Origin: Acidobacteriota bacterium
GTDB lineage: Bacteria; Acidobacteriota; Terriglobia; 20CM-2-55-15
NCBI GenBank assembly: GCA_022821265.1
Contig: JAJEDW010000076.1
Coordinates: forward strand, 1-49,106
Direction: 5' to 3'
Length of the DNA: 49,106 nt
Shown here: piece after piece, positions 1-49,106 of the stretch
Layout: each line of letters opens with the position of its first letter
Position numbering within the stretch: position 1 is the stretch's first letter
Notes under the pieces: model-generated
The model's input: the letters and a program-made list of their open reading frames with translations, nothing else
Told to the model about the DNA's origin: nothing
Database searches by the model: none
Program-made: the position numbers and the translations under genes

Positions 1-414
1 CGGGACACGGGCGTGCTGCTCAACGTTCGACCGCAGATCAACGACAGCGGCATGGTGACGCTTGAAATCAGTCAGGAGATCAGCCAGGCGGGCGCAAACA
101 ACACGTCCGGCATCGTGGCGCCGGTCATCGGAAAATCCAGCGTCACTTCGACGATCGTGGTCCAGGACGGGCAGACGATCGCGCTGGGCGGGTTCATTCG
201 CGAAACCCTGGAATACGGCCGCAACCGGGTCCCGGTGCTGGGCAGCATACCCGGGCTGGGCCTCCTGTTCGGGAACACGCGCGAACAGACGACGCGCTCG
301 GAGTTGATCCTGTTGATCACTCCCCGCGTCATTCGCGACTTCGACGCCGCGGCGGCCGTGACCGCGGAGCTGCAATCCAAGCTGGAAGAAGTCGAGGCGT
401 TTCTGAACGACTGA
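1..414 (+). CDS. gspD: Type II secretion secretin, C-terminal part (truncated by window edge)
   Basis: Frame is open from base 1 (RDTGVLLNVRPQIN...). Secretin C-terminal signature: VQDGQTIALGG...VPVLGSIPGLGLLF...RSELILLITPRVI. Pseudopilin genes lie nearby. Confidence 0.9.
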   Translation, partial: RDTGVLLNVRPQINDSGMVTLEISQEISQAGANNTSGIVAPVIGKSSVTSTIVVQDGQTIALGGFIRETLEYGRNRVPVLGSIPGLGLLFGNTREQTTRSELILLITPRVIRDFDAAAAVTAELQSKLEEVEAFLND

Positions 415-454
415 CTTCCGGACGGCGACGCGGACGCGAAGGAGTCGACGCGGC

Positions 455-1420
455 GTGGACATCATCAAGGAAATCGTCGACGTCGTCGACATCGAGATCG
501 AAGGCCTTCGGGAGGTCCGCGACCGGATATCCGGGCGCTTCGCCGAGGCGGTCGAGCTCATCGCGAACACCGACGGTCAGGTCTTCGTGACCGGCATCGG
601 GAAGTCCGGCATCATCGCCCAGAAGATCGCGGCGACGTTCCGGAGCACGGGCACGCCGGCGGTGTTCCTGCACGGCGGCGACGGGCTGCACGGCGACGTG
701 GGCATGATCGGAAACGGCGACGTCGTCATCGCCATCGGCAAGAGCGGCGAGACCTCGGAGCTGAACGCGCTCGTCCGGGCGGTTCGGGCCAACGGGGCCC
801 GCGTCGTATCGATGACGTCGAATCCGGACTCGTCGATGGCGGCGCTGTCCGAGATCGTCCTCACGCTCCCGGCCTCGCGCGAGGCCTGTCCGCTCAACCT
901 GACCCCGACCACCAGCACCACGATCGCGCTCGCCGTCGGCGACGGCATCGCGGTCGCCCTGATGAAGCTCAAGAACGTCTCGGAGGAAGACTTCGCGCGT
1001 CACCACCCCGGCGGGCAACTGGGGAAGCGGTTGCTGCTGAAGGTAGGGGACGTCATGCGCAAGGGGGCCGGGAATCCGGTCATTCCAGTCGACAGCAGCG
1101 TTCGCGAGATGCTGGCGCGGATCACGGCGTTCGAGGTCGGAGCGATCTCGATCGCCGGCGCCTCGGGCGAGCTGTTGGGCCTGGTCACCGACTACGACGT
1201 CCGCCGCGCGCTGGCCTCGGACCGCAACCTGCTGGACCTGACGATTCCCGAGCTGATGAACCCGGCGCCGGATACGATCGACGAGAACGAACGCGCGGTC
1301 ACGGCCCTGGAGAGAATGCGCAACCGGAGCAAGCCCACCGCGGTGCTGCCGGTGGTGGACAACGACGGCCGCCCGGTCGGCATGATCCACCTGCACGACC
1401 TGGTGGCCGCTGGTCTTTAG
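455..1420 (+). CDS. kdsD: KpsF/GutQ family arabinose-5-phosphate isomerase (SIS + CBS pair)
   Basis: VTGIGKSG, HGDVGMI, KSGET, EACPLNLTPTTSTT and FARHHPGGQLG motifs, then C-terminal CBS repeats. AAGGAG upstream of the GTG start. Confidence 0.92.
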   Translation: MDIIKEIVDVVDIEIEGLREVRDRISGRFAEAVELIANTDGQVFVTGIGKSGIIAQKIAATFRSTGTPAVFLHGGDGLHGDVGMIGNGDVVIAIGKSGETSELNALVRAVRANGARVVSMTSNPDSSMAALSEIVLTLPASREACPLNLTPTTSTTIALAVGDGIAVALMKLKNVSEEDFARHHPGGQLGKRLLLKVGDVMRKGAGNPVIPVDSSVREMLARITAFEVGAISIAGASGELLGLVTDYDVRRALASDRNLLDLTIPELMNPAPDTIDENERAVTALERMRNRSKPTAVLPVVDNDGRPVGMIHLHDLVAAGL

Positions 1421-1432
1421 GGGCCGGCCCGG

Positions 1433-2455
1433 TCAAGGACCCGCGAATTCCGGCAGGGCGTCGCGCTCCAGCCAGGCCTCCACTCGGCGAAGGACGAGGA
1501 GGCCCAGAATCAAGTCCTCCTCGATTCTGAACAGGAACTTCTGGCGGACGGCGCGCCGGACGCCGTCCGGGGTCCGGGCGACGGAAAGGATCGCGGGACT
1601 GTCCGGCTGGCCGAACTCCATGTAGTCCAACACCGCGGGAGGCAGCGGGCCGCCGGCCAGCCGGGCCATGTCTTCCGGTCCGGCGATCCGCCGTTCGCGC
1701 CTCTCGGCGACGATGCGATCGACGAGCCGCTGGGTCATTCCGGGGACGGCCGAAAGGGCCCGGCGCGGCGCCAGGTTGGGATCGATGCCCGGGCCGCCGT
1801 CGTCCGTCGTCACGAAAGCGTCCAGCCCGGGCCGCAATGTCACGGAGCCCGCCTCGTCGACGAGTCGGTCGATGAAGTCTCCGCGCGTCAGGCCGCGAAT
1901 CAGGAGCGGATCGGCGGCCCCCAGCCGGGCGTTGCGTGCGGCATAGCCCTGGGATGCGTAGCTGAACGATTCCGCCCCGCGCAGCGACAGCTGGTCGTCG
2001 ACGTCGCGCCAGTCCCCCACGGCCGCCGCGACGCGGCCGCCGGTGTCCGCATCCCCCGTCCAGCGCTCGAAGAAGCGTTCCAGGAGTGGAAGCGGCGCCG
2101 TCGAGAGGTTGATCTTCCCGTCGTCCCCCTCCAGGTACAGGTCCACCTGACCCTCCGGGATCTCGATCCGGTAATGGAAGTCCGGCAAGACGGGGGTGAC
2201 CGCGGCGGTCCCCAGCGTCGCGTCCGCCACCCGCCAGCCGTCGTCGACCACGAGGTACCGGGCGAACTCGACGCCGGATTCGGCCAGAAGCTCCGCCGAG
2301 AGGCTCTGGCGTTCCGCGATCGCCACCCGCGCCTCCGACCCGACCGAAGACGCCAGCGTCAGGCCGATGAGCGAGGCCATGGCCACGACCCACAGGACGA
2401 CGATCAGGACCATGCCCGAATCGGCGCGCCGGATATCGCTGGCCCGGCGGTTCAT
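1433..2455 (-). CDS. gspK: General secretion pathway protein K (minor pseudopilin)
   Basis: Start re-called at ATG 2455 (ATGA overlap with the gspJ stop). N-terminus SG|MVLIVVLW, plus GKINL, DWRDxD and IDPNLAP motifs typical of GspK. Confidence 0.85.
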   Translation of the reverse strand: MNRRASDIRRADSGMVLIVVLWVVAMASLIGLTLASSVGSEARVAIAERQSLSAELLAESGVEFARYLVVDDGWRVADATLGTAAVTPVLPDFHYRIEIPEGQVDLYLEGDDGKINLSTAPLPLLERFFERWTGDADTGGRVAAAVGDWRDVDDQLSLRGAESFSYASQGYAARNARLGAADPLLIRGLTRGDFIDRLVDEAGSVTLRPGLDAFVTTDDGGPGIDPNLAPRRALSAVPGMTQRLVDRIVAERRERRIAGPEDMARLAGGPLPPAVLDYMEFGQPDSPAILSVARTPDGVRRAVRQKFLFRIEEDLILGLLVLRRVEAWLERDALPEFAGP

Positions 2456-3087
2456 TGCAGGCGGGCCCCTTCCCGGGTGGCTCGAAAGGACTCCAGCGCC
2501 ACGATCTCGTCGCCATCCGGCGCGGCGAAGCGAATCGCGACGGCGGCGGGCAACCCGTCCCGCGGATCCCATCGTTCCACCCAGCCGCGTTCCAGGCCCC
2601 CGGACCCGTCCTGGAAGTACCGAAACTCGACGCCGCCGGCCGCGAAGAGCCGCCCCGTCCAGTAGGGATCGGTTTCCGGGACGTTCTCGGGCGAGAGGAT
2701 GCGGTGTTCGGACACTTCGAGCGCCCCGCCGCGATCCGGCCCAACCGACGGTTCCCAGTTCCAGCGAATCCACCGCGGTATCGACGACGGACCGTCGGCG
2801 ATGCTGGTTGCGCTCACGAAGTCGATCCGGTCCGGGGCGCCGGAGAACGCGAGGACGCCGCCGGCGCCGACGAGCGGCAAGGCCGCCTGGAGTTGCTCCC
2901 GGGCAAGACGCACGGCCGTGTGGCGATCCCGCAACCGGTCGACGGCCGCGTTGCCCCGCGTCCAGGCCGCGATCCCGACACCCAGCGCCGAGAACGCGCC
3001 CACGGTCACGAGCGCCACGATGGCGAAGGCGACCACCACCTCGATCAGCGTGAAACCACGCCGGGATTCAGTCGAGGGCGACGGCAT
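2452..3087 (-). CDS. gspJ: Prepilin-type pseudopilin, GspJ-like
   Basis: RRG|FTLIEVVVA N-methylation motif, C-terminal W...LPAAVAIRF, and position between gspI and gspK. Confidence 0.8.
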   Translation of the reverse strand: MPSPSTESRRGFTLIEVVVAFAIVALVTVGAFSALGVGIAAWTRGNAAVDRLRDRHTAVRLAREQLQAALPLVGAGGVLAFSGAPDRIDFVSATSIADGPSSIPRWIRWNWEPSVGPDRGGALEVSEHRILSPENVPETDPYWTGRLFAAGGVEFRYFQDGSGGLERGWVERWDPRDGLPAAVAIRFAAPDGDEIVALESFRATREGARLQ

Positions 3088-3490
3088 CGAGCTGGTCGGC
3101 CAACCGCGCGCCTTCCGGCGGCGGGGCTTCCTGAAAACGGTAGGTGTGGAACGTCATCTCGGCGCCGTCGCCGCGGACCGTGACGGAAACCCGGACGATG
3201 TGCTCGGACACCGACTCGCGGTCGCCGGCGAAGAACGATGTCTGGACACGCCACTCCGCCCCGTCCGCGAATCGGCCCGCCGCCTCCTGATCGGCGGGCA
3301 ACGCCTCGACCAGCTTCACCTCGGCCAGCTTGGACCGCGCATGGCGGGTGAGCACATGGGCGGCTTCGACGCGGGAAATGCCCCGGAGCGATACCGACAT
3401 CTGCGCGAAGATCGCGGTGAGGGTCAATCCGAGGATCGTCGTCGCCACGAGGACTTCGATCAACGTGAACCCGCCCTCGACGCGCTTCAC
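3068..3490 (-). CDS. gspI: Prepilin-type pseudopilin, GspI-like
   Basis: GG|FTLIEVLVA motif, 140 aa, H-I-J-K gene order with overlapping boundaries. Confidence 0.78.
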   Translation of the reverse strand: MKRVEGGFTLIEVLVATTILGLTLTAIFAQMSVSLRGISRVEAAHVLTRHARSKLAEVKLVEALPADQEAAGRFADGAEWRVQTSFFAGDRESVSEHIVRVSVTVRGDGAEMTFHTYRFQEAPPPEGARLADQLDAVALD

Positions 3491-3927
3491 GGCGCCTCCT
3501 CGACGAAGCGGATCGCGCCCGGCGCCGGCCCCAGTTCGACGACGCCCCGGCGGCCGCGCCGGTTCTCCAGTTCCAGGCGTTCCGGCCCGACGATCTGCCC
3601 GGAGCCGAGCAGCAGGTAAGTCACCGGGGCCCCGTCACCGATGCGGATCGAGGCATCCAGCGCCGTCCGACGCGAGGACCCGGCGCCGATGAGAACCGCC
3701 TCCCCGTCTTCGACGCGCACGGCCAGGGATTCCTGCCGCATGCGCGCGTCCGCCTGCGTTCGCCGCAACACGGAGACGATCTGCCGTCCGGTCGAACGCA
3801 GCGTCATGTTCTCGAGCCCCGCGCCGATCGACGGGCCGACGAACGCCGCGGCCAGCGCGACGAGGGCCACGACGACGAGCGTCTCGATCAGGGAGATGCC
3901 GGATGTGCGGCGGACAGTGACCTTCAT
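3487..3927 (-). CDS. gspH: Prepilin-type pseudopilin, GspH/FimT-like
   Basis: Start re-called at ATG 3927 (MKVTVRRTSG|ISLIETLVVV), with GAGGG upstream. First gene of the H-I-J-K run. Confidence 0.72.
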   Translation of the reverse strand: MKVTVRRTSGISLIETLVVVALVALAAAFVGPSIGAGLENMTLRSTGRQIVSVLRRTQADARMRQESLAVRVEDGEAVLIGAGSSRRTALDASIRIGDGAPVTYLLLGSGQIVGPERLELENRRGRRGVVELGPAPGAIRFVEEAP

Positions 3928-3996
3928 TGCGCCCTCGCGGTTCAAGGACGCCTGGGGAGGCCGAAAAGACGAATGCCGGGGACGAACTCGCACGCC

Positions 3997-5109
3997 TTAC
4001 CCGGCCGGACGGCCACGGCGGAACTCGCGGACGCGTTCGATGACGTAGTCCACCTCCGCGTCGCGGAGCTCGGGGAAGATCGGTAGCGCCAGGCACGTCC
4101 GGGCGGCCTCCTCGGCCGCGGGACAGTCTCCGGGACGGCCCGTCATCGGCGCCAGCCCTTCCTGCAAGTGGAGCGGGACCGGGTAGTAGATGCGCGTCCC
4201 GACCCCGTGATCGCGGAGATGAGCGGCCAGCCCGTCCCGGTCGGAAGCGCGGATCACGAACTGGTGATACACGGGCCGGTTGAACGCGCTCGGCGCGGGA
4301 ACGCCCACGATCCCGTCCAGGCCCGTTCGATACCGATCGGCGATCGCCCGGCGCCGCGCGTTCCATTCCTCGACATGCGGCAGGCGCACGCGGAGGGCGG
4401 CGGCCTGGATCGCGTCCAGCCGGCTGTTGACGCCCAGGATCGCGTGACGGTAACCGCCCCCGTCGCCGTGGACGCGCAGCAGCCGCAGGCGGCGCGCCAC
4501 GGCGTCGTCTCCGGTCACCACCATGCCGGCGTCGCCGATCGCCGCCAGGTTCTTGGTGGGATAGAACGAGAGGCACCCGGAGAAGCCCATCGTCCCCGCG
4601 CACCGCCCCCGGTGACGGGCGCCGAACGCCTGCGCGGCGTCTTCGATGACCGGCACGCCGTATTCGTCGGCGATGGCCCGGATACGGCGCATGTCCGCAC
4701 AGTCGCCGTAGAGATGCGCCACGACGACGGCCCGCGTCCCGGACGTGATCCGGCGGCGCAGGTCGTCGGGATCCACCTGGAAGGTGTCGACGTCGATGTC
4801 GGCGAAGACGACGCGGGCCCCGAGCCGCAGCGGCGACGACGCGGTCGAGAAGAAGGAGAACGCCGGGACGATCACCTCGTCGCCGGGCCCGATCCCTGCC
4901 GCCATCAGCGAGAGCAGGAGCGCGTCGGACCCGGACGCGACGCCGACGGCGTGCTTCACGTCGAGCGAGGCGGCGACCTTCCGTTCCGCGTCGTCGACGA
5001 CCGCGCCCAGGACGAACCGGTTGGAGTCCACCACGTCCATCAGCGCCCGGGACAGGTCGTCCCTCAACCGCCGGGTCTGACGCCCCAGATCGAAGAACGG
5101 CACCGTCAT
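3997..5109 (-). CDS. DegT/DnrJ/EryC1/StrS family PLP-dependent sugar aminotransferase
   Basis: MTVPFFDL start at 5109. VIEDAAQA, SFYPTKNL (PLP lysine), NSRLDAIQAA and LALPIFPEL motifs. Confidence 0.93.
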   Translation of the reverse strand: MTVPFFDLGRQTRRLRDDLSRALMDVVDSNRFVLGAVVDDAERKVAASLDVKHAVGVASGSDALLLSLMAAGIGPGDEVIVPAFSFFSTASSPLRLGARVVFADIDVDTFQVDPDDLRRRITSGTRAVVVAHLYGDCADMRRIRAIADEYGVPVIEDAAQAFGARHRGRCAGTMGFSGCLSFYPTKNLAAIGDAGMVVTGDDAVARRLRLLRVHGDGGGYRHAILGVNSRLDAIQAAALRVRLPHVEEWNARRRAIADRYRTGLDGIVGVPAPSAFNRPVYHQFVIRASDRDGLAAHLRDHGVGTRIYYPVPLHLQEGLAPMTGRPGDCPAAEEAARTCLALPIFPELRDAEVDYVIERVREFRRGRPAG

Positions 5110-5281
5110 GCCGGCGGCCCGTTGCCGGGACTCCCCGCGACCATCCGTCTCCCGTGGCTCGTTCACGCGGCTTCCGCCCAACCTTCCCGCCGGATCATCG
5201 TCGAAACATATTCGGGCATGGCGACAGCAGCGTACGGGCTCGTATCGGTTAAAATCAACAGACCCGACCGTGGAGCGCATC

Positions 5282-6106
5282 ATGACTTCGAACCGAATAG
5301 CCCGTTGGCTTCCCATCGTGTTTCTCGTCCCGGCCGTCTCCGTCACCGATGGTTGGGCCCAGGAGGGCGAGCTCCGGGACGAACCGCCGCCGATACCGGT
5401 CGAGCAGATTATCGACCAGTTCGTCGCCAAGGAGACCGAGTTCGCCCGGGCCCGGGCCAACTACACGTACCGGCAGGACATCACGGTTCACGAGCTGGAC
5501 GCGGACGATCGCGTCGGCGGCGAGTACCGGATGGTGAGCGAGATCCTGTTCGAGGACAACGGCCGGACACGGACCGAGCGGATCGTCTTCGCACCGCCGA
5601 ACACGCTGGACCGGATCCAGTTGACGCCCCAGGACCTGGAGCGGTACGAGTCGATCCAGCCGTTCGTGATGACCGAAGCGGAGGTCCATCTCTACGACAT
5701 CGAATACGTCGGCAAGCAGCAGATCGACGAGATCGACTGTTACGTCTTCGAGGTCGGACCCCGGGTGATGGAGGACGACGAGCTCTACTTCGAAGGCCGG
5801 ATCTGGGTGGACGATCTCGATCTCCAGATCGTGAAGACGTTCGGGAAGACCGTCCCGGACATCCGTGACGGAGACCAGGACAACCTGTTCCCGCGTTTCG
5901 AGACCTATCGCGAGCAGATCGACGGCGTGTACTGGTTCCCGACCTACACGCGCGCGCTCGACACGCTCGAGTTCCGGACCGGACCCGTGCGCATCCGCGA
6001 AGTCATCCGCTACGAGGACTACCAGCGATTCGAGGCCGACGTGTCGCTGACCTTCGGCGAGGAAGTCGAGGTGGACGCGCCGGAGGCTGAGGAACCCGAC
6101 AACTGA
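5282..6106 (+). CDS. Conserved exported hypothetical protein (beta-rich, possibly LolA/sorting-protein-like fold)
   Basis: Signal peptide ending GWA|Q. Acidic, beta-strand-rich body (YFEGRIWVD, YWFPTY) with GC3-rich coding pattern. Confidence 0.7.
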   Translation: MTSNRIARWLPIVFLVPAVSVTDGWAQEGELRDEPPPIPVEQIIDQFVAKETEFARARANYTYRQDITVHELDADDRVGGEYRMVSEILFEDNGRTRTERIVFAPPNTLDRIQLTPQDLERYESIQPFVMTEAEVHLYDIEYVGKQQIDEIDCYVFEVGPRVMEDDELYFEGRIWVDDLDLQIVKTFGKTVPDIRDGDQDNLFPRFETYREQIDGVYWFPTYTRALDTLEFRTGPVRIREVIRYEDYQRFEADVSLTFGEEVEVDAPEAEEPDN

Positions 6107-6129
6107 GACCCGGCCGACGCCGGAGCAGG

Positions 6130-7710
6130 CTAGGGCAAGAGCGCCGTCAACTCCGACTCGATTTCCGGATACGCGTCTGACAGGTCCGTGGTTTCGCCCG
6201 GATCGTCGGCCAGGTTGAACAACATCCATTCCGTGGGCGCGGCGCCGTCCGGCCCACCCACCGGCGGCCCGTCGATGATCTTCCACGGCCACCGCACCAG
6301 GGCGCGGCGCCGCGCGGTCAACAACGGCACGGCCTCCGCGTGCACCGGCGCCGTGTCGCCCTCGACGCGCCCCCAGAAGGAGCGGCCCCGCACCGGCACG
6401 ACGTTGCGACCCTCGAAAACGGGGCCGGGAGGGTCCCCTCCCGCGATTTCGACGAAGGTCGGGAGCACGTCCATGACGGTGAGGTACGTGCGGTCCAGGC
6501 CGCCCGGCCCCGCGACCGACGGGTGGCGCACGATGGCCGACGACAACGTCCCCCCCGAGTGCAGGGAACTCTTGGTATCCCGGTAGGGGGCCATCGCCGC
6601 TTCGGCCCAACCCTGCCCGTAACCGACGAAGGAATCCGAACGGCCCACGTTGGCCAGGCTGTTGTCCTCCACGCCCCGCGGGATCGTTTGGGGATTGGGG
6701 TCCCGTTCCCCTCCGGCCGCGCCGTTGTCCGACATGAAGACGATCACCGTGTCATCCAGCGCGCCGGACTCCTCCAGGTAATCGATCAGCCGGCCCGCGT
6801 GGAAGTCCATGTTCTCGACCATGGCGGCGTAGATCTCCATGGTCCGGGCCGACATGCGCTTCTCCGCGTCGTCCAGCGTGTCCCAGCGCGCCGCGCTGCT
6901 GACGTAGTTCTCGAGACCCAGGCCCTCGGGCAGGACGCCCAACTCCGCCGCTCGGCTCACCCGGTTTTCGCGCAGGACGTCGTATCCCGCGTCGTAGCGG
7001 CCGCGATATCGGTCGATCCAGTCCTCCGGGACCTGCAGCGGCCAGTGCGGGGCGGTCAGCGCAAGATAACCGAACCAAGGAACGCCGTCGCCCGCGTTCC
7101 GCTCGATCTGCTCGATGAGCTTGTCGGTGTACAGCCTCGTGGAGTACCAACCCTCCGGCGGGTCCCTGCGTTCGCCGTTCTCGCGATAGGCCACCGCCGT
7201 CGGAGGAAAGTTGCTCGGGCCCAGATGACTGTCTCCCGCCCTCACCAGCGCGTAGGTCGACTCGAAACCGCGGCGCGAGGGACTGTCCTGGACCTCGATC
7301 CCGAGGTTCCACTTGCCCGCCATGTAGGTGTGGTAACCCAGAGCCCGGATGCGTTCCGGGAGCAGAGCCACCTCCGGGAGAGGCGGGTCGTCGAGCCCGA
7401 GGACGCCGGCTTCGACGGTCGTCGTGCCGGACATCAGCATGCCTCGAGTGGGCGCACAGCTTGGCCCGACGTGGAAGTTGGTGAATCGGACGCCCTCGAA
7501 GGCCAGACGGTCGAGGTTGGGGGTCGCGATCTCGCCGCCGAACGATCCCAGATCCGTGTACCCCATGTCGTCGGCGAGGATCAGAAGGATGTTCGGCCGC
7601 GCCTGGCCGGGTCCGGCCGTCGACGCCGGGTCTTCGTCTTGCGCGCCGCAACCCGCCGTCATCGCGACAAGAATGGACCACACCGCCCGCCGTCTGATGA
7701 ACACCGGCAT
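6130..7710 (-). CDS. Arylsulfatase (Cys-type, AtsA-like), probable lipoprotein
   Basis: PNILLILADDMG, CAPTR (CxPxR formylglycine motif), GKWNLG, APHWPLQ and SDNG. Lipobox-like MTAG|C. Confidence 0.9.
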   Translation of the reverse strand: MPVFIRRRAVWSILVAMTAGCGAQDEDPASTAGPGQARPNILLILADDMGYTDLGSFGGEIATPNLDRLAFEGVRFTNFHVGPSCAPTRGMLMSGTTTVEAGVLGLDDPPLPEVALLPERIRALGYHTYMAGKWNLGIEVQDSPSRRGFESTYALVRAGDSHLGPSNFPPTAVAYRENGERRDPPEGWYSTRLYTDKLIEQIERNAGDGVPWFGYLALTAPHWPLQVPEDWIDRYRGRYDAGYDVLRENRVSRAAELGVLPEGLGLENYVSSAARWDTLDDAEKRMSARTMEIYAAMVENMDFHAGRLIDYLEESGALDDTVIVFMSDNGAAGGERDPNPQTIPRGVEDNSLANVGRSDSFVGYGQGWAEAAMAPYRDTKSSLHSGGTLSSAIVRHPSVAGPGGLDRTYLTVMDVLPTFVEIAGGDPPGPVFEGRNVVPVRGRSFWGRVEGDTAPVHAEAVPLLTARRRALVRWPWKIIDGPPVGGPDGAAPTEWMLFNLADDPGETTDLSDAYPEIESELTALLP

Positions 7711-7713
7711 TCC

Positions 7714-9558
7714 CTACCGTCTGACGATCCCGGCGGGAATCCAGGCCGGCGTGCCTTCCTCGTACTGATTGTCGGTCAACGGCCGCTGGTTCGAACCGTC
7801 GGCATCCATGATGAACAGCTCGGCGTAGGGCTGCGGCTGGTTGATCGTCAGCGGGGACTCGTCCTTGTAGCCGAAGCGGGAACTGCTCCACAGGATGTGT
7901 TCGCCGTCGGGCGACCAGTGGGAATGCGCGTCGTTGCCTTCGGCGTCGGTCAGCCGCTTCAGACCGGTCCCGTCGGGACGGATGGTCCAGATGTCGAACT
8001 CGTCATACGGGTAGCGCGCATCCGGGGCGTACCGGGTGAACATGATCTGATCGCCTTTCGGGGACCACTGCGGCAGCGTATCGTAGTCGGTGGTGAGAAC
8101 GCTGGACTCGCCGGTGGCGACGTCGACGATCCGCAGGCCTTCGCCCGCCTCGTTGTCGGTCCAGTACCGGAACACGATCCGCGTTCCATCGGGCGACACG
8201 CTCGGGAAGCCGGCGTTGCCCGGTTCATCGGTCACCGCGTGGGGTTCGGAGCCGTCCGACCGGATTCTCCAGATTTGCGCCGGTTGGCTTGTGCGCTGGC
8301 CGAAGAAGCCGCCGGCCCCGAACGCCAGCCACTCGCCGTCGCGCGTCCACTCCAGCCCCATCACGGTGACGTCGTCCTGGTAGACCCGTCGCGGGTTGGT
8401 GCCGTCGGCATCCCACATCACCAGCGCCATGCGGTCGCTGCTGGGCGATCGCTCGCTGACGACGAGCGTCCGGCCGTCCGGTGAGATCGCCGGCCAGCCG
8501 CTGGCGTGAACGAGTTCGAAACCGGGATCCTCGACCGTGCCGAGCAGTCTCTTGCCTGGCGTGATCGTGTAATGGTGCATGGTTTCCAACTGCCCGGACT
8601 GATAGACGACCTGCGCGCCGTCCGGCGACCACGAGGGATTGGCCAGGTCCCGGGGCGACGCCGCCTCGCCGCCGGTGAACGCGAGCGTTCCGGCTCCCCG
8701 AGTCTTGACCCAGTACCCGACGCGGTCCGGTGCGAGGAACTGCGGCGACACTTTCAATCCCGGACCGGAGGCGTGGACGGTGCGCTCGCCCGTGGCCACG
8801 TCCATCGAGACGATCGTGGACGCCCCCCGGCCGAAATGCGCTCCGAAAGTCTCCACCACGGGCATCTCGTAGAACACGATGCGGCTGCCGTCGGCGGACC
8901 AGCTCGGCGATCCCGCGCTCGTTTCCGGGTCCGATGTCAGCTTGCGCAGTCCGGCGCCATCCACCCCGATCAGGTAGATGCTGGCCCATTGCACGTGTTC
9001 CCATTTGCCTGCCGGACCCGGATAGCCCTGGTGAGGCTGCCCGGTGCCCCGGTCCGAGGTGAAGGCGATCGTCTGCCCGTCCGGAGACCAGCTCGGGCGA
9101 AAATCCCCGCCCGCGGCATTCGTCAGGTTTCGAACCCGGCGGCTTTCCAGGTCCATGACGTAGATATCCGTCGAGCCCGCGTCCCGGCTGGAAACGAAGG
9201 CCACGGACCGATTGTCCGGCGACAGCGCCGCCTGATCGTCGAAGGCCGGGGAATCGGTCAGCCTTTCCAGGCCGGTCCCGTCCGCGCGGATCCTGTAGAT
9301 GTCCGCGGACCCGTTCCGCTCCGAGGTGAACACGACCCACCGGCCATCGTGCGAAAACGAGGCGTTGTAGTCCAACTCGGCGCCCGCGACCAGCTTCCGC
9401 GGGTTACTCCCGTCCACGTCGGCGATCATCAACTCGGAACGCAACGGTTGATACTGGTCCACGAAAATGCGCCCCACGTCCTGCGCGTCCAAGGTCGCCG
9501 CAACAACAAGGGCAACACCCGTGGACACCATTCCAGTGCGCGCCGAAAAGCCTCTCAT
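7714..9558 (-). CDS. Exported TolB-like/PD40 beta-propeller repeat protein (about two propellers)
   Basis: Many PSWSPDG / LTD repeats. Start re-called at ATG 9558 with AAGGAG RBS. Signal peptide ending LDA|Q. Stop lies 3 bp before the sulfatase start. Confidence 0.85.
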   Translation of the reverse strand: MRGFSARTGMVSTGVALVVAATLDAQDVGRIFVDQYQPLRSELMIADVDGSNPRKLVAGAELDYNASFSHDGRWVVFTSERNGSADIYRIRADGTGLERLTDSPAFDDQAALSPDNRSVAFVSSRDAGSTDIYVMDLESRRVRNLTNAAGGDFRPSWSPDGQTIAFTSDRGTGQPHQGYPGPAGKWEHVQWASIYLIGVDGAGLRKLTSDPETSAGSPSWSADGSRIVFYEMPVVETFGAHFGRGASTIVSMDVATGERTVHASGPGLKVSPQFLAPDRVGYWVKTRGAGTLAFTGGEAASPRDLANPSWSPDGAQVVYQSGQLETMHHYTITPGKRLLGTVEDPGFELVHASGWPAISPDGRTLVVSERSPSSDRMALVMWDADGTNPRRVYQDDVTVMGLEWTRDGEWLAFGAGGFFGQRTSQPAQIWRIRSDGSEPHAVTDEPGNAGFPSVSPDGTRIVFRYWTDNEAGEGLRIVDVATGESSVLTTDYDTLPQWSPKGDQIMFTRYAPDARYPYDEFDIWTIRPDGTGLKRLTDAEGNDAHSHWSPDGEHILWSSSRFGYKDESPLTINQPQPYAELFIMDADGSNQRPLTDNQYEEGTPAWIPAGIVRR

Positions 9559-9742
9559 GGCCGTTCTCCTTGGCGCAGATCGCGCCGTGACGGATCGGAC
9601 CGCCATTGTTTTGCCCGGCGCACGGCAAGTCAAGCGATTCCGGCGAGAGCCGCCCCTGCCCGAAAACCGGATACGGTCGCGATCCGTTCGCCCACGACAC
9701 GCGTCGCCATGCCCGAGTCTCGCGGATCCAAGCCTATAGAGC

Positions 9743-9772
9743 TTGACATCATCGAATCCACGTCACTAGTGT
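9743..9772 (+). promoter_or_regulatory. Putative sigma70 promoter of the FAH-family gene
   Basis: Perfect TTGACA (9743-9748), 18-bp spacer, TAGTGT (9767-9772). Confidence 0.45.
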
Positions 9773-9841
9773 TCCCGGTGTTCAACATTTTTGCCCGTGA
9801 GTCCGATCCGGACCCGACGTCCGATCGGAGGAGGAGTGTCC

Positions 9842-10999
9842 ATGCGTTTGACTGCCACAATTCTGGCCGGTACCTTCGCTCTGGCGCCGGCAACCGCAAC
9901 GGTTTCCGCCCAGGCGACGCAAAGCGCGGAACCGTTCGCGGTCGGTACCTTCGAAATCGATGGGCAAGAGACCCTGGGACTCGTGCTCAGGGAGCAGCTC
10001 GTCGTCGAGCTCGGCAACGCCAACCGGAATCTGCAGATGAACCCGGTCTACGCCGAAATGGCCATGCCCGACGACATGCTCCAGCTCATCGGCATCTACG
10101 AGTACGGCCTGAAATACCGGCTCTACGAAATCGTCAACCACCTCGTGGCGAGCGGGCAACTGGATGCGGACCCACGGCCCTCGTTCATTCATGACGCGGA
10201 AACCGTTCAGATCCTCGCCCCGATCCGCTACCCGGGCAAGATCCTGAACGCGGCCGTCAACTTCTACAGCCATGCGTGCGAGGGCTGCAACGAGGAGGAA
10301 CTGGCCGAAAGCAACCGCCAGCGGCGCGAAAACCGCGGCGTTCCCTATCTGTTCCTCAAACCGTCGCGGGGCGCCGTCATCGGCAGCGGCCAATCGATCG
10401 TGATTCCCGCCGGACGCGACCGGATCGATTGGGAGGTGGAATTCGGCACCGTCATCGGCCGGCCCGCCAGCTACGTTTCGGCCGCCGACGCCGAGGACTA
10501 CGTCTTCGGCTACCTGGTCTCCATCGACGTCTCGGACCGCGGCGGGCGTCCCCCCGGCGGCTACGGCCAGGGCTCGGACTGGTTCGTCGGCAAGGGACAC
10601 GACACCTTCGCGCCCATGGGACCCTGGATCGTGCCGAAGGAGTTCTACGGCGATCCGATGGAACGCCTGCACCAGCAGTTGACCATCGACGGAGTGACCG
10701 TGCAGGAAGCCAGGGCCGGCGACATGATCCACTCCCTGTGGGAGCTGATCGAGTACGGCTCGTCGATCATCACCCTGTTTCCGGGCGATGTGCTGAACAG
10801 CGGCACCTCGGGCGGCACCTCGACGGGCGCCTTCGCCGAGGGCACGCGGAGCGGATTCCTGCAACCTGGAGAGGTCATCGAAGCGACGATCGAAGGCGTC
10901 GGCACGCTCCGGATGCCCGTCGTGGCCGGCGACCCCTTGCCGGACGACCTCACGGGGGCGCATCTTCCGCCCGTCAGCACCTATCGAGACGATCCCTAG
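9842..10999 (+). CDS. Fumarylacetoacetate hydrolase family protein with N-terminal signal peptide
   Basis: FLKP, IDWEVE, DVSDR, GKGHDTFAPMGP and TLFPGDVLNSGT motifs. GGAGGAGGAG RBS before ATG 9842. Signal peptide ending VSA|Q. Confidence 0.88.
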   Translation: MRLTATILAGTFALAPATATVSAQATQSAEPFAVGTFEIDGQETLGLVLREQLVVELGNANRNLQMNPVYAEMAMPDDMLQLIGIYEYGLKYRLYEIVNHLVASGQLDADPRPSFIHDAETVQILAPIRYPGKILNAAVNFYSHACEGCNEEELAESNRQRRENRGVPYLFLKPSRGAVIGSGQSIVIPAGRDRIDWEVEFGTVIGRPASYVSAADAEDYVFGYLVSIDVSDRGGRPPGGYGQGSDWFVGKGHDTFAPMGPWIVPKEFYGDPMERLHQQLTIDGVTVQEARAGDMIHSLWELIEYGSSIITLFPGDVLNSGTSGGTSTGAFAEGTRSGFLQPGEVIEATIEGVGTLRMPVVAGDPLPDDLTGAHLPPVSTYRDDP

Positions 11000-11118
11000 G
11001 AGACGTCGGACGGGGGCCCGAATTCCTTGCTGTGAAGTGGCTCGGCGCTTCCGGGAATTCGGGCTCCGGCCCGGACTCCGCACGGTCCGCGCCGGCCCCG
11101 GTCGGGCCGGCGGCCCTA

Positions 11119-11127
11119 TGCTAAACT
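11119..11127 (+). promoter_or_regulatory. Putative extended -10 promoter of yebC-ruvC
   Basis: TGcTAAACT about 28 bp upstream of the yebC ATG, followed by a GAGGAG RBS. Confidence 0.45.
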
Positions 11128-11154
11128 GATTCCGTCTCGGGGCGAGGAGCGGTC

Positions 11155-11901
11155 ATGTCCGGCCATTCGAAGTGGCACAGCATCAAGCACAAGAAGGCGG
11201 CCACGGACGCCAAGCGCGGCAAGGCGTTCACCAAGGTCATCAAGGAAATCACCGTCGCCGCCCGGCTGGGCGGGGGCGACGAGGCCGCCAACCCGCGCCT
11301 GCGGACGGCCGTGGCCGCGGCGAAGGCGCTCAACATGCCGTCGGACAACATCCGGCGCGCCGTCATGAAGGGGACCGGCGAGTTGGAAGGGATGTCGATC
11401 GAGGAGATCACCTACGAGGGCTACGGTCCCGGCGGCGTCGCGCTGATGGTGGAGTGCCTGACCGACAACCGGAACCGCACCGTCAGCGAGCTGCGTCACC
11501 TGTTCGACAAGTACGGCGGGAACCTCGGCGAGAACGGCTGCGTCGCCTGGATGTTCGACAAGCGGGGCTGCATCCTGGCGCCGCAGTCGGGCCTGGACGA
11601 GGACGCGGCGATGACGCTGGCGCTGGAGGCGGGAGCCGACGACTTCTCGGTCCAGGACGGCAACTACGAAATCCTGACGGCGCCGGAATCGTTCGATGCG
11701 GCCCTCGAAGAACTCAGGAAGAACGGAATGGAGCCGGTCCGCGCCGAGCTGTCGATGGTGCCTCAGAGCTACGTGAAGCTCGAAGGCGCCGCCGCCCGGC
11801 AAATGATCAAGCTGATGGACCTGCTGGATGACCATGACGATGTCCAGAACGTCCACGCCAACTTCGATATCGAGGAATCCGAGTTGGCCGACGCCGTCTG
11901 A
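11155..11901 (+). CDS. yebC: YebC/PmpR family DNA-binding regulator
   Basis: [29 protein letters not shown] and DDHDDVQNV motifs. Confidence 0.97.
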
Positions 11902-11929
11902 CGCCGCCCCCGGGGAACCTTCCGGAACG

Positions 11930-12424
11930 ATGACGATCCTGGGAGTCGATTGCGGTTCGCGGGTCACGGGATACGGCGTGATCGAAGCCCGGGACTCCAG
12001 TTGCCGTCTCGTGGACTACGGCGTGGTGCGCCCGCCGGGCGGCGCGCCGCTGGCGGCGCGGCTCCTGTTCATTCACGACGCGCTTCGGGACGTCATCCGG
12101 AATTACGCGCCGGAGGCGGCGGTGTTCGAGAGTATCTTCCACGCGGCCAACGCCCAGTCGGCCCTGAAGCTGGGCCACGCTCGCGGGGTCTCGGTGCTGG
12201 CGGCGGCCGAGGCGGCGGTTCCCGTCTTCGAGTACACCGCATTGCAGGTCAAGAGCGCCGTCACCGGATATGGCCGCGCCGAGAAGGCCCAGGTCCAGCG
12301 AATGGTCCAGTCCATTCTGGAACTTGCCGAGGCGCCGGCTCCTTTCGACGCGTCCGACGCCCTGGCCGTCGCGATCTGCCACGCCCAGAGCCGCCGGTAC
12401 GCCGAGGCCACGGCCGCGCCATGA
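11930..12424 (+). CDS. ruvC: Holliday junction resolvase RuvC
   Basis: MTILGVDCG, E-x-I-F, LKLGHARG, VKSAVTGYGRAEK and DASDALAVAICH motifs. Follows yebC. Confidence 0.95.
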   Translation: MTILGVDCGSRVTGYGVIEARDSSCRLVDYGVVRPPGGAPLAARLLFIHDALRDVIRNYAPEAAVFESIFHAANAQSALKLGHARGVSVLAAAEAAVPVFEYTALQVKSAVTGYGRAEKAQVQRMVQSILELAEAPAPFDASDALAVAICHAQSRRYAEATAAP

Positions 12425-13047
12425 ACGCGGTCCTGGTGTTGGCGGCCGCCGCGTTTCTTCAGCAGCCGGCCCTGGAACGCTTCAGCTTCTGCAAGGAGAG
12501 CCCGGGCGGAGAGTACGAGGACCAGTGCTTCGAGCTGGACGCCGACGGGCGGGGCGTGTTCCGGTTCACGGTGTCCGGCGCGGACCCGGTGGAAGCGCCG
12601 TTCGCGTTCTCGACGCGGGGACTGGAACGTTTCCGCGAGTTGCTCCGGGCCACCGACAACCTGGCTGAAGCCGACCGTTACGAGTCCGGCCGCAGGGTGG
12701 CGAACATGGGGACGAAGACCATCGTCGCCGAGGGTTCCTGGGGCCGCAGAGAAGCGGCTTTCAACTACTCGGAGATCGAGGCGGCGCGCGAGCTGTCGAC
12801 GTTCTTCGAACGCATGATCTCGCAGGAAATGCTCGTGTTCGGCCTCGAGCTGGCGCTCGAGTTCGATCGCCTGGGCGTGCCGGAGCGCCTGGAGGTGATC
12901 GAGCGGGAAGCCGACTCCGGCCGGTTGCCGGATCCGGACCGCCTGGTACCCGTGCTGGAGCGGATCGAATCCGCCTCCGGCCTGGTCAACTACGCCAAGA
13001 CGATGGCCACGCGCCTGAAGGAACGGTTGATCGAGGCTGCGGACTGA
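12421..13047 (+). CDS. Exported hypothetical protein
   Basis: ATGA overlap with the ruvC stop, short hydrophobic N-terminus (MNAVLVLAAAAFLQQ), coding-like composition. Confidence 0.7.
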   Translation: MNAVLVLAAAAFLQQPALERFSFCKESPGGEYEDQCFELDADGRGVFRFTVSGADPVEAPFAFSTRGLERFRELLRATDNLAEADRYESGRRVANMGTKTIVAEGSWGRREAAFNYSEIEAARELSTFFERMISQEMLVFGLELALEFDRLGVPERLEVIEREADSGRLPDPDRLVPVLERIESASGLVNYAKTMATRLKERLIEAAD

Positions 13048-13084
13048 GGGTCCCGAAACCGCGAGCCGAGAGTCCGGGCGACCG

Positions 13085-13897
13085 TTACGCGACCGTGATC
13101 CCCGCGTATCCGACCACGCGTTCCCGCTCACCGAAGACATCCCCGGACGTCGCGTAACGGACGAGCTCGGCCCGTTCGGCCCCCAGTGCGTTCGCCGCGG
13201 TCAGCATGGCCACGGTCGGCGCGAAACCGCACATGGAGATATCTTCCCGGAACACGGTCTCGTGGAGACCCGCGGGATCCCGTTCGAGCACGCGCTCGAT
13301 CGCCTTGCGGTCCTTGATGCGCGTCACCGCGTCGGATTCGTAGTGGTTCATGTCGCTGGACGCGACGATGAGAATCGGGGAATCGGATCGGGCGACCACG
13401 TTCGCGACGGCTTCGCCGAGCCGGATCAGCGGCTCCAGGGCCGAAACGCCCACGACGATGGGCGCGAACCGCAGTTCCGGCCCCACCAGGAACTGGAGGA
13501 ACGGAATCTCCACCTCGAGCGCATGCTCGCTGGCGTGCGCCTCGGTGTCGTCCTCCAACTCCGGATCGGCCTCGAGCAGGGCGGAGGCGAGGTCGGAATC
13601 GATGGATGCCGTCCCGAGCGGCGTGTCCCATCCCCCGGCGCAGGTCATCGACAGCGGACGCCCCATGCCCGTGTGGTTCGGCCCGAGCAGGATGAACCGT
13701 TTCGGAAGCTCGACGCTCGAGAAGACATCTCCGGCGATCGCGCCCGAGTAGACGTAGCCGGCATGGGGCGCCACCACCCCCAACGCAAGGGCGCGCGGCC
13801 GCGTCATCGACGGGCGCGTCATCGACTCGAGGGCCTCGGTCAGGTTAGAGGCGTTGCCGGGATAGAAGCGCCCGGCAACCGCTGGAGGGCGTACCAT
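13085..13897 (-). CDS. amrB: AmmeMemoRadiSam system protein B (MEMO1 family)
   Basis: RPPAVAGRFYP, PHAGYVYSG, LGPNH, EHALEV, ASSDMNHY, SMCG, YATSGD and VVGY motifs. Confidence 0.93.
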   Translation of the reverse strand: MVRPPAVAGRFYPGNASNLTEALESMTRPSMTRPRALALGVVAPHAGYVYSGAIAGDVFSSVELPKRFILLGPNHTGMGRPLSMTCAGGWDTPLGTASIDSDLASALLEADPELEDDTEAHASEHALEVEIPFLQFLVGPELRFAPIVVGVSALEPLIRLGEAVANVVARSDSPILIVASSDMNHYESDAVTRIKDRKAIERVLERDPAGLHETVFREDISMCGFAPTVAMLTAANALGAERAELVRYATSGDVFGERERVVGYAGITVA

Positions 13898-13908
13898 CGC
13901 TCGGGCGA

Positions 13909-14949
13909 TCAGTCCTCGTCGTCTTCCGGAACGTGGTTGTAGAAACCCTTCTTGTGCCGGACCCGCAGATCGTCGTCGTCTCCGTCCTCGTCCAGGTCGA
14001 ACGGCGCCACCTCGATGCGGATCTCCCGCAGATCGTCGTCCGTGTCGAGCGCGTCGCTCGGCACGAAGCCGATCCGGTACTGGTTCCGCATCAGGAAGCT
14101 GACGCCTTCGTATATGCCCGGGTACTCGCCCTGGAACCGCGGGAACCAGGCCTGCCCGCCCGTGTTCTGGGCGATCGAGCGGAGCGCGACTTCCGCCTGG
14201 AGGAAATCCATCCGCTGGAACGAACTGAGCCGGTGCTCGTACATCGTTCGGAACATCTGGCCCATGCCGACCGCATAGATCATCGTGTCGGAGTCTTCCG
14301 CGCGCCTGAGCGTCTCCCCGTAGTTGGACCGGCTGAACGTGTCGAAGCCGGTACTCAACAGGAAGATGGCCTTCTTGCCGTCGACGTTCTCCAACCGGTC
14401 GAGCGTGTAGTGGACGGCGTCGTAGAGGTTCGTCTCGCTGAAATCGGGATACGTCAGCGAGAACAGGCCGTTCAGCAGCTCGTTCGGATTCTGCGAGAAG
14501 TCCGTGACGATCTCGGGCGTGAGGTCGTAGGAAACGATGGCCGCCCAGTCGTCCTCCCGGAGCGAATGGATGAAGCCGTACGCCGGGTAGATCACGTCGT
14601 CGTAGTACCAGCCCCAGGTGTTGGCGAACTCGATCAGCAGCACGATCGTCAGCGGGCTGTCGGTCGGCCGGAAGTCGGTGATGGGATGCTCGATGTCGTC
14701 CACGAAGAGCGTGAAGTGCTCTTTCTGGAGCCCGGTCAGCGGGTTGCCGTCGTCGTCGGTGACGACGACGTCGACCTGTTGCGTCTCCACGTCGATGGAC
14801 AGGGCGAACGGGTCGTCGATCGAGACGGGTTCGGGCTCCGGCGGCAACGGAACGGTCCGCCCGACGTTGGTGTTGGGTCCCTGCGCAAGGGCGAAGCTAC
14901 CCGCCAGGAAGACGAGCGCCGCGACGCCGGCCAGTCGCTTGAGTGTCAT
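13909..14949 (-). CDS. Exported VWA-domain protein (acidobacterial VWFA-related type)
   Basis: Start 14949 with signal peptide ending ALA|Q. VDVVVTD..GNPLTGL, TNLYDAV, KKAIFLLSTG, TGGQAWFP and NQYRIGF motifs. Confidence 0.85.
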   Translation of the reverse strand: MTLKRLAGVAALVFLAGSFALAQGPNTNVGRTVPLPPEPEPVSIDDPFALSIDVETQQVDVVVTDDDGNPLTGLQKEHFTLFVDDIEHPITDFRPTDSPLTIVLLIEFANTWGWYYDDVIYPAYGFIHSLREDDWAAIVSYDLTPEIVTDFSQNPNELLNGLFSLTYPDFSETNLYDAVHYTLDRLENVDGKKAIFLLSTGFDTFSRSNYGETLRRAEDSDTMIYAVGMGQMFRTMYEHRLSSFQRMDFLQAEVALRSIAQNTGGQAWFPRFQGEYPGIYEGVSFLMRNQYRIGFVPSDALDTDDDLREIRIEVAPFDLDEDGDDDDLRVRHKKGFYNHVPEDDED

Positions 14950-15078
14950 GGTTTTCTCCCGGTGTCTGTTTTTCAAGCGTATCCCGAGCGACGCGCCCGC
15001 CGCAATCATTTAGACGTCCGAGGAGCGGTTCCGGCGCCCCGAACCGGACGCGCCTCCGGAAGCGCCGCGGTCCCGGCG

Positions 15079-15087
15079 TGCTATGCT
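15079..15087 (+). promoter_or_regulatory. Putative extended -10 promoter of tRNA-Ser
   Basis: TGcTATGCT ending 8 bp before the tRNA 5' end. Confidence 0.5.
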
Positions 15088-15095
15088 CGTCGACG

Positions 15096-15182
15096 GGAGG
15101 AATGGCCGAGCGGTCGAAGGCGGTGGTCTTGAAAACCACTGCGCCGGAAACGGCGCCGGGGGTTCGAATCCCTCTTCCTCCG
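15096..15182 (+). tRNA. tRNA-Ser (anticodon TGA), CCA not encoded
   Basis: Acceptor stem GGAGGAA/TTCCTCC with discriminator G. Anticodon arm GTGGT-CTTGAAA-ACCAC, long variable arm GCGCCG-GAAA-CGGCGC, T-loop TTCGAAT. Confidence 0.97.
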
Positions 15183-15210
15183 TCTTCCCGTCGCGCCCAG
15201 GGTCTCCGGC

Positions 15211-15729
15211 TCAGGCCCCGCCCATCCACAGGTGCATCGTGTTGACGTCCTTGCCCTGCAGCTTGAGGTAGTAGAAGAGCTGCCCCTTGTGCTGGGCGAT
15301 GTGCCAGATCATCACGTTGCAGTGCTGGAAGAGTGTACGCTCGGGGCCGCCCCACGGCGCGCTGCTGCATTCGTTGGCCAGGCGCTCCTCGCCGGCCTCG
15401 GCGACGAGCTTCATCGTGAGCGCCTTGTCCCGGGCCAGCAACTCCAGCGCCTCGTCCACGCTCGCAACCGACGGCATCTGCGCCGCCGAGGGCAAAGTCC
15501 CTTCGCCCGACGCGTCTCCGGCTTCGGGCGGCGTGGGCCACTGGCCGGTAACGAAACCCTTCACGCCGCCGCCGCAGGCGTCGGTGCAGTGCATCAGCAA
15601 CTGGGCCGTCGTCATCCAGTTGTGGCCGATCGGCGGCTTCCACTCCAGGTCGTCGACCATCCGCGACAACCCTTCCGTCGCCCGATACACGGCCTCGGCA
15701 TCCTGTTGAAGCATCGCGACAAGTCCCAT
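15211..15729 (-). CDS. DinB/YfiT family protein
   Basis: Start 15729 with GGAGG RBS. W-x-P...MT...QLLMH and H-x-x-x-H-K-G-Q-L-x-x-Y-L-K His triad. Confidence 0.85.
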   Translation of the reverse strand: MGLVAMLQQDAEAVYRATEGLSRMVDDLEWKPPIGHNWMTTAQLLMHCTDACGGGVKGFVTGQWPTPPEAGDASGEGTLPSAAQMPSVASVDEALELLARDKALTMKLVAEAGEERLANECSSAPWGGPERTLFQHCNVMIWHIAQHKGQLFYYLKLQGKDVNTMHLWMGGA

Positions 15730-15845
15730 TCTCGCACCTCCCTTGAGGCGCGCATCATACCCCGCGTCCCAGGGCTTCGGTAAGGCCGAATGTAGCGGTC
15801 GACCGTGACATCCTGCATTCCACCAATTCCAATAACTACCCAACA

Positions 15846-15858
15846 AATCAGTAGTTTA
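15846..15858 (+). promoter_or_regulatory. IHF-consensus-like site in an AT-rich divergent intergenic region
   Basis: AATCAGTAGTTTA matches WATCARNNNNTTR. It overlaps an AACTAC...GTAGTT inverted pair. Confidence 0.35.
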
Positions 15859-16074
15859 CAATCGATCAGATCCCTTCAACGTGACCGATCTCTCGGCAAC
15901 ATTCTCGATGAGGCAGCGACCGACCTGCCGGTAACATCTTGAATCGAGGCAATGCGAGGGGGAAAGTTGACGCTGGTCAGCTTGTTATGGTACACGCTGG
16001 GTCTTTCGATAATGGCTCTGATTCTTGTCGCGTGAATACGGGAATCCATTTCTCGAGTACGGGGGCTTACCGAA

Positions 16075-18651
16075 ATGCGAGCACATGGTCGTCTGTTCGT
16101 TTCACTGCTTTTTGCGGCCTTTTTCTTCCTCGGCGGACATGCCGTCGTCGAGGCTCAGGAAGCGGTCAACAGCGGGCTCTGGTCCGATCCGGCCACCTGG
16201 TCCGACAGGGAGGCGCCGGGCGAAGGCGACGCCGTCACCATTGGAGAAGGCATTGAAGTTGTCCTCGACGTCAGTCCGCCGCCGCTGCGAAGTATCAGGC
16301 TCAACGGCAAACTGAGCTTCGCGGACGATAGAGATCTTGAACTGACCACCGAGTGGATCCTGATGCGCGGGGAGTTGGAGATTGGCACCGAAGCCGCCCC
16401 CCATACGCGCAATGCGACCATTACCCTGACCAATAACGTCCCCGATGAGAACATCGAGGAAATGGGTGACCGCGGGATCATGATCATGGGCGGAACCCTG
16501 AGCCTGCACGGCGATCGGGAAAACGCCTGGACCAAGTTGGTCGAAACGGCCGAGGCGGGCAGCACCCGGATCGAAGTCCTGGACGCGAGAGAGTGGCGAG
16601 TCGGCGACGAAATTGTCCTGGCGTCGACGGATTTCAATCCCCGGCAGGCCGAGACGCACCACATTGCCGCGATCAGCGGAAACACCGTGACGCTCGATCA
16701 GCCGCTTGAATACATGCATTTCGGCGAGATCACCTTCGACGTCGATCAACGCGGCGAAGTCGGGTTGCTGACGCGCAATATCAAGGTTCAGGCTTCCGCC
16801 GACGCCGAAGACTCGTACCTGGGCGGGCATATCATGGCGATGGACGGGAGCACGATGAATGTAGCCGGCATCGAGTTGACTCGAATGGGTCAGCATCTGG
16901 AGCTCGCCCGGTACCCGATCCACTGGCATATCAACGGCGACGTGGAGGGGCAGTACATCAAGAACTCCGCGATTCACGACACGTTCAACCGCTGCGTGAC
17001 CATTCATGGCACGGATAATCTGCTGGTCGAAAACAACGTCACGTACAACACGGTGGGGCACTGCTTCTTCATGGAAGACGGCATCGAGTCGGGCAACCGT
17101 CTCGTTCGCAACCTGGGGATCCAGACCAAGTGTCATCCGACCCTGCCGTGTGTCCCGACCATCCTCGCCGCGGCCGGCGAGACCAGAACGGGAACGAATG
17201 GCCAGGCCTCCGAGGACGTCCTGATTCCATCGGACAACACGGCGTCGACCTACTGGATCACCAATCCGGACAACATCTACATCGACAACGTTGCCGCGGG
17301 TTCCGATTCGACAGGTTTCTGGATGTCGTTACCGGAGCACCCGGTCGGCGCGTTTGAAGGCACGGAGATCAGCCTGAATACCTGGCCGCGTCGAACTCAT
17401 TTCCGCGAATTCAGGGGCAACGTCGCCCACTCCAACTACGACGGGTTCATGTTCGACCGAAATATCGCGCCCGATGGCACTTTCGGGGTGACCGGCAGCT
17501 CGCATACCGGCCTTGAAGATCCCGCGGACCCGGACAGCACGGCGCTGGAATCGGTCTTCGAGGACCTTACCACCTACAAGAACCGCAATGGCGGCATCTG
17601 GGGCCGCGGTGAGATGCACGTATTCAGGAACGTGAGGTTCGCCGACAACGCCATGGGCTTCACTCACGCGTCCGGCGCATTCGGTCGTTACGAATTCACG
17701 TCAAAGGTCGTGGACTCACTGTTCGTCGGCGAAACCGGGAACGTCGGCAACCCCAGAACTCCGGAGGAGATCGCTTACGGCCGCAGCTTGCCGAAGCCCG
17801 AATTGCCGGATTTCCCGATCCGCGGCTACGAGTACTACGATTACCGTCATGACGTCGAGAACACGACCTTCGTGAATTACGAGGACAACGCCACCCGCAT
17901 GACGGGCGCCATCTCCAACCTGCTGTACAGCAGCTTCGGGGTCAGCACCAACAACGCCTTCGAGGGCCTGGAATTCGTCGACGCCAAGCCGGTGTATTTC
18001 CCGCCGATGGAGAGGAGATGGGGCAACGACAATGGAGGCAGTCGGTCCTACACGACCGCGGCGTACCGCGACAGGGACGGCTCGCTCGGCCGTGGCCCCG
18101 ATTCCTACGTTCTCATCCATGACGGCGTCAACGACAGTATCGCGGTCGACACGGAAGCCTGCGATATCCATGAGTCGTGGAACGCGGCCGTGTGCGAGGG
18201 CGATGTCGGACGCCTGACTGTCGGCGGTGGCGGCGCCGGCGGTCGAGGCGCTTTCGGCGGTCGAGGCCGAGGTTTCGGCGGTCGAGGCGGGTTCGGCGGT
18301 CGAGGCGGCGGCGCTGCCGCCGAGCCGGTCATACTCAGCCGTAATGGCCGGGAGTACGACACGACCACCACCAACGTACGAGCCGGAACCGAGATCACGG
18401 TGACCACCGAAAGGCCGGACGTGACCCTCACCCTCCGTGAGATGGATGAAGGCTCCTGGGTGATTTTCGAGCTGCCGGGATTCACCACCGCGGCTTCGGG
18501 TGCTCGGCAAGACAGCCTGGATGCGCTGCGCATGGCCGGCGACACCTCGTACTTCCAGGACCCGGACGCGCTCTGGGTCAAGGTTGTCTCCAACGGTGAC
18601 ATCGGCACCGGCGCCCCCGGTGGCGGAACCAGCATCGACGTCAGCAGGTAG
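16075..18651 (+). CDS. Exported G8-domain / parallel beta-helix protein, TMEM2/CEMIP-like
   Basis: Signal peptide ending VEA|Q. G8 domain (WSDPATW..., GELEIGT, GGTLSLHG), then YPIHWH, RCVTIHGT, GHCFFMEDG and STYWITNPDN..AAGS..GFW. Confidence 0.85.
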   Translation: MRAHGRLFVSLLFAAFFFLGGHAVVEAQEAVNSGLWSDPATWSDREAPGEGDAVTIGEGIEVVLDVSPPPLRSIRLNGKLSFADDRDLELTTEWILMRGELEIGTEAAPHTRNATITLTNNVPDENIEEMGDRGIMIMGGTLSLHGDRENAWTKLVETAEAGSTRIEVLDAREWRVGDEIVLASTDFNPRQAETHHIAAISGNTVTLDQPLEYMHFGEITFDVDQRGEVGLLTRNIKVQASADAEDSYLGGHIMAMDGSTMNVAGIELTRMGQHLELARYPIHWHINGDVEGQYIKNSAIHDTFNRCVTIHGTDNLLVENNVTYNTVGHCFFMEDGIESGNRLVRNLGIQTKCHPTLPCVPTILAAAGETRTGTNGQASEDVLIPSDNTASTYWITNPDNIYIDNVAAGSDSTGFWMSLPEHPVGAFEGTEISLNTWPRRTHFREFRGNVAHSNYDGFMFDRNIAPDGTFGVTGSSHTGLEDPADPDSTALESVFEDLTTYKNRNGGIWGRGEMHVFRNVRFADNAMGFTHASGAFGRYEFTSKVVDSLFVGETGNVGNPRTPEEIAYGRSLPKPELPDFPIRGYEYYDYRHDVENTTFVNYEDNATRMTGAISNLLYSSFGVSTNNAFEGLEFVDAKPVYFPPMERRWGNDNGGSRSYTTAAYRDRDGSLGRGPDSYVLIHDGVNDSIAVDTEACDIHESWNAAVCEGDVGRLTVGGGGAGGRGAFGGRGRGFGGRGGFGGRGGGAAAEPVILSRNGREYDTTTTNVRAGTEITVTTERPDVTLTLREMDEGSWVIFELPGFTTAASGARQDSLDALRMAGDTSYFQDPDALWVKVVSNGDIGTGAPGGGTSIDVSR
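18223..18312 (+). repeat. Intragenic tandem repeat (GGCGGTCGAGGC x4) encoding a Gly/Arg/Phe-rich insert
   Basis: The 12-mer starts at 18238, 18256, 18277 and 18295. Peptide: GGGGAGGRGAFGGRGRGFGGRGGFGGRGGG. Confidence 0.85.
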
Positions 18652-18790
18652 GTTCAACCCGCTGCATGGCTCGCCCGCGTTTCTCGCCGGGCGTGCTGTA
18701 CGTAGCCTCCGCCGAGATGTTCCATCGACGTAGAGGCAGTACGATCCGGAATGCGATGTTCGCGCGCCGACGCCCTCCCGGCCGGAGTCT

Positions 18791-20509
18791 TCAGCGCCCC
18801 GCCGACGCCAGCGACCGTTCGATCCGGGCCCAGGCGTCCCGCAACGTCACCGTGCGGTTGAAGACCGGCCGCTCCGGCGTGGAATCGGGATCGGCGACGA
18901 AATAGCCGACGCGTTCGAACTGGAAGCGCTCTCCGGGTGAGGGCGCCCCCAGCGCCGGTTCCACCCGGCACCCCTTGCGCACCTCGAGCGAATCCGGGTT
19001 GAGGTAGGCCACGTAGCCGTCGCCGGGCTCCTCGTCGGGGGCTTCCTTCGTGAACAGCCGGTCGTAGAGCCGGACCTCCGCCTCGACGGCGTGGGGCGCC
19101 GACACCCAGTGCAACGTCGACTTGACGCGCCGTCCGTCGGGCGCCGAGCCGCCCCGCGTCGCCGGATCGTACGTGCAGCGCAGTTCCACCACCTCGCCCG
19201 ACTCGTCCCGGACGACGCCGGTGCACGTGATGAAGTAGGCGTAGCGCAGCCGCACCTCGCGCCCGGGGGCCAGACGGAAGAACTTCCTCGGCGGGTCTTC
19301 GCGGAAATCCCCGCGTTCGATGTACAGGACGCGCGAGAACGGGACTTTCCGCGTTCCCATGGCCGCGTCCTCGGGGTTGTTGATCGCGTCCAGCTCCTCG
19401 GTCCGGTCTTCCGGATAGTTCTCGATGACCACCCGGATCGGATCCAGCACCGCCATCGCGCGCGGCGCCGTTCGGTTGAGGTCCTCGCGGACGGCGTGCT
19501 CGAGCTGCGCCACGTCGACCGTGCTGTTGCGCTTCGCGATGCCGATCTGGTCGCAGAACGCCCGAATCGATTCAGGCGTGTAACCCCTCCGGCGAAGGCC
19601 GCCGAGCGTCGGCAACCGCGGATCGTCCCACCCGTCGACGTGGGCGTTCCGCACCAACTGGAGCAGCTTGCGCTTGCTCATGACCGTGTAGGTCAGGTTC
19701 AGCCGAGCGAACTCGATCTGCTGCGGATGGCACTCCACGTCCAGCTCGTCCAGGAACCAGTCGTAGAGCGGACGGTGGTCCTCGAACTCGAGCGAGCACA
19801 GCGAGTGCGTGATGCCTTCCATGGAATCCGACAGGCAGTGGGTGAAGTCGTACATCGGATAGATGCACCACCGATCGCCGGCTCGATAGTGCGACGCGTG
19901 CCGGATGCGGTAGATGGTCGGATCGCGCATGTTGACGTTGCCCGACGCCATGTCGATCCGGGCCCGCAGCACGTGCTCCCCGTCGGCGAACTCGCCGTCG
20001 CGCATGCGTTGGAACAGGTCGAGGCTCTCCTCGACCGGCCGGTTCCGGTACGGGCTGTCCCGGCCGGGCGCGGTCAACGTCCCCCGGTATTCCCGGATCT
20101 CGTCGGCGGTCAGGCTGCAGACGTAGGCCTTGCCCATCCGGATCAACCGGACGGCGAAGTCGTACAGGGCTTCGAAATAGTCGGACGCGTAGAAGAGGCC
20201 GTCCCACTCGAAGCCCAGCCATCGGATGTCCCGCTGGATGGCCTCCTCGTACTCGACTTCCTCCTTCGTCGGGTTCGTGTCGTCGAAACGGAGGTTGCAG
20301 CTTCCGCCGTACTCGTTCGCAACGCTGAAGTTCAGGCAGATCGCCTTGGCGTGGCCGATGTGCAGATAGCCGTTGGGCTCGGGAGGGAAGCGCGTGGCCA
20401 CCCGCCCGCCGTTCCTGCCTCCGGCGACGTCGCCGCGGACGCGGGCGCGAATGAAATCGTCAGGTTTGTCGGCGGAGCCCCTGTCGGCGGGGCGGGAGCC
20501 CTGGGTCAT
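18791..20509 (-). CDS. glnS: Glutamine--tRNA ligase
   Basis: [32 protein letters not shown] and FQFERVGYF motifs. Confidence 0.97.
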
Positions 20510-20518
20510 CGTGTCCGG

Positions 20519-22114
20519 CTAGTCGACGATGCCCGCGAGTTCCTGCAGCAGTTGCCAGTTCTCGAGCCGTTCGTCCCGGGACGCCTCCATGGTCGGAGAC
20601 GGGTTGCCTTCCTTGTCGAAGTGCTTGGCGAACCGCCCTTCGGTCCGGGCGAAGGTGATGAAGTCGACCGGCTCCTTGGTCTTGGGGTGTATATACCAGT
20701 CGTTCTTGACCTGCGGGTTCCCCGTCAGGCTCAGCCGTTCCTTGAACCGGGAGCCTTTTCGCGGGTCGTAGATGAAGACGGGGAACGTGCGGGAGTCCGC
20801 GGCCAGCTTCGCCTGGTGCATGGCCATGTTGTCGCCGACTCCGTGCTCGGGCTGGCAGGTCGTGAACACGTTGATGATCGCCGGGCCGGGGTACTCGTTG
20901 GCCTCCATCACCGCCTTGTAGAAGTGATTGGTGTGCGCGCACGTCGTCTGGGCCACGTAGACGTCCTTGTGCATCATGGCGATATTGGACAGTTCCTTGC
21001 GGTGCTCGGCCTTGCCCGGGACCGCCTTGCCGTGGGCGCTCATCTTGGCTTCCTGGCCCATGAACGAGCTGGTCGAGGTCTGTCCGCCCGTGTTCGAGTA
21101 CACCTGGGTGTCGAGCACGAGGACGTTGATGTCCATGCCGGAGGCGAACATGCGGGACAGGGACTGGAATCCGATATCCAGCATCGCGCCGTCGCCGCCG
21201 ATGACCCACAGTTTCTTGTCGCTCCAGCCCAACTGGTCCCAACGGGCGCGTACGCCCATGGCGTCGGCGGGCGCGTTCTCGAACAGCGAGTTCGTCCAGG
21301 AGACGGCGTAGGGGTTGTAGGGGTACGTCGACGTGTAGACCGTGTTGCACCCTGTCGCCGCGACGATGCCGATGTTCTCCTGGCCGTAGACGAAGCCGGT
21401 GGCCGCCAGCATCATGCGCAACGCCGTGGCTTCGCCGCAGCCCATGCAGGAACCGGCGCCTCCCACGTACAGGAGCGAGCGCTCGGCGAGCATCATGTCC
21501 GCCAGCGCCCGTTCGTTGATGAACTTGTCCGGAGTCGGCGGCAGCTCGTTGTAGAACTTCCACGCGCGCTGGTACCAGCCGAGGTTCTCGTCGTCCTTCC
21601 GGATCATCTTCAGCGCGTCGTGGTCGCCGCAGGCGTCCACGCATTCCGCGCATCCCTTGCACTTGGTCGGGTCGATGAAGATGCCGAACTTGCCCCCGCC
21701 CACGCCCTTCTTCTCGAGCACCTTGAAGTACTTGTTCGTGATCGCCCACTGGGCGCCCATCGACTCGCGCTCGCCGGCGTCATCGATCGCGCCGAGGTGC
21801 TCGTCGAGCACGTCCGGCTCGACCGCCTTCCCCAGGATCGCCGTGTCCGGGCACTGCGTCACGCAATCCATGCAGCCGACGCAGTTGTCGGAGTTCAACT
21901 CGGGAATGTCGGGCGCGATGTAGCTGAAATCGCGCAGCGCGCCCGTGTTGGCGGGGATGACGCTCCGGGCCACCTGGTCGTCGGCCACCAGGCCCTTCTC
22001 GGCCGTCCCGTCGTTGTAGGCGCCCACGACCCGGTCGTTGAAGTCGTCGAAGTCGACGACGTTCAGGCGGATGTCCTCGCGGAGCCTCTCGACTTCCGGT
22101 TCCAGCGCTTTCAT
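20519..22114 (-). CDS. 2-oxoacid (probably pyruvate):ferredoxin oxidoreductase, 2x[4Fe-4S] + TPP-binding subunit
   Basis: CVGCMDCVTQCP and CKGCAECVDACG clusters, SCMGCGE, ATGC, GGDG...DIG and DTQVYSNTGGQ. Corresponds to the C-terminal half of NifJ/PFOR. Confidence 0.9.
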   Translation of the reverse strand: MKALEPEVERLREDIRLNVVDFDDFNDRVVGAYNDGTAEKGLVADDQVARSVIPANTGALRDFSYIAPDIPELNSDNCVGCMDCVTQCPDTAILGKAVEPDVLDEHLGAIDDAGERESMGAQWAITNKYFKVLEKKGVGGGKFGIFIDPTKCKGCAECVDACGDHDALKMIRKDDENLGWYQRAWKFYNELPPTPDKFINERALADMMLAERSLLYVGGAGSCMGCGEATALRMMLAATGFVYGQENIGIVAATGCNTVYTSTYPYNPYAVSWTNSLFENAPADAMGVRARWDQLGWSDKKLWVIGGDGAMLDIGFQSLSRMFASGMDINVLVLDTQVYSNTGGQTSTSSFMGQEAKMSAHGKAVPGKAEHRKELSNIAMMHKDVYVAQTTCAHTNHFYKAVMEANEYPGPAIINVFTTCQPEHGVGDNMAMHQAKLAADSRTFPVFIYDPRKGSRFKERLSLTGNPQVKNDWYIHPKTKEPVDFITFARTEGRFAKHFDKEGNPSPTMEASRDERLENWQLLQELAGIVD

Positions 22115-22167
22115 ATCAGACCTCGCTTCCTTCGACGGACTCGCTCCGTTGGGCGAATCGACGGCGG

Positions 22168-24180
22168 CTAAACGGCGACGCCGTCGGCCTCGGCCGTGGC
22201 CCGCATGACCGCGCGGGGCACTTCGAGGACCTCGTGGTAGCCGCGCGACACGGCCTGGAGGTTGTCCTGGACGACCTGTTCCCCGCGCTTTCCGAAGTAC
22301 TTCCGCAGCGCTTTCTCGACGCCTTCGAAGAGCCGGTCCTCGCCGATGCCGGACTCGGCCTGCAGCGGGGTCACCCGCAGGAAGACCCCCAGCAGAACGA
22401 TTCCCTGCATGCGCTGCTGCAGGTCGGCAAGCGACGACACGTCCTTGGCGATCTGGACCGTGTCGAGCGCGAACAGCCGGGCGTTCTTCTGCAGCATGAA
22501 CGCGCGCGCCCAGGACGGCACCGCGTTCCAGATCTTCTCGGGATCGCTCTGATGGCTCTGGACGAAGACCATGCCGTTGTCGGAAAGTCCCATCAGCGGG
22601 TTTTCCAGGTTGAACGCGTTGACGTCGTTCAACGGGATGAACTCGACGTCCTCCAGCTCGGAATGGACCCGGATGTGTTCCTTGGCGATGGTCAGATAGT
22701 AGGTGGTCGGGAGGCCCTTCTTTTCGGATCCGTACTTGGGATAAGCCTGCACGTCCATCCCGAAGACTTCCCCGGCGATGGTCGCGATCACCTTGTTCGT
22801 CGTGACCGACCCGTAGCCGCCGACCGAGTGCCCGCGCATCGAAAAAGACCCGGGCGATCGTACGTCCGGGTCCTCGGTGATCTCGAGCGCCGTCTCATGC
22901 TTGATTCCCAACGAGAAGTAGTGGCGCGGGCTTTCGCTGAGCATGTTGCGCATTACCGCGAGGAAATCGCCGGAACGCACGTCCCGGCTCCCCAATCCGG
23001 CCGAACCTCCGTAGAAGCGCGGCATCCCGCTGATAGCGGGGTAGCCGGGCGTACCCGCGGCCGCGTCCGCGAAGCCCGACTTGATCTCCAGAAGGAACGG
23101 GTTCGAGGCCATCATCGGGATGTCGAGGCGCTCGAGCACCGTGACGGCCTGGACATGGCGAAGGGCTTCGACGATCTCGATGGCCGGGAAGGGGCGGTAG
23201 CAGGTGATGTGCAGCAGGCCGACCTTCCAGCCGAACTTCTCGCGCATGTAGTCGACGGCGGCCTCGGCGGTCTCCATCATGCAACCCGACCCGACGATCG
23301 CGTACTCGGCGTCCTCCAGGCGGTACGGGTGGACGACGTCATACCGACGCCCGGTCATGCGGTAGTACTCGTCCATGACGGCCTTGATCGTGGGCAACAC
23401 CCGGTCGTAGTACTTCCGCTGGGCGATCTTGCCCTTCATGTAGCTGTCCTGGTTCTGCACGACGCCGGACATGACCGGAACGCGGGGGTCCATCAGGTTG
23501 CGTATCTTGTCCTGGGGGTCACCGACGAACTGCTTCATGAATTCCGGCTCGGGCAGCCGGACGTTCTCGATGGTGTGCGTCGTGAGAAAGCCGTCCTGGA
23601 CGTTGAGGAACGGCGTCTCGGTATCCTCGGCCGCGCGGCGCGAGATCAGCGCCAGATCGCCGGCTTCCTGGGCGTTGCGCCCGAACAGCACGCCCCATCC
23701 GCAGTCGGCCACGCAGTAGATGTCGTCGTGACCGGCGTGGACGTTGAGCGAATGCGAGGTGATCGCCCGGGCTCCGATGTGAAACACGATCGGCAGACGC
23801 TTCCCCGAAATCGTGTAGAGCACCTCCTTCATCAGAACCAGCCCCTGCCCGGACGTGAAGTTCGTCACGCGGCCCCCGGCGACGGCGAACCCCTCGCAGG
23901 TGGTGGCGGCGCTGTGCTCGGACTCGGGTTCGATGAAGGCCAGCCGTTTCCCCCAGAGGTTGTCCTTCCCGTTGGAAACGGCGATCTGGTAACCGCTGCC
24001 CATGGTCGTGGACGACGTGATCGGGTAGGCGCAGGCGCCTTCCGTTATCTGAGTCTCGACCCAGACGACCATGCCCGCTCCGTCGGCCGTGGTCGGAATA
24101 CCCGGGAACGGCGCGCGGGACTCGCCGGCGGCTTCGCCGGGCTGGGCGCCCGGCACTCGGACATTCAGAGTCGAACTCAT
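22168..24180 (-). CDS. 2-oxoacid (probably pyruvate):ferredoxin oxidoreductase, alpha+gamma subunit
   Basis: AYPITSST, ESEHSA, FTSGQGLVLM, QDGFLTTH, HSVGGYGSVT and KYGSEKKG. Corresponds to the N-terminal half of NifJ/PFOR. Confidence 0.9.
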   Translation of the reverse strand: MSSTLNVRVPGAQPGEAAGESRAPFPGIPTTADGAGMVVWVETQITEGACAYPITSSTTMGSGYQIAVSNGKDNLWGKRLAFIEPESEHSAATTCEGFAVAGGRVTNFTSGQGLVLMKEVLYTISGKRLPIVFHIGARAITSHSLNVHAGHDDIYCVADCGWGVLFGRNAQEAGDLALISRRAAEDTETPFLNVQDGFLTTHTIENVRLPEPEFMKQFVGDPQDKIRNLMDPRVPVMSGVVQNQDSYMKGKIAQRKYYDRVLPTIKAVMDEYYRMTGRRYDVVHPYRLEDAEYAIVGSGCMMETAEAAVDYMREKFGWKVGLLHITCYRPFPAIEIVEALRHVQAVTVLERLDIPMMASNPFLLEIKSGFADAAAGTPGYPAISGMPRFYGGSAGLGSRDVRSGDFLAVMRNMLSESPRHYFSLGIKHETALEITEDPDVRSPGSFSMRGHSVGGYGSVTTNKVIATIAGEVFGMDVQAYPKYGSEKKGLPTTYYLTIAKEHIRVHSELEDVEFIPLNDVNAFNLENPLMGLSDNGMVFVQSHQSDPEKIWNAVPSWARAFMLQKNARLFALDTVQIAKDVSSLADLQQRMQGIVLLGVFLRVTPLQAESGIGEDRLFEGVEKALRKYFGKRGEQVVQDNLQAVSRGYHEVLEVPRAVMRATAEADGVAV

Positions 24181-24396
24181 CGGAATGCCTCCCTCCCGAT
24201 CACGCGTGTGCAGATCGCAAGAACTAGAAGCTTACCAGATTCCGCGTGCGGGTGTCATCCCGGGGCGACCCATCGGACGGCGCCAGGAATCGACCGAAAT
24301 AATTGTGCGCGCGAGACTTGCGCCGACGCGGGCCCCACGCTCTCCCGCGCTGACCGGGGCGGCGGCGGACTCGGTCCGGACTCGCCGGCCATGTGC

Positions 24397-25635
24397 CTAC
24401 CCGAACAGCAGGAAGCAGATCAGGGCGCCCGCCACGGTCATGGACAACCCCCACGCCAGCAACTGGTTGAAGAGCTTCCGGCTCTCCGGCCCCGCGGCCG
24501 CGCCGGCGACGCAGAGCGCTCCGATCGTCGACAACGGCGAGACGTCGACCAGGTGGCCGCCGACGTTCATCGTCATGGCCAGCGCCTCGGCCATGCCCCC
24601 GCCCAGGTTCTCGTCGAGTCCCGGAACGATCGGCAGAAACGCCGGCAGGACGACTCCCGACGTGCTGGAATACGCCGATATCAACCCGACCGTCGCGGCC
24701 AGGAAGGGAATGATCGTCGACTGGGACGTGATCGACGTCAGCATGTCCACGAAGAGGTCCATTCCCGCGGTCATCTCCAACAGGTTGATCAGGACGGTCA
24801 CGCCGCACACCAGCATGATCGTGCCCCAGGGCATCCGCCGGATGGCCTCGTCCGTGTTCGTCGCACCGAGCAGCCCGAGCACGACCGCGGCGGCGAACGC
24901 GCCCATGCCCACGTGGATGTCGCGAAAAACGACGCCGGCGATCAGCATGCCGATCAACACGAGGGTCAGGACCTGCTTCCGGTCCAGGGGCTCGACGGCC
25001 TCGCCCGATTCGGCGACGCGATCCCTGCGCGCCAGGAGGCGCCAACCGCCGAAGACGAGATAGCCCGTGAAGGCGACGATGGCGTGTGCAAGGAAGTTGT
25101 ACAGCCAGGACTGGATCTCGAGCCCGCCCAGCCCGATACGCTCCATGACCCCGGACACGATGATGCCGGTCGGCGCAATCGGCGACAACGAGCCGGAATT
25201 CGCGCCGTTGCCCACCATGATGGCCATCAGGAACAACGGAACGTGCATGCGGACGGCCGTCGCCATCGCCATCGGCGCCAGCAGACCCGCGGTGGCGATG
25301 TTCCCCGGCCCCATCGACGCCAGCCCGCCGCCCAGGAAGAAGTACAGGATGGGCACCACGCCCACCCGTCCCCGGCACAGCCGGACCGCGTGCCGGGCCA
25401 CCTTCTCGAGCGTCCCGTTGGCCTGCGCGCCGCTGAATAGCAGCGTGACGCCGGCGAGCGTCATGAACAGGTTGACGGGGAACCCCCCGATGATCTCCGA
25501 CACCGGGAAGCCGCCCAGATAGACGCCGATGAACCATGCCAGGGCGATCGACAGCAGGCCGACGTTCAGCGATGTCGTGATGCTGAGCGTCACGGCCAGG
25601 GCCAGGGCCATCAAGGTCAAGACTCCCAGGTTCAT
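24397..25635 (-). CDS. IT-superfamily (SLC13/MatC-like) carboxylate permease
   Basis: Highly hydrophobic 412-aa protein with NVGLL, GSLSPIAPTG, YSSTSGVV and DVSPLSTIGA. ATGA overlap with the upstream gene. Confidence 0.85.
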   Translation of the reverse strand: MNLGVLTLMALALAVTLSITTSLNVGLLSIALAWFIGVYLGGFPVSEIIGGFPVNLFMTLAGVTLLFSGAQANGTLEKVARHAVRLCRGRVGVVPILYFFLGGGLASMGPGNIATAGLLAPMAMATAVRMHVPLFLMAIMVGNGANSGSLSPIAPTGIIVSGVMERIGLGGLEIQSWLYNFLAHAIVAFTGYLVFGGWRLLARRDRVAESGEAVEPLDRKQVLTLVLIGMLIAGVVFRDIHVGMGAFAAAVVLGLLGATNTDEAIRRMPWGTIMLVCGVTVLINLLEMTAGMDLFVDMLTSITSQSTIIPFLAATVGLISAYSSTSGVVLPAFLPIVPGLDENLGGGMAEALAMTMNVGGHLVDVSPLSTIGALCVAGAAAGPESRKLFNQLLAWGLSMTVAGALICFLLFG

Positions 25636-26723
25636 CGTGGGCTCCCTTCCGGAAGGCGTTTCAACGGCCAGTTCTCCTCGACGACGCCGTCGCGAACCAC
25701 GCGAATGCAATCGTACAGGTTCACGGTCGGGTCGGTGTGCGGCGCCATGAACTCGATCTTCTGGCCCAGCTTCGGCGGTGGGGACAGCGTCCCGAGATGC
25801 AGAAACCCGTGCTCGTCGCCGGCCCATTCCCAGTGGACGCCCGGCAGACCGAGCGGTTCGGGGCCGAACGGCCGGTCGGTGGCGAACGCCTTGAAACCGG
25901 CGTCCACGGTCACGCGGTCGCGGCGGTTGACGCTGATGACCGTGGCCAGGACGCGCAGCGCAGGCGCGAAGTCGTCGCCGACAACGGCCCGATAGGCGAC
26001 GTCCATCAAGGGGTAGGAACCGGCCTGCAGCTCGCTGACCTCGGGAATCTCCACGTCGATGTTCCAGGTACCGGTCGATCCCCCCGTCAGCGTCCGCGCG
26101 TTCAGGCCCGACGCGGCCAACTCCCGCTGGACCTCGATCGCCGGGCCGAAGACCGCGCGCGAATGCCGGCGCCGCGCTTCGAAGCCCTGGGTGTGCGAAC
26201 CGCTGACCGAATAGGCTTGCAGACCGGAGAACTCGAGGCCGCCGGTGGCCGCGACGTCCCGGGCCAACCGAATGGCGCGCTCGTCACATGGGACTCCGGT
26301 CCGATGGTCTCCGACGTCGAGGTCCACCAGCACCCGCAGTGTCACGCCGGCGCGGGCGGCGGATCGGGCATACATCGCCGCCTGCTCGGGATGGTCGACC
26401 ACGACGCGGACGTCGCCGCCGCCGGCCGCGATGCCGGCCACGCGATCGGTCTTGACACGGTCGGCGACCGGCGAGGTCAAAAGGACCGGGATGCCGGCGC
26501 CGGTCATGAGCTCCATTTCCCGAAGCGTCGCCACACACACGCCGACGGCGCCGGCTTCCATCTGCCGGCGCGCGATCTCCACGCACTTGTGGGCCTTGGC
26601 GTGCGGGCGGAGCCGCATTCCGGCCGCCGCGCAGGCCGAGGCCATCTTGCGGATGTTGGCTTCGAAGAGGGTCCGGTCCAGAAGCAGGGCCGGCGTCGGC
26701 AGGTCGCGAATCGCTACGCTCAC
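25632..26723 (-). CDS. DSD1 family PLP/metal enzyme (D-serine dehydratase / D-threonine aldolase / 3-hydroxy-D-aspartate aldolase type)
   Basis: LPTPALLLD, LRPHAKAHK (PLP lysine), RTG, GGSTGT, ELQAGSY, VDAGFKA, DEHG and PHTDPTVNLYD motifs. Confidence 0.88.
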   Translation of the reverse strand: MSVAIRDLPTPALLLDRTLFEANIRKMASACAAAGMRLRPHAKAHKCVEIARRQMEAGAVGVCVATLREMELMTGAGIPVLLTSPVADRVKTDRVAGIAAGGGDVRVVVDHPEQAAMYARSAARAGVTLRVLVDLDVGDHRTGVPCDERAIRLARDVAATGGLEFSGLQAYSVSGSHTQGFEARRRHSRAVFGPAIEVQRELAASGLNARTLTGGSTGTWNIDVEIPEVSELQAGSYPLMDVAYRAVVGDDFAPALRVLATVISVNRRDRVTVDAGFKAFATDRPFGPEPLGLPGVHWEWAGDEHGFLHLGTLSPPPKLGQKIEFMAPHTDPTVNLYDCIRVVRDGVVEENWPLKRLPEGSPR

Positions 26724-26762
26724 TGGACCGTCGGCAGCGGGCGGGACGCCGCCCGCCGGTCG

Positions 26763-28583
26763 CTACCCGTCGCCGCCGGAGTCTTCGTCGTCCGCGGGCG
26801 GCGGCGGATCCGGAAGCGGCTCGCCGTCCAGGACCAGCGCCACCATACGGGCCGGGACCATCGGTCCGTCTTCCTCCCCGCCGAAGCCGCCGCGGCCGAA
26901 TCCGGGACCGCTGCCGTTGACCTCGACGACGATGTACTGGCGCCCGTCCAGCTCGTAGGCGACCGGCGTGGCGAAGCTGCTGCCCAGGTATCCGGACCAG
27001 AGAGCCTCACCCGTCCCGGCGTCGTGCGCCCAGATCCGGCTGTCGCCCGGGCGGAACACCAGGTTGCCCGCCGTCGACAGCGTGCCGCCGCTGGTCCCGT
27101 TGCGTTCCACGCGCCAGACCTCGCTGTTGGTCACCGGATCCCAGGCCAGGACCACGCCGCCCCGGGGGCCCCTCAGTTCCGGCCGCGGCGGGCGATCATC
27201 GCCGGCGGCGCCGCGTCCGAACGGCACGCCGGTGTTGAACCCGCCGGGCTCGTATTCGAACTCGGCATCCACCGAGTAGAAGAAGTTGCTGCTTCCGGCG
27301 GGGAAGTAGACCAGGCCCGTATCCGGGTTGTAGGACATCGGATGCCAGTTGTGGGCGCCGCCGGGACCGGGACTCACCCAGACCCCCGTGCTCTCCGCGT
27401 CGTAGCGGGCGTCGGGGTTCTCGATGGGACGGCCGGTTTCCTGATCGATGCCGGTCGCCCAGGTCACGTCGTCTGAGAACGGTTGCGCGGAGATGAACGC
27501 GCCGCTGGTCCGGTCGATCACGTAGAAGAACCCGTTCTTGGGCGCCTTGACGATGACCTGGCGTTCCCGCCCGTCGATTTCCAGATCCAGCAGCATCAAC
27601 GGCTGCACGGCCGTGTAGTCCCAGTCGTCTCCCGGGGTGGTCTGGTAGTACCAGCGCATCTCGCCGGTGTCGGCGTCCACGGCGACGATGGACGAAAGAT
27701 AGAGGTTGTCGCCGCCTTCCGGACTGCGGATGGCGCGGCTCCAGGGCGAGCCGTTGCCCGTTCCGATGTAGAGGAGGTTCTCTTCCGGGTCGAAGGCGTA
27801 GCCGTCCCACACGGTGCCGCCGCCCCCGACGATCCACCACTCCCCGGACCAGGTCTCGGCGGCGCGCTCCATGGCCTCGCTCTCGAAACCGTCGGCCGGG
27901 TTCCCCGGCACGGTATGGAATCGCCAGAGCTGTTCGCCGGTCTCGGCGTCGTAGGCGGTGACGTATCCGCGCACGCCGAACTCGGCGCCGCTGTTGCCGA
28001 TCACGACCTTGTCGTTGACGACGCGCGGCGCCCCGGTGATGCTGTAGTCCAGGCCGAGGGGCGTGGTCTGGACCGCCCAGTCCACCAGGCCCGTGGCGCG
28101 GTTCAACGCTACGAGCCGCCCGTCGAGAAGCCCCGCGAACACCTTGTCGCCGTACATCGCAAGCCCGCGGTTCACCGGCCCGCAACACACGCTCGGCCCC
28201 CCGTCGGCACGGCTGCGCACGATCCCGGGATCCCAGCGCCAGATCTGCTCGCCGGTCCGCGCGTCGATGGCGAAGACGTTGCTCCAGGTCCCGGTGGCGT
28301 AGATCACGCCGTCGCGCACCAGCGGCGTGGATTCGAGGTTGCCGGCGGTGCCGGCGATTTCCCATTCCCAGGCCAGACCGAGCCGTTCGACGTTGGAGTC
28401 GTTGATCTGATCGAGCGGACTGTAATGCGTTTCGGCGTAGTCGCCGCCGTAGGTCAGCCACTCCGCATTGGGCGAATCCAGCAGCGCGTCCCGGTCCACG
28501 GGTTGTTGGGCGAGGACGACGCCCGCTGCCAACCCCATCGCAACGGCCAGACACCATCTCATCCGAGCCAGTGTGTTCGGCAT
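26763..28583 (-). CDS. PQQ-dependent alcohol dehydrogenase family protein (no heme c domain)
   Basis: Signal peptide VLA|[19 protein letters not shown] vicinal disulfide, [23 protein letters not shown] and GAHNW motifs. GGAAGGAG RBS. Confidence 0.93.
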   Translation of the reverse strand: MPNTLARMRWCLAVAMGLAAGVVLAQQPVDRDALLDSPNAEWLTYGGDYAETHYSPLDQINDSNVERLGLAWEWEIAGTAGNLESTPLVRDGVIYATGTWSNVFAIDARTGEQIWRWDPGIVRSRADGGPSVCCGPVNRGLAMYGDKVFAGLLDGRLVALNRATGLVDWAVQTTPLGLDYSITGAPRVVNDKVVIGNSGAEFGVRGYVTAYDAETGEQLWRFHTVPGNPADGFESEAMERAAETWSGEWWIVGGGGTVWDGYAFDPEENLLYIGTGNGSPWSRAIRSPEGGDNLYLSSIVAVDADTGEMRWYYQTTPGDDWDYTAVQPLMLLDLEIDGRERQVIVKAPKNGFFYVIDRTSGAFISAQPFSDDVTWATGIDQETGRPIENPDARYDAESTGVWVSPGPGGAHNWHPMSYNPDTGLVYFPAGSSNFFYSVDAEFEYEPGGFNTGVPFGRGAAGDDRPPRPELRGPRGGVVLAWDPVTNSEVWRVERNGTSGGTLSTAGNLVFRPGDSRIWAHDAGTGEALWSGYLGSSFATPVAYELDGRQYIVVEVNGSGPGFGRGGFGGEEDGPMVPARMVALVLDGEPLPDPPPPADDEDSGGDG

Positions 28584-28650
28584 CGCTCTCCTTCCTCCAA
28601 GTTCGGCCGCACGGGACCTGCGACTCACCGGTTTTCAACAGCGTGCGGGA

Positions 28651-28679
28651 ATCATACCGGAGCGCCGACCCATTCTCAA
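28651..28679 (-). promoter_or_regulatory. sigma70 promoter of the PQQ dehydrogenase-DSD1-permease run
   Basis: Minus strand: TTGAGA, 17-bp spacer, TATGAT. Confidence 0.6.
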
Positions 28680-28775
28680 AGCCGGGTCCGGGGTCAGGAA
28701 TCAACTGGCGACTGCCGCGCCTCCGGCCGTGCGTTGCGCTTGTTCGCGAAGTCGCCGCCGGCCGATGACACGAAG

Positions 28776-28970
28776 TCAGAACGCCTTGGCCAGCCCGGCC
28801 TGGGCGAGAACGGCGTTGGCCGTATGCCGGGACTTGATGTTGTTGTCCACGGGAAAGCTCCGCCCGGAAATCGGACTGAACCAGATCTCATGATCTCCCC
28901 GTCCCTGGCGAACGAAATAGCAGCCGGCCTCGGTAAGAGCCCTCTTCAATCGCCGCGTATATGCCGGCAT
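28776..28970 (-). CDS. hicA: HicA-family mRNA interferase toxin
   Basis: 64 aa, basic, RQGRGDHEIW..P...FPV...HTANAVLAQAGL. TGATG overlap with the upstream antitoxin gene. Confidence 0.85.
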   Translation of the reverse strand: MPAYTRRLKRALTEAGCYFVRQGRGDHEIWFSPISGRSFPVDNNIKSRHTANAVLAQAGLAKAF

Positions 28971-29215
28971 CAACCCGCCAACACGATCTCCTCGATTCGT
29001 GTCGACGTGATCTCCAACCGAATGGTCTCGCAGTCCGCGTGTTCGAGAAGATGGCGGTTGGCCTGGTACAAGTCCGGAACAAGCTGGCGAACCTTGCGCA
29101 TCAATTCCTGCTGCGTCCCGGCCTCGGCGACCAGACCCGGGAAGTCGGTGTCCGACACGTACCAGACGCCGGCCTCCGCGTCCCACGAAATCGTAGCGAC
29201 ATAGGAATGAGCCAT
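28970..29215 (-). CDS. HicB-like antitoxin (DUF1902 type)
   Basis: WDAEAGVWYV..D.PGLVAEA.T..EL motif, 81 aa, AAGGAG RBS, coupled to hicA. Confidence 0.8.
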   Translation of the reverse strand: MAHSYVATISWDAEAGVWYVSDTDFPGLVAEAGTQQELMRKVRQLVPDLYQANRHLLEHADCETIRLEITSTRIEEIVLAG

Positions 29216-29424
29216 CGGATGTCTCCTTGACGGCAAGGCGTGGGAGCCGGTTCGGCCCGGTATTCAGCGTCTTTCCGTCGTCTGCCGCGTCCGCAAGGGC
29301 ATCATCGCCTACGAATTCCGCGCTTGGCAAGGCCCTGTGCGGAGCGGACGCCGGCAACCGTTGGGAACGGACCCATCCGGGTGTTCGCGGGCTCGGAACA
29401 CCGCCGAGGCGAGCCGCGGCAGTA

Positions 29425-29826
29425 TCATTCGTCGTCCCAGTTTCCGATGGTCGTTCCGTCGGCGAACTTCGCGCCGACGAACCCCCCGGCCGGCGCCCCG
29501 CTCAGCATCGGACGATAGCGCATCGTCACTTCGGCGCCCACTGGAAAGCTGGACGGGCGGATTCCGCGCCGGCCCAACTGGTTGGGGCTGCCCCACTCGA
29601 TGCTCCATTCCACGCTCTCCCCGCTCTCGTCCTCGACGAGCACCTGGATCCAGGTGTGGGGGTTCGTGAACTGGAAATACTTGACCGTGCCGGCGATCTG
29701 CCGGACTTCGTCCCGGGAGAACCCGGTGTTGGAGTGATGACCGAGCGCCGGGCGGGCGGCCAGGCACAGCCCGGCCGCGGCCACGCCGACAAGAGCGGCG
29801 TTTCCGAAGAGTCGTTGTCGCGTCAT
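29425..29826 (-). CDS. Exported His-His/NPH protein (DUF6152-like), copy 1
   Basis: Signal peptide ALG|HHSN, then GTV...FTNPHTWI...WSIE...LGRRG. Not listed separately in the ORF track (it is the tail of 29425..30681). Confidence 0.8.
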   Translation of the reverse strand: MTRQRLFGNAALVGVAAAGLCLAARPALGHHSNTGFSRDEVRQIAGTVKYFQFTNPHTWIQVLVEDESGESVEWSIEWGSPNQLGRRGIRPSSFPVGAEVTMRYRPMLSGAPAGGFVGAKFADGTTIGNWDDE

Positions 29827-29858
29827 GGCAAGCCCCTTGGGTTCGGAGATCGGTCGCC

Positions 29859-30704
29859 TCAATCGAGCGGAAACGGGTTCCCGTCCGGGTCGAGCGTCAA
29901 CGTGACGCCCTGTTCCGTATCGACCGGATTGCGGTTGTTTTCCGCGCACCCGTAGTCGTACACCATCGTGCCCGGCGGCAGTCTTCGAAACTGGTGCGTG
30001 ACGGGCCACGGCCCGGTCAGGGCCTGCGGATCGGTGATGACCATGTCGATCTGAAGATTGCCCGCATCGTTCACGTACATTCGATGCGTCCCTTCCGCCT
30101 GGTTGCTCAGCACGAGGCCCGTGCGATCGAGCAGGACATCCCGGTCCATCCAGCCCTTCGTGCTCTTGGTTTCCCACACGAGTGTCCGACCCTCCCAGCG
30201 CCCCACCGAGACACCCGTGTACGTGGGCCAGCGGTCTTCCGGAGCGGGCATCTCGCGCCCGTCGGTGTAGATCCTGTAGACGTTGGGTCCGTTCTCGCTC
30301 AGGATCCACGTCTGTTCCGGCCGAACGACCATCTCGTAGACGTCCGGCAGGTTGAAGATACGGGGCCACCCCACGGGAACCCCGCAGTTGGATATGACGT
30401 CCGGGAACCGTTGCTGGTCCCTCAGCGCCAGGTGCTCCCGGTACATGGCTTCCCACTCGGCGTTGTAGGGCGGATGCTCCCGGACCCCCGGAGTCGTCGA
30501 ACCGCCCTCCCCCTCCCGGGTCGCCTGATCGAAAACCGTGCCGCCGATCATTTGCCAAACGCCGCTCCAATCCGGGAGATCGCCGAAGTCGGGCGGGGTG
30601 TCTCCCTGAGCGCGGGACGTACCCGGCGCGAGGAGGAGAATGACGCCGAGACCGGCAATCAGGGCGGCCCTTCGAGACCACAGTGACTGGCTGCTATTCC
30701 ACAT
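29859..30704 (-). CDS. Exported two-Cys 'WEGDTL' domain protein, copy 1
   Basis: Signal peptide SRA|Q. PDWSGVW, NCGVPVGWPR, GRWEGRTLVWET, DP..LTGPW and YGCAENN. Alternative TTG start at 30713. Confidence 0.8.
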   Translation of the reverse strand: MWNSSQSLWSRRAALIAGLGVILLLAPGTSRAQGDTPPDFGDLPDWSGVWQMIGGTVFDQATREGEGGSTTPGVREHPPYNAEWEAMYREHLALRDQQRFPDVISNCGVPVGWPRIFNLPDVYEMVVRPEQTWILSENGPNVYRIYTDGREMPAPEDRWPTYTGVSVGRWEGRTLVWETKSTKGWMDRDVLLDRTGLVLSNQAEGTHRMYVNDAGNLQIDMVITDPQALTGPWPVTHQFRRLPPGTMVYDYGCAENNRNPVDTEQGVTLTLDPDGNPFPLD

Positions 30705-30857
30705 GACCTTCAACCTCGTGACTCGCGGCTCCTTCCGAAACGGCTCGGCTGCGATTCGGGACTGAAACCCGACGGTAACGGAATTGTAAATTCAGTGCCC
30801 GCCGCACGACAAGCCCGAACGACGGCCGGCGGGAGCGCATCTGTTAACGTTACGGGC

Positions 30858-31574
30858 GTGGCAGCGCAAACCATCCGTATAGAGACTCGATTTCGAGGAC
30901 CGCGAAACTCCGGAAACGGCGGTTACACGTGCGGCCGCGTGGCCGAGTTCATCGACGGACCGGCGCGCGTCCGTCTGCGCGTGCCGCCGCCGCTGGACGC
31001 GCCTCTCGACGTCGAACGACACGGCGACGGCGTCCGCGTCGTCCGCGGCGAAACGCGGATCGCCGAAGCCTGGCCCGCGTCCGATCTCGAGCTCGACGTG
31101 CCGGCGCCGCCGGGCTTCGACGACGCCGAGCGGGCATCCCGGGATTTCAGCGGCTTCCGGAGCCACCGGTTCCCGACGTGTTTCGTGTGCGGCGTCGATC
31201 GGAAACCCGGCGACGGCCTCCGCCTCTTTGCCGGCCCGGTCGCGGACCGTGACCTGGTGGCCTGCACATGGATCCCCGACCCCTCCCTGTCCAAGGACGG
31301 ACGGACGGTCGATCCGGTCTTCGTCTGGAGCGCGCTGGATTGTCCGGGCGGTTTCTCGTTCCCGCATCCACGGTCCGGAACGATTCTCCTGGGAGAACTG
31401 ACGGTCCGGTTGCAGGCGCCCCTGGAACCCGGCGCGCCCGCCGTCGTCATCGGTTGGCAGATCGGCCGGGACGGGCGCAAGCACTTCACCGGCACGGCGC
31501 TGTTTTCCTCCGGCGGCGCCGTGTGCCACGGCGCCGGCCGCGCCACGTGGTTCGAGGTCCCGGACGATCCCTGA
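30858..31574 (+). CDS. Hotdog-fold thioesterase-like protein
   Basis: FRGPRNSGNGGYTCG, HRFPTCFVCG, WSALDCPG and GRKHFTGTAL motifs. GTG start inferred. Confidence 0.72.
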   Translation: MAAQTIRIETRFRGPRNSGNGGYTCGRVAEFIDGPARVRLRVPPPLDAPLDVERHGDGVRVVRGETRIAEAWPASDLELDVPAPPGFDDAERASRDFSGFRSHRFPTCFVCGVDRKPGDGLRLFAGPVADRDLVACTWIPDPSLSKDGRTVDPVFVWSALDCPGGFSFPHPRSGTILLGELTVRLQAPLEPGAPAVVIGWQIGRDGRKHFTGTALFSSGGAVCHGAGRATWFEVPDDP

Positions 31575-31592
31575 CACCCCCGCCCGGCGCCG

Positions 31593-31608
31593 TTAACAAC
31601 GTTTAACA
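31593..31608 (+). promoter_or_regulatory. TTAACA-N4-TTAACA direct repeat, candidate transcription-factor site
   Basis: TTAACA at 31593 and 31603 (10-bp phase), in an otherwise GC-rich intergenic region upstream of the phosphatase gene. Confidence 0.4.
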
Positions 31609-31685
31609 CTCCGCCCCGTAGCGTTGGGGGCCCGGCCGCCGTATTCGCCTATAGACAACGGCCAAACGGCGGAAGGGAGCGAGCG

Positions 31686-33119
31686 ATGGCGTCAGGCACA
31701 CGGAAGACGGGAAGAAAGCAGGTATGGTTCCGCGTTTTTCTCGCGGGCGGACTGACGCTGGCGCTGATCCTGTTGGCGCACACGGTGTCGACGTACGTCT
31801 ACGTGTCGGGCAACATGGTGACTCAGGCGTCGCTTCGGGACGCGGCATCCCGGCTGCGTTCCGTCGAACGCCACATTCGCGGCGCCGGCGTCAGCGATCC
31901 GGCGGCTCTGTCGGAGGCCCTCGAAGAAGTCCGGACCGAGTCGGACCCTCCCATCGCCTGGTTGAGGCTGATCCGCCCGGACGGTTCGGTGCTGGCGTCC
32001 ACGGCGGCCGCCCTCGACCCGCCGGTCTCCTTTTCGAACCTGCGCCAATCCGCGGCGGATGCGGGAACGTTCCACGAAACCCGCCAGACCCCGGACGGAA
32101 CGGTTCTGGTCACGGCCTTTCCCGTGCGGCTGAATCCGGGCGGCCGGGCCGGGGCGCTCCTGGAAATGGCCGTGGACCCGGACGCCGCGGCCGCCAGTTT
32201 CGCCTATCTGCGCGTGAACCTGGTGATCGGCGTGTCGGCGGCGTTGGCGTTGCTGGGAACGCTGGTGCTGGTCCGCCTCCGGTTTCCGCACTATCTCCGT
32301 GGGAAGCAACTCGAGAACCAGGTGGCGACGGCCCGGTCCGTGCAGAACCGTTTGCTGCCGAACTCGACTCCGGCCTCGGCCGCGGCCGAAATCGCCGCCG
32401 ATTGCCAACCGGCGGGTCACGTCGGGGGCGACTTCTACGACGTCTTCGAGACCGACCGGAGCCGGTTGGCGCTGATTCTGGGAGACGTGTCGGGCAAGGG
32501 GATCGCCGCGGCGCCCCTGATGGGGTTCATCCACGGCGCGGCCCATGCCAGCGAGTGGACGGAGTCGACCTACGACCACGAGCGCGCTTCGCGGCGCCTC
32601 AACGACCTGGTGTGCCGCAAGACCGACCCGGAGCGTTTCGTCAGCATGTTCTGGGCGTATTTCGACGCCGACGACCATCGGCTGCGCTATGTCAACGCCG
32701 GCCACTTGCCCGCCCTCATCGTGCGGAACCCGCGCACCGGAGCCGGAACACGCCGCCTGGAAGACGGCGGGCCCGTTCTCGGCGTGGTGCCCGGCGCCGC
32801 CTACACGCAGGGCGCCGTGGAGATCGAGCCCGACGATGTTCTGGTCGTGTATTCCGACGGCATCGTCGAGGCTTCGAACGCGCGCGACGAGGAATTCGGA
32901 GAAGCGGGGATCGCGCGCGCCGTCGCCGAATCCTGGCGTGAGCCGGCCGAGGACATCCGGGCCCGGATTCTCGCCGCGCTCGACGGGTTCACCGGAGGCC
33001 GTGCGCCGGAAGACGATCGGACCCTGATCGTGATCCGGTTCGGACAGGCGGCCGTCGAGGCGCGCCCCGAAAGAGCCGCGCCCAATGAGGCCGTGGCCGA
33101 AGTCGCCATGTGCGCGTGA
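31686..33119 (+). CDS. Membrane-anchored PP2C/SpoIIE (RsbU-like) Ser/Thr phosphatase
   Basis: Two TM segments flank an extracytoplasmic domain. VGGDFYD, GDVSGKG, NAGH, YSDG and EDDRT motifs. Confidence 0.92.
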   Translation: MASGTRKTGRKQVWFRVFLAGGLTLALILLAHTVSTYVYVSGNMVTQASLRDAASRLRSVERHIRGAGVSDPAALSEALEEVRTESDPPIAWLRLIRPDGSVLASTAAALDPPVSFSNLRQSAADAGTFHETRQTPDGTVLVTAFPVRLNPGGRAGALLEMAVDPDAAAASFAYLRVNLVIGVSAALALLGTLVLVRLRFPHYLRGKQLENQVATARSVQNRLLPNSTPASAAAEIAADCQPAGHVGGDFYDVFETDRSRLALILGDVSGKGIAAAPLMGFIHGAAHASEWTESTYDHERASRRLNDLVCRKTDPERFVSMFWAYFDADDHRLRYVNAGHLPALIVRNPRTGAGTRRLEDGGPVLGVVPGAAYTQGAVEIEPDDVLVVYSDGIVEASNARDEEFGEAGIARAVAESWREPAEDIRARILAALDGFTGGRAPEDDRTLIVIRFGQAAVEARPERAAPNEAVAEVAMCA

Positions 33120-33137
33120 ATGCGACGAGCGCGATCC

Positions 33138-33165
33138 TTGCAAATTAGCAAACCGTTTCTATAAT
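33138..33165 (+). promoter_or_regulatory. sigma70 promoter of a probably leaderless ATPase gene
   Basis: TTGCAA, 16-bp spacer, perfect TATAAT. ATG follows 6 nt later with no RBS. Confidence 0.65.
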
Positions 33166-33171
33166 GCAAGA

Positions 33172-34320
33172 ATGCTGCGCCGTCGGATCACGGACCTGCT
33201 CGGCCAGCGCCTGACCGATTATCCGGCCGTCGCGCTGATCGGATCGCGTCAGAGCGGCAAGACCACGCTGGCCCGGTCGTTGGACGGGATCTATTTCGAC
33301 CTGGAACAACCGGCCGACCGATTGCGGCTCGACCTCGGCTGGGACGAGGCCGCCGCCTCCGCGCGACTGATCATCCTGGACGAAGCCCAGGCCGCGCCGG
33401 AGGTCTTTCCCCGCCTGCGCGGGGCGATCGACGCCGACAGGAAGCGCCACGGCCGATTTCTGCTGCTCGGCTCGGTTTCGCCGGAACTGACGACCCAGGT
33501 CTCGGAGTCCCTGGCGGGCCGGCTCTCGATCGTCGAGTTGACGCCCCTGTTGCTGCCGGAGCTGGACAGCCCGACCGCGCTTCGGCGAATGTGGCTACGG
33601 GGCGGCTACCCGGACGGCGGCGTGTTGGGAGGCGCCGGATATCCCGTGTGGCAACGCGACTATCTGAGTTTGCTCGTTCAAAGAGACCTTCCCAACTGGG
33701 GCTTGCCGGCTCGCGGCGAGGCCATCCGGCGCTTGTTCGGCATGCTTGCCGCCCGTCATGGCCAGGTATGGAACGCCAGCGAGATCGGGAAGGGATTGGG
33801 CATGTCCTACCACACCGTGAACGATTACCTGAACTACCTGGAAGGAGCGTTCCTGATACGGCGTCTGCCGGCGTATCACGCCAACATTGGCAAGCGGCTC
33901 ATCAAGCGGCCGAAGGTCTACTGGCGGGATTCCGGACTGCTCCACGCGCTTCTGAACGTGGAGGATCCGAATCACCTCCTGGCCCAACCTTGGGTCGGTT
34001 ACAGTTGGGAGGGCTTCGTCGTGGAACAGGTCCTCGGCGCCCTGAGCTCGGGCGGGCGGCCCGTCGACGCCTATTTCCTGCGAACCTCCGACCAGCGTGA
34101 GATCGACCTGATCATTCGTTTCGGCCGGGAGTTGTGGGCCGTCGAGATCAAGCTGACCACCCAGCCCGTCGACGCCGACATGCGGCATTTGAACGCCACC
34201 GCCGACCTGATCGGCGCCGACAAGCGGATCCTCATCTCACAGGGCCGGGAGTCCGTCGACGGCGGGTCCCGGATGCTCTGTAATCTTCCGGACTTTCTGA
34301 GCCACATCGCCGCGGCATAG
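33172..34320 (+). CDS. AAA_14 ATPase with C-terminal DUF4143 (PD-(D/E)xK-like) domain
   Basis: GSRQSGKT Walker A, ILDEAQ Walker B, SESLAGR, RGGYP, PKVYWRDSG and EIDL...AVEIK. Confidence 0.9.
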   Translation: MLRRRITDLLGQRLTDYPAVALIGSRQSGKTTLARSLDGIYFDLEQPADRLRLDLGWDEAAASARLIILDEAQAAPEVFPRLRGAIDADRKRHGRFLLLGSVSPELTTQVSESLAGRLSIVELTPLLLPELDSPTALRRMWLRGGYPDGGVLGGAGYPVWQRDYLSLLVQRDLPNWGLPARGEAIRRLFGMLAARHGQVWNASEIGKGLGMSYHTVNDYLNYLEGAFLIRRLPAYHANIGKRLIKRPKVYWRDSGLLHALLNVEDPNHLLAQPWVGYSWEGFVVEQVLGALSSGGRPVDAYFLRTSDQREIDLIIRFGRELWAVEIKLTTQPVDADMRHLNATADLIGADKRILISQGRESVDGGSRMLCNLPDFLSHIAAA

Positions 34321-34332
34321 CGGCGCCGCCCC

Positions 34333-36033
34333 TCAGTCCAGGGAGAACGTCCACACCGCCGAGCCGCCTTCGCCGCCCCGGCCCGCCATGACCGAGACGT
34401 ATTGGCGGCCGTCGAGCGCGTAGGTGACGGGCTGCCCCGGGCCGGGGGCCGTGGCCGCTTCCCAGAGCGTCTCGCCCGTCTCGGCGTCCAGCGCCTGGAA
34501 CCGGCCGTCGGCCTTGCCGACGAAGAGCAGGCCGCCGCCGGTCGAAAGCGTGCCCCCGTGAGAGCCGTCGCCGGCGATGCGCCACCGCTCTTCCTGGGCC
34601 ACGGGATCCCACGCGACCAGGAACCCGCCCCGGTTGGGCATCCCCGGGTTCGGAGGCCGGACGAACCCCTCGGGCGCCCCGCCGCGGCCGATCAATCCCG
34701 TGTTCGAGCGTCCGAACTGGTACTCGTACGCCGTGTTGACGGCAAAGTAGTTGTTGCCGTTCTGACCGGGAATGTAGACCAGGCCCGTCGCCGGGTTCCA
34801 CGACATGCCCTGCCAGTTGTGCGCGCCGTAAGGGCTGGGCCACAGCCACGCGGGACCGGTCCGGCTGTAACGCGCGTTCGCGGCTTCGATGGGACGGCCC
34901 GTTTCCGGATCGACGCCCTCCGCCCAGTTGACTTCCGCGAACGCCTCGGCCGATATGAACGCGCCCGTCACGCGATCGATGACGTAGAAGAAGCCGTTCT
35001 TCGGCGCCTGCATCAGCACTTTCCGTTGGCGGCCTTCGATCGTCAGCTCCGCCAGGATCATCGGTTGCACGGCGGTGTAGTCCCATTCGTCGCCGGGCGT
35101 CGTCTGGTAGTACCAGACGAGCTCGCCGTCGTCGGGCCGCACGGCCAGGATCGACGACAGGTAGAGGTTGTCGCCGCCGCCGGGGCTCCGGAGCGTCTGC
35201 GTCCAGGGGCCCCCGTTGCCGGTGCCGACGTAGAGCAGGTCCTCCTCGGGGTCGTAGGCGAACGCGTCCCAGACCGTCCCGCCGCCGCCGAGCTCCCACC
35301 ATTCGCCCGTCCATGTCTCGGCCGCGCGCGCCAGCGCGTCGCTCTCGAAACCGTCGGCGGGGTTGCCGGGCACGGTATGGAAGCGCCACGCCTGCTCGCC
35401 GGTTTCCGCGTCATAGGCGGTGAAATACCCGCGGACGCCGAATTCCGCCCCGCCGTTGCCGATGACGACCTTGCCCTTCACGACGCGCGGCGCCCCGGTG
35501 ATGCTGTATTCGTCGTCCCTGGGCGTGGTCTGGACCGACCAGACGACGCGCCCATTTTCGGCGTCGAGCGCCACCAGGCGCCCGTCGAGGAGACCGACGT
35601 ATACCTTGCCCGCGTACAGGGCCGCGCCCCGGTTGACCGGACCGCAGCACAGGTGCGGCCCGCCCGGGCCCCGGGGGATGCCCGCGTCCCATCGCCAGCG
35701 CTCCTCGCCCGTGCGCGCATCCAGCGCGAACACGCTGTTCCAGGTTGTGGTCCCATACATGACCCCGTCGGCGATGAGCGGCGTCGCCTCCAGCGTTCCG
35801 GTCGAATCGGTATCGTAGGACCAGGCCGGCGCCAGCCCGCCGACGTTGTCCGTGTCGATCAGATCGAGCGGGCTGTGTCGCGTTTCCGCGTAGTCGCGGC
35901 CGTTGGACAGCCACTCCTCCGCCGGGACCTCCCGCAAACGCGTGTCGTCGACGGCTTGGCGGGCCAGGGCGTGGCCGCCCCAACCCAGCAGGGCCATCGC
36001 CAACAAGCCGGCGCGAAAGTTGCAGGTGCGCAT
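34333..36033 (-). CDS. PQQ-dependent alcohol dehydrogenase family protein, paralog 2 (no heme c domain)
   Basis: Signal peptide. [32 protein letters not shown] and GAHNW motifs. Start re-called at 36033. Confidence 0.93.
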
Positions 36034-36106
36034 GGCGGCCTCTCTTGTAATACACGCGCCCGGAAAGTACAAACGGATTTGCGGAACGCCCACCGGGAGG
36101 GTCGAC

Positions 36107-37468
36107 ATGTCCAACGCCGAGACAACGCACATGAATCGGAGGGAGTTCGCCGGAACTCTGGGCGCCGGGGCCGCCGTGCTGACCTCGTGCGCCTCGGGAC
36201 CATCGGCGCCGCCCGACGCCCGGCCCAACGTCATCTACGTCATGGCCGACGACATGGGCTATGGAGACCTCAGCGGCTACGGACGCCCCGACGTGGAAAC
36301 GCGCGCCCTGGACCGCCTCGCCTCCGAGGGCGTGCGGTTCACGCAGGCGTATTCGACCGCGCCGATATGCACGCCGACGCGAGTCGGGATGGTGACGGGC
36401 CGTTACCCGGCCCGCCATCCCGTCGGCCTGATGGAACCGCTGCGCACGGGCGTGGCGGCGCATCGGCTCATGGGGTTCGATCCGGAACACCCGACCCTGA
36501 GCTCGCTCCTGCAGGGCGGCGGCTACACGACCGCGTTGTTCGGAAAGTGGCACCTGGGCTGGCTGCCCGAGTACCGTCCCGAGCGCCATGGCATCGACGA
36601 GTTCTTCGGCCCCCTGGGCGGGTCGATCGATCACATCAGCCACATGAACGCCATGGGCGAACACGACCTCTACCGCAACGGCGAGGAAGTCTTCGAGGAC
36701 GGGTACTTCACCGATCTCGTGACCGACCATGCCGCCCGTTTCCTGGCCGAGCGGCGCGAACCGTTCTTCCTGAGCCTGCAATACACGGCGCCCCACTGGC
36801 CGTGGCAGCGACGGAACGATCCGCCCTACGAAGCCGGCCGGCCGCTGGACGACGACGGCCCGCCCGGGATCTATCCCGAAATGCTCCGGATATTCGACGA
36901 GAACGTGGACCGCCTGATGGCGGCCGTCGACGACGCTGGCGTTCGGAACAACACGATCGTGATCTTCACCAGCGACAACGGCGGCGAACGCTACTCCAAC
37001 ATGGCCGGTCTGGCCCGTGCGAAAGGCGAAGTCTGGGAGGGGGGCATTCGCGTGCCCGCTTTCGTGCGTTGGCCGGGCGTCATCCCGGCCGGCGGAACCA
37101 CGACGCAGGTCGCGATGGGATTCGACTGGACGGCCACGATCCTGGCCGCCGCCGGCGTCGATGCGGCGGAAACGCATCCGTTGGACGGAATCGACCTGAT
37201 GCCGGTGATGCGTGGAACGGCGCCGGCCGTGGAACGCACGCTCTTCTGGCGGACGTTCCAGTCATCGCGGCAGGGAGCCGTTCGGAGCGGTGATTGGAAA
37301 TACCTCCGGGACGAACAGGGCGAGCACCTGTTCAACCTGACCCTCGACGCCGGAGAACGCAACGATCTCGGCGAAGTCGAAACCGCCCGGTTCGAGCGGC
37401 TCCGGGCCGCCTACGTGCAGTGGGACGCGGAAATGCTGACGCCGGTTCCCCTGGCCCTGGACGCCTGA
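36107..37468 (+). CDS. Sulfatase (Cys-type) with twin-arginine lipoprotein-like signal
   Basis: NRREFA Tat motif and LTS|C lipobox. [28 protein letters not shown] and EGGIRVP. Alternative start at 36131. Confidence 0.9.
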
Positions 37469-37494
37469 GCTTCCGGCGGGCTCGCGCGGCCTCC

Positions 37495-37522
37495 TTGCAA
37501 CATCCCACGGCTGGGGTAAATT
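37495..37522 (+). promoter_or_regulatory. Putative sigma70 promoter of putA
   Basis: TTGCAA, 16-bp spacer, TAAATT, then AGGAGG RBS. Confidence 0.5.
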
Positions 37523-37542
37523 AGAGTCAGGAGGTTCGGCGC

Positions 37543-40494
37543 GTGCCCCCGTCTCTGGAAGATCGGATCTTCAAGACCGGCGAGCGCCTGTTCCGGCGCA
37601 TCGAAGGCCAGACGTCGTCGGTCTTCCGCCGGGACTTCTGGATCGGCCAAGCCATGGCCTGGTCGATGAGCGATCCCGATTTCAAGGCCAACCTGTTCCG
37701 CTTCGTCGACGTCTTTCCCAGCCTCGGCGACGCGGCCGACGTCGCCCGCCATGCCGAAGAGTACTTCGGACGGGACTCGGGCGGCCTCTTGGGAAAGATC
37801 GGCTTGAGAGCGTTCTCCGGAAGCGTCGGCCGACGGGTGGCCGCCCGGCTTCTGAGAACGCGGATCGAAGCCGTCGCGCGCCAGTTCATTCTGGGAGCGG
37901 GACCGGAAGACGCGCTTCCCGCCCTGGGATCGCTCAGGAAACAGGGACTGTCGTTCACCGTTTCTCTGCTCGGCGAAGCCGTCGTTTCGGAACGCGAGGC
38001 AGACGTCTACCGGCAGCGATACATCGATCTGCTCGAGCAGCTGACCGCGGCTTCGAAACACTGGCCACCGCTCGGAAACGGGAGCGCGCTGGACTGGAAT
38101 CAGACGCCGCGGGTGAACATCTCGGTCAAACCGTCGTCGCTCTACTCCCAGATGTCGGCCCGGGCCTTCGAGCACTCCGTCGAGGGCGCCCGGGCGCGCC
38201 TCCGGTCGATCCTTCGAAGGGCCAACGCGTTGAACGCGGCCGTGACGCTGGACATGGAGCACCGCGACCTGAAGAGCCTGACGCTGGCGTTGTACCGCGG
38301 CGTCATGGACGAGCCCGAGTTCCGGGACTACCCCCACACGGGCGTCGCGATTCAGGCGTATCTGCGCGAGACGGCGGCGGACGCGCGCGATTTGATCGCC
38401 TGGGCCCGGGGCCGGAGCCAACCCGTGTCGGTCCGGCTGGTCAAGGGCGCCTATTGGGACAGCGAAGTCGCCTGGGCGCGCCAGCGAAACTGGCCCGAGC
38501 CGGTCTTCCTGGAGAAGAGCCAATCCGATTGCGCCTTCGAAGACACGGCGCGCCTGTTTCTCGAGAACCACGAGCACGTGCGGCTGGCGTGCGGTTCGCA
38601 CAACCTCCGGTCGCAGGCGTTCGTCATCGAGACGGCCCGCGACCTCGGCATCCCCGACGACGAGGTCGAGTTCCAGGTGCTCTACGGCATGGCCGAACCG
38701 ATCCGGAACGCGTTACTGGCCGAAGGCCGACGTGTCCGGATGTACGCGGCTGTCGGGGAGATGATTCCGGGAATGGCCTACCTGGTCCGGCGGCTCCTGG
38801 AAAACACGTCCAACGAGTCGTTCCTGCGCCAGGGGTTCGTCGAAGGGACCGACCTGGAGGAACTGCTGCGGGCACCCTCCAACGGGTCCGGCGATACTCG
38901 GAGGACCGGGCCGCCGAAAGACGGTTTTCGCAATCAACCCCTGCTCGACTGGACGATCGCGGAAAACCGACGCGCCTTCGCCGCGGCGCTTGAACGCGTG
39001 CGGACGGAGTTCCCCGTCCGTACGCCGCTCGTCATCGGCGCGAATCGCGTGGACACGCCCGACACGATCGAGTCGCACGACCCCAACGACGTCCACTCGA
39101 TCGTCGCCGTCGCCGCGTCCGGCGGCGCCGGGGAGCTCGACCGCGCGGTCCGGGCGGCCTCGGACGCCTATCCCGCCTGGCGCGACACATCGGCCGAGGA
39201 GCGGGCGGGCATTCTGTTCGCGGCGGCCGAAGAGGCGCGTCGACGCCGGATGGACCTGGCGGCGCTGGAAGTGTTCGAGGCCGGGAAGAGCTGGGACGAA
39301 GCCGACGGCGACGTTTCCGAGGCGATCGATTTCCTGGAGTACTACGGCCGGGAGATGGTCCGGCTGGCCCGCCCGCAAGACCTGGCCGCCGTTCCGGGCG
39401 AGGCCACGACGTTGTTCTATGAACCGTGCGGGGTCGCGGCCGTCATCGCGCCGTGGAACTTTCCCATCGCCATCTCGATGGGAATGGTTTCGGCGGCCCT
39501 GGTCACCGGGAACACGGTCGTCTACAAGCCGTCATCGGAGACCCCCGGCTGCGGTTTCGCCGTCTGGGAACTCTTCGACCGCGTGGGACTGCCGCCGGGC
39601 GTGCTCAATTTCTGCCCCGGCCGCGGCGCCGCGGTCGGCGACGGCCTGGTGACGCACCCGGACGTCTGGCTGATCGCGTTCACGGGAAGCCGCGAGGTCG
39701 GGCTCCGCATCAACCGCCTGGCCGGCGAGTCGTCTCTCGAGTCCTCGAACGTCAAGCGTGTGATCGCCGAGATGGGGGGCAAGAACGCGATCATCGTCGA
39801 TACCGACGCCGATCTGGACGCGGCCGTCCGAGACGTCCTCCAGTCGGCTTTCGGCTATCAGGGTCAGAAATGCTCGGCGTGCTCGCGCCTGATCGCCGTC
39901 GACGCCGTTCACGACGCCCTTCTCGAACGACTCGAACAAGCCGCCCAGAGCGTCGAATTGGGTCCGTCCAGGAACCCGGCCGCGTTCATGGGAGCGGTCA
40001 TCTCCGAACAGGCGGCCGAAAAGATCCGCCGATACATCGAGATCGGGAAAGCCGAAGGCCGCGTCGTCGTGGAACGCACGCCGGACGGCGTCGCGGGCCA
40101 TGCGGTTCCGATGACGATCGTCGCCGGCATCGAGCCGGACCACCGCCTGGCGCAGGAGGAGATATTCGGCCCGGTCCTCTCGGTGATGCGCGCGCCGGAC
40201 TTCGATCGGGCCATCGAGATGGCCAACCGGACGCCATACGCGCTGACGGGCGCGGTCTTCTCGCGCAGCCCCGCCCACATCGCACGGGCACGCCGTGACT
40301 TTCGCGTCGGCAATCTCTACATCAATCGCGGTTCGACGGGCGCCATGGTCGGCCGCCACCCGTTCGGCGGGTTCAAGATGTCGGGAGTCGGATCCAAGGC
40401 CGGCGGGCCGGACTACCTGCGCCAGTTCATGGTGCCGCGCAACGTCGTCGAGAACACGATCCGGCGGAGCTTCACGCCCGAAACCGACAGTTGA
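37543..40494 (+). CDS. putA: Bifunctional proline dehydrogenase / P5C (glutamate semialdehyde) dehydrogenase
   Basis: LFRFVDVFP, LDME, RLVKGAYWD, YLVRRLLEN, PWNFP, EMGGKN, GQKCSAC and EEIFGP motifs. No N-terminal DNA-binding domain. Confidence 0.96.
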   Translation: MPPSLEDRIFKTGERLFRRIEGQTSSVFRRDFWIGQAMAWSMSDPDFKANLFRFVDVFPSLGDAADVARHAEEYFGRDSGGLLGKIGLRAFSGSVGRRVAARLLRTRIEAVARQFILGAGPEDALPALGSLRKQGLSFTVSLLGEAVVSEREADVYRQRYIDLLEQLTAASKHWPPLGNGSALDWNQTPRVNISVKPSSLYSQMSARAFEHSVEGARARLRSILRRANALNAAVTLDMEHRDLKSLTLALYRGVMDEPEFRDYPHTGVAIQAYLRETAADARDLIAWARGRSQPVSVRLVKGAYWDSEVAWARQRNWPEPVFLEKSQSDCAFEDTARLFLENHEHVRLACGSHNLRSQAFVIETARDLGIPDDEVEFQVLYGMAEPIRNALLAEGRRVRMYAAVGEMIPGMAYLVRRLLENTSNESFLRQGFVEGTDLEELLRAPSNGSGDTRRTGPPKDGFRNQPLLDWTIAENRRAFAAALERVRTEFPVRTPLVIGANRVDTPDTIESHDPNDVHSIVAVAASGGAGELDRAVRAASDAYPAWRDTSAEERAGILFAAAEEARRRRMDLAALEVFEAGKSWDEADGDVSEAIDFLEYYGREMVRLARPQDLAAVPGEATTLFYEPCGVAAVIAPWNFPIAISMGMVSAALVTGNTVVYKPSSETPGCGFAVWELFDRVGLPPGVLNFCPGRGAAVGDGLVTHPDVWLIAFTGSREVGLRINRLAGESSLESSNVKRVIAEMGGKNAIIVDTDADLDAAVRDVLQSAFGYQGQKCSACSRLIAVDAVHDALLERLEQAAQSVELGPSRNPAAFMGAVISEQAAEKIRRYIEIGKAEGRVVVERTPDGVAGHAVPMTIVAGIEPDHRLAQEEIFGPVLSVMRAPDFDRAIEMANRTPYALTGAVFSRSPAHIARARRDFRVGNLYINRGSTGAMVGRHPFGGFKMSGVGSKAGGPDYLRQFMVPRNVVENTIRRSFTPETDS

Positions 40495-40695
40495 CGCCGC
40501 GTCGGCCAGTCCTGGACGACCTACGGGTTCGGGAACGTCAGGGGAAAGCCGTACCGGCGTTGCCGAACCGGCCGAAGTCGGACGTTTCGGCGCCGGACCC
40601 CTGAGCGGAGAGCGATGACGGCATCGCCAACAACGCCGCAAGGGCGGCCGTTGGGACCACGCCGGGAAGACGGCCGTCGCGGGCGCGAAAACCCC

Positions 40696-41127
40696 TTATC
40701 GGGCCGGCTCGGTGGGGTCGGAGCCGTCCAGCGGCGCGCCCGTGCCCGACGAACCGGCAAACAGGCGCCGTCCATCGGGAAACGTCACGTCCCGCCCGTT
40801 GGCCCGGTTCGATCCGTCCAGCGCGCGATAGCCCTCGACCAGAACTTCCGTGCCCGGCACGACCGAATCCCGGTTCCACCCGCGCCGCACCAGCGCGCCC
40901 GGGGGGCCGGCTTCGATCATCCAACTTTCGACGGTGCCGTCCTCCAGGGTGACGTCCAGGTGCATCCAGGCGTGCGGATTGATCCATTCCATCCGCGTGA
41001 TCTGGCCGCGCAGGCGCACCGGCTGGGTCGAGTCGAACTCCGCCGCGAACGCATGATGGGCCATCGCCGGCTCGACGCCGATCAGCGCGAAGGTCACGGC
41101 CCACAGAAGAACCCAGGCCTTCCGCAT
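40696..41127 (-). CDS. Exported His-His/NPH protein (DUF6152-like), copy 2
   Basis: AMA|HHAF, then GQI...WINPHAWM...WMIE...LVRRGW. GAGG RBS. It is the tail of ORF 40696..41832. Confidence 0.83.
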   Translation of the reverse strand: MRKAWVLLWAVTFALIGVEPAMAHHAFAAEFDSTQPVRLRGQITRMEWINPHAWMHLDVTLEDGTVESWMIEAGPPGALVRRGWNRDSVVPGTEVLVEGYRALDGSNRANGRDVTFPDGRRLFAGSSGTGAPLDGSDPTEPAR

Positions 41128-41132
41128 CGTGA

Positions 41133-42866
41133 TCACCTCTCTTCGTCCTCGCCCGCCCGCTCCCGCGCGCGAGCCCCGGTGAGTATGTTGGTCATGCCGT
41201 AGTTGCCTTCGTGGCAGGCGTATTCGACCAGCTCGTATTGCGAGTCGTCCTTGTCGAAGGTGAACATCGCCGTCCAGGGCCGCGTCCAGGTCGACGGGTC
41301 GTCGACCGTGAAACGGTATTCGAGGATGTCGGGGCCGATCCGCGTGTACCGTTCGATCAGCGTGAGCGTCTCTCCGGATCCGCGGTACGGCGCCCGCCCG
41401 TTGAAGCCCCGGACCTCGACCACGAGCGTGTCCCCTTCCCAGCGGCCGCGGGAATCGCCGAGCCACTGCGTCAGGTTCTCGCCGAGTCGGGGCCGCGGCT
41501 CGGTTGGAACGATGCGGGTTTCGTGAATCATTTCTTTCGTGATCGCCACGTGTCCGGGACCCTGGACGATCTGCAGGCCGTTGTTGTAGATGCCCGGCAT
41601 CATCAGGCCGGGGAGGCCCCGCGTGATGCAGCGCACATAGTTGCTCAGGTCTTCCGGCCCCGCCGGCAGCCCGCCGCGTCCACGCCCGCCGCCGGACATG
41701 CGGGCCTGGGCCTCGGGCGTCAACGGCGGAAGCCGTCCGTCCGGCGGATCGATCACCATGGCCACCTGCGTGGACGGCGACGACCCGACCAGACCGAGCG
41801 TCGTGTCGCGCCACTCCCGCTCGTAGCCCCATATGCTGCCCAACGTGCCGCGTTCGCGCCGGGCGGCCGCTTCTTCCGGAGTCAGCGCCTCGACGCCCTC
41901 GAGGTCGCCGGGGCGTTCCAGCGGAATGCCGTGAGCCCGGTCCCCGGTCCAGATTCCCTGCAGGTCGGGAGCGCCCCAGGGCGTGCGCGGCGCCGTGTAC
42001 GGCTCCAGCGGCACGGCCGGGCCGGCGTCAGTCGCCAGCAGGGTGGTTTCACGACCCGCCCAGCCCGGCTCGACGACCGCCAGGGCCACGCTGTCCGGAC
42101 CCGCGACGAAGGCCCGCCGCGCCGATGTCCGGCCCGCCTCGGGTTCGCCCTCGAACGCGATGCCGGCTTGACTCATGACACCGGCGGCTTCGTCCAGGTC
42201 CGCGACCAGGAAGCCGATGTGGTCCACGGCCCGGCCGCGCGTCGGCGCCGGCGGCGCGCCTTCCGGGTGCGGCGAGACCAGGAGCCAGACGTTGTCGTAC
42301 ATCAGGCCGTCGAGTTCCTCGCCGAAACGGGCGCGCTCGCCCCCCATGACGGACTGATACCAGTCCAGGGTCGCTTCCGGCTCGGTCGAGCTGAGGTGCA
42401 CGTGGTGGAACCCGCTCCGCGACGGGTCTTCGAGAAGCTCGATCCGCGTGCCCCAGGGATCGAAGATGAATCCGTGCGCGAACAGCCCCGGCACGTCTCG
42501 AAACGTCGAACCGTCGTCGAACCGCTGCAACCGGACGCCCCGCCCGCCGACACCGACGCGTTCGAGCTCCGCCATCTTGTCCGCGAGGTCCGGGAAAGCG
42601 AAGCCGATGTGATTCACCCCGGTGCCCGGGCTGGCTCCGACCGTAACCAGGGCGTCGAAGTGGATCTCGACGCCGCAATCGACCGCGTCGGCGCGATCCG
42701 GGATCGCTTCGCATTCCATGTGGCGCACATACCAGGCGACGGCCTCGGTCGGGCTGGGAACGGCCAGATGGACGTGGTGGTAGTCCGCCGCCCGTGTCGG
42801 GTTCGGCGCGGCGGCCATCGAAACCGCGATGGCCAGGGACGTCAGGGCGGCATGTCTAGTGTTCAT
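41133..42866 (-). CDS. Exported fusion: tandem VOC (glyoxalase-like) domains + two-Cys 'WEGDTL' domain
   Basis: Signal peptide, then DYHHVHL..HIGF..IELLE and GFHHVHL..DHIGF..VVE (VOC). Followed by PDLQGIW, RCITRGLP, GRWEGDTLVVE and EYACHEGN. Confidence 0.83.
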   Translation of the reverse strand: MNTRHAALTSLAIAVSMAAAPNPTRAADYHHVHLAVPSPTEAVAWYVRHMECEAIPDRADAVDCGVEIHFDALVTVGASPGTGVNHIGFAFPDLADKMAELERVGVGGRGVRLQRFDDGSTFRDVPGLFAHGFIFDPWGTRIELLEDPSRSGFHHVHLSSTEPEATLDWYQSVMGGERARFGEELDGLMYDNVWLLVSPHPEGAPPAPTRGRAVDHIGFLVADLDEAAGVMSQAGIAFEGEPEAGRTSARRAFVAGPDSVALAVVEPGWAGRETTLLATDAGPAVPLEPYTAPRTPWGAPDLQGIWTGDRAHGIPLERPGDLEGVEALTPEEAAARRERGTLGSIWGYEREWRDTTLGLVGSSPSTQVAMVIDPPDGRLPPLTPEAQARMSGGGRGRGGLPAGPEDLSNYVRCITRGLPGLMMPGIYNNGLQIVQGPGHVAITKEMIHETRIVPTEPRPRLGENLTQWLGDSRGRWEGDTLVVEVRGFNGRAPYRGSGETLTLIERYTRIGPDILEYRFTVDDPSTWTRPWTAMFTFDKDDSQYELVEYACHEGNYGMTNILTGARARERAGEDEER

Positions 42867-42901
42867 GGCACGTGACCTCATGCATCGGACGGGCGTGTCT
42901 T

Positions 42902-43717
42902 TCAGTCCGCCGGCTCGCGCCGCAGGTGTCCGTAAATCAACTCCTCGGAAAACTCGACGCACTTGAATTCTAGGATTTGAACGTTTTCTTCAAGCCGGCG
43001 ATAGAGCGGCATGCGCATGGTCCATGGACGCGTGAAGACGTTCGGATCCTCGATCGTCGCTTCGTACATCATCGCGTTCGGCCCCAACGGCGTGTAACGC
43101 TCTTCCACGCGCAGCGTGTTGCTGGCGAAGTTGCCGGCGCGGTCGAACCAGGACTGGCCGTTGAATCCCGCGACGTCCACGACCAGCGTGTCGCCGTCCC
43201 AACGGCCATGCGAGCGCCCCATCCAGCTGTCGATCGGGGCCGGCTCGGGATTCTCCTTGTTCATGTGGATCGTCCGGCTCGTTTCCGCGAACCCGTAGAC
43301 GATCAGGATCGTGTCGTCGCCCTGAATGATCTGGAACGGGTACGGCAGGTAGGTGGCGCGCGGCACGCCCGGCATGTAGCACTTGATCTCGGGATCCTCG
43401 GTGAACCGGTTCTCGAAGTTCCGTTGCTTCTGCTCGAGCGCCCAGTCCTGGTACGGAATCTCGTTGCCTTCGACCACGCCCTGGCCGGGCGGAATCGCGC
43501 CGATCGCCCCCATTTCGGGCAGGCCGGCCGCTGCGGCATGGTCCTGAATGTCCCAATGCGCCGTGCCGATGGCTTGCCAGATGCCGTTCAGGTCGGGGCG
43601 CCCGTCCCAGGCGCGGGCGAGGTCGGCCTCCTGGGCCGCCGCAACGTTCGCGAATACCAGGAGCGCCGCGGCCGCAAGCGACGTCCGGCGACTCCACCGA
43701 TGATGCTCGAACCCCAT
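42902..43717 (-). CDS. Exported two-Cys 'WEGDTL' domain protein
   Basis: AAGGAG RBS, signal AAA|Q. PDLNGIW, KCYMPGVPR, GRWDGDTLVVD, EDP..FTRPW and EFKCVE. Confidence 0.83.
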   Translation of the reverse strand: MGFEHHRWSRRTSLAAAALLVFANVAAAQEADLARAWDGRPDLNGIWQAIGTAHWDIQDHAAAAGLPEMGAIGAIPPGQGVVEGNEIPYQDWALEQKQRNFENRFTEDPEIKCYMPGVPRATYLPYPFQIIQGDDTILIVYGFAETSRTIHMNKENPEPAPIDSWMGRSHGRWDGDTLVVDVAGFNGQSWFDRAGNFASNTLRVEERYTPLGPNAMMYEATIEDPNVFTRPWTMRMPLYRRLEENVQILEFKCVEFSEELIYGHLRREPAD

Positions 43718-43768
43718 GGACCCTCTCCTTATAGGGTGCCGCGTCACGGCAGTCAAGAAACGGACGGC

Positions 43769-44170
43769 CTACTGGAGCGTGATCCTGAAATCGCCGGCCG
43801 TGTCTCCGTGGCGCCACGTGCCGACGACGGAGCGGGTGGGCGACCCGAGGTCCTCGATCCGGCCGTCGATGACGTATGTGATCGGGTTTCCGGCGGGGTC
43901 CTCCGCCTCGATCCGGATGTGTACGGACCAGTCGCTCGGGTCGAGACGCGCCTCGGTGAACGGCAGGTCGTCCGTGCCGGGATTGACGATTCCCGTGATC
44001 CGCTGCCCGTCCCAGTCCATGGCCACCCGGATACGGTTCCGGTGGTCCGGCGACGGCCCCCAGTAACCGACCCAACTGCCGGTCAGCGGGTGCGCCTCCT
44101 GGGACGAGACCCCGGGCGCCGCGCCGACAACCAGCAGAAGCCCCAACGGGATGCAGAGGGAAAGTTTCAT
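43769..44170 (-). CDS. Small exported beta-rich hypothetical protein
   Basis: Signal MKLSLCIPLGLLLVVGAAPGVSS|QEAHP, then LTGSWVGYWG, MDWDG..ITG.VNPG and GTW...GDF. Confidence 0.75.
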   Translation of the reverse strand: MKLSLCIPLGLLLVVGAAPGVSSQEAHPLTGSWVGYWGPSPDHRNRIRVAMDWDGQRITGIVNPGTDDLPFTEARLDPSDWSVHIRIEAEDPAGNPITYVIDGRIEDLGSPTRSVVGTWRHGDTAGDFRITLQ

Positions 44171-44207
44171 TGTCTCGCGGGGGTCGAATGGCCGCAGAAT
44201 ATACCGC

Positions 44208-45377
44208 ATGAAGACCGGAGCACAACACCCGGAAAGACTTCGCCGGAGGAGGGGCGTCGACCCGCGCACCGCGCGGCGAACGCGGACGGCGCTGATCGGC
44301 GCCTGGTTGTGGGCGTGCGCGCCGCCGCTGGGGGCGCATCATGTCGCCGCCGCCAAGTTCGATCCGGAACGGCCCGTTCGGTTCGAAGGCCGGGTCACCA
44401 AGGTCGATTGGGCCAATCCTCACGTCCACGTCTTCGTCGACGTCGAAGCCCCCGGCGGAGTCGCCAACTGGGCGATCGAGCTCGAAAGCCGCGCGTCCCT
44501 GGAAGCTTCCGGATGGCGGGCCGACACGCTCGCGCTCGGCGAGCCTGTCACGGTCGACGGTTGGGCCGCCCGGGACGGCAGTCTTCAAGCCTGGTCGACG
44601 GCGCTGGCCCGGAGCGGGACCGACGCGCGTCTGTTCGAAACGACGGACCCGGTCGCGGCGTCGGTCCCGTTCCGCGAGACGCCGCGATGGCCGGACGGCC
44701 AGCCGCGTTTGGGACCGGTCCCCGGCGAAACCGGATACTGGGGGAATCCGACGGCGACGGCGCTCGTGGAAGTCGGTGCGGACGTCGAGGTCAGTCCCGA
44801 CGGCATCCTGGCCGACCTGGGCGACGCGCCCGCCGTTGCGCCGTTCCAGGATTGGGCGCTTGCGTTGTACGAGGCCCGGCAGCGCGACTTTCTCGGCAGC
44901 GATCCGAGCTTCCTGAGATGCATCCCGCCGGGCGGCCCCCGGCAGTTCCAGTTGCCCTACGGCGTTCAATTCGTCGAGCAGCGGGATCGGGAGCGCATCT
45001 TCGTCCTCGTCGGGAGCGGCAACCGCAATTGGCACTTCATCTACACCGATGGAAGGGTCCAGGTCGGCCAGATCACCGGAGACGACGACAACCCGCTGTA
45101 CTACGGCCGTTCCGTCGGCGCGTGGGAGGGCGACACGCTCGTCGTGGACACGCGCGGCTTCAACGAGGATTTCTGGTTTTCCAACGGCGGCCTGCCGCAC
45201 ACCGAACGCCTCCATCTGATTCAAAGGATCACGCGCGTGGACTTCGACACGCTGCGTTACGAGGTGACGATCGACGACGCGGGCGCGTACACGCGGCCGT
45301 GGACGGCGGGTTGGAACCTGGAGTGGATCGCCGGCCGGGAACTGCCGGTATACTTCTGTCAGGACAACCGGCCATGA
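44208..45377 (+). CDS. Exported fusion: His-His/NPH (DUF6152-like) domain + two-Cys 'WEGDTL' domain
   Basis: LGA|HHVA...DWANPHVHV...WAIE, followed in frame by PRWPDG, RCIPPGGPR, GAWEGDTLVVDT and YFCQDN. Confidence 0.85.
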   Translation: MKTGAQHPERLRRRRGVDPRTARRTRTALIGAWLWACAPPLGAHHVAAAKFDPERPVRFEGRVTKVDWANPHVHVFVDVEAPGGVANWAIELESRASLEASGWRADTLALGEPVTVDGWAARDGSLQAWSTALARSGTDARLFETTDPVAASVPFRETPRWPDGQPRLGPVPGETGYWGNPTATALVEVGADVEVSPDGILADLGDAPAVAPFQDWALALYEARQRDFLGSDPSFLRCIPPGGPRQFQLPYGVQFVEQRDRERIFVLVGSGNRNWHFIYTDGRVQVGQITGDDDNPLYYGRSVGAWEGDTLVVDTRGFNEDFWFSNGGLPHTERLHLIQRITRVDFDTLRYEVTIDDAGAYTRPWTAGWNLEWIAGRELPVYFCQDNRP

Positions 45378-46210
45378 GACGAAACCATTGCCTGCTGACG
45401 GCTGCGGTGTCGATTCTGCTCGGGGTCCCGGCGCCGCCGGCGTTCTCGCAGGCCGCCGACGCCGTGGAGCCGCGGCCCGCCCCCCGATGGCCGGACGGCC
45501 GGATCCGTCTGGACGCGGTTCCCGGAGAGACGGGCATCTGGTACGGCCCGGGCGGCCCCGTTCCCGGCTTGGCCGATTGGGACGACAACCCGCAGCCGCA
45601 CCCGTTTCCCGGCCGGCCCACAGTCAGCGAGGTGCCGTTCCAGCCGTGGGCGCGCGCCCTGATCGACTACCGCGACGTCAACCAGTTCGAACCGCACGCG
45701 CGCTGCAAGCCGTCGGGCGGCGTCCGGCAGTTCGTGACCCCGTACGGGAACGAGATCGTCGAGATGCGCGATCTGGAGCGCGTGTACATCTTCGACGTCG
45801 GCGGCCCACACACGTTCCGCATCGTCTACATGGACGGCCGCGAGCACCCCGAAGACCTGACGCCCAGCTATTACGGCCATTCCATCGGCTGGTGGGAAGG
45901 CGACACGCTGGTGGTCGACACCGTGGGATTCAACGAGAAGTTCTGGATCGACCGCCGAATCACGGTCCATACGCGGCAGCTCCACCTGATCGAACGGTTC
46001 ACGCGCACCAGCCATGACACCATGGAGTACGTCGTGACCATCGACGATCCCGGCGCATACACGGAACCCTGGACCAGCGGCATGTACCTGCGGTTCCGGC
46101 CGGGTCAGGAGATGTTCGAGTACATCTGCCAGGACCAGAATCAGGCCTTCGAGCTCATGGTGGGCACGCAGGTCGAGTCGTATTTCCGGCAGAGCCGGAT
46201 CGCGCCCTGA
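45374..46210 (+). CDS. Exported two-Cys 'WEGDTL' domain protein
   Basis: ATGA overlap with the upstream gene, signal AFS|Q. PRWPDG, RCKPSGGVR, GWWEGDTLVVDT and EYICQDQN. It is the last 278 aa of the 1077-aa ORF. Confidence 0.83.
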   Translation: MRRNHCLLTAAVSILLGVPAPPAFSQAADAVEPRPAPRWPDGRIRLDAVPGETGIWYGPGGPVPGLADWDDNPQPHPFPGRPTVSEVPFQPWARALIDYRDVNQFEPHARCKPSGGVRQFVTPYGNEIVEMRDLERVYIFDVGGPHTFRIVYMDGREHPEDLTPSYYGHSIGWWEGDTLVVDTVGFNEKFWIDRRITVHTRQLHLIERFTRTSHDTMEYVVTIDDPGAYTEPWTSGMYLRFRPGQEMFEYICQDQNQAFELMVGTQVESYFRQSRIAP

Positions 46211-46230
46211 CCCGATACGGAAGGGGGCGG

Positions 46231-46848
46231 ATGATGCTATCCCGACTCGTTTTCGCGGCGCTGGCCGCGTTTCTCGCGATCCCCGCTCTCGCGCAGGGTT
46301 GGGAGACCTACGTCAACCGCGAGGACCGGTTCAGCGTGAACTTTCCGGGCGAGCCCGGGGTGGAGGCCATCAAGTGGGACTCGGAGTATCGCGCCGTCTT
46401 CCCGGGCCGCGTCTACAGTTACGAAGACGGCGGCGAACGGTATTCCGTCACGGTCATCGACTACTCCGATTCCGAACGCATCCACGCCGAACGGACCAAC
46501 AGGACGCAGGCCGACAGCCTGCCGAACTACTGGCAGATCGACGTGCTCTCGTCCATCGCGTATGCCGCGTGGCAGTTCCGGCAACGCGCGGTCGAGGTCA
46601 CCTACGACGCCTGGCACTACATCGACCTGATCGCCGGGCACCAGCTCCAGCTCACCAATCCCGACCAGACGCGTTCGTTCGTGGGCATCTACCTCCACGA
46701 GAGCCGCCTCTACATCATCGAAGCGACGGCGCCTCCGGGTTCCCCGCCGCCCGGGCTGTTCCAGCAGTCGCTGACGTTTCTCGACGACGCGGGCAACCGC
46801 GTGCGGTACGACTACATCTACACGAACACACTGCCGCCGCTGCGCTGA
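46231..46848 (+). CDS. Exported hypothetical protein (possible PsbP/DcrB-like fold)
   Basis: Signal ALA|Q. W..Y....RFSVNFP at the start and RLYIIEAT...FQQSLTF at the end resemble PsbP/Mog1-type proteins (inference). Confidence 0.72.
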   Translation: MMLSRLVFAALAAFLAIPALAQGWETYVNREDRFSVNFPGEPGVEAIKWDSEYRAVFPGRVYSYEDGGERYSVTVIDYSDSERIHAERTNRTQADSLPNYWQIDVLSSIAYAAWQFRQRAVEVTYDAWHYIDLIAGHQLQLTNPDQTRSFVGIYLHESRLYIIEATAPPGSPPPGLFQQSLTFLDDAGNRVRYDYIYTNTLPPLR

Positions 46849-46861
46849 AGGAAGGAGAGCC

Positions 46862-47233
46862 ATGCCTTCGATACTGTCGCCTCTCGCAACCGGCTTGGCG
46901 CTGGCGGCCGCCCCGGCGGCCATGGCCCACCATTCGCACGGAAACTACGAGATGACCGAGTACATCCGGATGGAGGGCACGGTCACGGAGATCCACTGGA
47001 TCAACCCGCATAGCTGGATCTACCTGGAAGTCACCGGCGAGGACGGGCAATCCGATGTGTGGGCGCTGGAAGGAGCGAGCGTCATCGAGCTCCGGCGGGA
47101 GGGCTGGGCCGAGGAGAGCATCCGTCCAGGCGACCGGATCGGCGTACGCTGCCATCAGCTCCGCGACCGGTCCAACGGGTGTCTGCTCGGATACGTCACG
47201 ACCGACGGAGGCGAAGAAAAGCTGTTCGACTGA
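46862..47233 (+). CDS. Exported His-His/NPH protein (DUF6152-like), copy 4
   Basis: AMA|HHSH, then GTV...WINPHSWI...WALE...LRREGW. GGAAGGAG RBS. Confidence 0.85.
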   Translation: MPSILSPLATGLALAAAPAAMAHHSHGNYEMTEYIRMEGTVTEIHWINPHSWIYLEVTGEDGQSDVWALEGASVIELRREGWAEESIRPGDRIGVRCHQLRDRSNGCLLGYVTTDGGEEKLFD

Positions 47234-47353
47234 GCCGGCCGGCCGCCTCGCTCGATTCGAGGCCGTCCCGCGCGGTTCTGATCTTTAGTGTTACCTTCCC
47301 GGGCCGGAGACCTGATAAGCTGACGCGAAACGACGTTCGATGGGCATTCGGTC

Positions 47354-48985
47354 TTGAATTTTCTCAAGTCACAGCGTAGGGTGCTGCTTGTCGTGCTGAC
47401 GGGCGCGGTCCTGCTCGTATTGGCCGTGCTGCAGTACCTTTGGGTCGGGGACCTCACCCGGTTCGAGCTGGAGTTGACCGAACGGAACCTGGCGGCGGCG
47501 ACCCGCGGTTTCACACGCGAGTTGGGCGGGGTTTTCCAGAGCATCGGATCCACCTACCGCGTGCGGCGGGGACCCAGCCTGGATCAGGAACTCTTCGACG
47601 AGTACCGATCGTGGCGGGAATCCACGATGTATCCCGGGCTGATCGTCGACGCGTACTGGATCGATGCCGAGCCCGCGGACAGCCCGGCGCTCACGCCGGA
47701 ATACCGGATCCGACGGGCGCGGCTCGACGAAGCCGCGCTCGTTTCCGTGGAATGGCCGTCGGCGTTCGCGCCGATCGAGCGCCGGCTGGCGGATTCCGTT
47801 GATTTCAGTCTTCGGCCGCCCTCGCGCGTACCGCGCGAGTGGATGATCCCGTTCGACGACGATCGCTGGGCGTACGTGGTCCCGCAGGGAACGTTGGGGC
47901 CCCGCGGCTGGGCCGTAGCCATACTGGATCATCGCGTGCTCTTCGAGGGTTTGATTCCCGCGCTCGTCGATCGGTACTTCGGGGCCGAAGACCAGCGGGA
48001 CTACCGCGTGCGCCTGGTGGGCGGCGGCGATCCGGGCTCCAGAGTCCTCTACTCCACGGATGCCGATTTCGCGGCCGACACCGGGACGCCACCCGACATT
48101 CGGCGCAACATCGTCGACGCAGGCGCGAACTGGGCCGTCGAGGCCACCCACGAATCGGGCTCGCTCGAGACCTATGTCGGATGGCATCGTTGGCGAAACC
48201 TGTCACTCGGAATCGGCGCGGTCATCGTACTCGGCCTCAGCTTCGGCTTCCTGGTAACCGCGAACCGCCGCGCGCAGGCGCTGGCAGATCGCCAGATGGA
48301 GTTCGTCGCGGGCGTATCGCATGAACTCCGGACCCCGATCGCGGGAATCTCATCCCTCAGCCAGAATCTCGCCGACGGCGTCGTCCGCGATCTCGACCAC
48401 GCGGCGCGCTACGGCAAGTCCATCAACGCCGAAAGCCACCGGCTGAACGCCATGGTCGAGAAGGTCCTCCGCTATTCCGCCGTCCGTTCGGGTCAGTACC
48501 GCTATGAACGGGAGCCTCTCGATGTCGGCAGCGTCGTCGAGTCCGAGTTGGAGGCCGTACGGCAGTCATCAGGCGAAGAGGGACGCATCGACGTGACCAT
48601 CGAAGACGGGCTTCCGCCCGTCTCCGGCGACGCCCAGGCGTTGCGGTCGGTCGTCGGCAACCTGATTTCGAACGCGCTCAAATTCGATCCGCGCCAAGGC
48701 AAGATCGCCGTCGGCGTCCGATCCGTGGGCCGCGAGATCGAGATCTCGGTCCAGGACAGCGGCGCCGGCATATCGGCGGCCGATCGGTCTCACATCTTCG
48801 AACCCTTCTACCGCGGTCAGGCCGCCCATGCGGGCCAGGCCGAGGGATCGGGTCTGGGGTTGAGTCTCGTCCGCGAGTTCGTCAAGGCCCATCGCGGTCG
48901 TGTCGACGTCGCGGCCGAGGCCGGCGACGGCACCCGGTTTCTCGTCTATCTGCCGGCCGCAGGCACGGAAAGCCCGAGTGGATAG
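47354..48985 (+). CDS. Membrane sensor histidine kinase
   Basis: Two TM helices with a periplasmic domain. SHELRTP H-box, NLISNALKF, DSGAGI, IFEPFYR and GSGLGL. TTG start is uncertain. Confidence 0.93.
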   Translation: MNFLKSQRRVLLVVLTGAVLLVLAVLQYLWVGDLTRFELELTERNLAAATRGFTRELGGVFQSIGSTYRVRRGPSLDQELFDEYRSWRESTMYPGLIVDAYWIDAEPADSPALTPEYRIRRARLDEAALVSVEWPSAFAPIERRLADSVDFSLRPPSRVPREWMIPFDDDRWAYVVPQGTLGPRGWAVAILDHRVLFEGLIPALVDRYFGAEDQRDYRVRLVGGGDPGSRVLYSTDADFAADTGTPPDIRRNIVDAGANWAVEATHESGSLETYVGWHRWRNLSLGIGAVIVLGLSFGFLVTANRRAQALADRQMEFVAGVSHELRTPIAGISSLSQNLADGVVRDLDHAARYGKSINAESHRLNAMVEKVLRYSAVRSGQYRYEREPLDVGSVVESELEAVRQSSGEEGRIDVTIEDGLPPVSGDAQALRSVVGNLISNALKFDPRQGKIAVGVRSVGREIEISVQDSGAGISAADRSHIFEPFYRGQAAHAGQAEGSGLGLSLVREFVKAHRGRVDVAAEAGDGTRFLVYLPAAGTESPSG

Positions 48986-49106
48986 CACGCGTGACGTCGT
49001 CACGGACCGGCGAATCCTGATCGTCGAGGACGATGCCGCCCTGTTGCTGGCGCTGTCGGACCGGCTGGAACGGGAGGGCTATCGCGTCGATACCGCCAAG
49101 GACGGA
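48978..49106 (+). CDS. Response regulator receiver domain (truncated by window edge)
   Basis: GTG at 48978 overlaps the kinase stop and reads VDSTRDVVTDRRILIVEDDAALLLALSDRLEREGYRVDTAKDG. Confidence 0.88.
   Translation, partial: MDSTRDVVTDRRILIVEDDAALLLALSDRLEREGYRVDTAKDG

Follow-up and report, generated by a model that had tools for sequence, protein, structure and literature searches.

We propose that domain A (DUF6152), which is shared by four secreted proteins with a His-His N-terminus in the 49,106-nucleotide stretch of Acidobacteriota DNA analysed here (the window), is a Sec-exported OB-fold with a mononuclear metal site made up of His1, His2 and the histidine of an N-P-H loop, and that it works together with a calycin-like domain B. 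We put the probability of this reading at about one half. Few metal centres are built on an N-terminal histidine (LPMOs, CopC, pMMO), and every one discovered has opened new copper chemistry; the candidate described here would lie on a fold for which no such centre is known. Together with domain B, DUF6152 also makes up a sizeable and unexplained share of the secreted proteome of these genomes. Searches found no literature under the names DUF6152 or PF19649, and none joining N-terminal histidine, OB-fold, periplasmic and copper.

Three of the four proteins are stand-alone copies of the domain: P1 (29425..29826, minus strand, 133 aa; PF19649 E 1.7e-23), P2 (40696..41127, minus strand, 143 aa; E 2.1e-32) and P4 (46862..47233, plus strand, 123 aa; E 6.2e-31). 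P3 (44208..45377, plus strand; DUF6152 E 3.3e-19) is a natural fusion of domain A (44337-44666) with domain B (44667-45374); its reading frame opens at 44151 and its signal peptide is long and arginine-rich. Bit scores for P1 to P4 are 83, 111.6, 69.2 and 106.8, all above the curated PF19649 gathering cut-off of 27 bits, and P2 has many orthologues at 75-91% identity. The codons for the mature His1-His2 pair lie at 29734-29739 in P1 (signal peptide ending ...RPALG), 41053-41058 in P2 (...EPAMA), 44337-44342 in P3 and 46928-46933 in P4 (...PAAMA). The four open reading frames are as given in the preliminary description of this DNA, with the translations ...PALG/HHSN, ...PAMA/HHAF, ...PLGA/HHVA and ...AAMA/HHSH, and the positions attached to them there (29826, 41127, 44208 and 46862) are their start codons. 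That they share one domain while otherwise being divergent was also borne out, the mature domains being just 26-37% identical to the first, with 13 invariant columns (H1, H2, G17, N26, P27, H28, V35, G40, W45, E48, L55, G59 and G68). This resemblance is not due to chance, since all four belong to DUF6152 and the histidine columns are invariant over 83 paralogues.

Six-frame open reading frames of the window's genome contain 86 copies of domain A, and every one of the 83 that are N-terminally complete carries His-His directly after a predicted AxA-type signal-peptidase site. Over these 83 paralogues the invariant columns are H1, H2, H29 and G69, and no polar residue is invariant other than His1, His2 and the N-P-H histidine; a 36-row alignment with a mean column identity of ~41% gives H1, H2, G18, H29 and G69. 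The N-P-H and W-x-x-E motifs had both been called invariant, which is true among P1 to P4, but family-wide the latter varies, W46 being kept in 75/83 paralogues and E49 in 70/83 (replaced by Q in 4, S in 3 and others in 6). This bears on the original suggestion that His1, His2, the N-P-H histidine and the glutamate form the site: the three histidines do behave as one unit tied to the N-terminus, as detailed below for internal domains, but the glutamate is dispensable. Its replacement in 13 of the 83 paralogues makes an obligate ligand doubtful, and judging from conservation it is more likely a second-sphere residue or general base.

The predicted export signal is Sec-like in 79 of the 83 paralogues: the start codon lies 19-44 residues upstream, and the signal includes both a K/R n-region and a hydrophobic core; the n-region of P4 (46862) is without K/R. 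Residue -1 is A in 68 (G 10, S 2, P 2, T 1) and residue -3 is A in 51 (V 12, L 7, G 5, S 3, T 3, E 1, W 1), with His1 at residue 22-29 in most called proteins, and the mature chain of DUF6152 is predicted to start at His1. The mature domain is ~100 residues long, and its N-terminal motif holds the hydrophobic anchors F4 and F8. Tat export was rejected as a rule, a loose twin-arginine pattern occurring in just 6/83 paralogues.

The wider family comprises 14,017 clusters at 50% identity. Among the best 150 of these cluster representatives, His1, His2 and the N-P-H histidine are all kept in 137 of 140 N-terminal domains, and HH is present in 88/88 DUF6152 copies at loci from other genomes. The triad is intact in 0 of 10 true internal second domains of tandem DUF6152 proteins, an eleventh (P0122), which keeps all three histidines, having been set aside because it has its own signal peptide and stems from a merged gene call. 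Loss of the triad in internal domains ties its function to a free N-terminus. Three of the ten retain HH with N-P-H changed to R, one retains HH with N, and the rest lost HH; both of the two B-then-OB frames in the window's genome are without HH. Persistence of HH in four internal domains, where N-terminal placement is impossible, means that the pair may serve a role independent of the amine. Of 18 relatives searched within the same taxonomic family, 12 carry between 43 and at least 112 copies per genome and 2 more carry a single copy; a copy number of ~100 does not resemble that of a metal chaperone. Querying the ESM Atlas with domain A returned DUF6152 clusters and nothing else.

An AF2 model of P2 has a pLDDT of 87.4. 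The mean for residues 1-10 is 86, and the N-terminal tail is therefore predicted to be ordered. The DSSP order of this model (E8-25, E30-37, E43-49, H53-58, E71-79, E85-92) is that of an OB-fold, and domain A is accordingly modelled as a barrel of five strands in which a helix separates strands 3 and 4. Its best structural match is PriB (4apv; Z 9.9, rmsd 2.3 A, 81 aligned), SSB is close behind (4dam; Z 9.3, rmsd 3.0 A, 86 aligned), and the structural neighbours listed are OB folds throughout, while a PDB sequence search with the domain A profile gave a chance SUMO row alone (E 0.012). Solved OB proteins align from about model residue 10-11, which makes the HH motif a family-specific add-on. 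His1 and His2 sit in the model on a 10-residue extension before strand 1, N-P-H in loop 1-2 (after strand 1) and W46/E49 on strand 3, so it is not evident that the three histidines come close together in a single monomer. By OB topology, strand 1 is long and bent, with its start at one end and the N-P-H loop at the other, and an intramolecular site therefore needs the extension to fold back. E49 and H29 are on neighbouring strands and the same side, according to strand register and the mutual-information pair 33-47. Co-variation (MI/APC; 331 sequences) recovered the strand pairings; at an Neff of 199 the N-terminal couplings are weak and ambiguous hints of such folding back (10-51 at 0.110, 10-44, 11-44 and 8-47 at 0.069), and residues 5 and 7 co-vary instead with 76-88.

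Domain B occurs in 128 copies in the window's genome. It lies within 1 kb of 76 of the 86 A domains, on the same strand in 70 cases and fused in 13, and all 13 fusions, P3 among them, have A first. Within the window, P1 and a secreted 284-aa domain-B protein encoded 32 bases upstream on the same strand (29859..30713, minus strand; no match in Pfam or NCBIfam) make up an A/B unit of two genes. P2 is the last gene of a B - B' - A operon that starts with another 284-aa domain-B protein (42902..43756, minus strand); between them, a gene for a 609-aa protein with an N-terminal glyoxalase/VOC part (PF13669 3.9e-11, PF00903 5.5e-11) and a C-terminal domain B (41133..42962, minus strand) ends 5 bases before the P2 start. 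P3 is followed by a 278-aa domain-B protein (45374..46210, plus strand), whose ATG overlaps the P3 TGA stop (ATGA). The model of the 42902..43756 protein has a pLDDT of 82.4 and suggests, at moderate Z values, a calycin/FABP-like barrel: VIA superposes domain B on 5xn9 (Z 9.1, rmsd 3.3 A, 121 aligned) and on 5b0u (Z 8.8), Foldseek gives 1crb at E 4.6e-4, and there is also resemblance to nitrobindin (3ia8, Z 7.0) and a haemophore (8xjc, Z 5.5). One Asp is invariant (124/124) and one Glu nearly so (115/125), with no conserved His. A PDB sequence search with the domain B profile gave nothing below E 0.32, Pfam matched only DUF6152 on 16 long open frames containing domain B (stop-to-stop frames that are mostly artefacts of high G+C), and the ESM Atlas gave clusters without names, together with leads to DUF3471 and Glyoxalase that score below 0.9. 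By sequence, domain B is a large family without a name or Pfam model. Complex prediction from the B alignment, Zn and the A alignment gave ipSAE values of 0.00 and 0.00, and is uninformative on A-B binding or metal position.

The A/B module often adjoins PQQ dehydrogenases. The window holds two, at 26763..28628 (minus strand; PF01011 4.8e-76) and 34333..36234 (minus strand; PF01011 7.4e-77), the former belonging to a neighbour family with 39 copies, a count that like all neighbour counts is a lower bound, the crude GC3-based gene caller having recovered 54 A-containing genes versus 86 A domains. The conserved core cluster includes cytochrome-c-containing PQQ dehydrogenases and a protein with a weak, sub-threshold match to cytochrome c' (E 1.1e-3). 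It showed no gene for copper handling, which counts against the metal-site reading.

That a metal is bound, which metal it is, the part played by the amine, contact between A and B and any catalysis are what we infer beyond these data. In the scheme that we favour, signal-peptidase cleavage would expose His1-His2 on the ordered 10-residue extension, HH-[S/A]-F-x-A-E-F-D, and these two residues, probably with the free amine, would form a single mononuclear metal site with the N-P-H loop histidine, placed on the face where OB barrels usually bind ligands, with the nearby strand-3 glutamate as a second-sphere residue or base. Folding takes place in the periplasm, which would make Cu(II) or Zn(II) the most likely metal. 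Domain A would work with one or two copies of secreted domain B, which would hold a small hydrophobic ligand, and the module may be part of periplasmic oxidative and hydrolytic catabolism, recurrently beside PQQ/cytochrome-c dehydrogenases.

It should be considered that the three histidines might serve a site without metal, either for an organic (e.g. anionic or aromatic) ligand or by axially ligating a haem or tetrapyrrole inside the domain B barrel. The resemblance of domain B to FABP/CRBP, nitrobindin and a haemophore, the cytochrome-c-containing dehydrogenases and weakly cytochrome c'-like protein of the core cluster, and the four internal domains with HH are all consistent with this. However, three invariant histidines with no other invariant polar residue are the usual signature of a metal site, the triad decays once the domain is no longer N-terminal, and nothing points to a need for ~100 haem carriers per genome, so that we consider this alternative rather unlikely. 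Another concern is that HH is kept for processing, sorting or folding, whether by guiding signal peptidase or sorting or by capping the structure, and not as a functional site. HH does abut the predicted cleavage site in every one of the 83 paralogues, and F4 and F8 would suit a structural role, but the secreted B proteins of the same operons do not begin with HH, the third invariant histidine is 27 residues away in a loop, and signal peptidase is not known to need His at +1/+2; this explanation seems to us very improbable.

A metal might also be bound between chains, with His1/His2 meeting either the N-P-H histidine of another A chain, in a dimer like those of SSB and PriB, or the acids of domain B (D138, E120). 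The topology that sets the N-terminus and loop 1-2 apart would then present no difficulty, the best structural neighbours, PriB and SSB, are oligomeric, domain B offers conserved acids and no histidine, and 13 genes join A to B in one chain. Oligomers of domain A are, however, hypothetical, and the independent loss of HH and N-P-H in internal domains is compatible with either model; overall we regard an inter-chain site as unlikely.

Comparison with known systems helps to place the proposed intramolecular site. An N-terminal histidine chelates Cu through its amine and imidazole, and the NH2-X-His motif is a high-affinity Cu(II) site; a histidine brace also requires the amine itself to be a ligand. 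The copper histidine brace is described as a T-shaped CuN3 unit in which the tau-N of a second His is placed trans to His1, and the brace families are LPMOs AA9-AA17, CopC, PmoB / PCuAC-type PmoF1, X325/Bim1 and the YcnI 'mono-histidine brace' (PMC10952591). In these families the site is completed by a sequence-distant second His and sometimes by a fourth-position carboxylate, as in X325 (PMC10952591), and DUF6152 may be comparable, with His2 and the N-P-H histidine, both invariant, as candidates for the second brace His. Brace proteins are secreted with the signal peptide cut right before His residue 1, as is predicted for DUF6152, but have a beta-sandwich or cupredoxin-like fold in place of an OB barrel; DUF6152 also differs in having a second His immediately after the first, a calycin-like partner and a metal site that is so far putative. 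The LPMO_10, CopC, YcnI/DUF1775, PCuAC and CusF models have no match listed for P1 to P4 at Pfam E <=10, a listing that contained just DUF6152 and chance-level DUF2291 (0.13) and PDZ (0.31) and in which HMMER filters drop most matches above ~0.1.

CusF, a periplasmic Cu(I)/Ag(I) chaperone, is like domain A a small periplasmic OB-fold, and binds metal on the barrel face, but it does so through His/Met/Met/Trp ligands inside the strands, without using an N-terminal residue; a genome carries one or a few copies of CusF, against ~100 of domain A, and neither it nor other periplasmic metal-binding OB proteins are among the structural neighbours listed. SSB and PriB are cytoplasmic DNA binders with 13-22% identity to domain A and no N-terminal extension, and nucleic-acid binding by domain A is unlikely since the domain is exported. 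The cupins germin, quercetinase and CucA/MncA have 3-His(-1-Glu) mononuclear sites, and their export route decides which metal is acquired; they share with domain A a conserved polar set of three His and one carboxylate, but their fold is unrelated and has no N-terminal ligand. Two N-terminal motifs could be rejected. The ATCUN motif (NH2-X-X-His) does not apply, as mature position 3 is S in 51 paralogues, A in 23, G in 4, V in 2 and P, R or N once each, and never His. The nickel hook of NiSOD is defined by His1-Cys2 ... Cys6, whereas residue 2 is His in 83/83 and Cys is absent from the three commonest residues at each of the first 9 profile positions.

A more specific idea, which we consider quite improbable, is that DUF6152 is a new class of histidine-brace-type copper centre, built on an OB-fold, which pairs with domain B as a two-component system that oxidises small hydrophobic or aromatic substrates in the periplasm. 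It would be an LPMO analogue for non-polymeric substrates, drawing electrons from the neighbouring PQQ/cytochrome-c dehydrogenases, and would have radiated within one bacterial family to ~100 substrate-specialised A/B modules per genome. Fungal LPMO families likewise have large paralogue numbers, recalling those of DUF6152. The window also encodes a small secreted protein, 'Y' (43769..44269, minus strand), with 12 other matches in the genome, several of which adjoin A-B fusion genes.

The preliminary description had reported four proteins that begin His-His once their leaders are removed, and this observation is confirmed here and greatly extended. In translation each shows a hydrophobic leader, a small-x-small site and then His-His: P1 (29425-29826, minus strand, start at 29826, PALG/HHSN with the slash at the expected cleavage), P2 (40696-41127, minus strand, start at 41127, PAMA/HHAF), P3 (44208-45377, plus strand, start at 44208, PLGA/HHVA) and P4 (46862-47233, plus strand, start at 46862, AAMA/HHSH). 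All four are matched by Pfam DUF6152 (PF19649; domain A) at E 1.7e-23 to 2.1e-32, and NCBIfam models gave no match for any of them. The family is already catalogued as a domain of unknown function, and a literature search under its names (DUF6152, PF19649) found no paper. The mature domains of P2-P4 are merely 26-37% identical to that of P1, and 13 columns are invariant among the four, including His1, His2, N-P-H and W-x-x-E.

The window's genome (3.88 Mb, 85.6% complete) holds 86 DUF6152 matches, every one above the curated cut-off. Iterating a profile of the window copies over six-frame ORFs likewise gave 86 strong A domains, three of them truncated by contig ends. In all 83 N-terminally complete paralogues His-His stands directly behind the leader, with residue -1 being Ala in 68, Gly in 10, Ser and Pro in two each and Thr in one, and residue -3 mostly Ala, Val or Leu. 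A simple signal-peptide test (a start codon 14-50 residues upstream, Lys or Arg in the n-region and a hydrophobic core) was passed by 79 of the 83, with predicted leaders of 19-44 residues; P4 fails it solely through the missing Lys or Arg. Exactly four columns are invariant over these paralogues, namely His1, His2, the histidine of the NPH motif (position 29) and Gly69, while Gly18, Pro28, Gly41 and Gly60 (80 each) and Asn27 and Trp46 (75 each) are nearly so. The earlier description of W-x-x-E as invariant is thus correct within the window's four proteins only; across the family Glu49 is present in 70 of 83 and Trp46 is not universal. Beyond this genome, 1.84 billion representatives clustered at 50% identity were searched with a profile, which found 14,017 proteins at E <= 0.001 (7,115 at E <= 1e-10). 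The best 150 of the 14,017 include 140 first domains whose N-terminus is aligned, and 137 of these carry all three histidines. His1 usually falls at residue 22-29 of the called protein, with Ala at position -1 in 126 of 142. His-His was also found in 88/88 A domains from 85 loci of other genomes.

Proteins in which domain A does not begin the mature chain bear on whether the N-terminal position matters. Tandem A-A proteins occur among the representatives, and just one of 11 second domains carries the complete histidine triad; this domain, in the representative P0122, has a signal peptide of its own in front of it and is thus a merged gene call. The ten true internal domains combine HH with Arg in place of the NPH histidine (three) or with Asn, have HQ with the histidine, or lack HH altogether. 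In the window's genome A comes first in 13/13 A-B fusions, and HH is absent from two frames with an OB-like domain behind domain B, the partner discussed below. The full triad thus persists solely in domains that begin at the cleavage site, which is what a site using a free N-terminus would predict, with the caveat that HH itself remains in four of the internal domains.

Domain A is predicted to be an OB fold. An AlphaFold2 model of mature P2, built from a 36-row alignment, reached pLDDT 87.4 and pTM 0.78, with a mean of 86 over residues 1-10, and comprises strands at 8-25, 30-37, 43-49, 71-79 and 85-92 with a helix at 53-58. Foldseek matched it to OB domains only (best E 2.6e-3), and VIA-align superposed it on PriB 4apv (Z 9.9, rmsd 2.3 A, 81 aligned) and SSB 4dam (Z 9.3, rmsd 3.0 A, 86 aligned); searching solved structures by sequence with domain A gave no match. 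Most OB alignments start at model residue 10-11, so the segment HH-[S/A]-F-x-A-E-F-D is a family-specific N-terminal extension. The model places NPH in the loop joining strands 1 and 2 and puts Trp46 and Glu49 on strand 3, the customary ligand face of OB folds. The strand register (co-varying pair 33-47) implies that Glu49 and His29 should be same-side sheet neighbours. Co-variation (Neff 199) couples residues 8-11 weakly to 44-51, and residues 5 and 7 more strongly to 76-88.

Export is predicted to be of Sec type in nearly all copies, and domain A would therefore fold in the periplasm, where a histidine-rich site is expected to acquire Cu(II) or Zn(II). An N-terminal His, and a His at position 2, chemically favour Cu(II). 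The metal-site interpretation offered in the preliminary description is plausible and partly supported by the comparative evidence, and to a metal site in which the N-terminal histidines take part we would assign a probability of about one half. Three invariant histidines with no other invariant polar residue, the N-terminal dependence and the confidently modelled N-terminal segment make a metal site that includes the first mature residues the best explanation. The same histidines could instead bind a non-metal ligand, haem ligation included. A metal site might also be completed across chains. Lastly, His-His could serve a purely structural or processing role.

A review (PMC10952591) defines the histidine brace as a site where an N-terminal His chelates Cu through its amine and pi-N and a second His contributes its tau-N; CopC, PmoF1, YcnI and X325 are named there as variants acting mostly in copper transport. 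At the level of sequence domain A has the prerequisite for such a brace, yet by sequence it belongs to none of these families, and the structural neighbours listed for its model are all OB folds. Its ~100 copies per genome, its obligate calycin-like partner and the catabolic genes around it speak against a homeostasis chaperone and in favour of substrate-diversified binding or catalysis. An LPMO-like copper oxidase specifically is far less probable than a metal site in general. If a metal site were confirmed, the N-terminal His-His feature would represent a new structural variant among a known kind of site.

Every A gene of the window adjoins, or is fused to, the secreted domain B. B genes lie at 29859-30713, 42902-43756 and 45374-46210, and B forms the C-terminal part of P3 (44667-45374) and the C-terminal half, behind a glyoxalase/VOC domain, of 41133-42962 (minus strand). 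The ATG of the third B gene overlaps the TGA stop of P3 as ATGA (45374-45377), which suggests translational coupling. Neither Pfam nor NCBIfam has a model for domain B, of which this genome holds 128 copies and which forms a very large unnamed family elsewhere. B lies within 1 kb of 76 of the 86 A domains, on the same strand in 70, with A upstream in 35 of these pairs and downstream in 35. B is modelled (pLDDT 82.4) as a barrel of calycin/FABP type, matching 1crb by Foldseek (E 4.6e-4) and 5xn9 (Z 9.1), 5b0u (Z 8.8) and nitrobindin (Z 7.0) by VIA. Two Cys, Gly81 and Asp138 are invariant in B and Glu120, Arg62 and Trp87 nearly so; no His is among these residues. The VOC domain of 41133-42962 belongs to a dioxygenase superfamily. 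A small secreted protein at 43769-44269 (minus strand) is matched 12 more times in the genome, in several cases immediately next to A-B fusion genes, and may be a third component of the fusion subfamily.

A cluster of B (~305 aa), a second, longer B protein (~377 aa) and then A recurs in five genomes that each hold one copy of A, and the window operon B, VOC-B, P2 has the same arrangement. In two of the five the cluster follows a PQQ dehydrogenase that carries a cytochrome-c domain, and in a third a PQQ propeller lies ahead of it on the opposite strand; DUF6644 membrane proteins flank it, two in 3/5 loci and one or more in the remaining two. The two loci in which those genes were scanned also encode a hydrolase of the beta-lactamase family and a small protein that matches cytochrome c' weakly. 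The longer B proteins of two scanned single-copy genomes (L141, L142) gave no VOC Pfam match. The window's genome, too, has DUF6644 genes close to A genes (contigs C161, 8594-9487, and C246, 887-1888). There, our clustering groups 39 PQQ dehydrogenases into one family; 12 of them are no more than two genes away from an A or B gene (background share 10.5%), and tannase, amidase and amidohydrolase families likewise recur near A/B genes. Two members of the PQQ-dehydrogenase family lie in the window itself, at 26763-28628 and 34333-36234 (both minus strand).

Domain A was found in 14 of 18 relatives searched within the same taxonomic family (twelve with 43 to at least 112 matches, two with a single match), in 1/12 genomes drawn from the class's other families and in 9/121 of a phylum-wide sample. 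The closest named P2 orthologues come from MAGs labelled Acidobacteria, Vicinamibacterales, Bryobacterales and Thermoanaerobaculia, and also from some Gammaproteobacteria.

Other genes of the window include two ORFs beside A/B genes, 30795-31574 and 46231-46848 (both plus strand), with no Pfam match and no strong paralogues in the genome. Between the first PQQ dehydrogenase and P1, in the stretch 28776-29357 (minus strand), lies a DUF1902 protein (28970-29236, E 8e-17), and an overlapping frame in this stretch resembles, by eye, part of a small toxin-antitoxin pair. An 858-aa protein (16075-18651, plus strand) carries G8 (E 6.5e-29) and CEMIP beta-helix (E 1.2e-80) domains, and two sulfatases are encoded at 6130-7710 and 35903-37468.

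Follow-up and report, generated by a model that had tools for sequence, protein, structure and literature searches.

Organization of the locus

The window analysed here, a stretch of 49,106 nucleotides from an Acidobacteriota metagenome-assembled genome (MAG), carries a compact set of eight genes at positions 40696-47233, all of which code for exported proteins and which are arranged in two divergent operons in which neighbouring genes are separated by anything from a 4-bp overlap to 51 bp. As read from the translations, every protein of the cluster starts with a hydrophobic, signal-peptide-like segment that ends in a small-x-small motif. Domain A, which corresponds to Pfam DUF6152, is found in three of the genes and domain B, of about 250 residues, in four, with one A-B fusion counted in both. 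An earlier note on this DNA had described eight exported proteins in two divergent operons and the same distribution of domains; all eight genes were confirmed, and the domain content was confirmed by Pfam scan and alignments.

The reverse-strand operon comprises A1, VOC-B, B2, and acc1. A1 (40696..41127) is an exported DUF6152 protein of 143 aa (PF19649, E 2.1e-32) with HH, NPH, and WxxE in the alignment, and its predicted mature N-terminus, His-His, is preceded by the site AMA. VOC-B (41133..42866) is an exported protein of 577 aa with a VOC/glyoxalase N-terminal part and a C-terminal domain B, recognized by Pfam scan and B alignment, respectively. Its VOC/glyoxalase domains were missed in the earlier reading: residues 153-261 match Glyoxalase_4 (E 3.1e-11) and Glyoxalase (E 4.4e-11) in Pfam, and an additional VOC module on the N-terminal side of residue 153 was recognized by eye only. 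B2 (42902..43717; 271 aa) is an exported domain-B protein placed by the B alignment, and acc1 (43769..44170; 133 aa) is a small exported protein that recurs as the third component of fusion-type modules. On the forward strand, AB (44208..45377) encodes a single exported chain of 389 aa in which DUF6152 (PF19649, E 3.3e-19) is followed by domain B, as seen in the B alignment. The start of the next gene, B4 (45374..46210), overlaps the AB stop by 4 bp; its 278-aa product is an exported domain-B protein, assigned by profile matches and an AF2 model. It is followed by acc2 (46231..46848), an exported protein of 205 aa specific to this lineage, and by A3 (46862..47233), an exported DUF6152 protein of 123 aa (PF19649, E 6.2e-31) with a predicted mature His-His N-terminus. 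A terminator-like hairpin lies just downstream of A3, at 47261-47277; it is weak evidence, since the region holds fewer such sites than its shuffles. A separate B-A pair is located elsewhere in the window on the reverse strand and consists of A0 (29425..29826; 133 aa; PF19649, E 1.7e-23) and B0 (29859..30713; 284 aa; B alignment). The pair had been noted before as 29425-30704 and extends to 30713.

Domain A carries an invariant histidine motif at a predicted processed N-terminus

DUF6152 is a Pfam family without assigned function. Its model (PF19649, cut-off 27 bits) was matched by four of the ten scanned proteins with E-values from 3.3e-19 to 2.1e-32, well above the cut-off, which bears out the resemblance suggested from sequence. 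A literature search found no paper on DUF6152/PF19649 or naming the family; B as its constant partner, together with its high copy number, is a new observation. The motifs H-H, N-P-H, and W-x-x-E are common to all four A domains, and an alignment of 34 A sequences shows no variation at H30, H31, N55, P56, H57, W59, W74, and E77 (A0 numbering). Among the 85 genomic copies of A, HH is kept in 83, the remaining two being cut by contig ends, and in 75 HH is followed at the expected distance by NPH. In these 75 motif-bearing copies, the residue preceding HH is mostly A (60), G (10), or S (2), and position -3 is mostly A (49), V (10), or L (7). His-His is thus predicted from sequence to form the first two residues of mature A. 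Tat-like motifs are rare across four protein sets (1/120, 2/150, 3/120, and 0/120), and the A/B modules are predicted to be exported by the Sec pathway.

A histidine as the first residue after cleavage, predicted for 75 of the 75 motif-bearing copies, is reminiscent of the histidine-brace copper proteins, which include LPMOs, CopC, YcnI, and the PmoB CuB site, and the further conserved His, Glu, and Trp of A could complete such a site. However, A differs from them in having two consecutive N-terminal histidines, a separate barrel partner, and a predicted OB-fold instead of their immunoglobulin-like or cupredoxin-like sandwich. In the model of the fusion protein, the strand order of the A part is strand-strand-strand-helix-strand-strand, and its OB-fold matches include the LysRS anticodon-binding domain (E 2.5e-4) and the single-stranded DNA-binding protein SSB 1ue6_B (E 2.7e-3, target TM 0.56); A is therefore predicted by modelling to be an OB-fold barrel of about 100 residues. 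CusF, a periplasmic Cu(I)/Ag(I) chaperone, is likewise an exported OB-fold protein of small size; as in A, its strand 2 starts with a conserved His and its strand 3 bears a Trp. In contrast to CusF, A has no methionine ligands and combines a His-His N-terminus with about 85 copies per genome and the obligate partner B.

Domain B is a predicted calycin-like barrel

An alignment of the five B domains covers about 250 residues, with 26-35% identity and 24 invariant columns, which span G-x-W, the first Cys, G-x-W-x-G-x-T-L-V, D..T-x-P-W, and the last Cys. When 39 diverse B sequences are compared, the invariant positions are reduced to G, C, G, W, L, D, and C. No Pfam or NCBIfam match was found for B, acc1, or acc2 at E <= 0.1, in agreement with the initial impression that B belongs to no named family. 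The family is large: in a search with B2, all 8000 scored candidates had E <= 1e-3, with a Pfam domain in none of the 120 matches listed, and B4 matched 11,222 representatives of 50%-identity clusters at E <= 1e-3.

The AF2 model of B4 (pLDDT 82, pTM 0.79) finds its best PDB fold matches among FABP, CRBP, SAHS, and avidin barrels, with E-values from 9.8e-3 to 0.1 and target TM of 0.40-0.49; nothing was retrieved at E <= 1e-3, so the calycin assignment is weak. The G-x-W signature belongs to the calycin superfamily (fatty-acid-binding proteins, lipocalins, and avidins), and in the model the order of elements is that of FABPs: a G-x-W strand, a helical insert, and an antiparallel barrel. B is accordingly modelled as a calycin/FABP-like beta-barrel with one N-terminal G-x-W strand and a helical insert of very variable length. 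It differs from calycins in its double size, its insert, two conserved cysteines, and its lack of sequence similarity to any PDB chain (profile search, nothing at E <= 10). Of 45 near-full-length paralogues, 34 showed both G-x-W and the first Cys, and in these the distance between the two varies between 21 and 132 residues. Exactly two cysteines are present in 37 of these 45, and the two conserved ones probably form a disulfide.

Scale of the family and linkage of its two components

The main new result is the scale of the A/B family rather than the single cluster: these exported two-component modules make up a very large, unannotated family, and the cluster is just one of its loci. The 3.9-Mb genome of this bacterium contains 85 A and 124 B reading frames, 13 of which carry both, giving about 200 A/B genes together, and 46 to 73 A matches were found in MAGs of three other lineages. 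The diversification by paralogy proposed in the earlier note is evident from these copies. A B lies within 500 bp of 70 of the 85 A frames and within 2 kb of 78, and 94 of the 124 B frames are situated within 2 kb of an A. Among 61 relatives, 32 contain both A and B, 28 neither, none B only, and one A only (a single hit, E 5e-4); among 41 genomes around a Gammaproteobacteria MAG, analysed at E <= 1e-30, 25 contain both, 16 neither, and none is discordant. Pooled over 102 genomes of the two lineages, this gives 57 with both, 44 with neither, and the one weak A-only case.

The fusion provides a further line of evidence. Relatives of AB (329-427 aa) contain PF19649 in all 120 matches listed, and the fusion is encoded at 80 loci, with 54-87% identity, whose titles point to MAGs of several phyla (Acidobacteriota, Gammaproteobacteria, Rhodospirillales, and Acidimicrobiia). 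At 79 of the 80 loci, extra A or B genes occur within 3 kb of the fusion. The two accessory proteins, which had been thought to complete the set, fared differently. In 69 of the 80 loci the fusion has a relative of acc1 no more than 3 kb away, and of the 14 acc1 paralogues in the genome, nine are at most 250 bp away from an A or B; acc2 is confined to its lineage, being present in just two fusion loci and with no paralogue found in the genome. Comparison with B showed acc1 to be unrelated (hhalign probability 6.6%) and found no relationship for acc2.

Adjacent A-B pairs also co-diversify: for 41 pairs, the A and B distance matrices correlate with a Mantel r of 0.358, a value reached by 0 of 2000 permutations (highest 0.247). 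This mirror-tree signal can also be explained without physical contact, because the pairs may duplicate as units. Adjacency, co-occurrence, conserved fusion, and co-diversification together support a functional link between A and B. Of the obligate A-B complex suggested earlier, the functional linkage is supported, and physical contact is weakly suggested by structure prediction. Mature B0 (chain 1) co-folded with A0 (partner) on custom-made alignments gave ipSAE values of 0.39, 0.54, and 0.50 (median 0.50), compared with 0.00 for the best of three controls; the partner pLDDT was at least 87, and the runs shared at least 82% of contacts. The method itself grades this result as weak support. 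Of 80 solved complexes, 58 passed the mark used, as did 2 of 110 mismatched pairs, and the range up to 0.60 holds just 7 of the 80 solved complexes, yet both passing mismatches.

Expanded paired families are known from the SusC/SusD proteins of Bacteroidota and the PSCyt-PSD/DUF1552 pairs of Planctomycetota. A and B show no sequence or fold relation to these, and they are small and soluble, not an outer-membrane transporter and its lid, but they resemble them in forming tens to hundreds of adjacent, co-diversifying exported pairs per genome.

What the modules might do

The genes that surround the modules point to a catabolic setting. Of the 41 PQQ-dehydrogenase paralogues in the genome, 14 have an A or B no more than 3 kb away, compared with 14.7% of genome bases (binomial p 0.0015); this enrichment is modest and comes from a fragmented MAG with paralogues that are not independent, and 16 of the 41 lack any A or B up to 10 kb away or on the same contig. 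Among the 80 fusion loci, a recurrent PQQ dehydrogenase family is present in 11, cytochrome-c-containing PSCyt/PSD proteins in 13, and DUF1552 in 12.

The explanation that we tentatively favour, while giving it somewhat less than an even chance, assigns the two proteins to a heteromeric assembly of the periplasm: varied small organic ligands would be held by B, and an invariant, probably metal-binding His site would be provided by A. Signal-peptide cleavage would leave His-His as the first two residues of A, which, together with the N-P-H histidine and the Trp and Glu of the third strand, would form a fixed site, probably binding metal. The periplasmic assembly would be built from separate A and B chains or from the fused AB protein, frequently at two B to one A, and one module subtype would additionally include acc1. 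The B barrel may hold one of many small organic ligands, probably hydrophobic or amphipathic, to which the invariant His site of A would be presented. Such a module could be a metal-dependent enzyme, most likely oxidative, or a metal-assisted binding unit, and would act with PQQ dehydrogenases, and in this cluster also with VOC domains, to supply catabolism in the periplasm. The few invariant polar residues of B leave little to mark an active site, which counts against the enzyme reading.

The same scarcity, together with the hypervariable insert, would suit a non-catalytic carrier, in which B capped by A only binds poorly soluble organics and shuttles them through the periplasm to dehydrogenases or transporters, while the histidines of A are needed for assembly or gating rather than for metal chemistry. 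Carrier proteins (FABP, CRBP, and avidins) provide the best fold matches of B, many copies with pairwise diversification are reminiscent of binding-protein families, and PQQ dehydrogenases and outer-membrane barrel receptors occur among the neighbours. However, the receptors are not enriched near the modules: of 79 TonB-dependent receptor frames, 8 have an A or B no more than 3 kb away, which counts against a nutrient-uptake role, as such a role might predict receptors. The retention of the processed His-His, N-P-H, W, and E in 75 of 85 paralogues and 34 of 34 aligned sequences is also unusually strict for a purely structural contact, and VOC enzyme domains are fused to one B. A carrier is rather unlikely, although more probable than the readings that follow.

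It could also be considered that OB-fold A plugs an active site with its free N-terminus, as in an inhibitor or immunity-type pair, B being the neutralized enzyme or toxin, or A targeting foreign enzymes. TIMP proteins plug the active sites of zinc proteases in this way, and their N-terminal domain is likewise an exported OB-fold with the free N-terminal residue as its functional tip. Adjacency, co-occurrence, co-diversification, the weak co-fold, and the predicted invariant processed N-terminus of A would agree with such a pair. However, TIMPs start with a disulfide-bonded Cys and A with His-His, without conserved cysteines of the TIMP kind, and the partner is a barrel protein instead of a protease. 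A conserved single-chain fusion at 80 loci in several phyla is not what a toxin-antidote pair would suggest, the total of about 200 frames per genome far exceeds the usual number of such pairs, and B matches no recognized toxin or enzyme family in Pfam or NCBIfam. We regard this explanation as very improbable.

Equally doubtful is an electron-transfer role, with A as a small copper or other redox protein on a B scaffold that takes electrons from PQQ dehydrogenases and cytochrome-containing proteins. It would agree with the PQQ enrichment (14/41 within 3 kb), with the PSCyt/PSD proteins in 13 of 80 fusion loci, and with the predicted Sec export, which would allow the loading of simple metals only. 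However, A genes are about twice as numerous as PQQ dehydrogenase genes and most do not adjoin one, the blue-copper kind of Cys or Met ligand set is absent from A, and no role is left for the large, variable ligand-barrel partner B.

Metal chaperones are low-copy and conserved, and the N-terminal His of A recalls CopC-type sites. Handling or buffering of copper, zinc, or another ion in the manner of the periplasmic chaperones CusF and CopC, one option of the earlier note, is the least likely explanation: despite the CusF-like OB-fold predicted for exported A and a multicopper oxidase close to one low-copy B-B-A operon, the recurrent neighbour families include none of the known metal-resistance genes, and a pure metal-handling role fits poorly with co-diversifying paralogues, a variable B insert, and at least 85 A copies per genome (85 A and 124 B frames in 3.9 Mb here, and 46 to 73 A in the three other lineages).

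Gene organization and family membership

The cluster consists of two divergent, densely packed operons, delimited by open reading frame (ORF) listing and start-codon placement. On the minus strand lie A1 (40696-41127; 143 aa, DUF6152), the VOC-B protein (41133-42866; 577 aa), with Glyoxalase/VOC in its N-terminal half and a B domain, B2 (42902-43717; 271 aa, domain B), and the small protein acc1 (43769-44170; 133 aa). On the plus strand follow AB (44208-45377; 389 aa), in which DUF6152 and domain B are joined, B4 (45374-46210; 278 aa, domain B), the second small protein acc2 (46231-46848; 205 aa), and A3 (46862-47233; 123 aa, DUF6152). A separate B-A pair, located 10 kb upstream of the cluster, is made up of B0 (29859-30713) and the DUF6152 protein A0 (29425-29826). 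All 10 proteins, as read from the translations, carry an N-terminal hydrophobic leader that is closed by a small-x-small site; ORFs, leaders, and Pfam matches thus confirm the arrangement described in the earlier note, eight exported genes in two divergent operons with an outlying B-A pair. The start codons of the divergent operons are separated by 37 bp (44170-44208). A promoter scan of the region detected no promoter-like site, and so no sigma-70-like promoter, but it carries little information, as the two terminator-like sites detected are below the shuffle mean of 3.7. Considering the short gap and the lack of a sigma-70-like site in the scan, the promoters would either overlap coding sequence or belong to another type.

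The resemblance of domain A to DUF6152 pointed out in the earlier note was borne out by Pfam: four proteins of the window exceed the PF19649 gathering score of 27 bits (A1, 111.6 bits; A3, 106.8; A0, 83.0; AB, 69.2), with E-values from 3.3e-19 to 2.1e-32. The H-H, N-P-H, and W-x-x-E motifs are common to all four A domains in the alignment, and the motifs listed earlier for B were recovered among 24 invariant columns across the five B domains, which share 26-35% identity. The impression that B belongs to no named family also held, as B2, B4, and B0, like acc1 and acc2, gave no Pfam match at E ≤ 0.1, and no cluster protein matched NCBIfam above any cut-off. The PDB sequence search with the B profile returned no match at E ≤ 10. 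The four matches of the A profile (E 0.029-1.9) covered query residues 4-49, mostly signal peptide, and were judged meaningless. A search for extra domains in 10 long B representatives revealed no Pfam family in nine and DUF6152 in one, and the eight long B-containing frames of the window's own genome had no Pfam family. In VOC-B, residues 153-261 score 43.9 bits against Glyoxalase_4 (cut-off 27) and 43.7 bits against Glyoxalase (cut-off 20.6), domains absent from the earlier note; as all NCBIfam equivalogs were below their cut-offs for this protein, it cannot be assigned to a specific enzyme. The possibility that the small proteins are relatives of B was rejected (hhalign probability 6.6% for acc1 and 5.3% for acc2).

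Linkage of domains A and B

Domains A and B represent two exported families that have undergone huge expansion, always accompany each other, are often fused, and diversify jointly. In the own genome, a six-frame HMM search found 85 A frames and 124 B frames, 13 of them with both domains and 196 in total, numbers that depend on models built from four (A) and five (B) sequences, on frames taken stop to stop, and on a fragmented MAG; a second profile search gave 86 DUF6152 and 126 B matches. B lies within 500 bp of 70/85 A frames and within 2 kb of 78/85, and the four A frames with no B on the contig are often on short contigs. Conversely, 94/124 B frames have A within 2 kb and 23/124 have none on the contig. 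The common unit orders are B-A, A-B, B-B-A, and A-B-B.

The same linkage is observed between genomes. Among 61 genomes of the same class, 32 contain both domains, 28 neither, none B alone, and one A alone, the last being a single sub-threshold match (E 5e-4). Copy numbers in this set are lower bounds, since at most 67 A and 41 B candidates were scored per genome, whereas the first look gave up to 157 A and up to 300 B candidates per genome. In a second, unrelated set of 41 genomes around a Gammaproteobacteria MAG, both domains occur in the same 25 and are missing from the same 16 (E ≤ 1e-30). Co-occurrence, for which the earlier note had proposed an HMM-based check, is repeated in two lineages with no clear exception, although kin within each are not independent. 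Low-copy genomes have one A with two or three adjacent B genes; the single-A operons (loci L095-L099, from genomes G029, G041, G056, and G018) have the order B-B-A, B-B-B-A, or A-B, and such genomes may offer the simplest A/B systems for study.

The fusion is itself conserved. At least 3,961 of 8,000 candidates are AB relatives; among the 120 matches listed, all contain PF19649 and the length is 329-427 aa. The 80 AB loci examined come from entries titled Acidobacteriota, Vicinamibacterales, Terriglobia, Solibacteraceae, Gammaproteobacteria, Rhodospirillales, and Acidimicrobiia. Around these, a further A or B is present within 3 kb in 79/80 loci; AB is followed within 400 bp by a separate A in 67/80, and this in turn by a B within 700 bp in 54/80. 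A relative of acc1 is found within 3 kb of AB in 69/80 loci, and the own genome encodes 14 acc1 paralogues, nine of them within 250 bp of A or B, which argues that acc1 is a genuine third component of the AB subtype. By the same reasoning acc2, present in 2/80 AB loci and with no paralogue in the own genome, is a local addition. The VOC fusion occurs in 1/80 loci, and the eight-gene layout of the window is fully repeated in L001, its closest relative.

Diversification by paralogy, as claimed earlier, is supported both by the 196 frames and by the way in which the pairs diverge. For 41 adjacent pairs with near-full-length domains, taken from the 70 A with B within 500 bp, the matrix of A distances is correlated with that of B distances (Mantel r 0.358; reached by 0/2000 permutations, maximum 0.247), and the nearest A paralogue is partnered with the nearest B paralogue in 6/41. 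The correlation indicates that pairs duplicate and diverge as units, and by itself does not prove contact.

Contact was addressed by co-folding of mature B0 with mature A0, which resulted in ipSAE values of 0.39, 0.54, and 0.50 (median 0.50) vs. 0.00 for the best of three controls, with a partner pLDDT of at least 87 and contact agreement of at least 82% between runs. The mark reached was also reached by 58/80 solved complexes and 2/110 mismatches, and values of 0.60 or less were given by seven of the 80 solved complexes and both passing mismatches; as our own alignments were used, this calibration is rough. The co-fold gives weak support to a predicted B0:A0 contact. Taken beside this prediction, the strong prior from fusion and adjacency makes a physical A:B complex likely.

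Predicted structure of domain A

Domain A is invariant in 34 aligned sequences at H30, H31, N55, P56, H57, W59, W74, and E77. In the own genome, 75/85 copies contain HH and, 18-32 residues on, NPH, eight have HH with a variant of NPH, and two are truncated at contig ends. In 72/75 HH..NPH copies, the residue preceding HH (-1) is small (A, 60 copies; G, 10; S, two), and at position -3 the 75 copies have A 49 times, V 10 times, and L seven times. This is a classic signal-peptidase-I site, so mature A is predicted to start with His-His. Tat export was excluded by the scarcity of twin-arginine motifs (1/120, 2/150, 3/120, and 0/120 in four protein sets); this points to export by Sec, with the consequence that any cofactor would have to be of a kind that is acquired in the periplasm.

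In the AB model, the A part contains blocks with pLDDT of about 90, and three strands are followed by a short helix and two more strands (DSSP: E51-67, E72-81, E84-94, H95-100, E113-121, E127-135). Foldseek, suggested earlier as a check, matched it to the OB-folds of the LysRS anticodon-binding domain (E 2.5e-4) and SSB (E 2.7e-3, target TM 0.56). Domain A is predicted to be a five-stranded OB-fold in which a helix links strand 3 to strand 4.

In the histidine brace, His is the first residue of the mature protein, and together with the side chain of a second, nearby His it forms a T-shaped N3 copper site; in YcnI, this site is accompanied by Glu and Trp. Domain A is similar in its predicted His as mature residue 1. 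However, histidine-brace copper proteins have an immunoglobulin-like or cupredoxin-like beta-sandwich, whereas A is predicted as an OB-fold. The metallochaperone CusF uses His, Trp, and two Met on strands 2-3; unlike CusF, domain A has no conserved Met and conserves HH, NPH, W, and WxxE. Domain A is a DUF6152 member and does not belong with LPMO, CopC, or YcnI, from which the predicted fold differs, nor with CusF, from which the ligand motif differs. No paper on DUF6152 or PF19649, nor one joining the histidine brace to the OB-fold, was found in the paper library searched.

Predicted structure of domain B

Calycins, such as lipocalin, FABP, and avidin, are antiparallel barrels of 8-10 strands, and in the calycin/FABP layout G-x-W is located on the first strand and followed by a helical lid. 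The model of B (pLDDT 82.0, pTM 0.79) shows an early strand with G-x-W, a helical insert, and eight antiparallel strands; like calycins, B carries G-x-W in the first strand (model strand E54-57), where, across 39 diverse sequences, G54 never varies and W56 hardly does. The best Foldseek matches of B are small ligand-binding barrels, tardigrade SAHS (E 9.8e-3) and cellular retinol-binding protein (E 2e-2) followed by UnaG, FABPs, and avidins, and no PDB match reached E ≤ 1e-3 (target TM 0.40-0.49 for the best). A calycin/FABP-type fold is probable, not proven, from the model, and at fold level B may belong to the calycin superfamily.

The only invariant residues of B in the 39 diverse sequences are G54, C111, G168, W174, L179, D225, and C252. 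Exactly two cysteines are present in 37/45 near-full-length paralogues, and between G-x-W and the first of them lie 21-132 residues (median 65; 34/45 paralogues with both motifs). The two conserved cysteines probably form a disulfide joining the insert to the C-terminus.

Genomic neighbourhood

The neighbours of A/B genes are exported redox and uptake proteins. The window encodes two PQQ dehydrogenases on the minus strand (26763-28628 and 34333-36234) and also PutA, and a sensor histidine kinase with HisKA and HATPase_c (47354-48985, plus strand) starts 120 bp past the last cluster gene. Between a PQQ dehydrogenase and B0-A0, two minus-strand ORFs (28776-29236), one HicA-toxin-like (E 8.4e-8) and the other DUF1902 (E 8e-17), are probably a toxin-antitoxin pair. 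PQQ dehydrogenases, with 41 paralogues, are a second large expansion of an exported family in the own genome. A/B is found within 3 kb of 14/41 and within 10 kb of another 11, and for the remaining 16 it is more distant or absent from the contig; since 14.7% of genome bases are within 3 kb of A/B, there is a modest enrichment (binomial p 0.0015), in a test weakened by paralogues and short contigs. An association with TonB-dependent receptors was rejected (8/79 frames within 3 kb vs. 14.7% expected), single examples being present.

In neighbour analyses based on stop-to-stop frames, the families recurring around the 80 AB loci were PSCyt/PSD cytochrome-c (13), PD40 propellers (13), DUF1552 (12), outer-membrane barrel receptors (11), PQQ dehydrogenases (11), and CAP-domain proteins (10); the two largest families were discarded as shadow frames of GC-rich DNA, rich in arginine. 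The low-copy operons are accompanied by an Oar-type outer-membrane barrel receptor, a multihaem-like (c-like) cytochrome, a TPR-thioredoxin protein, a PQQ-type propeller, or a multicopper oxidase. The PSCyt/PSD proteins (DUF1592, DUF1588, DUF1585, DUF1587, DUF1595) and DUF1552, for example, L072:2838-5291 and L076:1472-2872, are another uncharacterised exported pair, and frames that look similar lie near A/B clusters of the own genome (C78:5012-7603, C27:15-1799). Three further kinds of frame recur there within 3 kb of A/B, assigned by eye: a metallo-beta-lactamase-like exported protein (eight copies; C339:6179-7714), a membrane protein (six; C158:13280-14263), and a protein with a CxxCH-like motif (five; C302:14098-15117).

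Proposed function

It is proposed that A and B would assemble in the periplasm, where the variable B barrel and its insert would hold differing small organic molecules, and the invariant His-His, the His of N-P-H, Glu, and Trp of A would form a putative metal site. The reading that we tentatively favour is a metal-dependent enzyme or a metal-assisted binding unit. If the processed His-His turns out to be a metal centre, then periplasmic metal chemistry would gain a new scaffold. The boldest form of this reading, which we consider unlikely, is a new class of periplasmic metallo-oxygenase, with a histidine-brace-like Cu (or three-His Fe) centre on the OB-fold of A and an exchangeable calycin-type B as the substrate pocket; the roughly 100-200 genes per genome would let uncultured Acidobacteriota, Gammaproteobacteria, Rhodospirillales, and Acidimicrobiia attack many recalcitrant organics outside the cytoplasm, alongside PQQ dehydrogenases.

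Among the alternatives, a metal-free carrier fares best; it would share with our reading the ligand-binding barrel predicted for B and leave the invariant His, Glu, and Trp of A to another role, and we find it rather doubtful. Even if there is no metal centre, the pair would count as a novel periplasmic system for binding ligands. Two further proposals seem improbable, an inhibitor or immunity-type pair (toxin-immunity) and an electron carrier. The least probable is metal homeostasis, with A/B acting as a metal chaperone. The VOC fusion and the PQQ-dehydrogenase neighbours favour small-substrate transformation over metal trafficking.

To our knowledge, no described system pairs an OB-fold with a calycin-like barrel. 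Whether the site holds a metal or not, about one gene in 20 of these genomes would be annotated (a rough estimate from 196 frames).

Distribution and scale

B is a very large family that matched no Pfam or NCBIfam model and no PDB sequence. Searched exhaustively, the representatives of 50%-identity clusters include 11,222 matches at E ≤ 1e-3, of which 4,908 reach E ≤ 1e-10, and in a word-indexed search at least 8000 relatives were found, all 8000/8000 scored candidates having E ≤ 1e-3. Pfam domains are absent from all of the 120 B relatives listed, for which "hypothetical protein" is the sole descriptive name given by any source. The 30 near B clusters of the Atlas share no common Pfam family, and of the farther ones, one has DUF6152 in 100% of 459 members and another Glyoxalase in 22% of 67. 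Among the papers listed on Acidobacteriota, sponge symbionts, and PQQ, none was found to concern the A/B family.

The assembly of the own genome comprises 3.88 Mb in 351 contigs, with a completeness of 85.6%. A is present in 29/34 other genomes of its taxonomic family, whole genera having at most one copy per genome (g4, 2/5 genomes with one copy each; g10, 0/2), and outside the family in 3/26 genomes of the class, of which one has 46 matches. For the MAGs titled Gammaproteobacteria, Rhodospirillales, and Acidimicrobiia, the numbers of A matches are 73, 46, and 67, respectively, and no match was found in 14 well-known control genomes. A similar expansion is thus seen in MAGs from three or more further lineages, whereas other genomes within the family and class of the own genome have few copies or none. 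The A/B family is patchy, massively expanded where present, and rare in model organisms, which probably explains its obscurity. Abundance, strict pairing, and patchiness usually mark a major ecological capability, here of uncultured soil, sediment, and host-associated bacteria.

The closest named relative in the genome collection searched is a MAG titled Acidobacteria bacterium, whose AB is 87% identical. No RNA sequencing runs matching the sequence were listed; three sponge metagenome DNA runs of one study each contain at least half of its sequence words. It is also worth mentioning that many B matches in the Gammaproteobacteria set have one or two in-frame TGA/TAG codons (e.g., G061:C1:4677493-4678287 and G064:C283:6365-7114), which may represent read-through across tandem B genes or broken copies.
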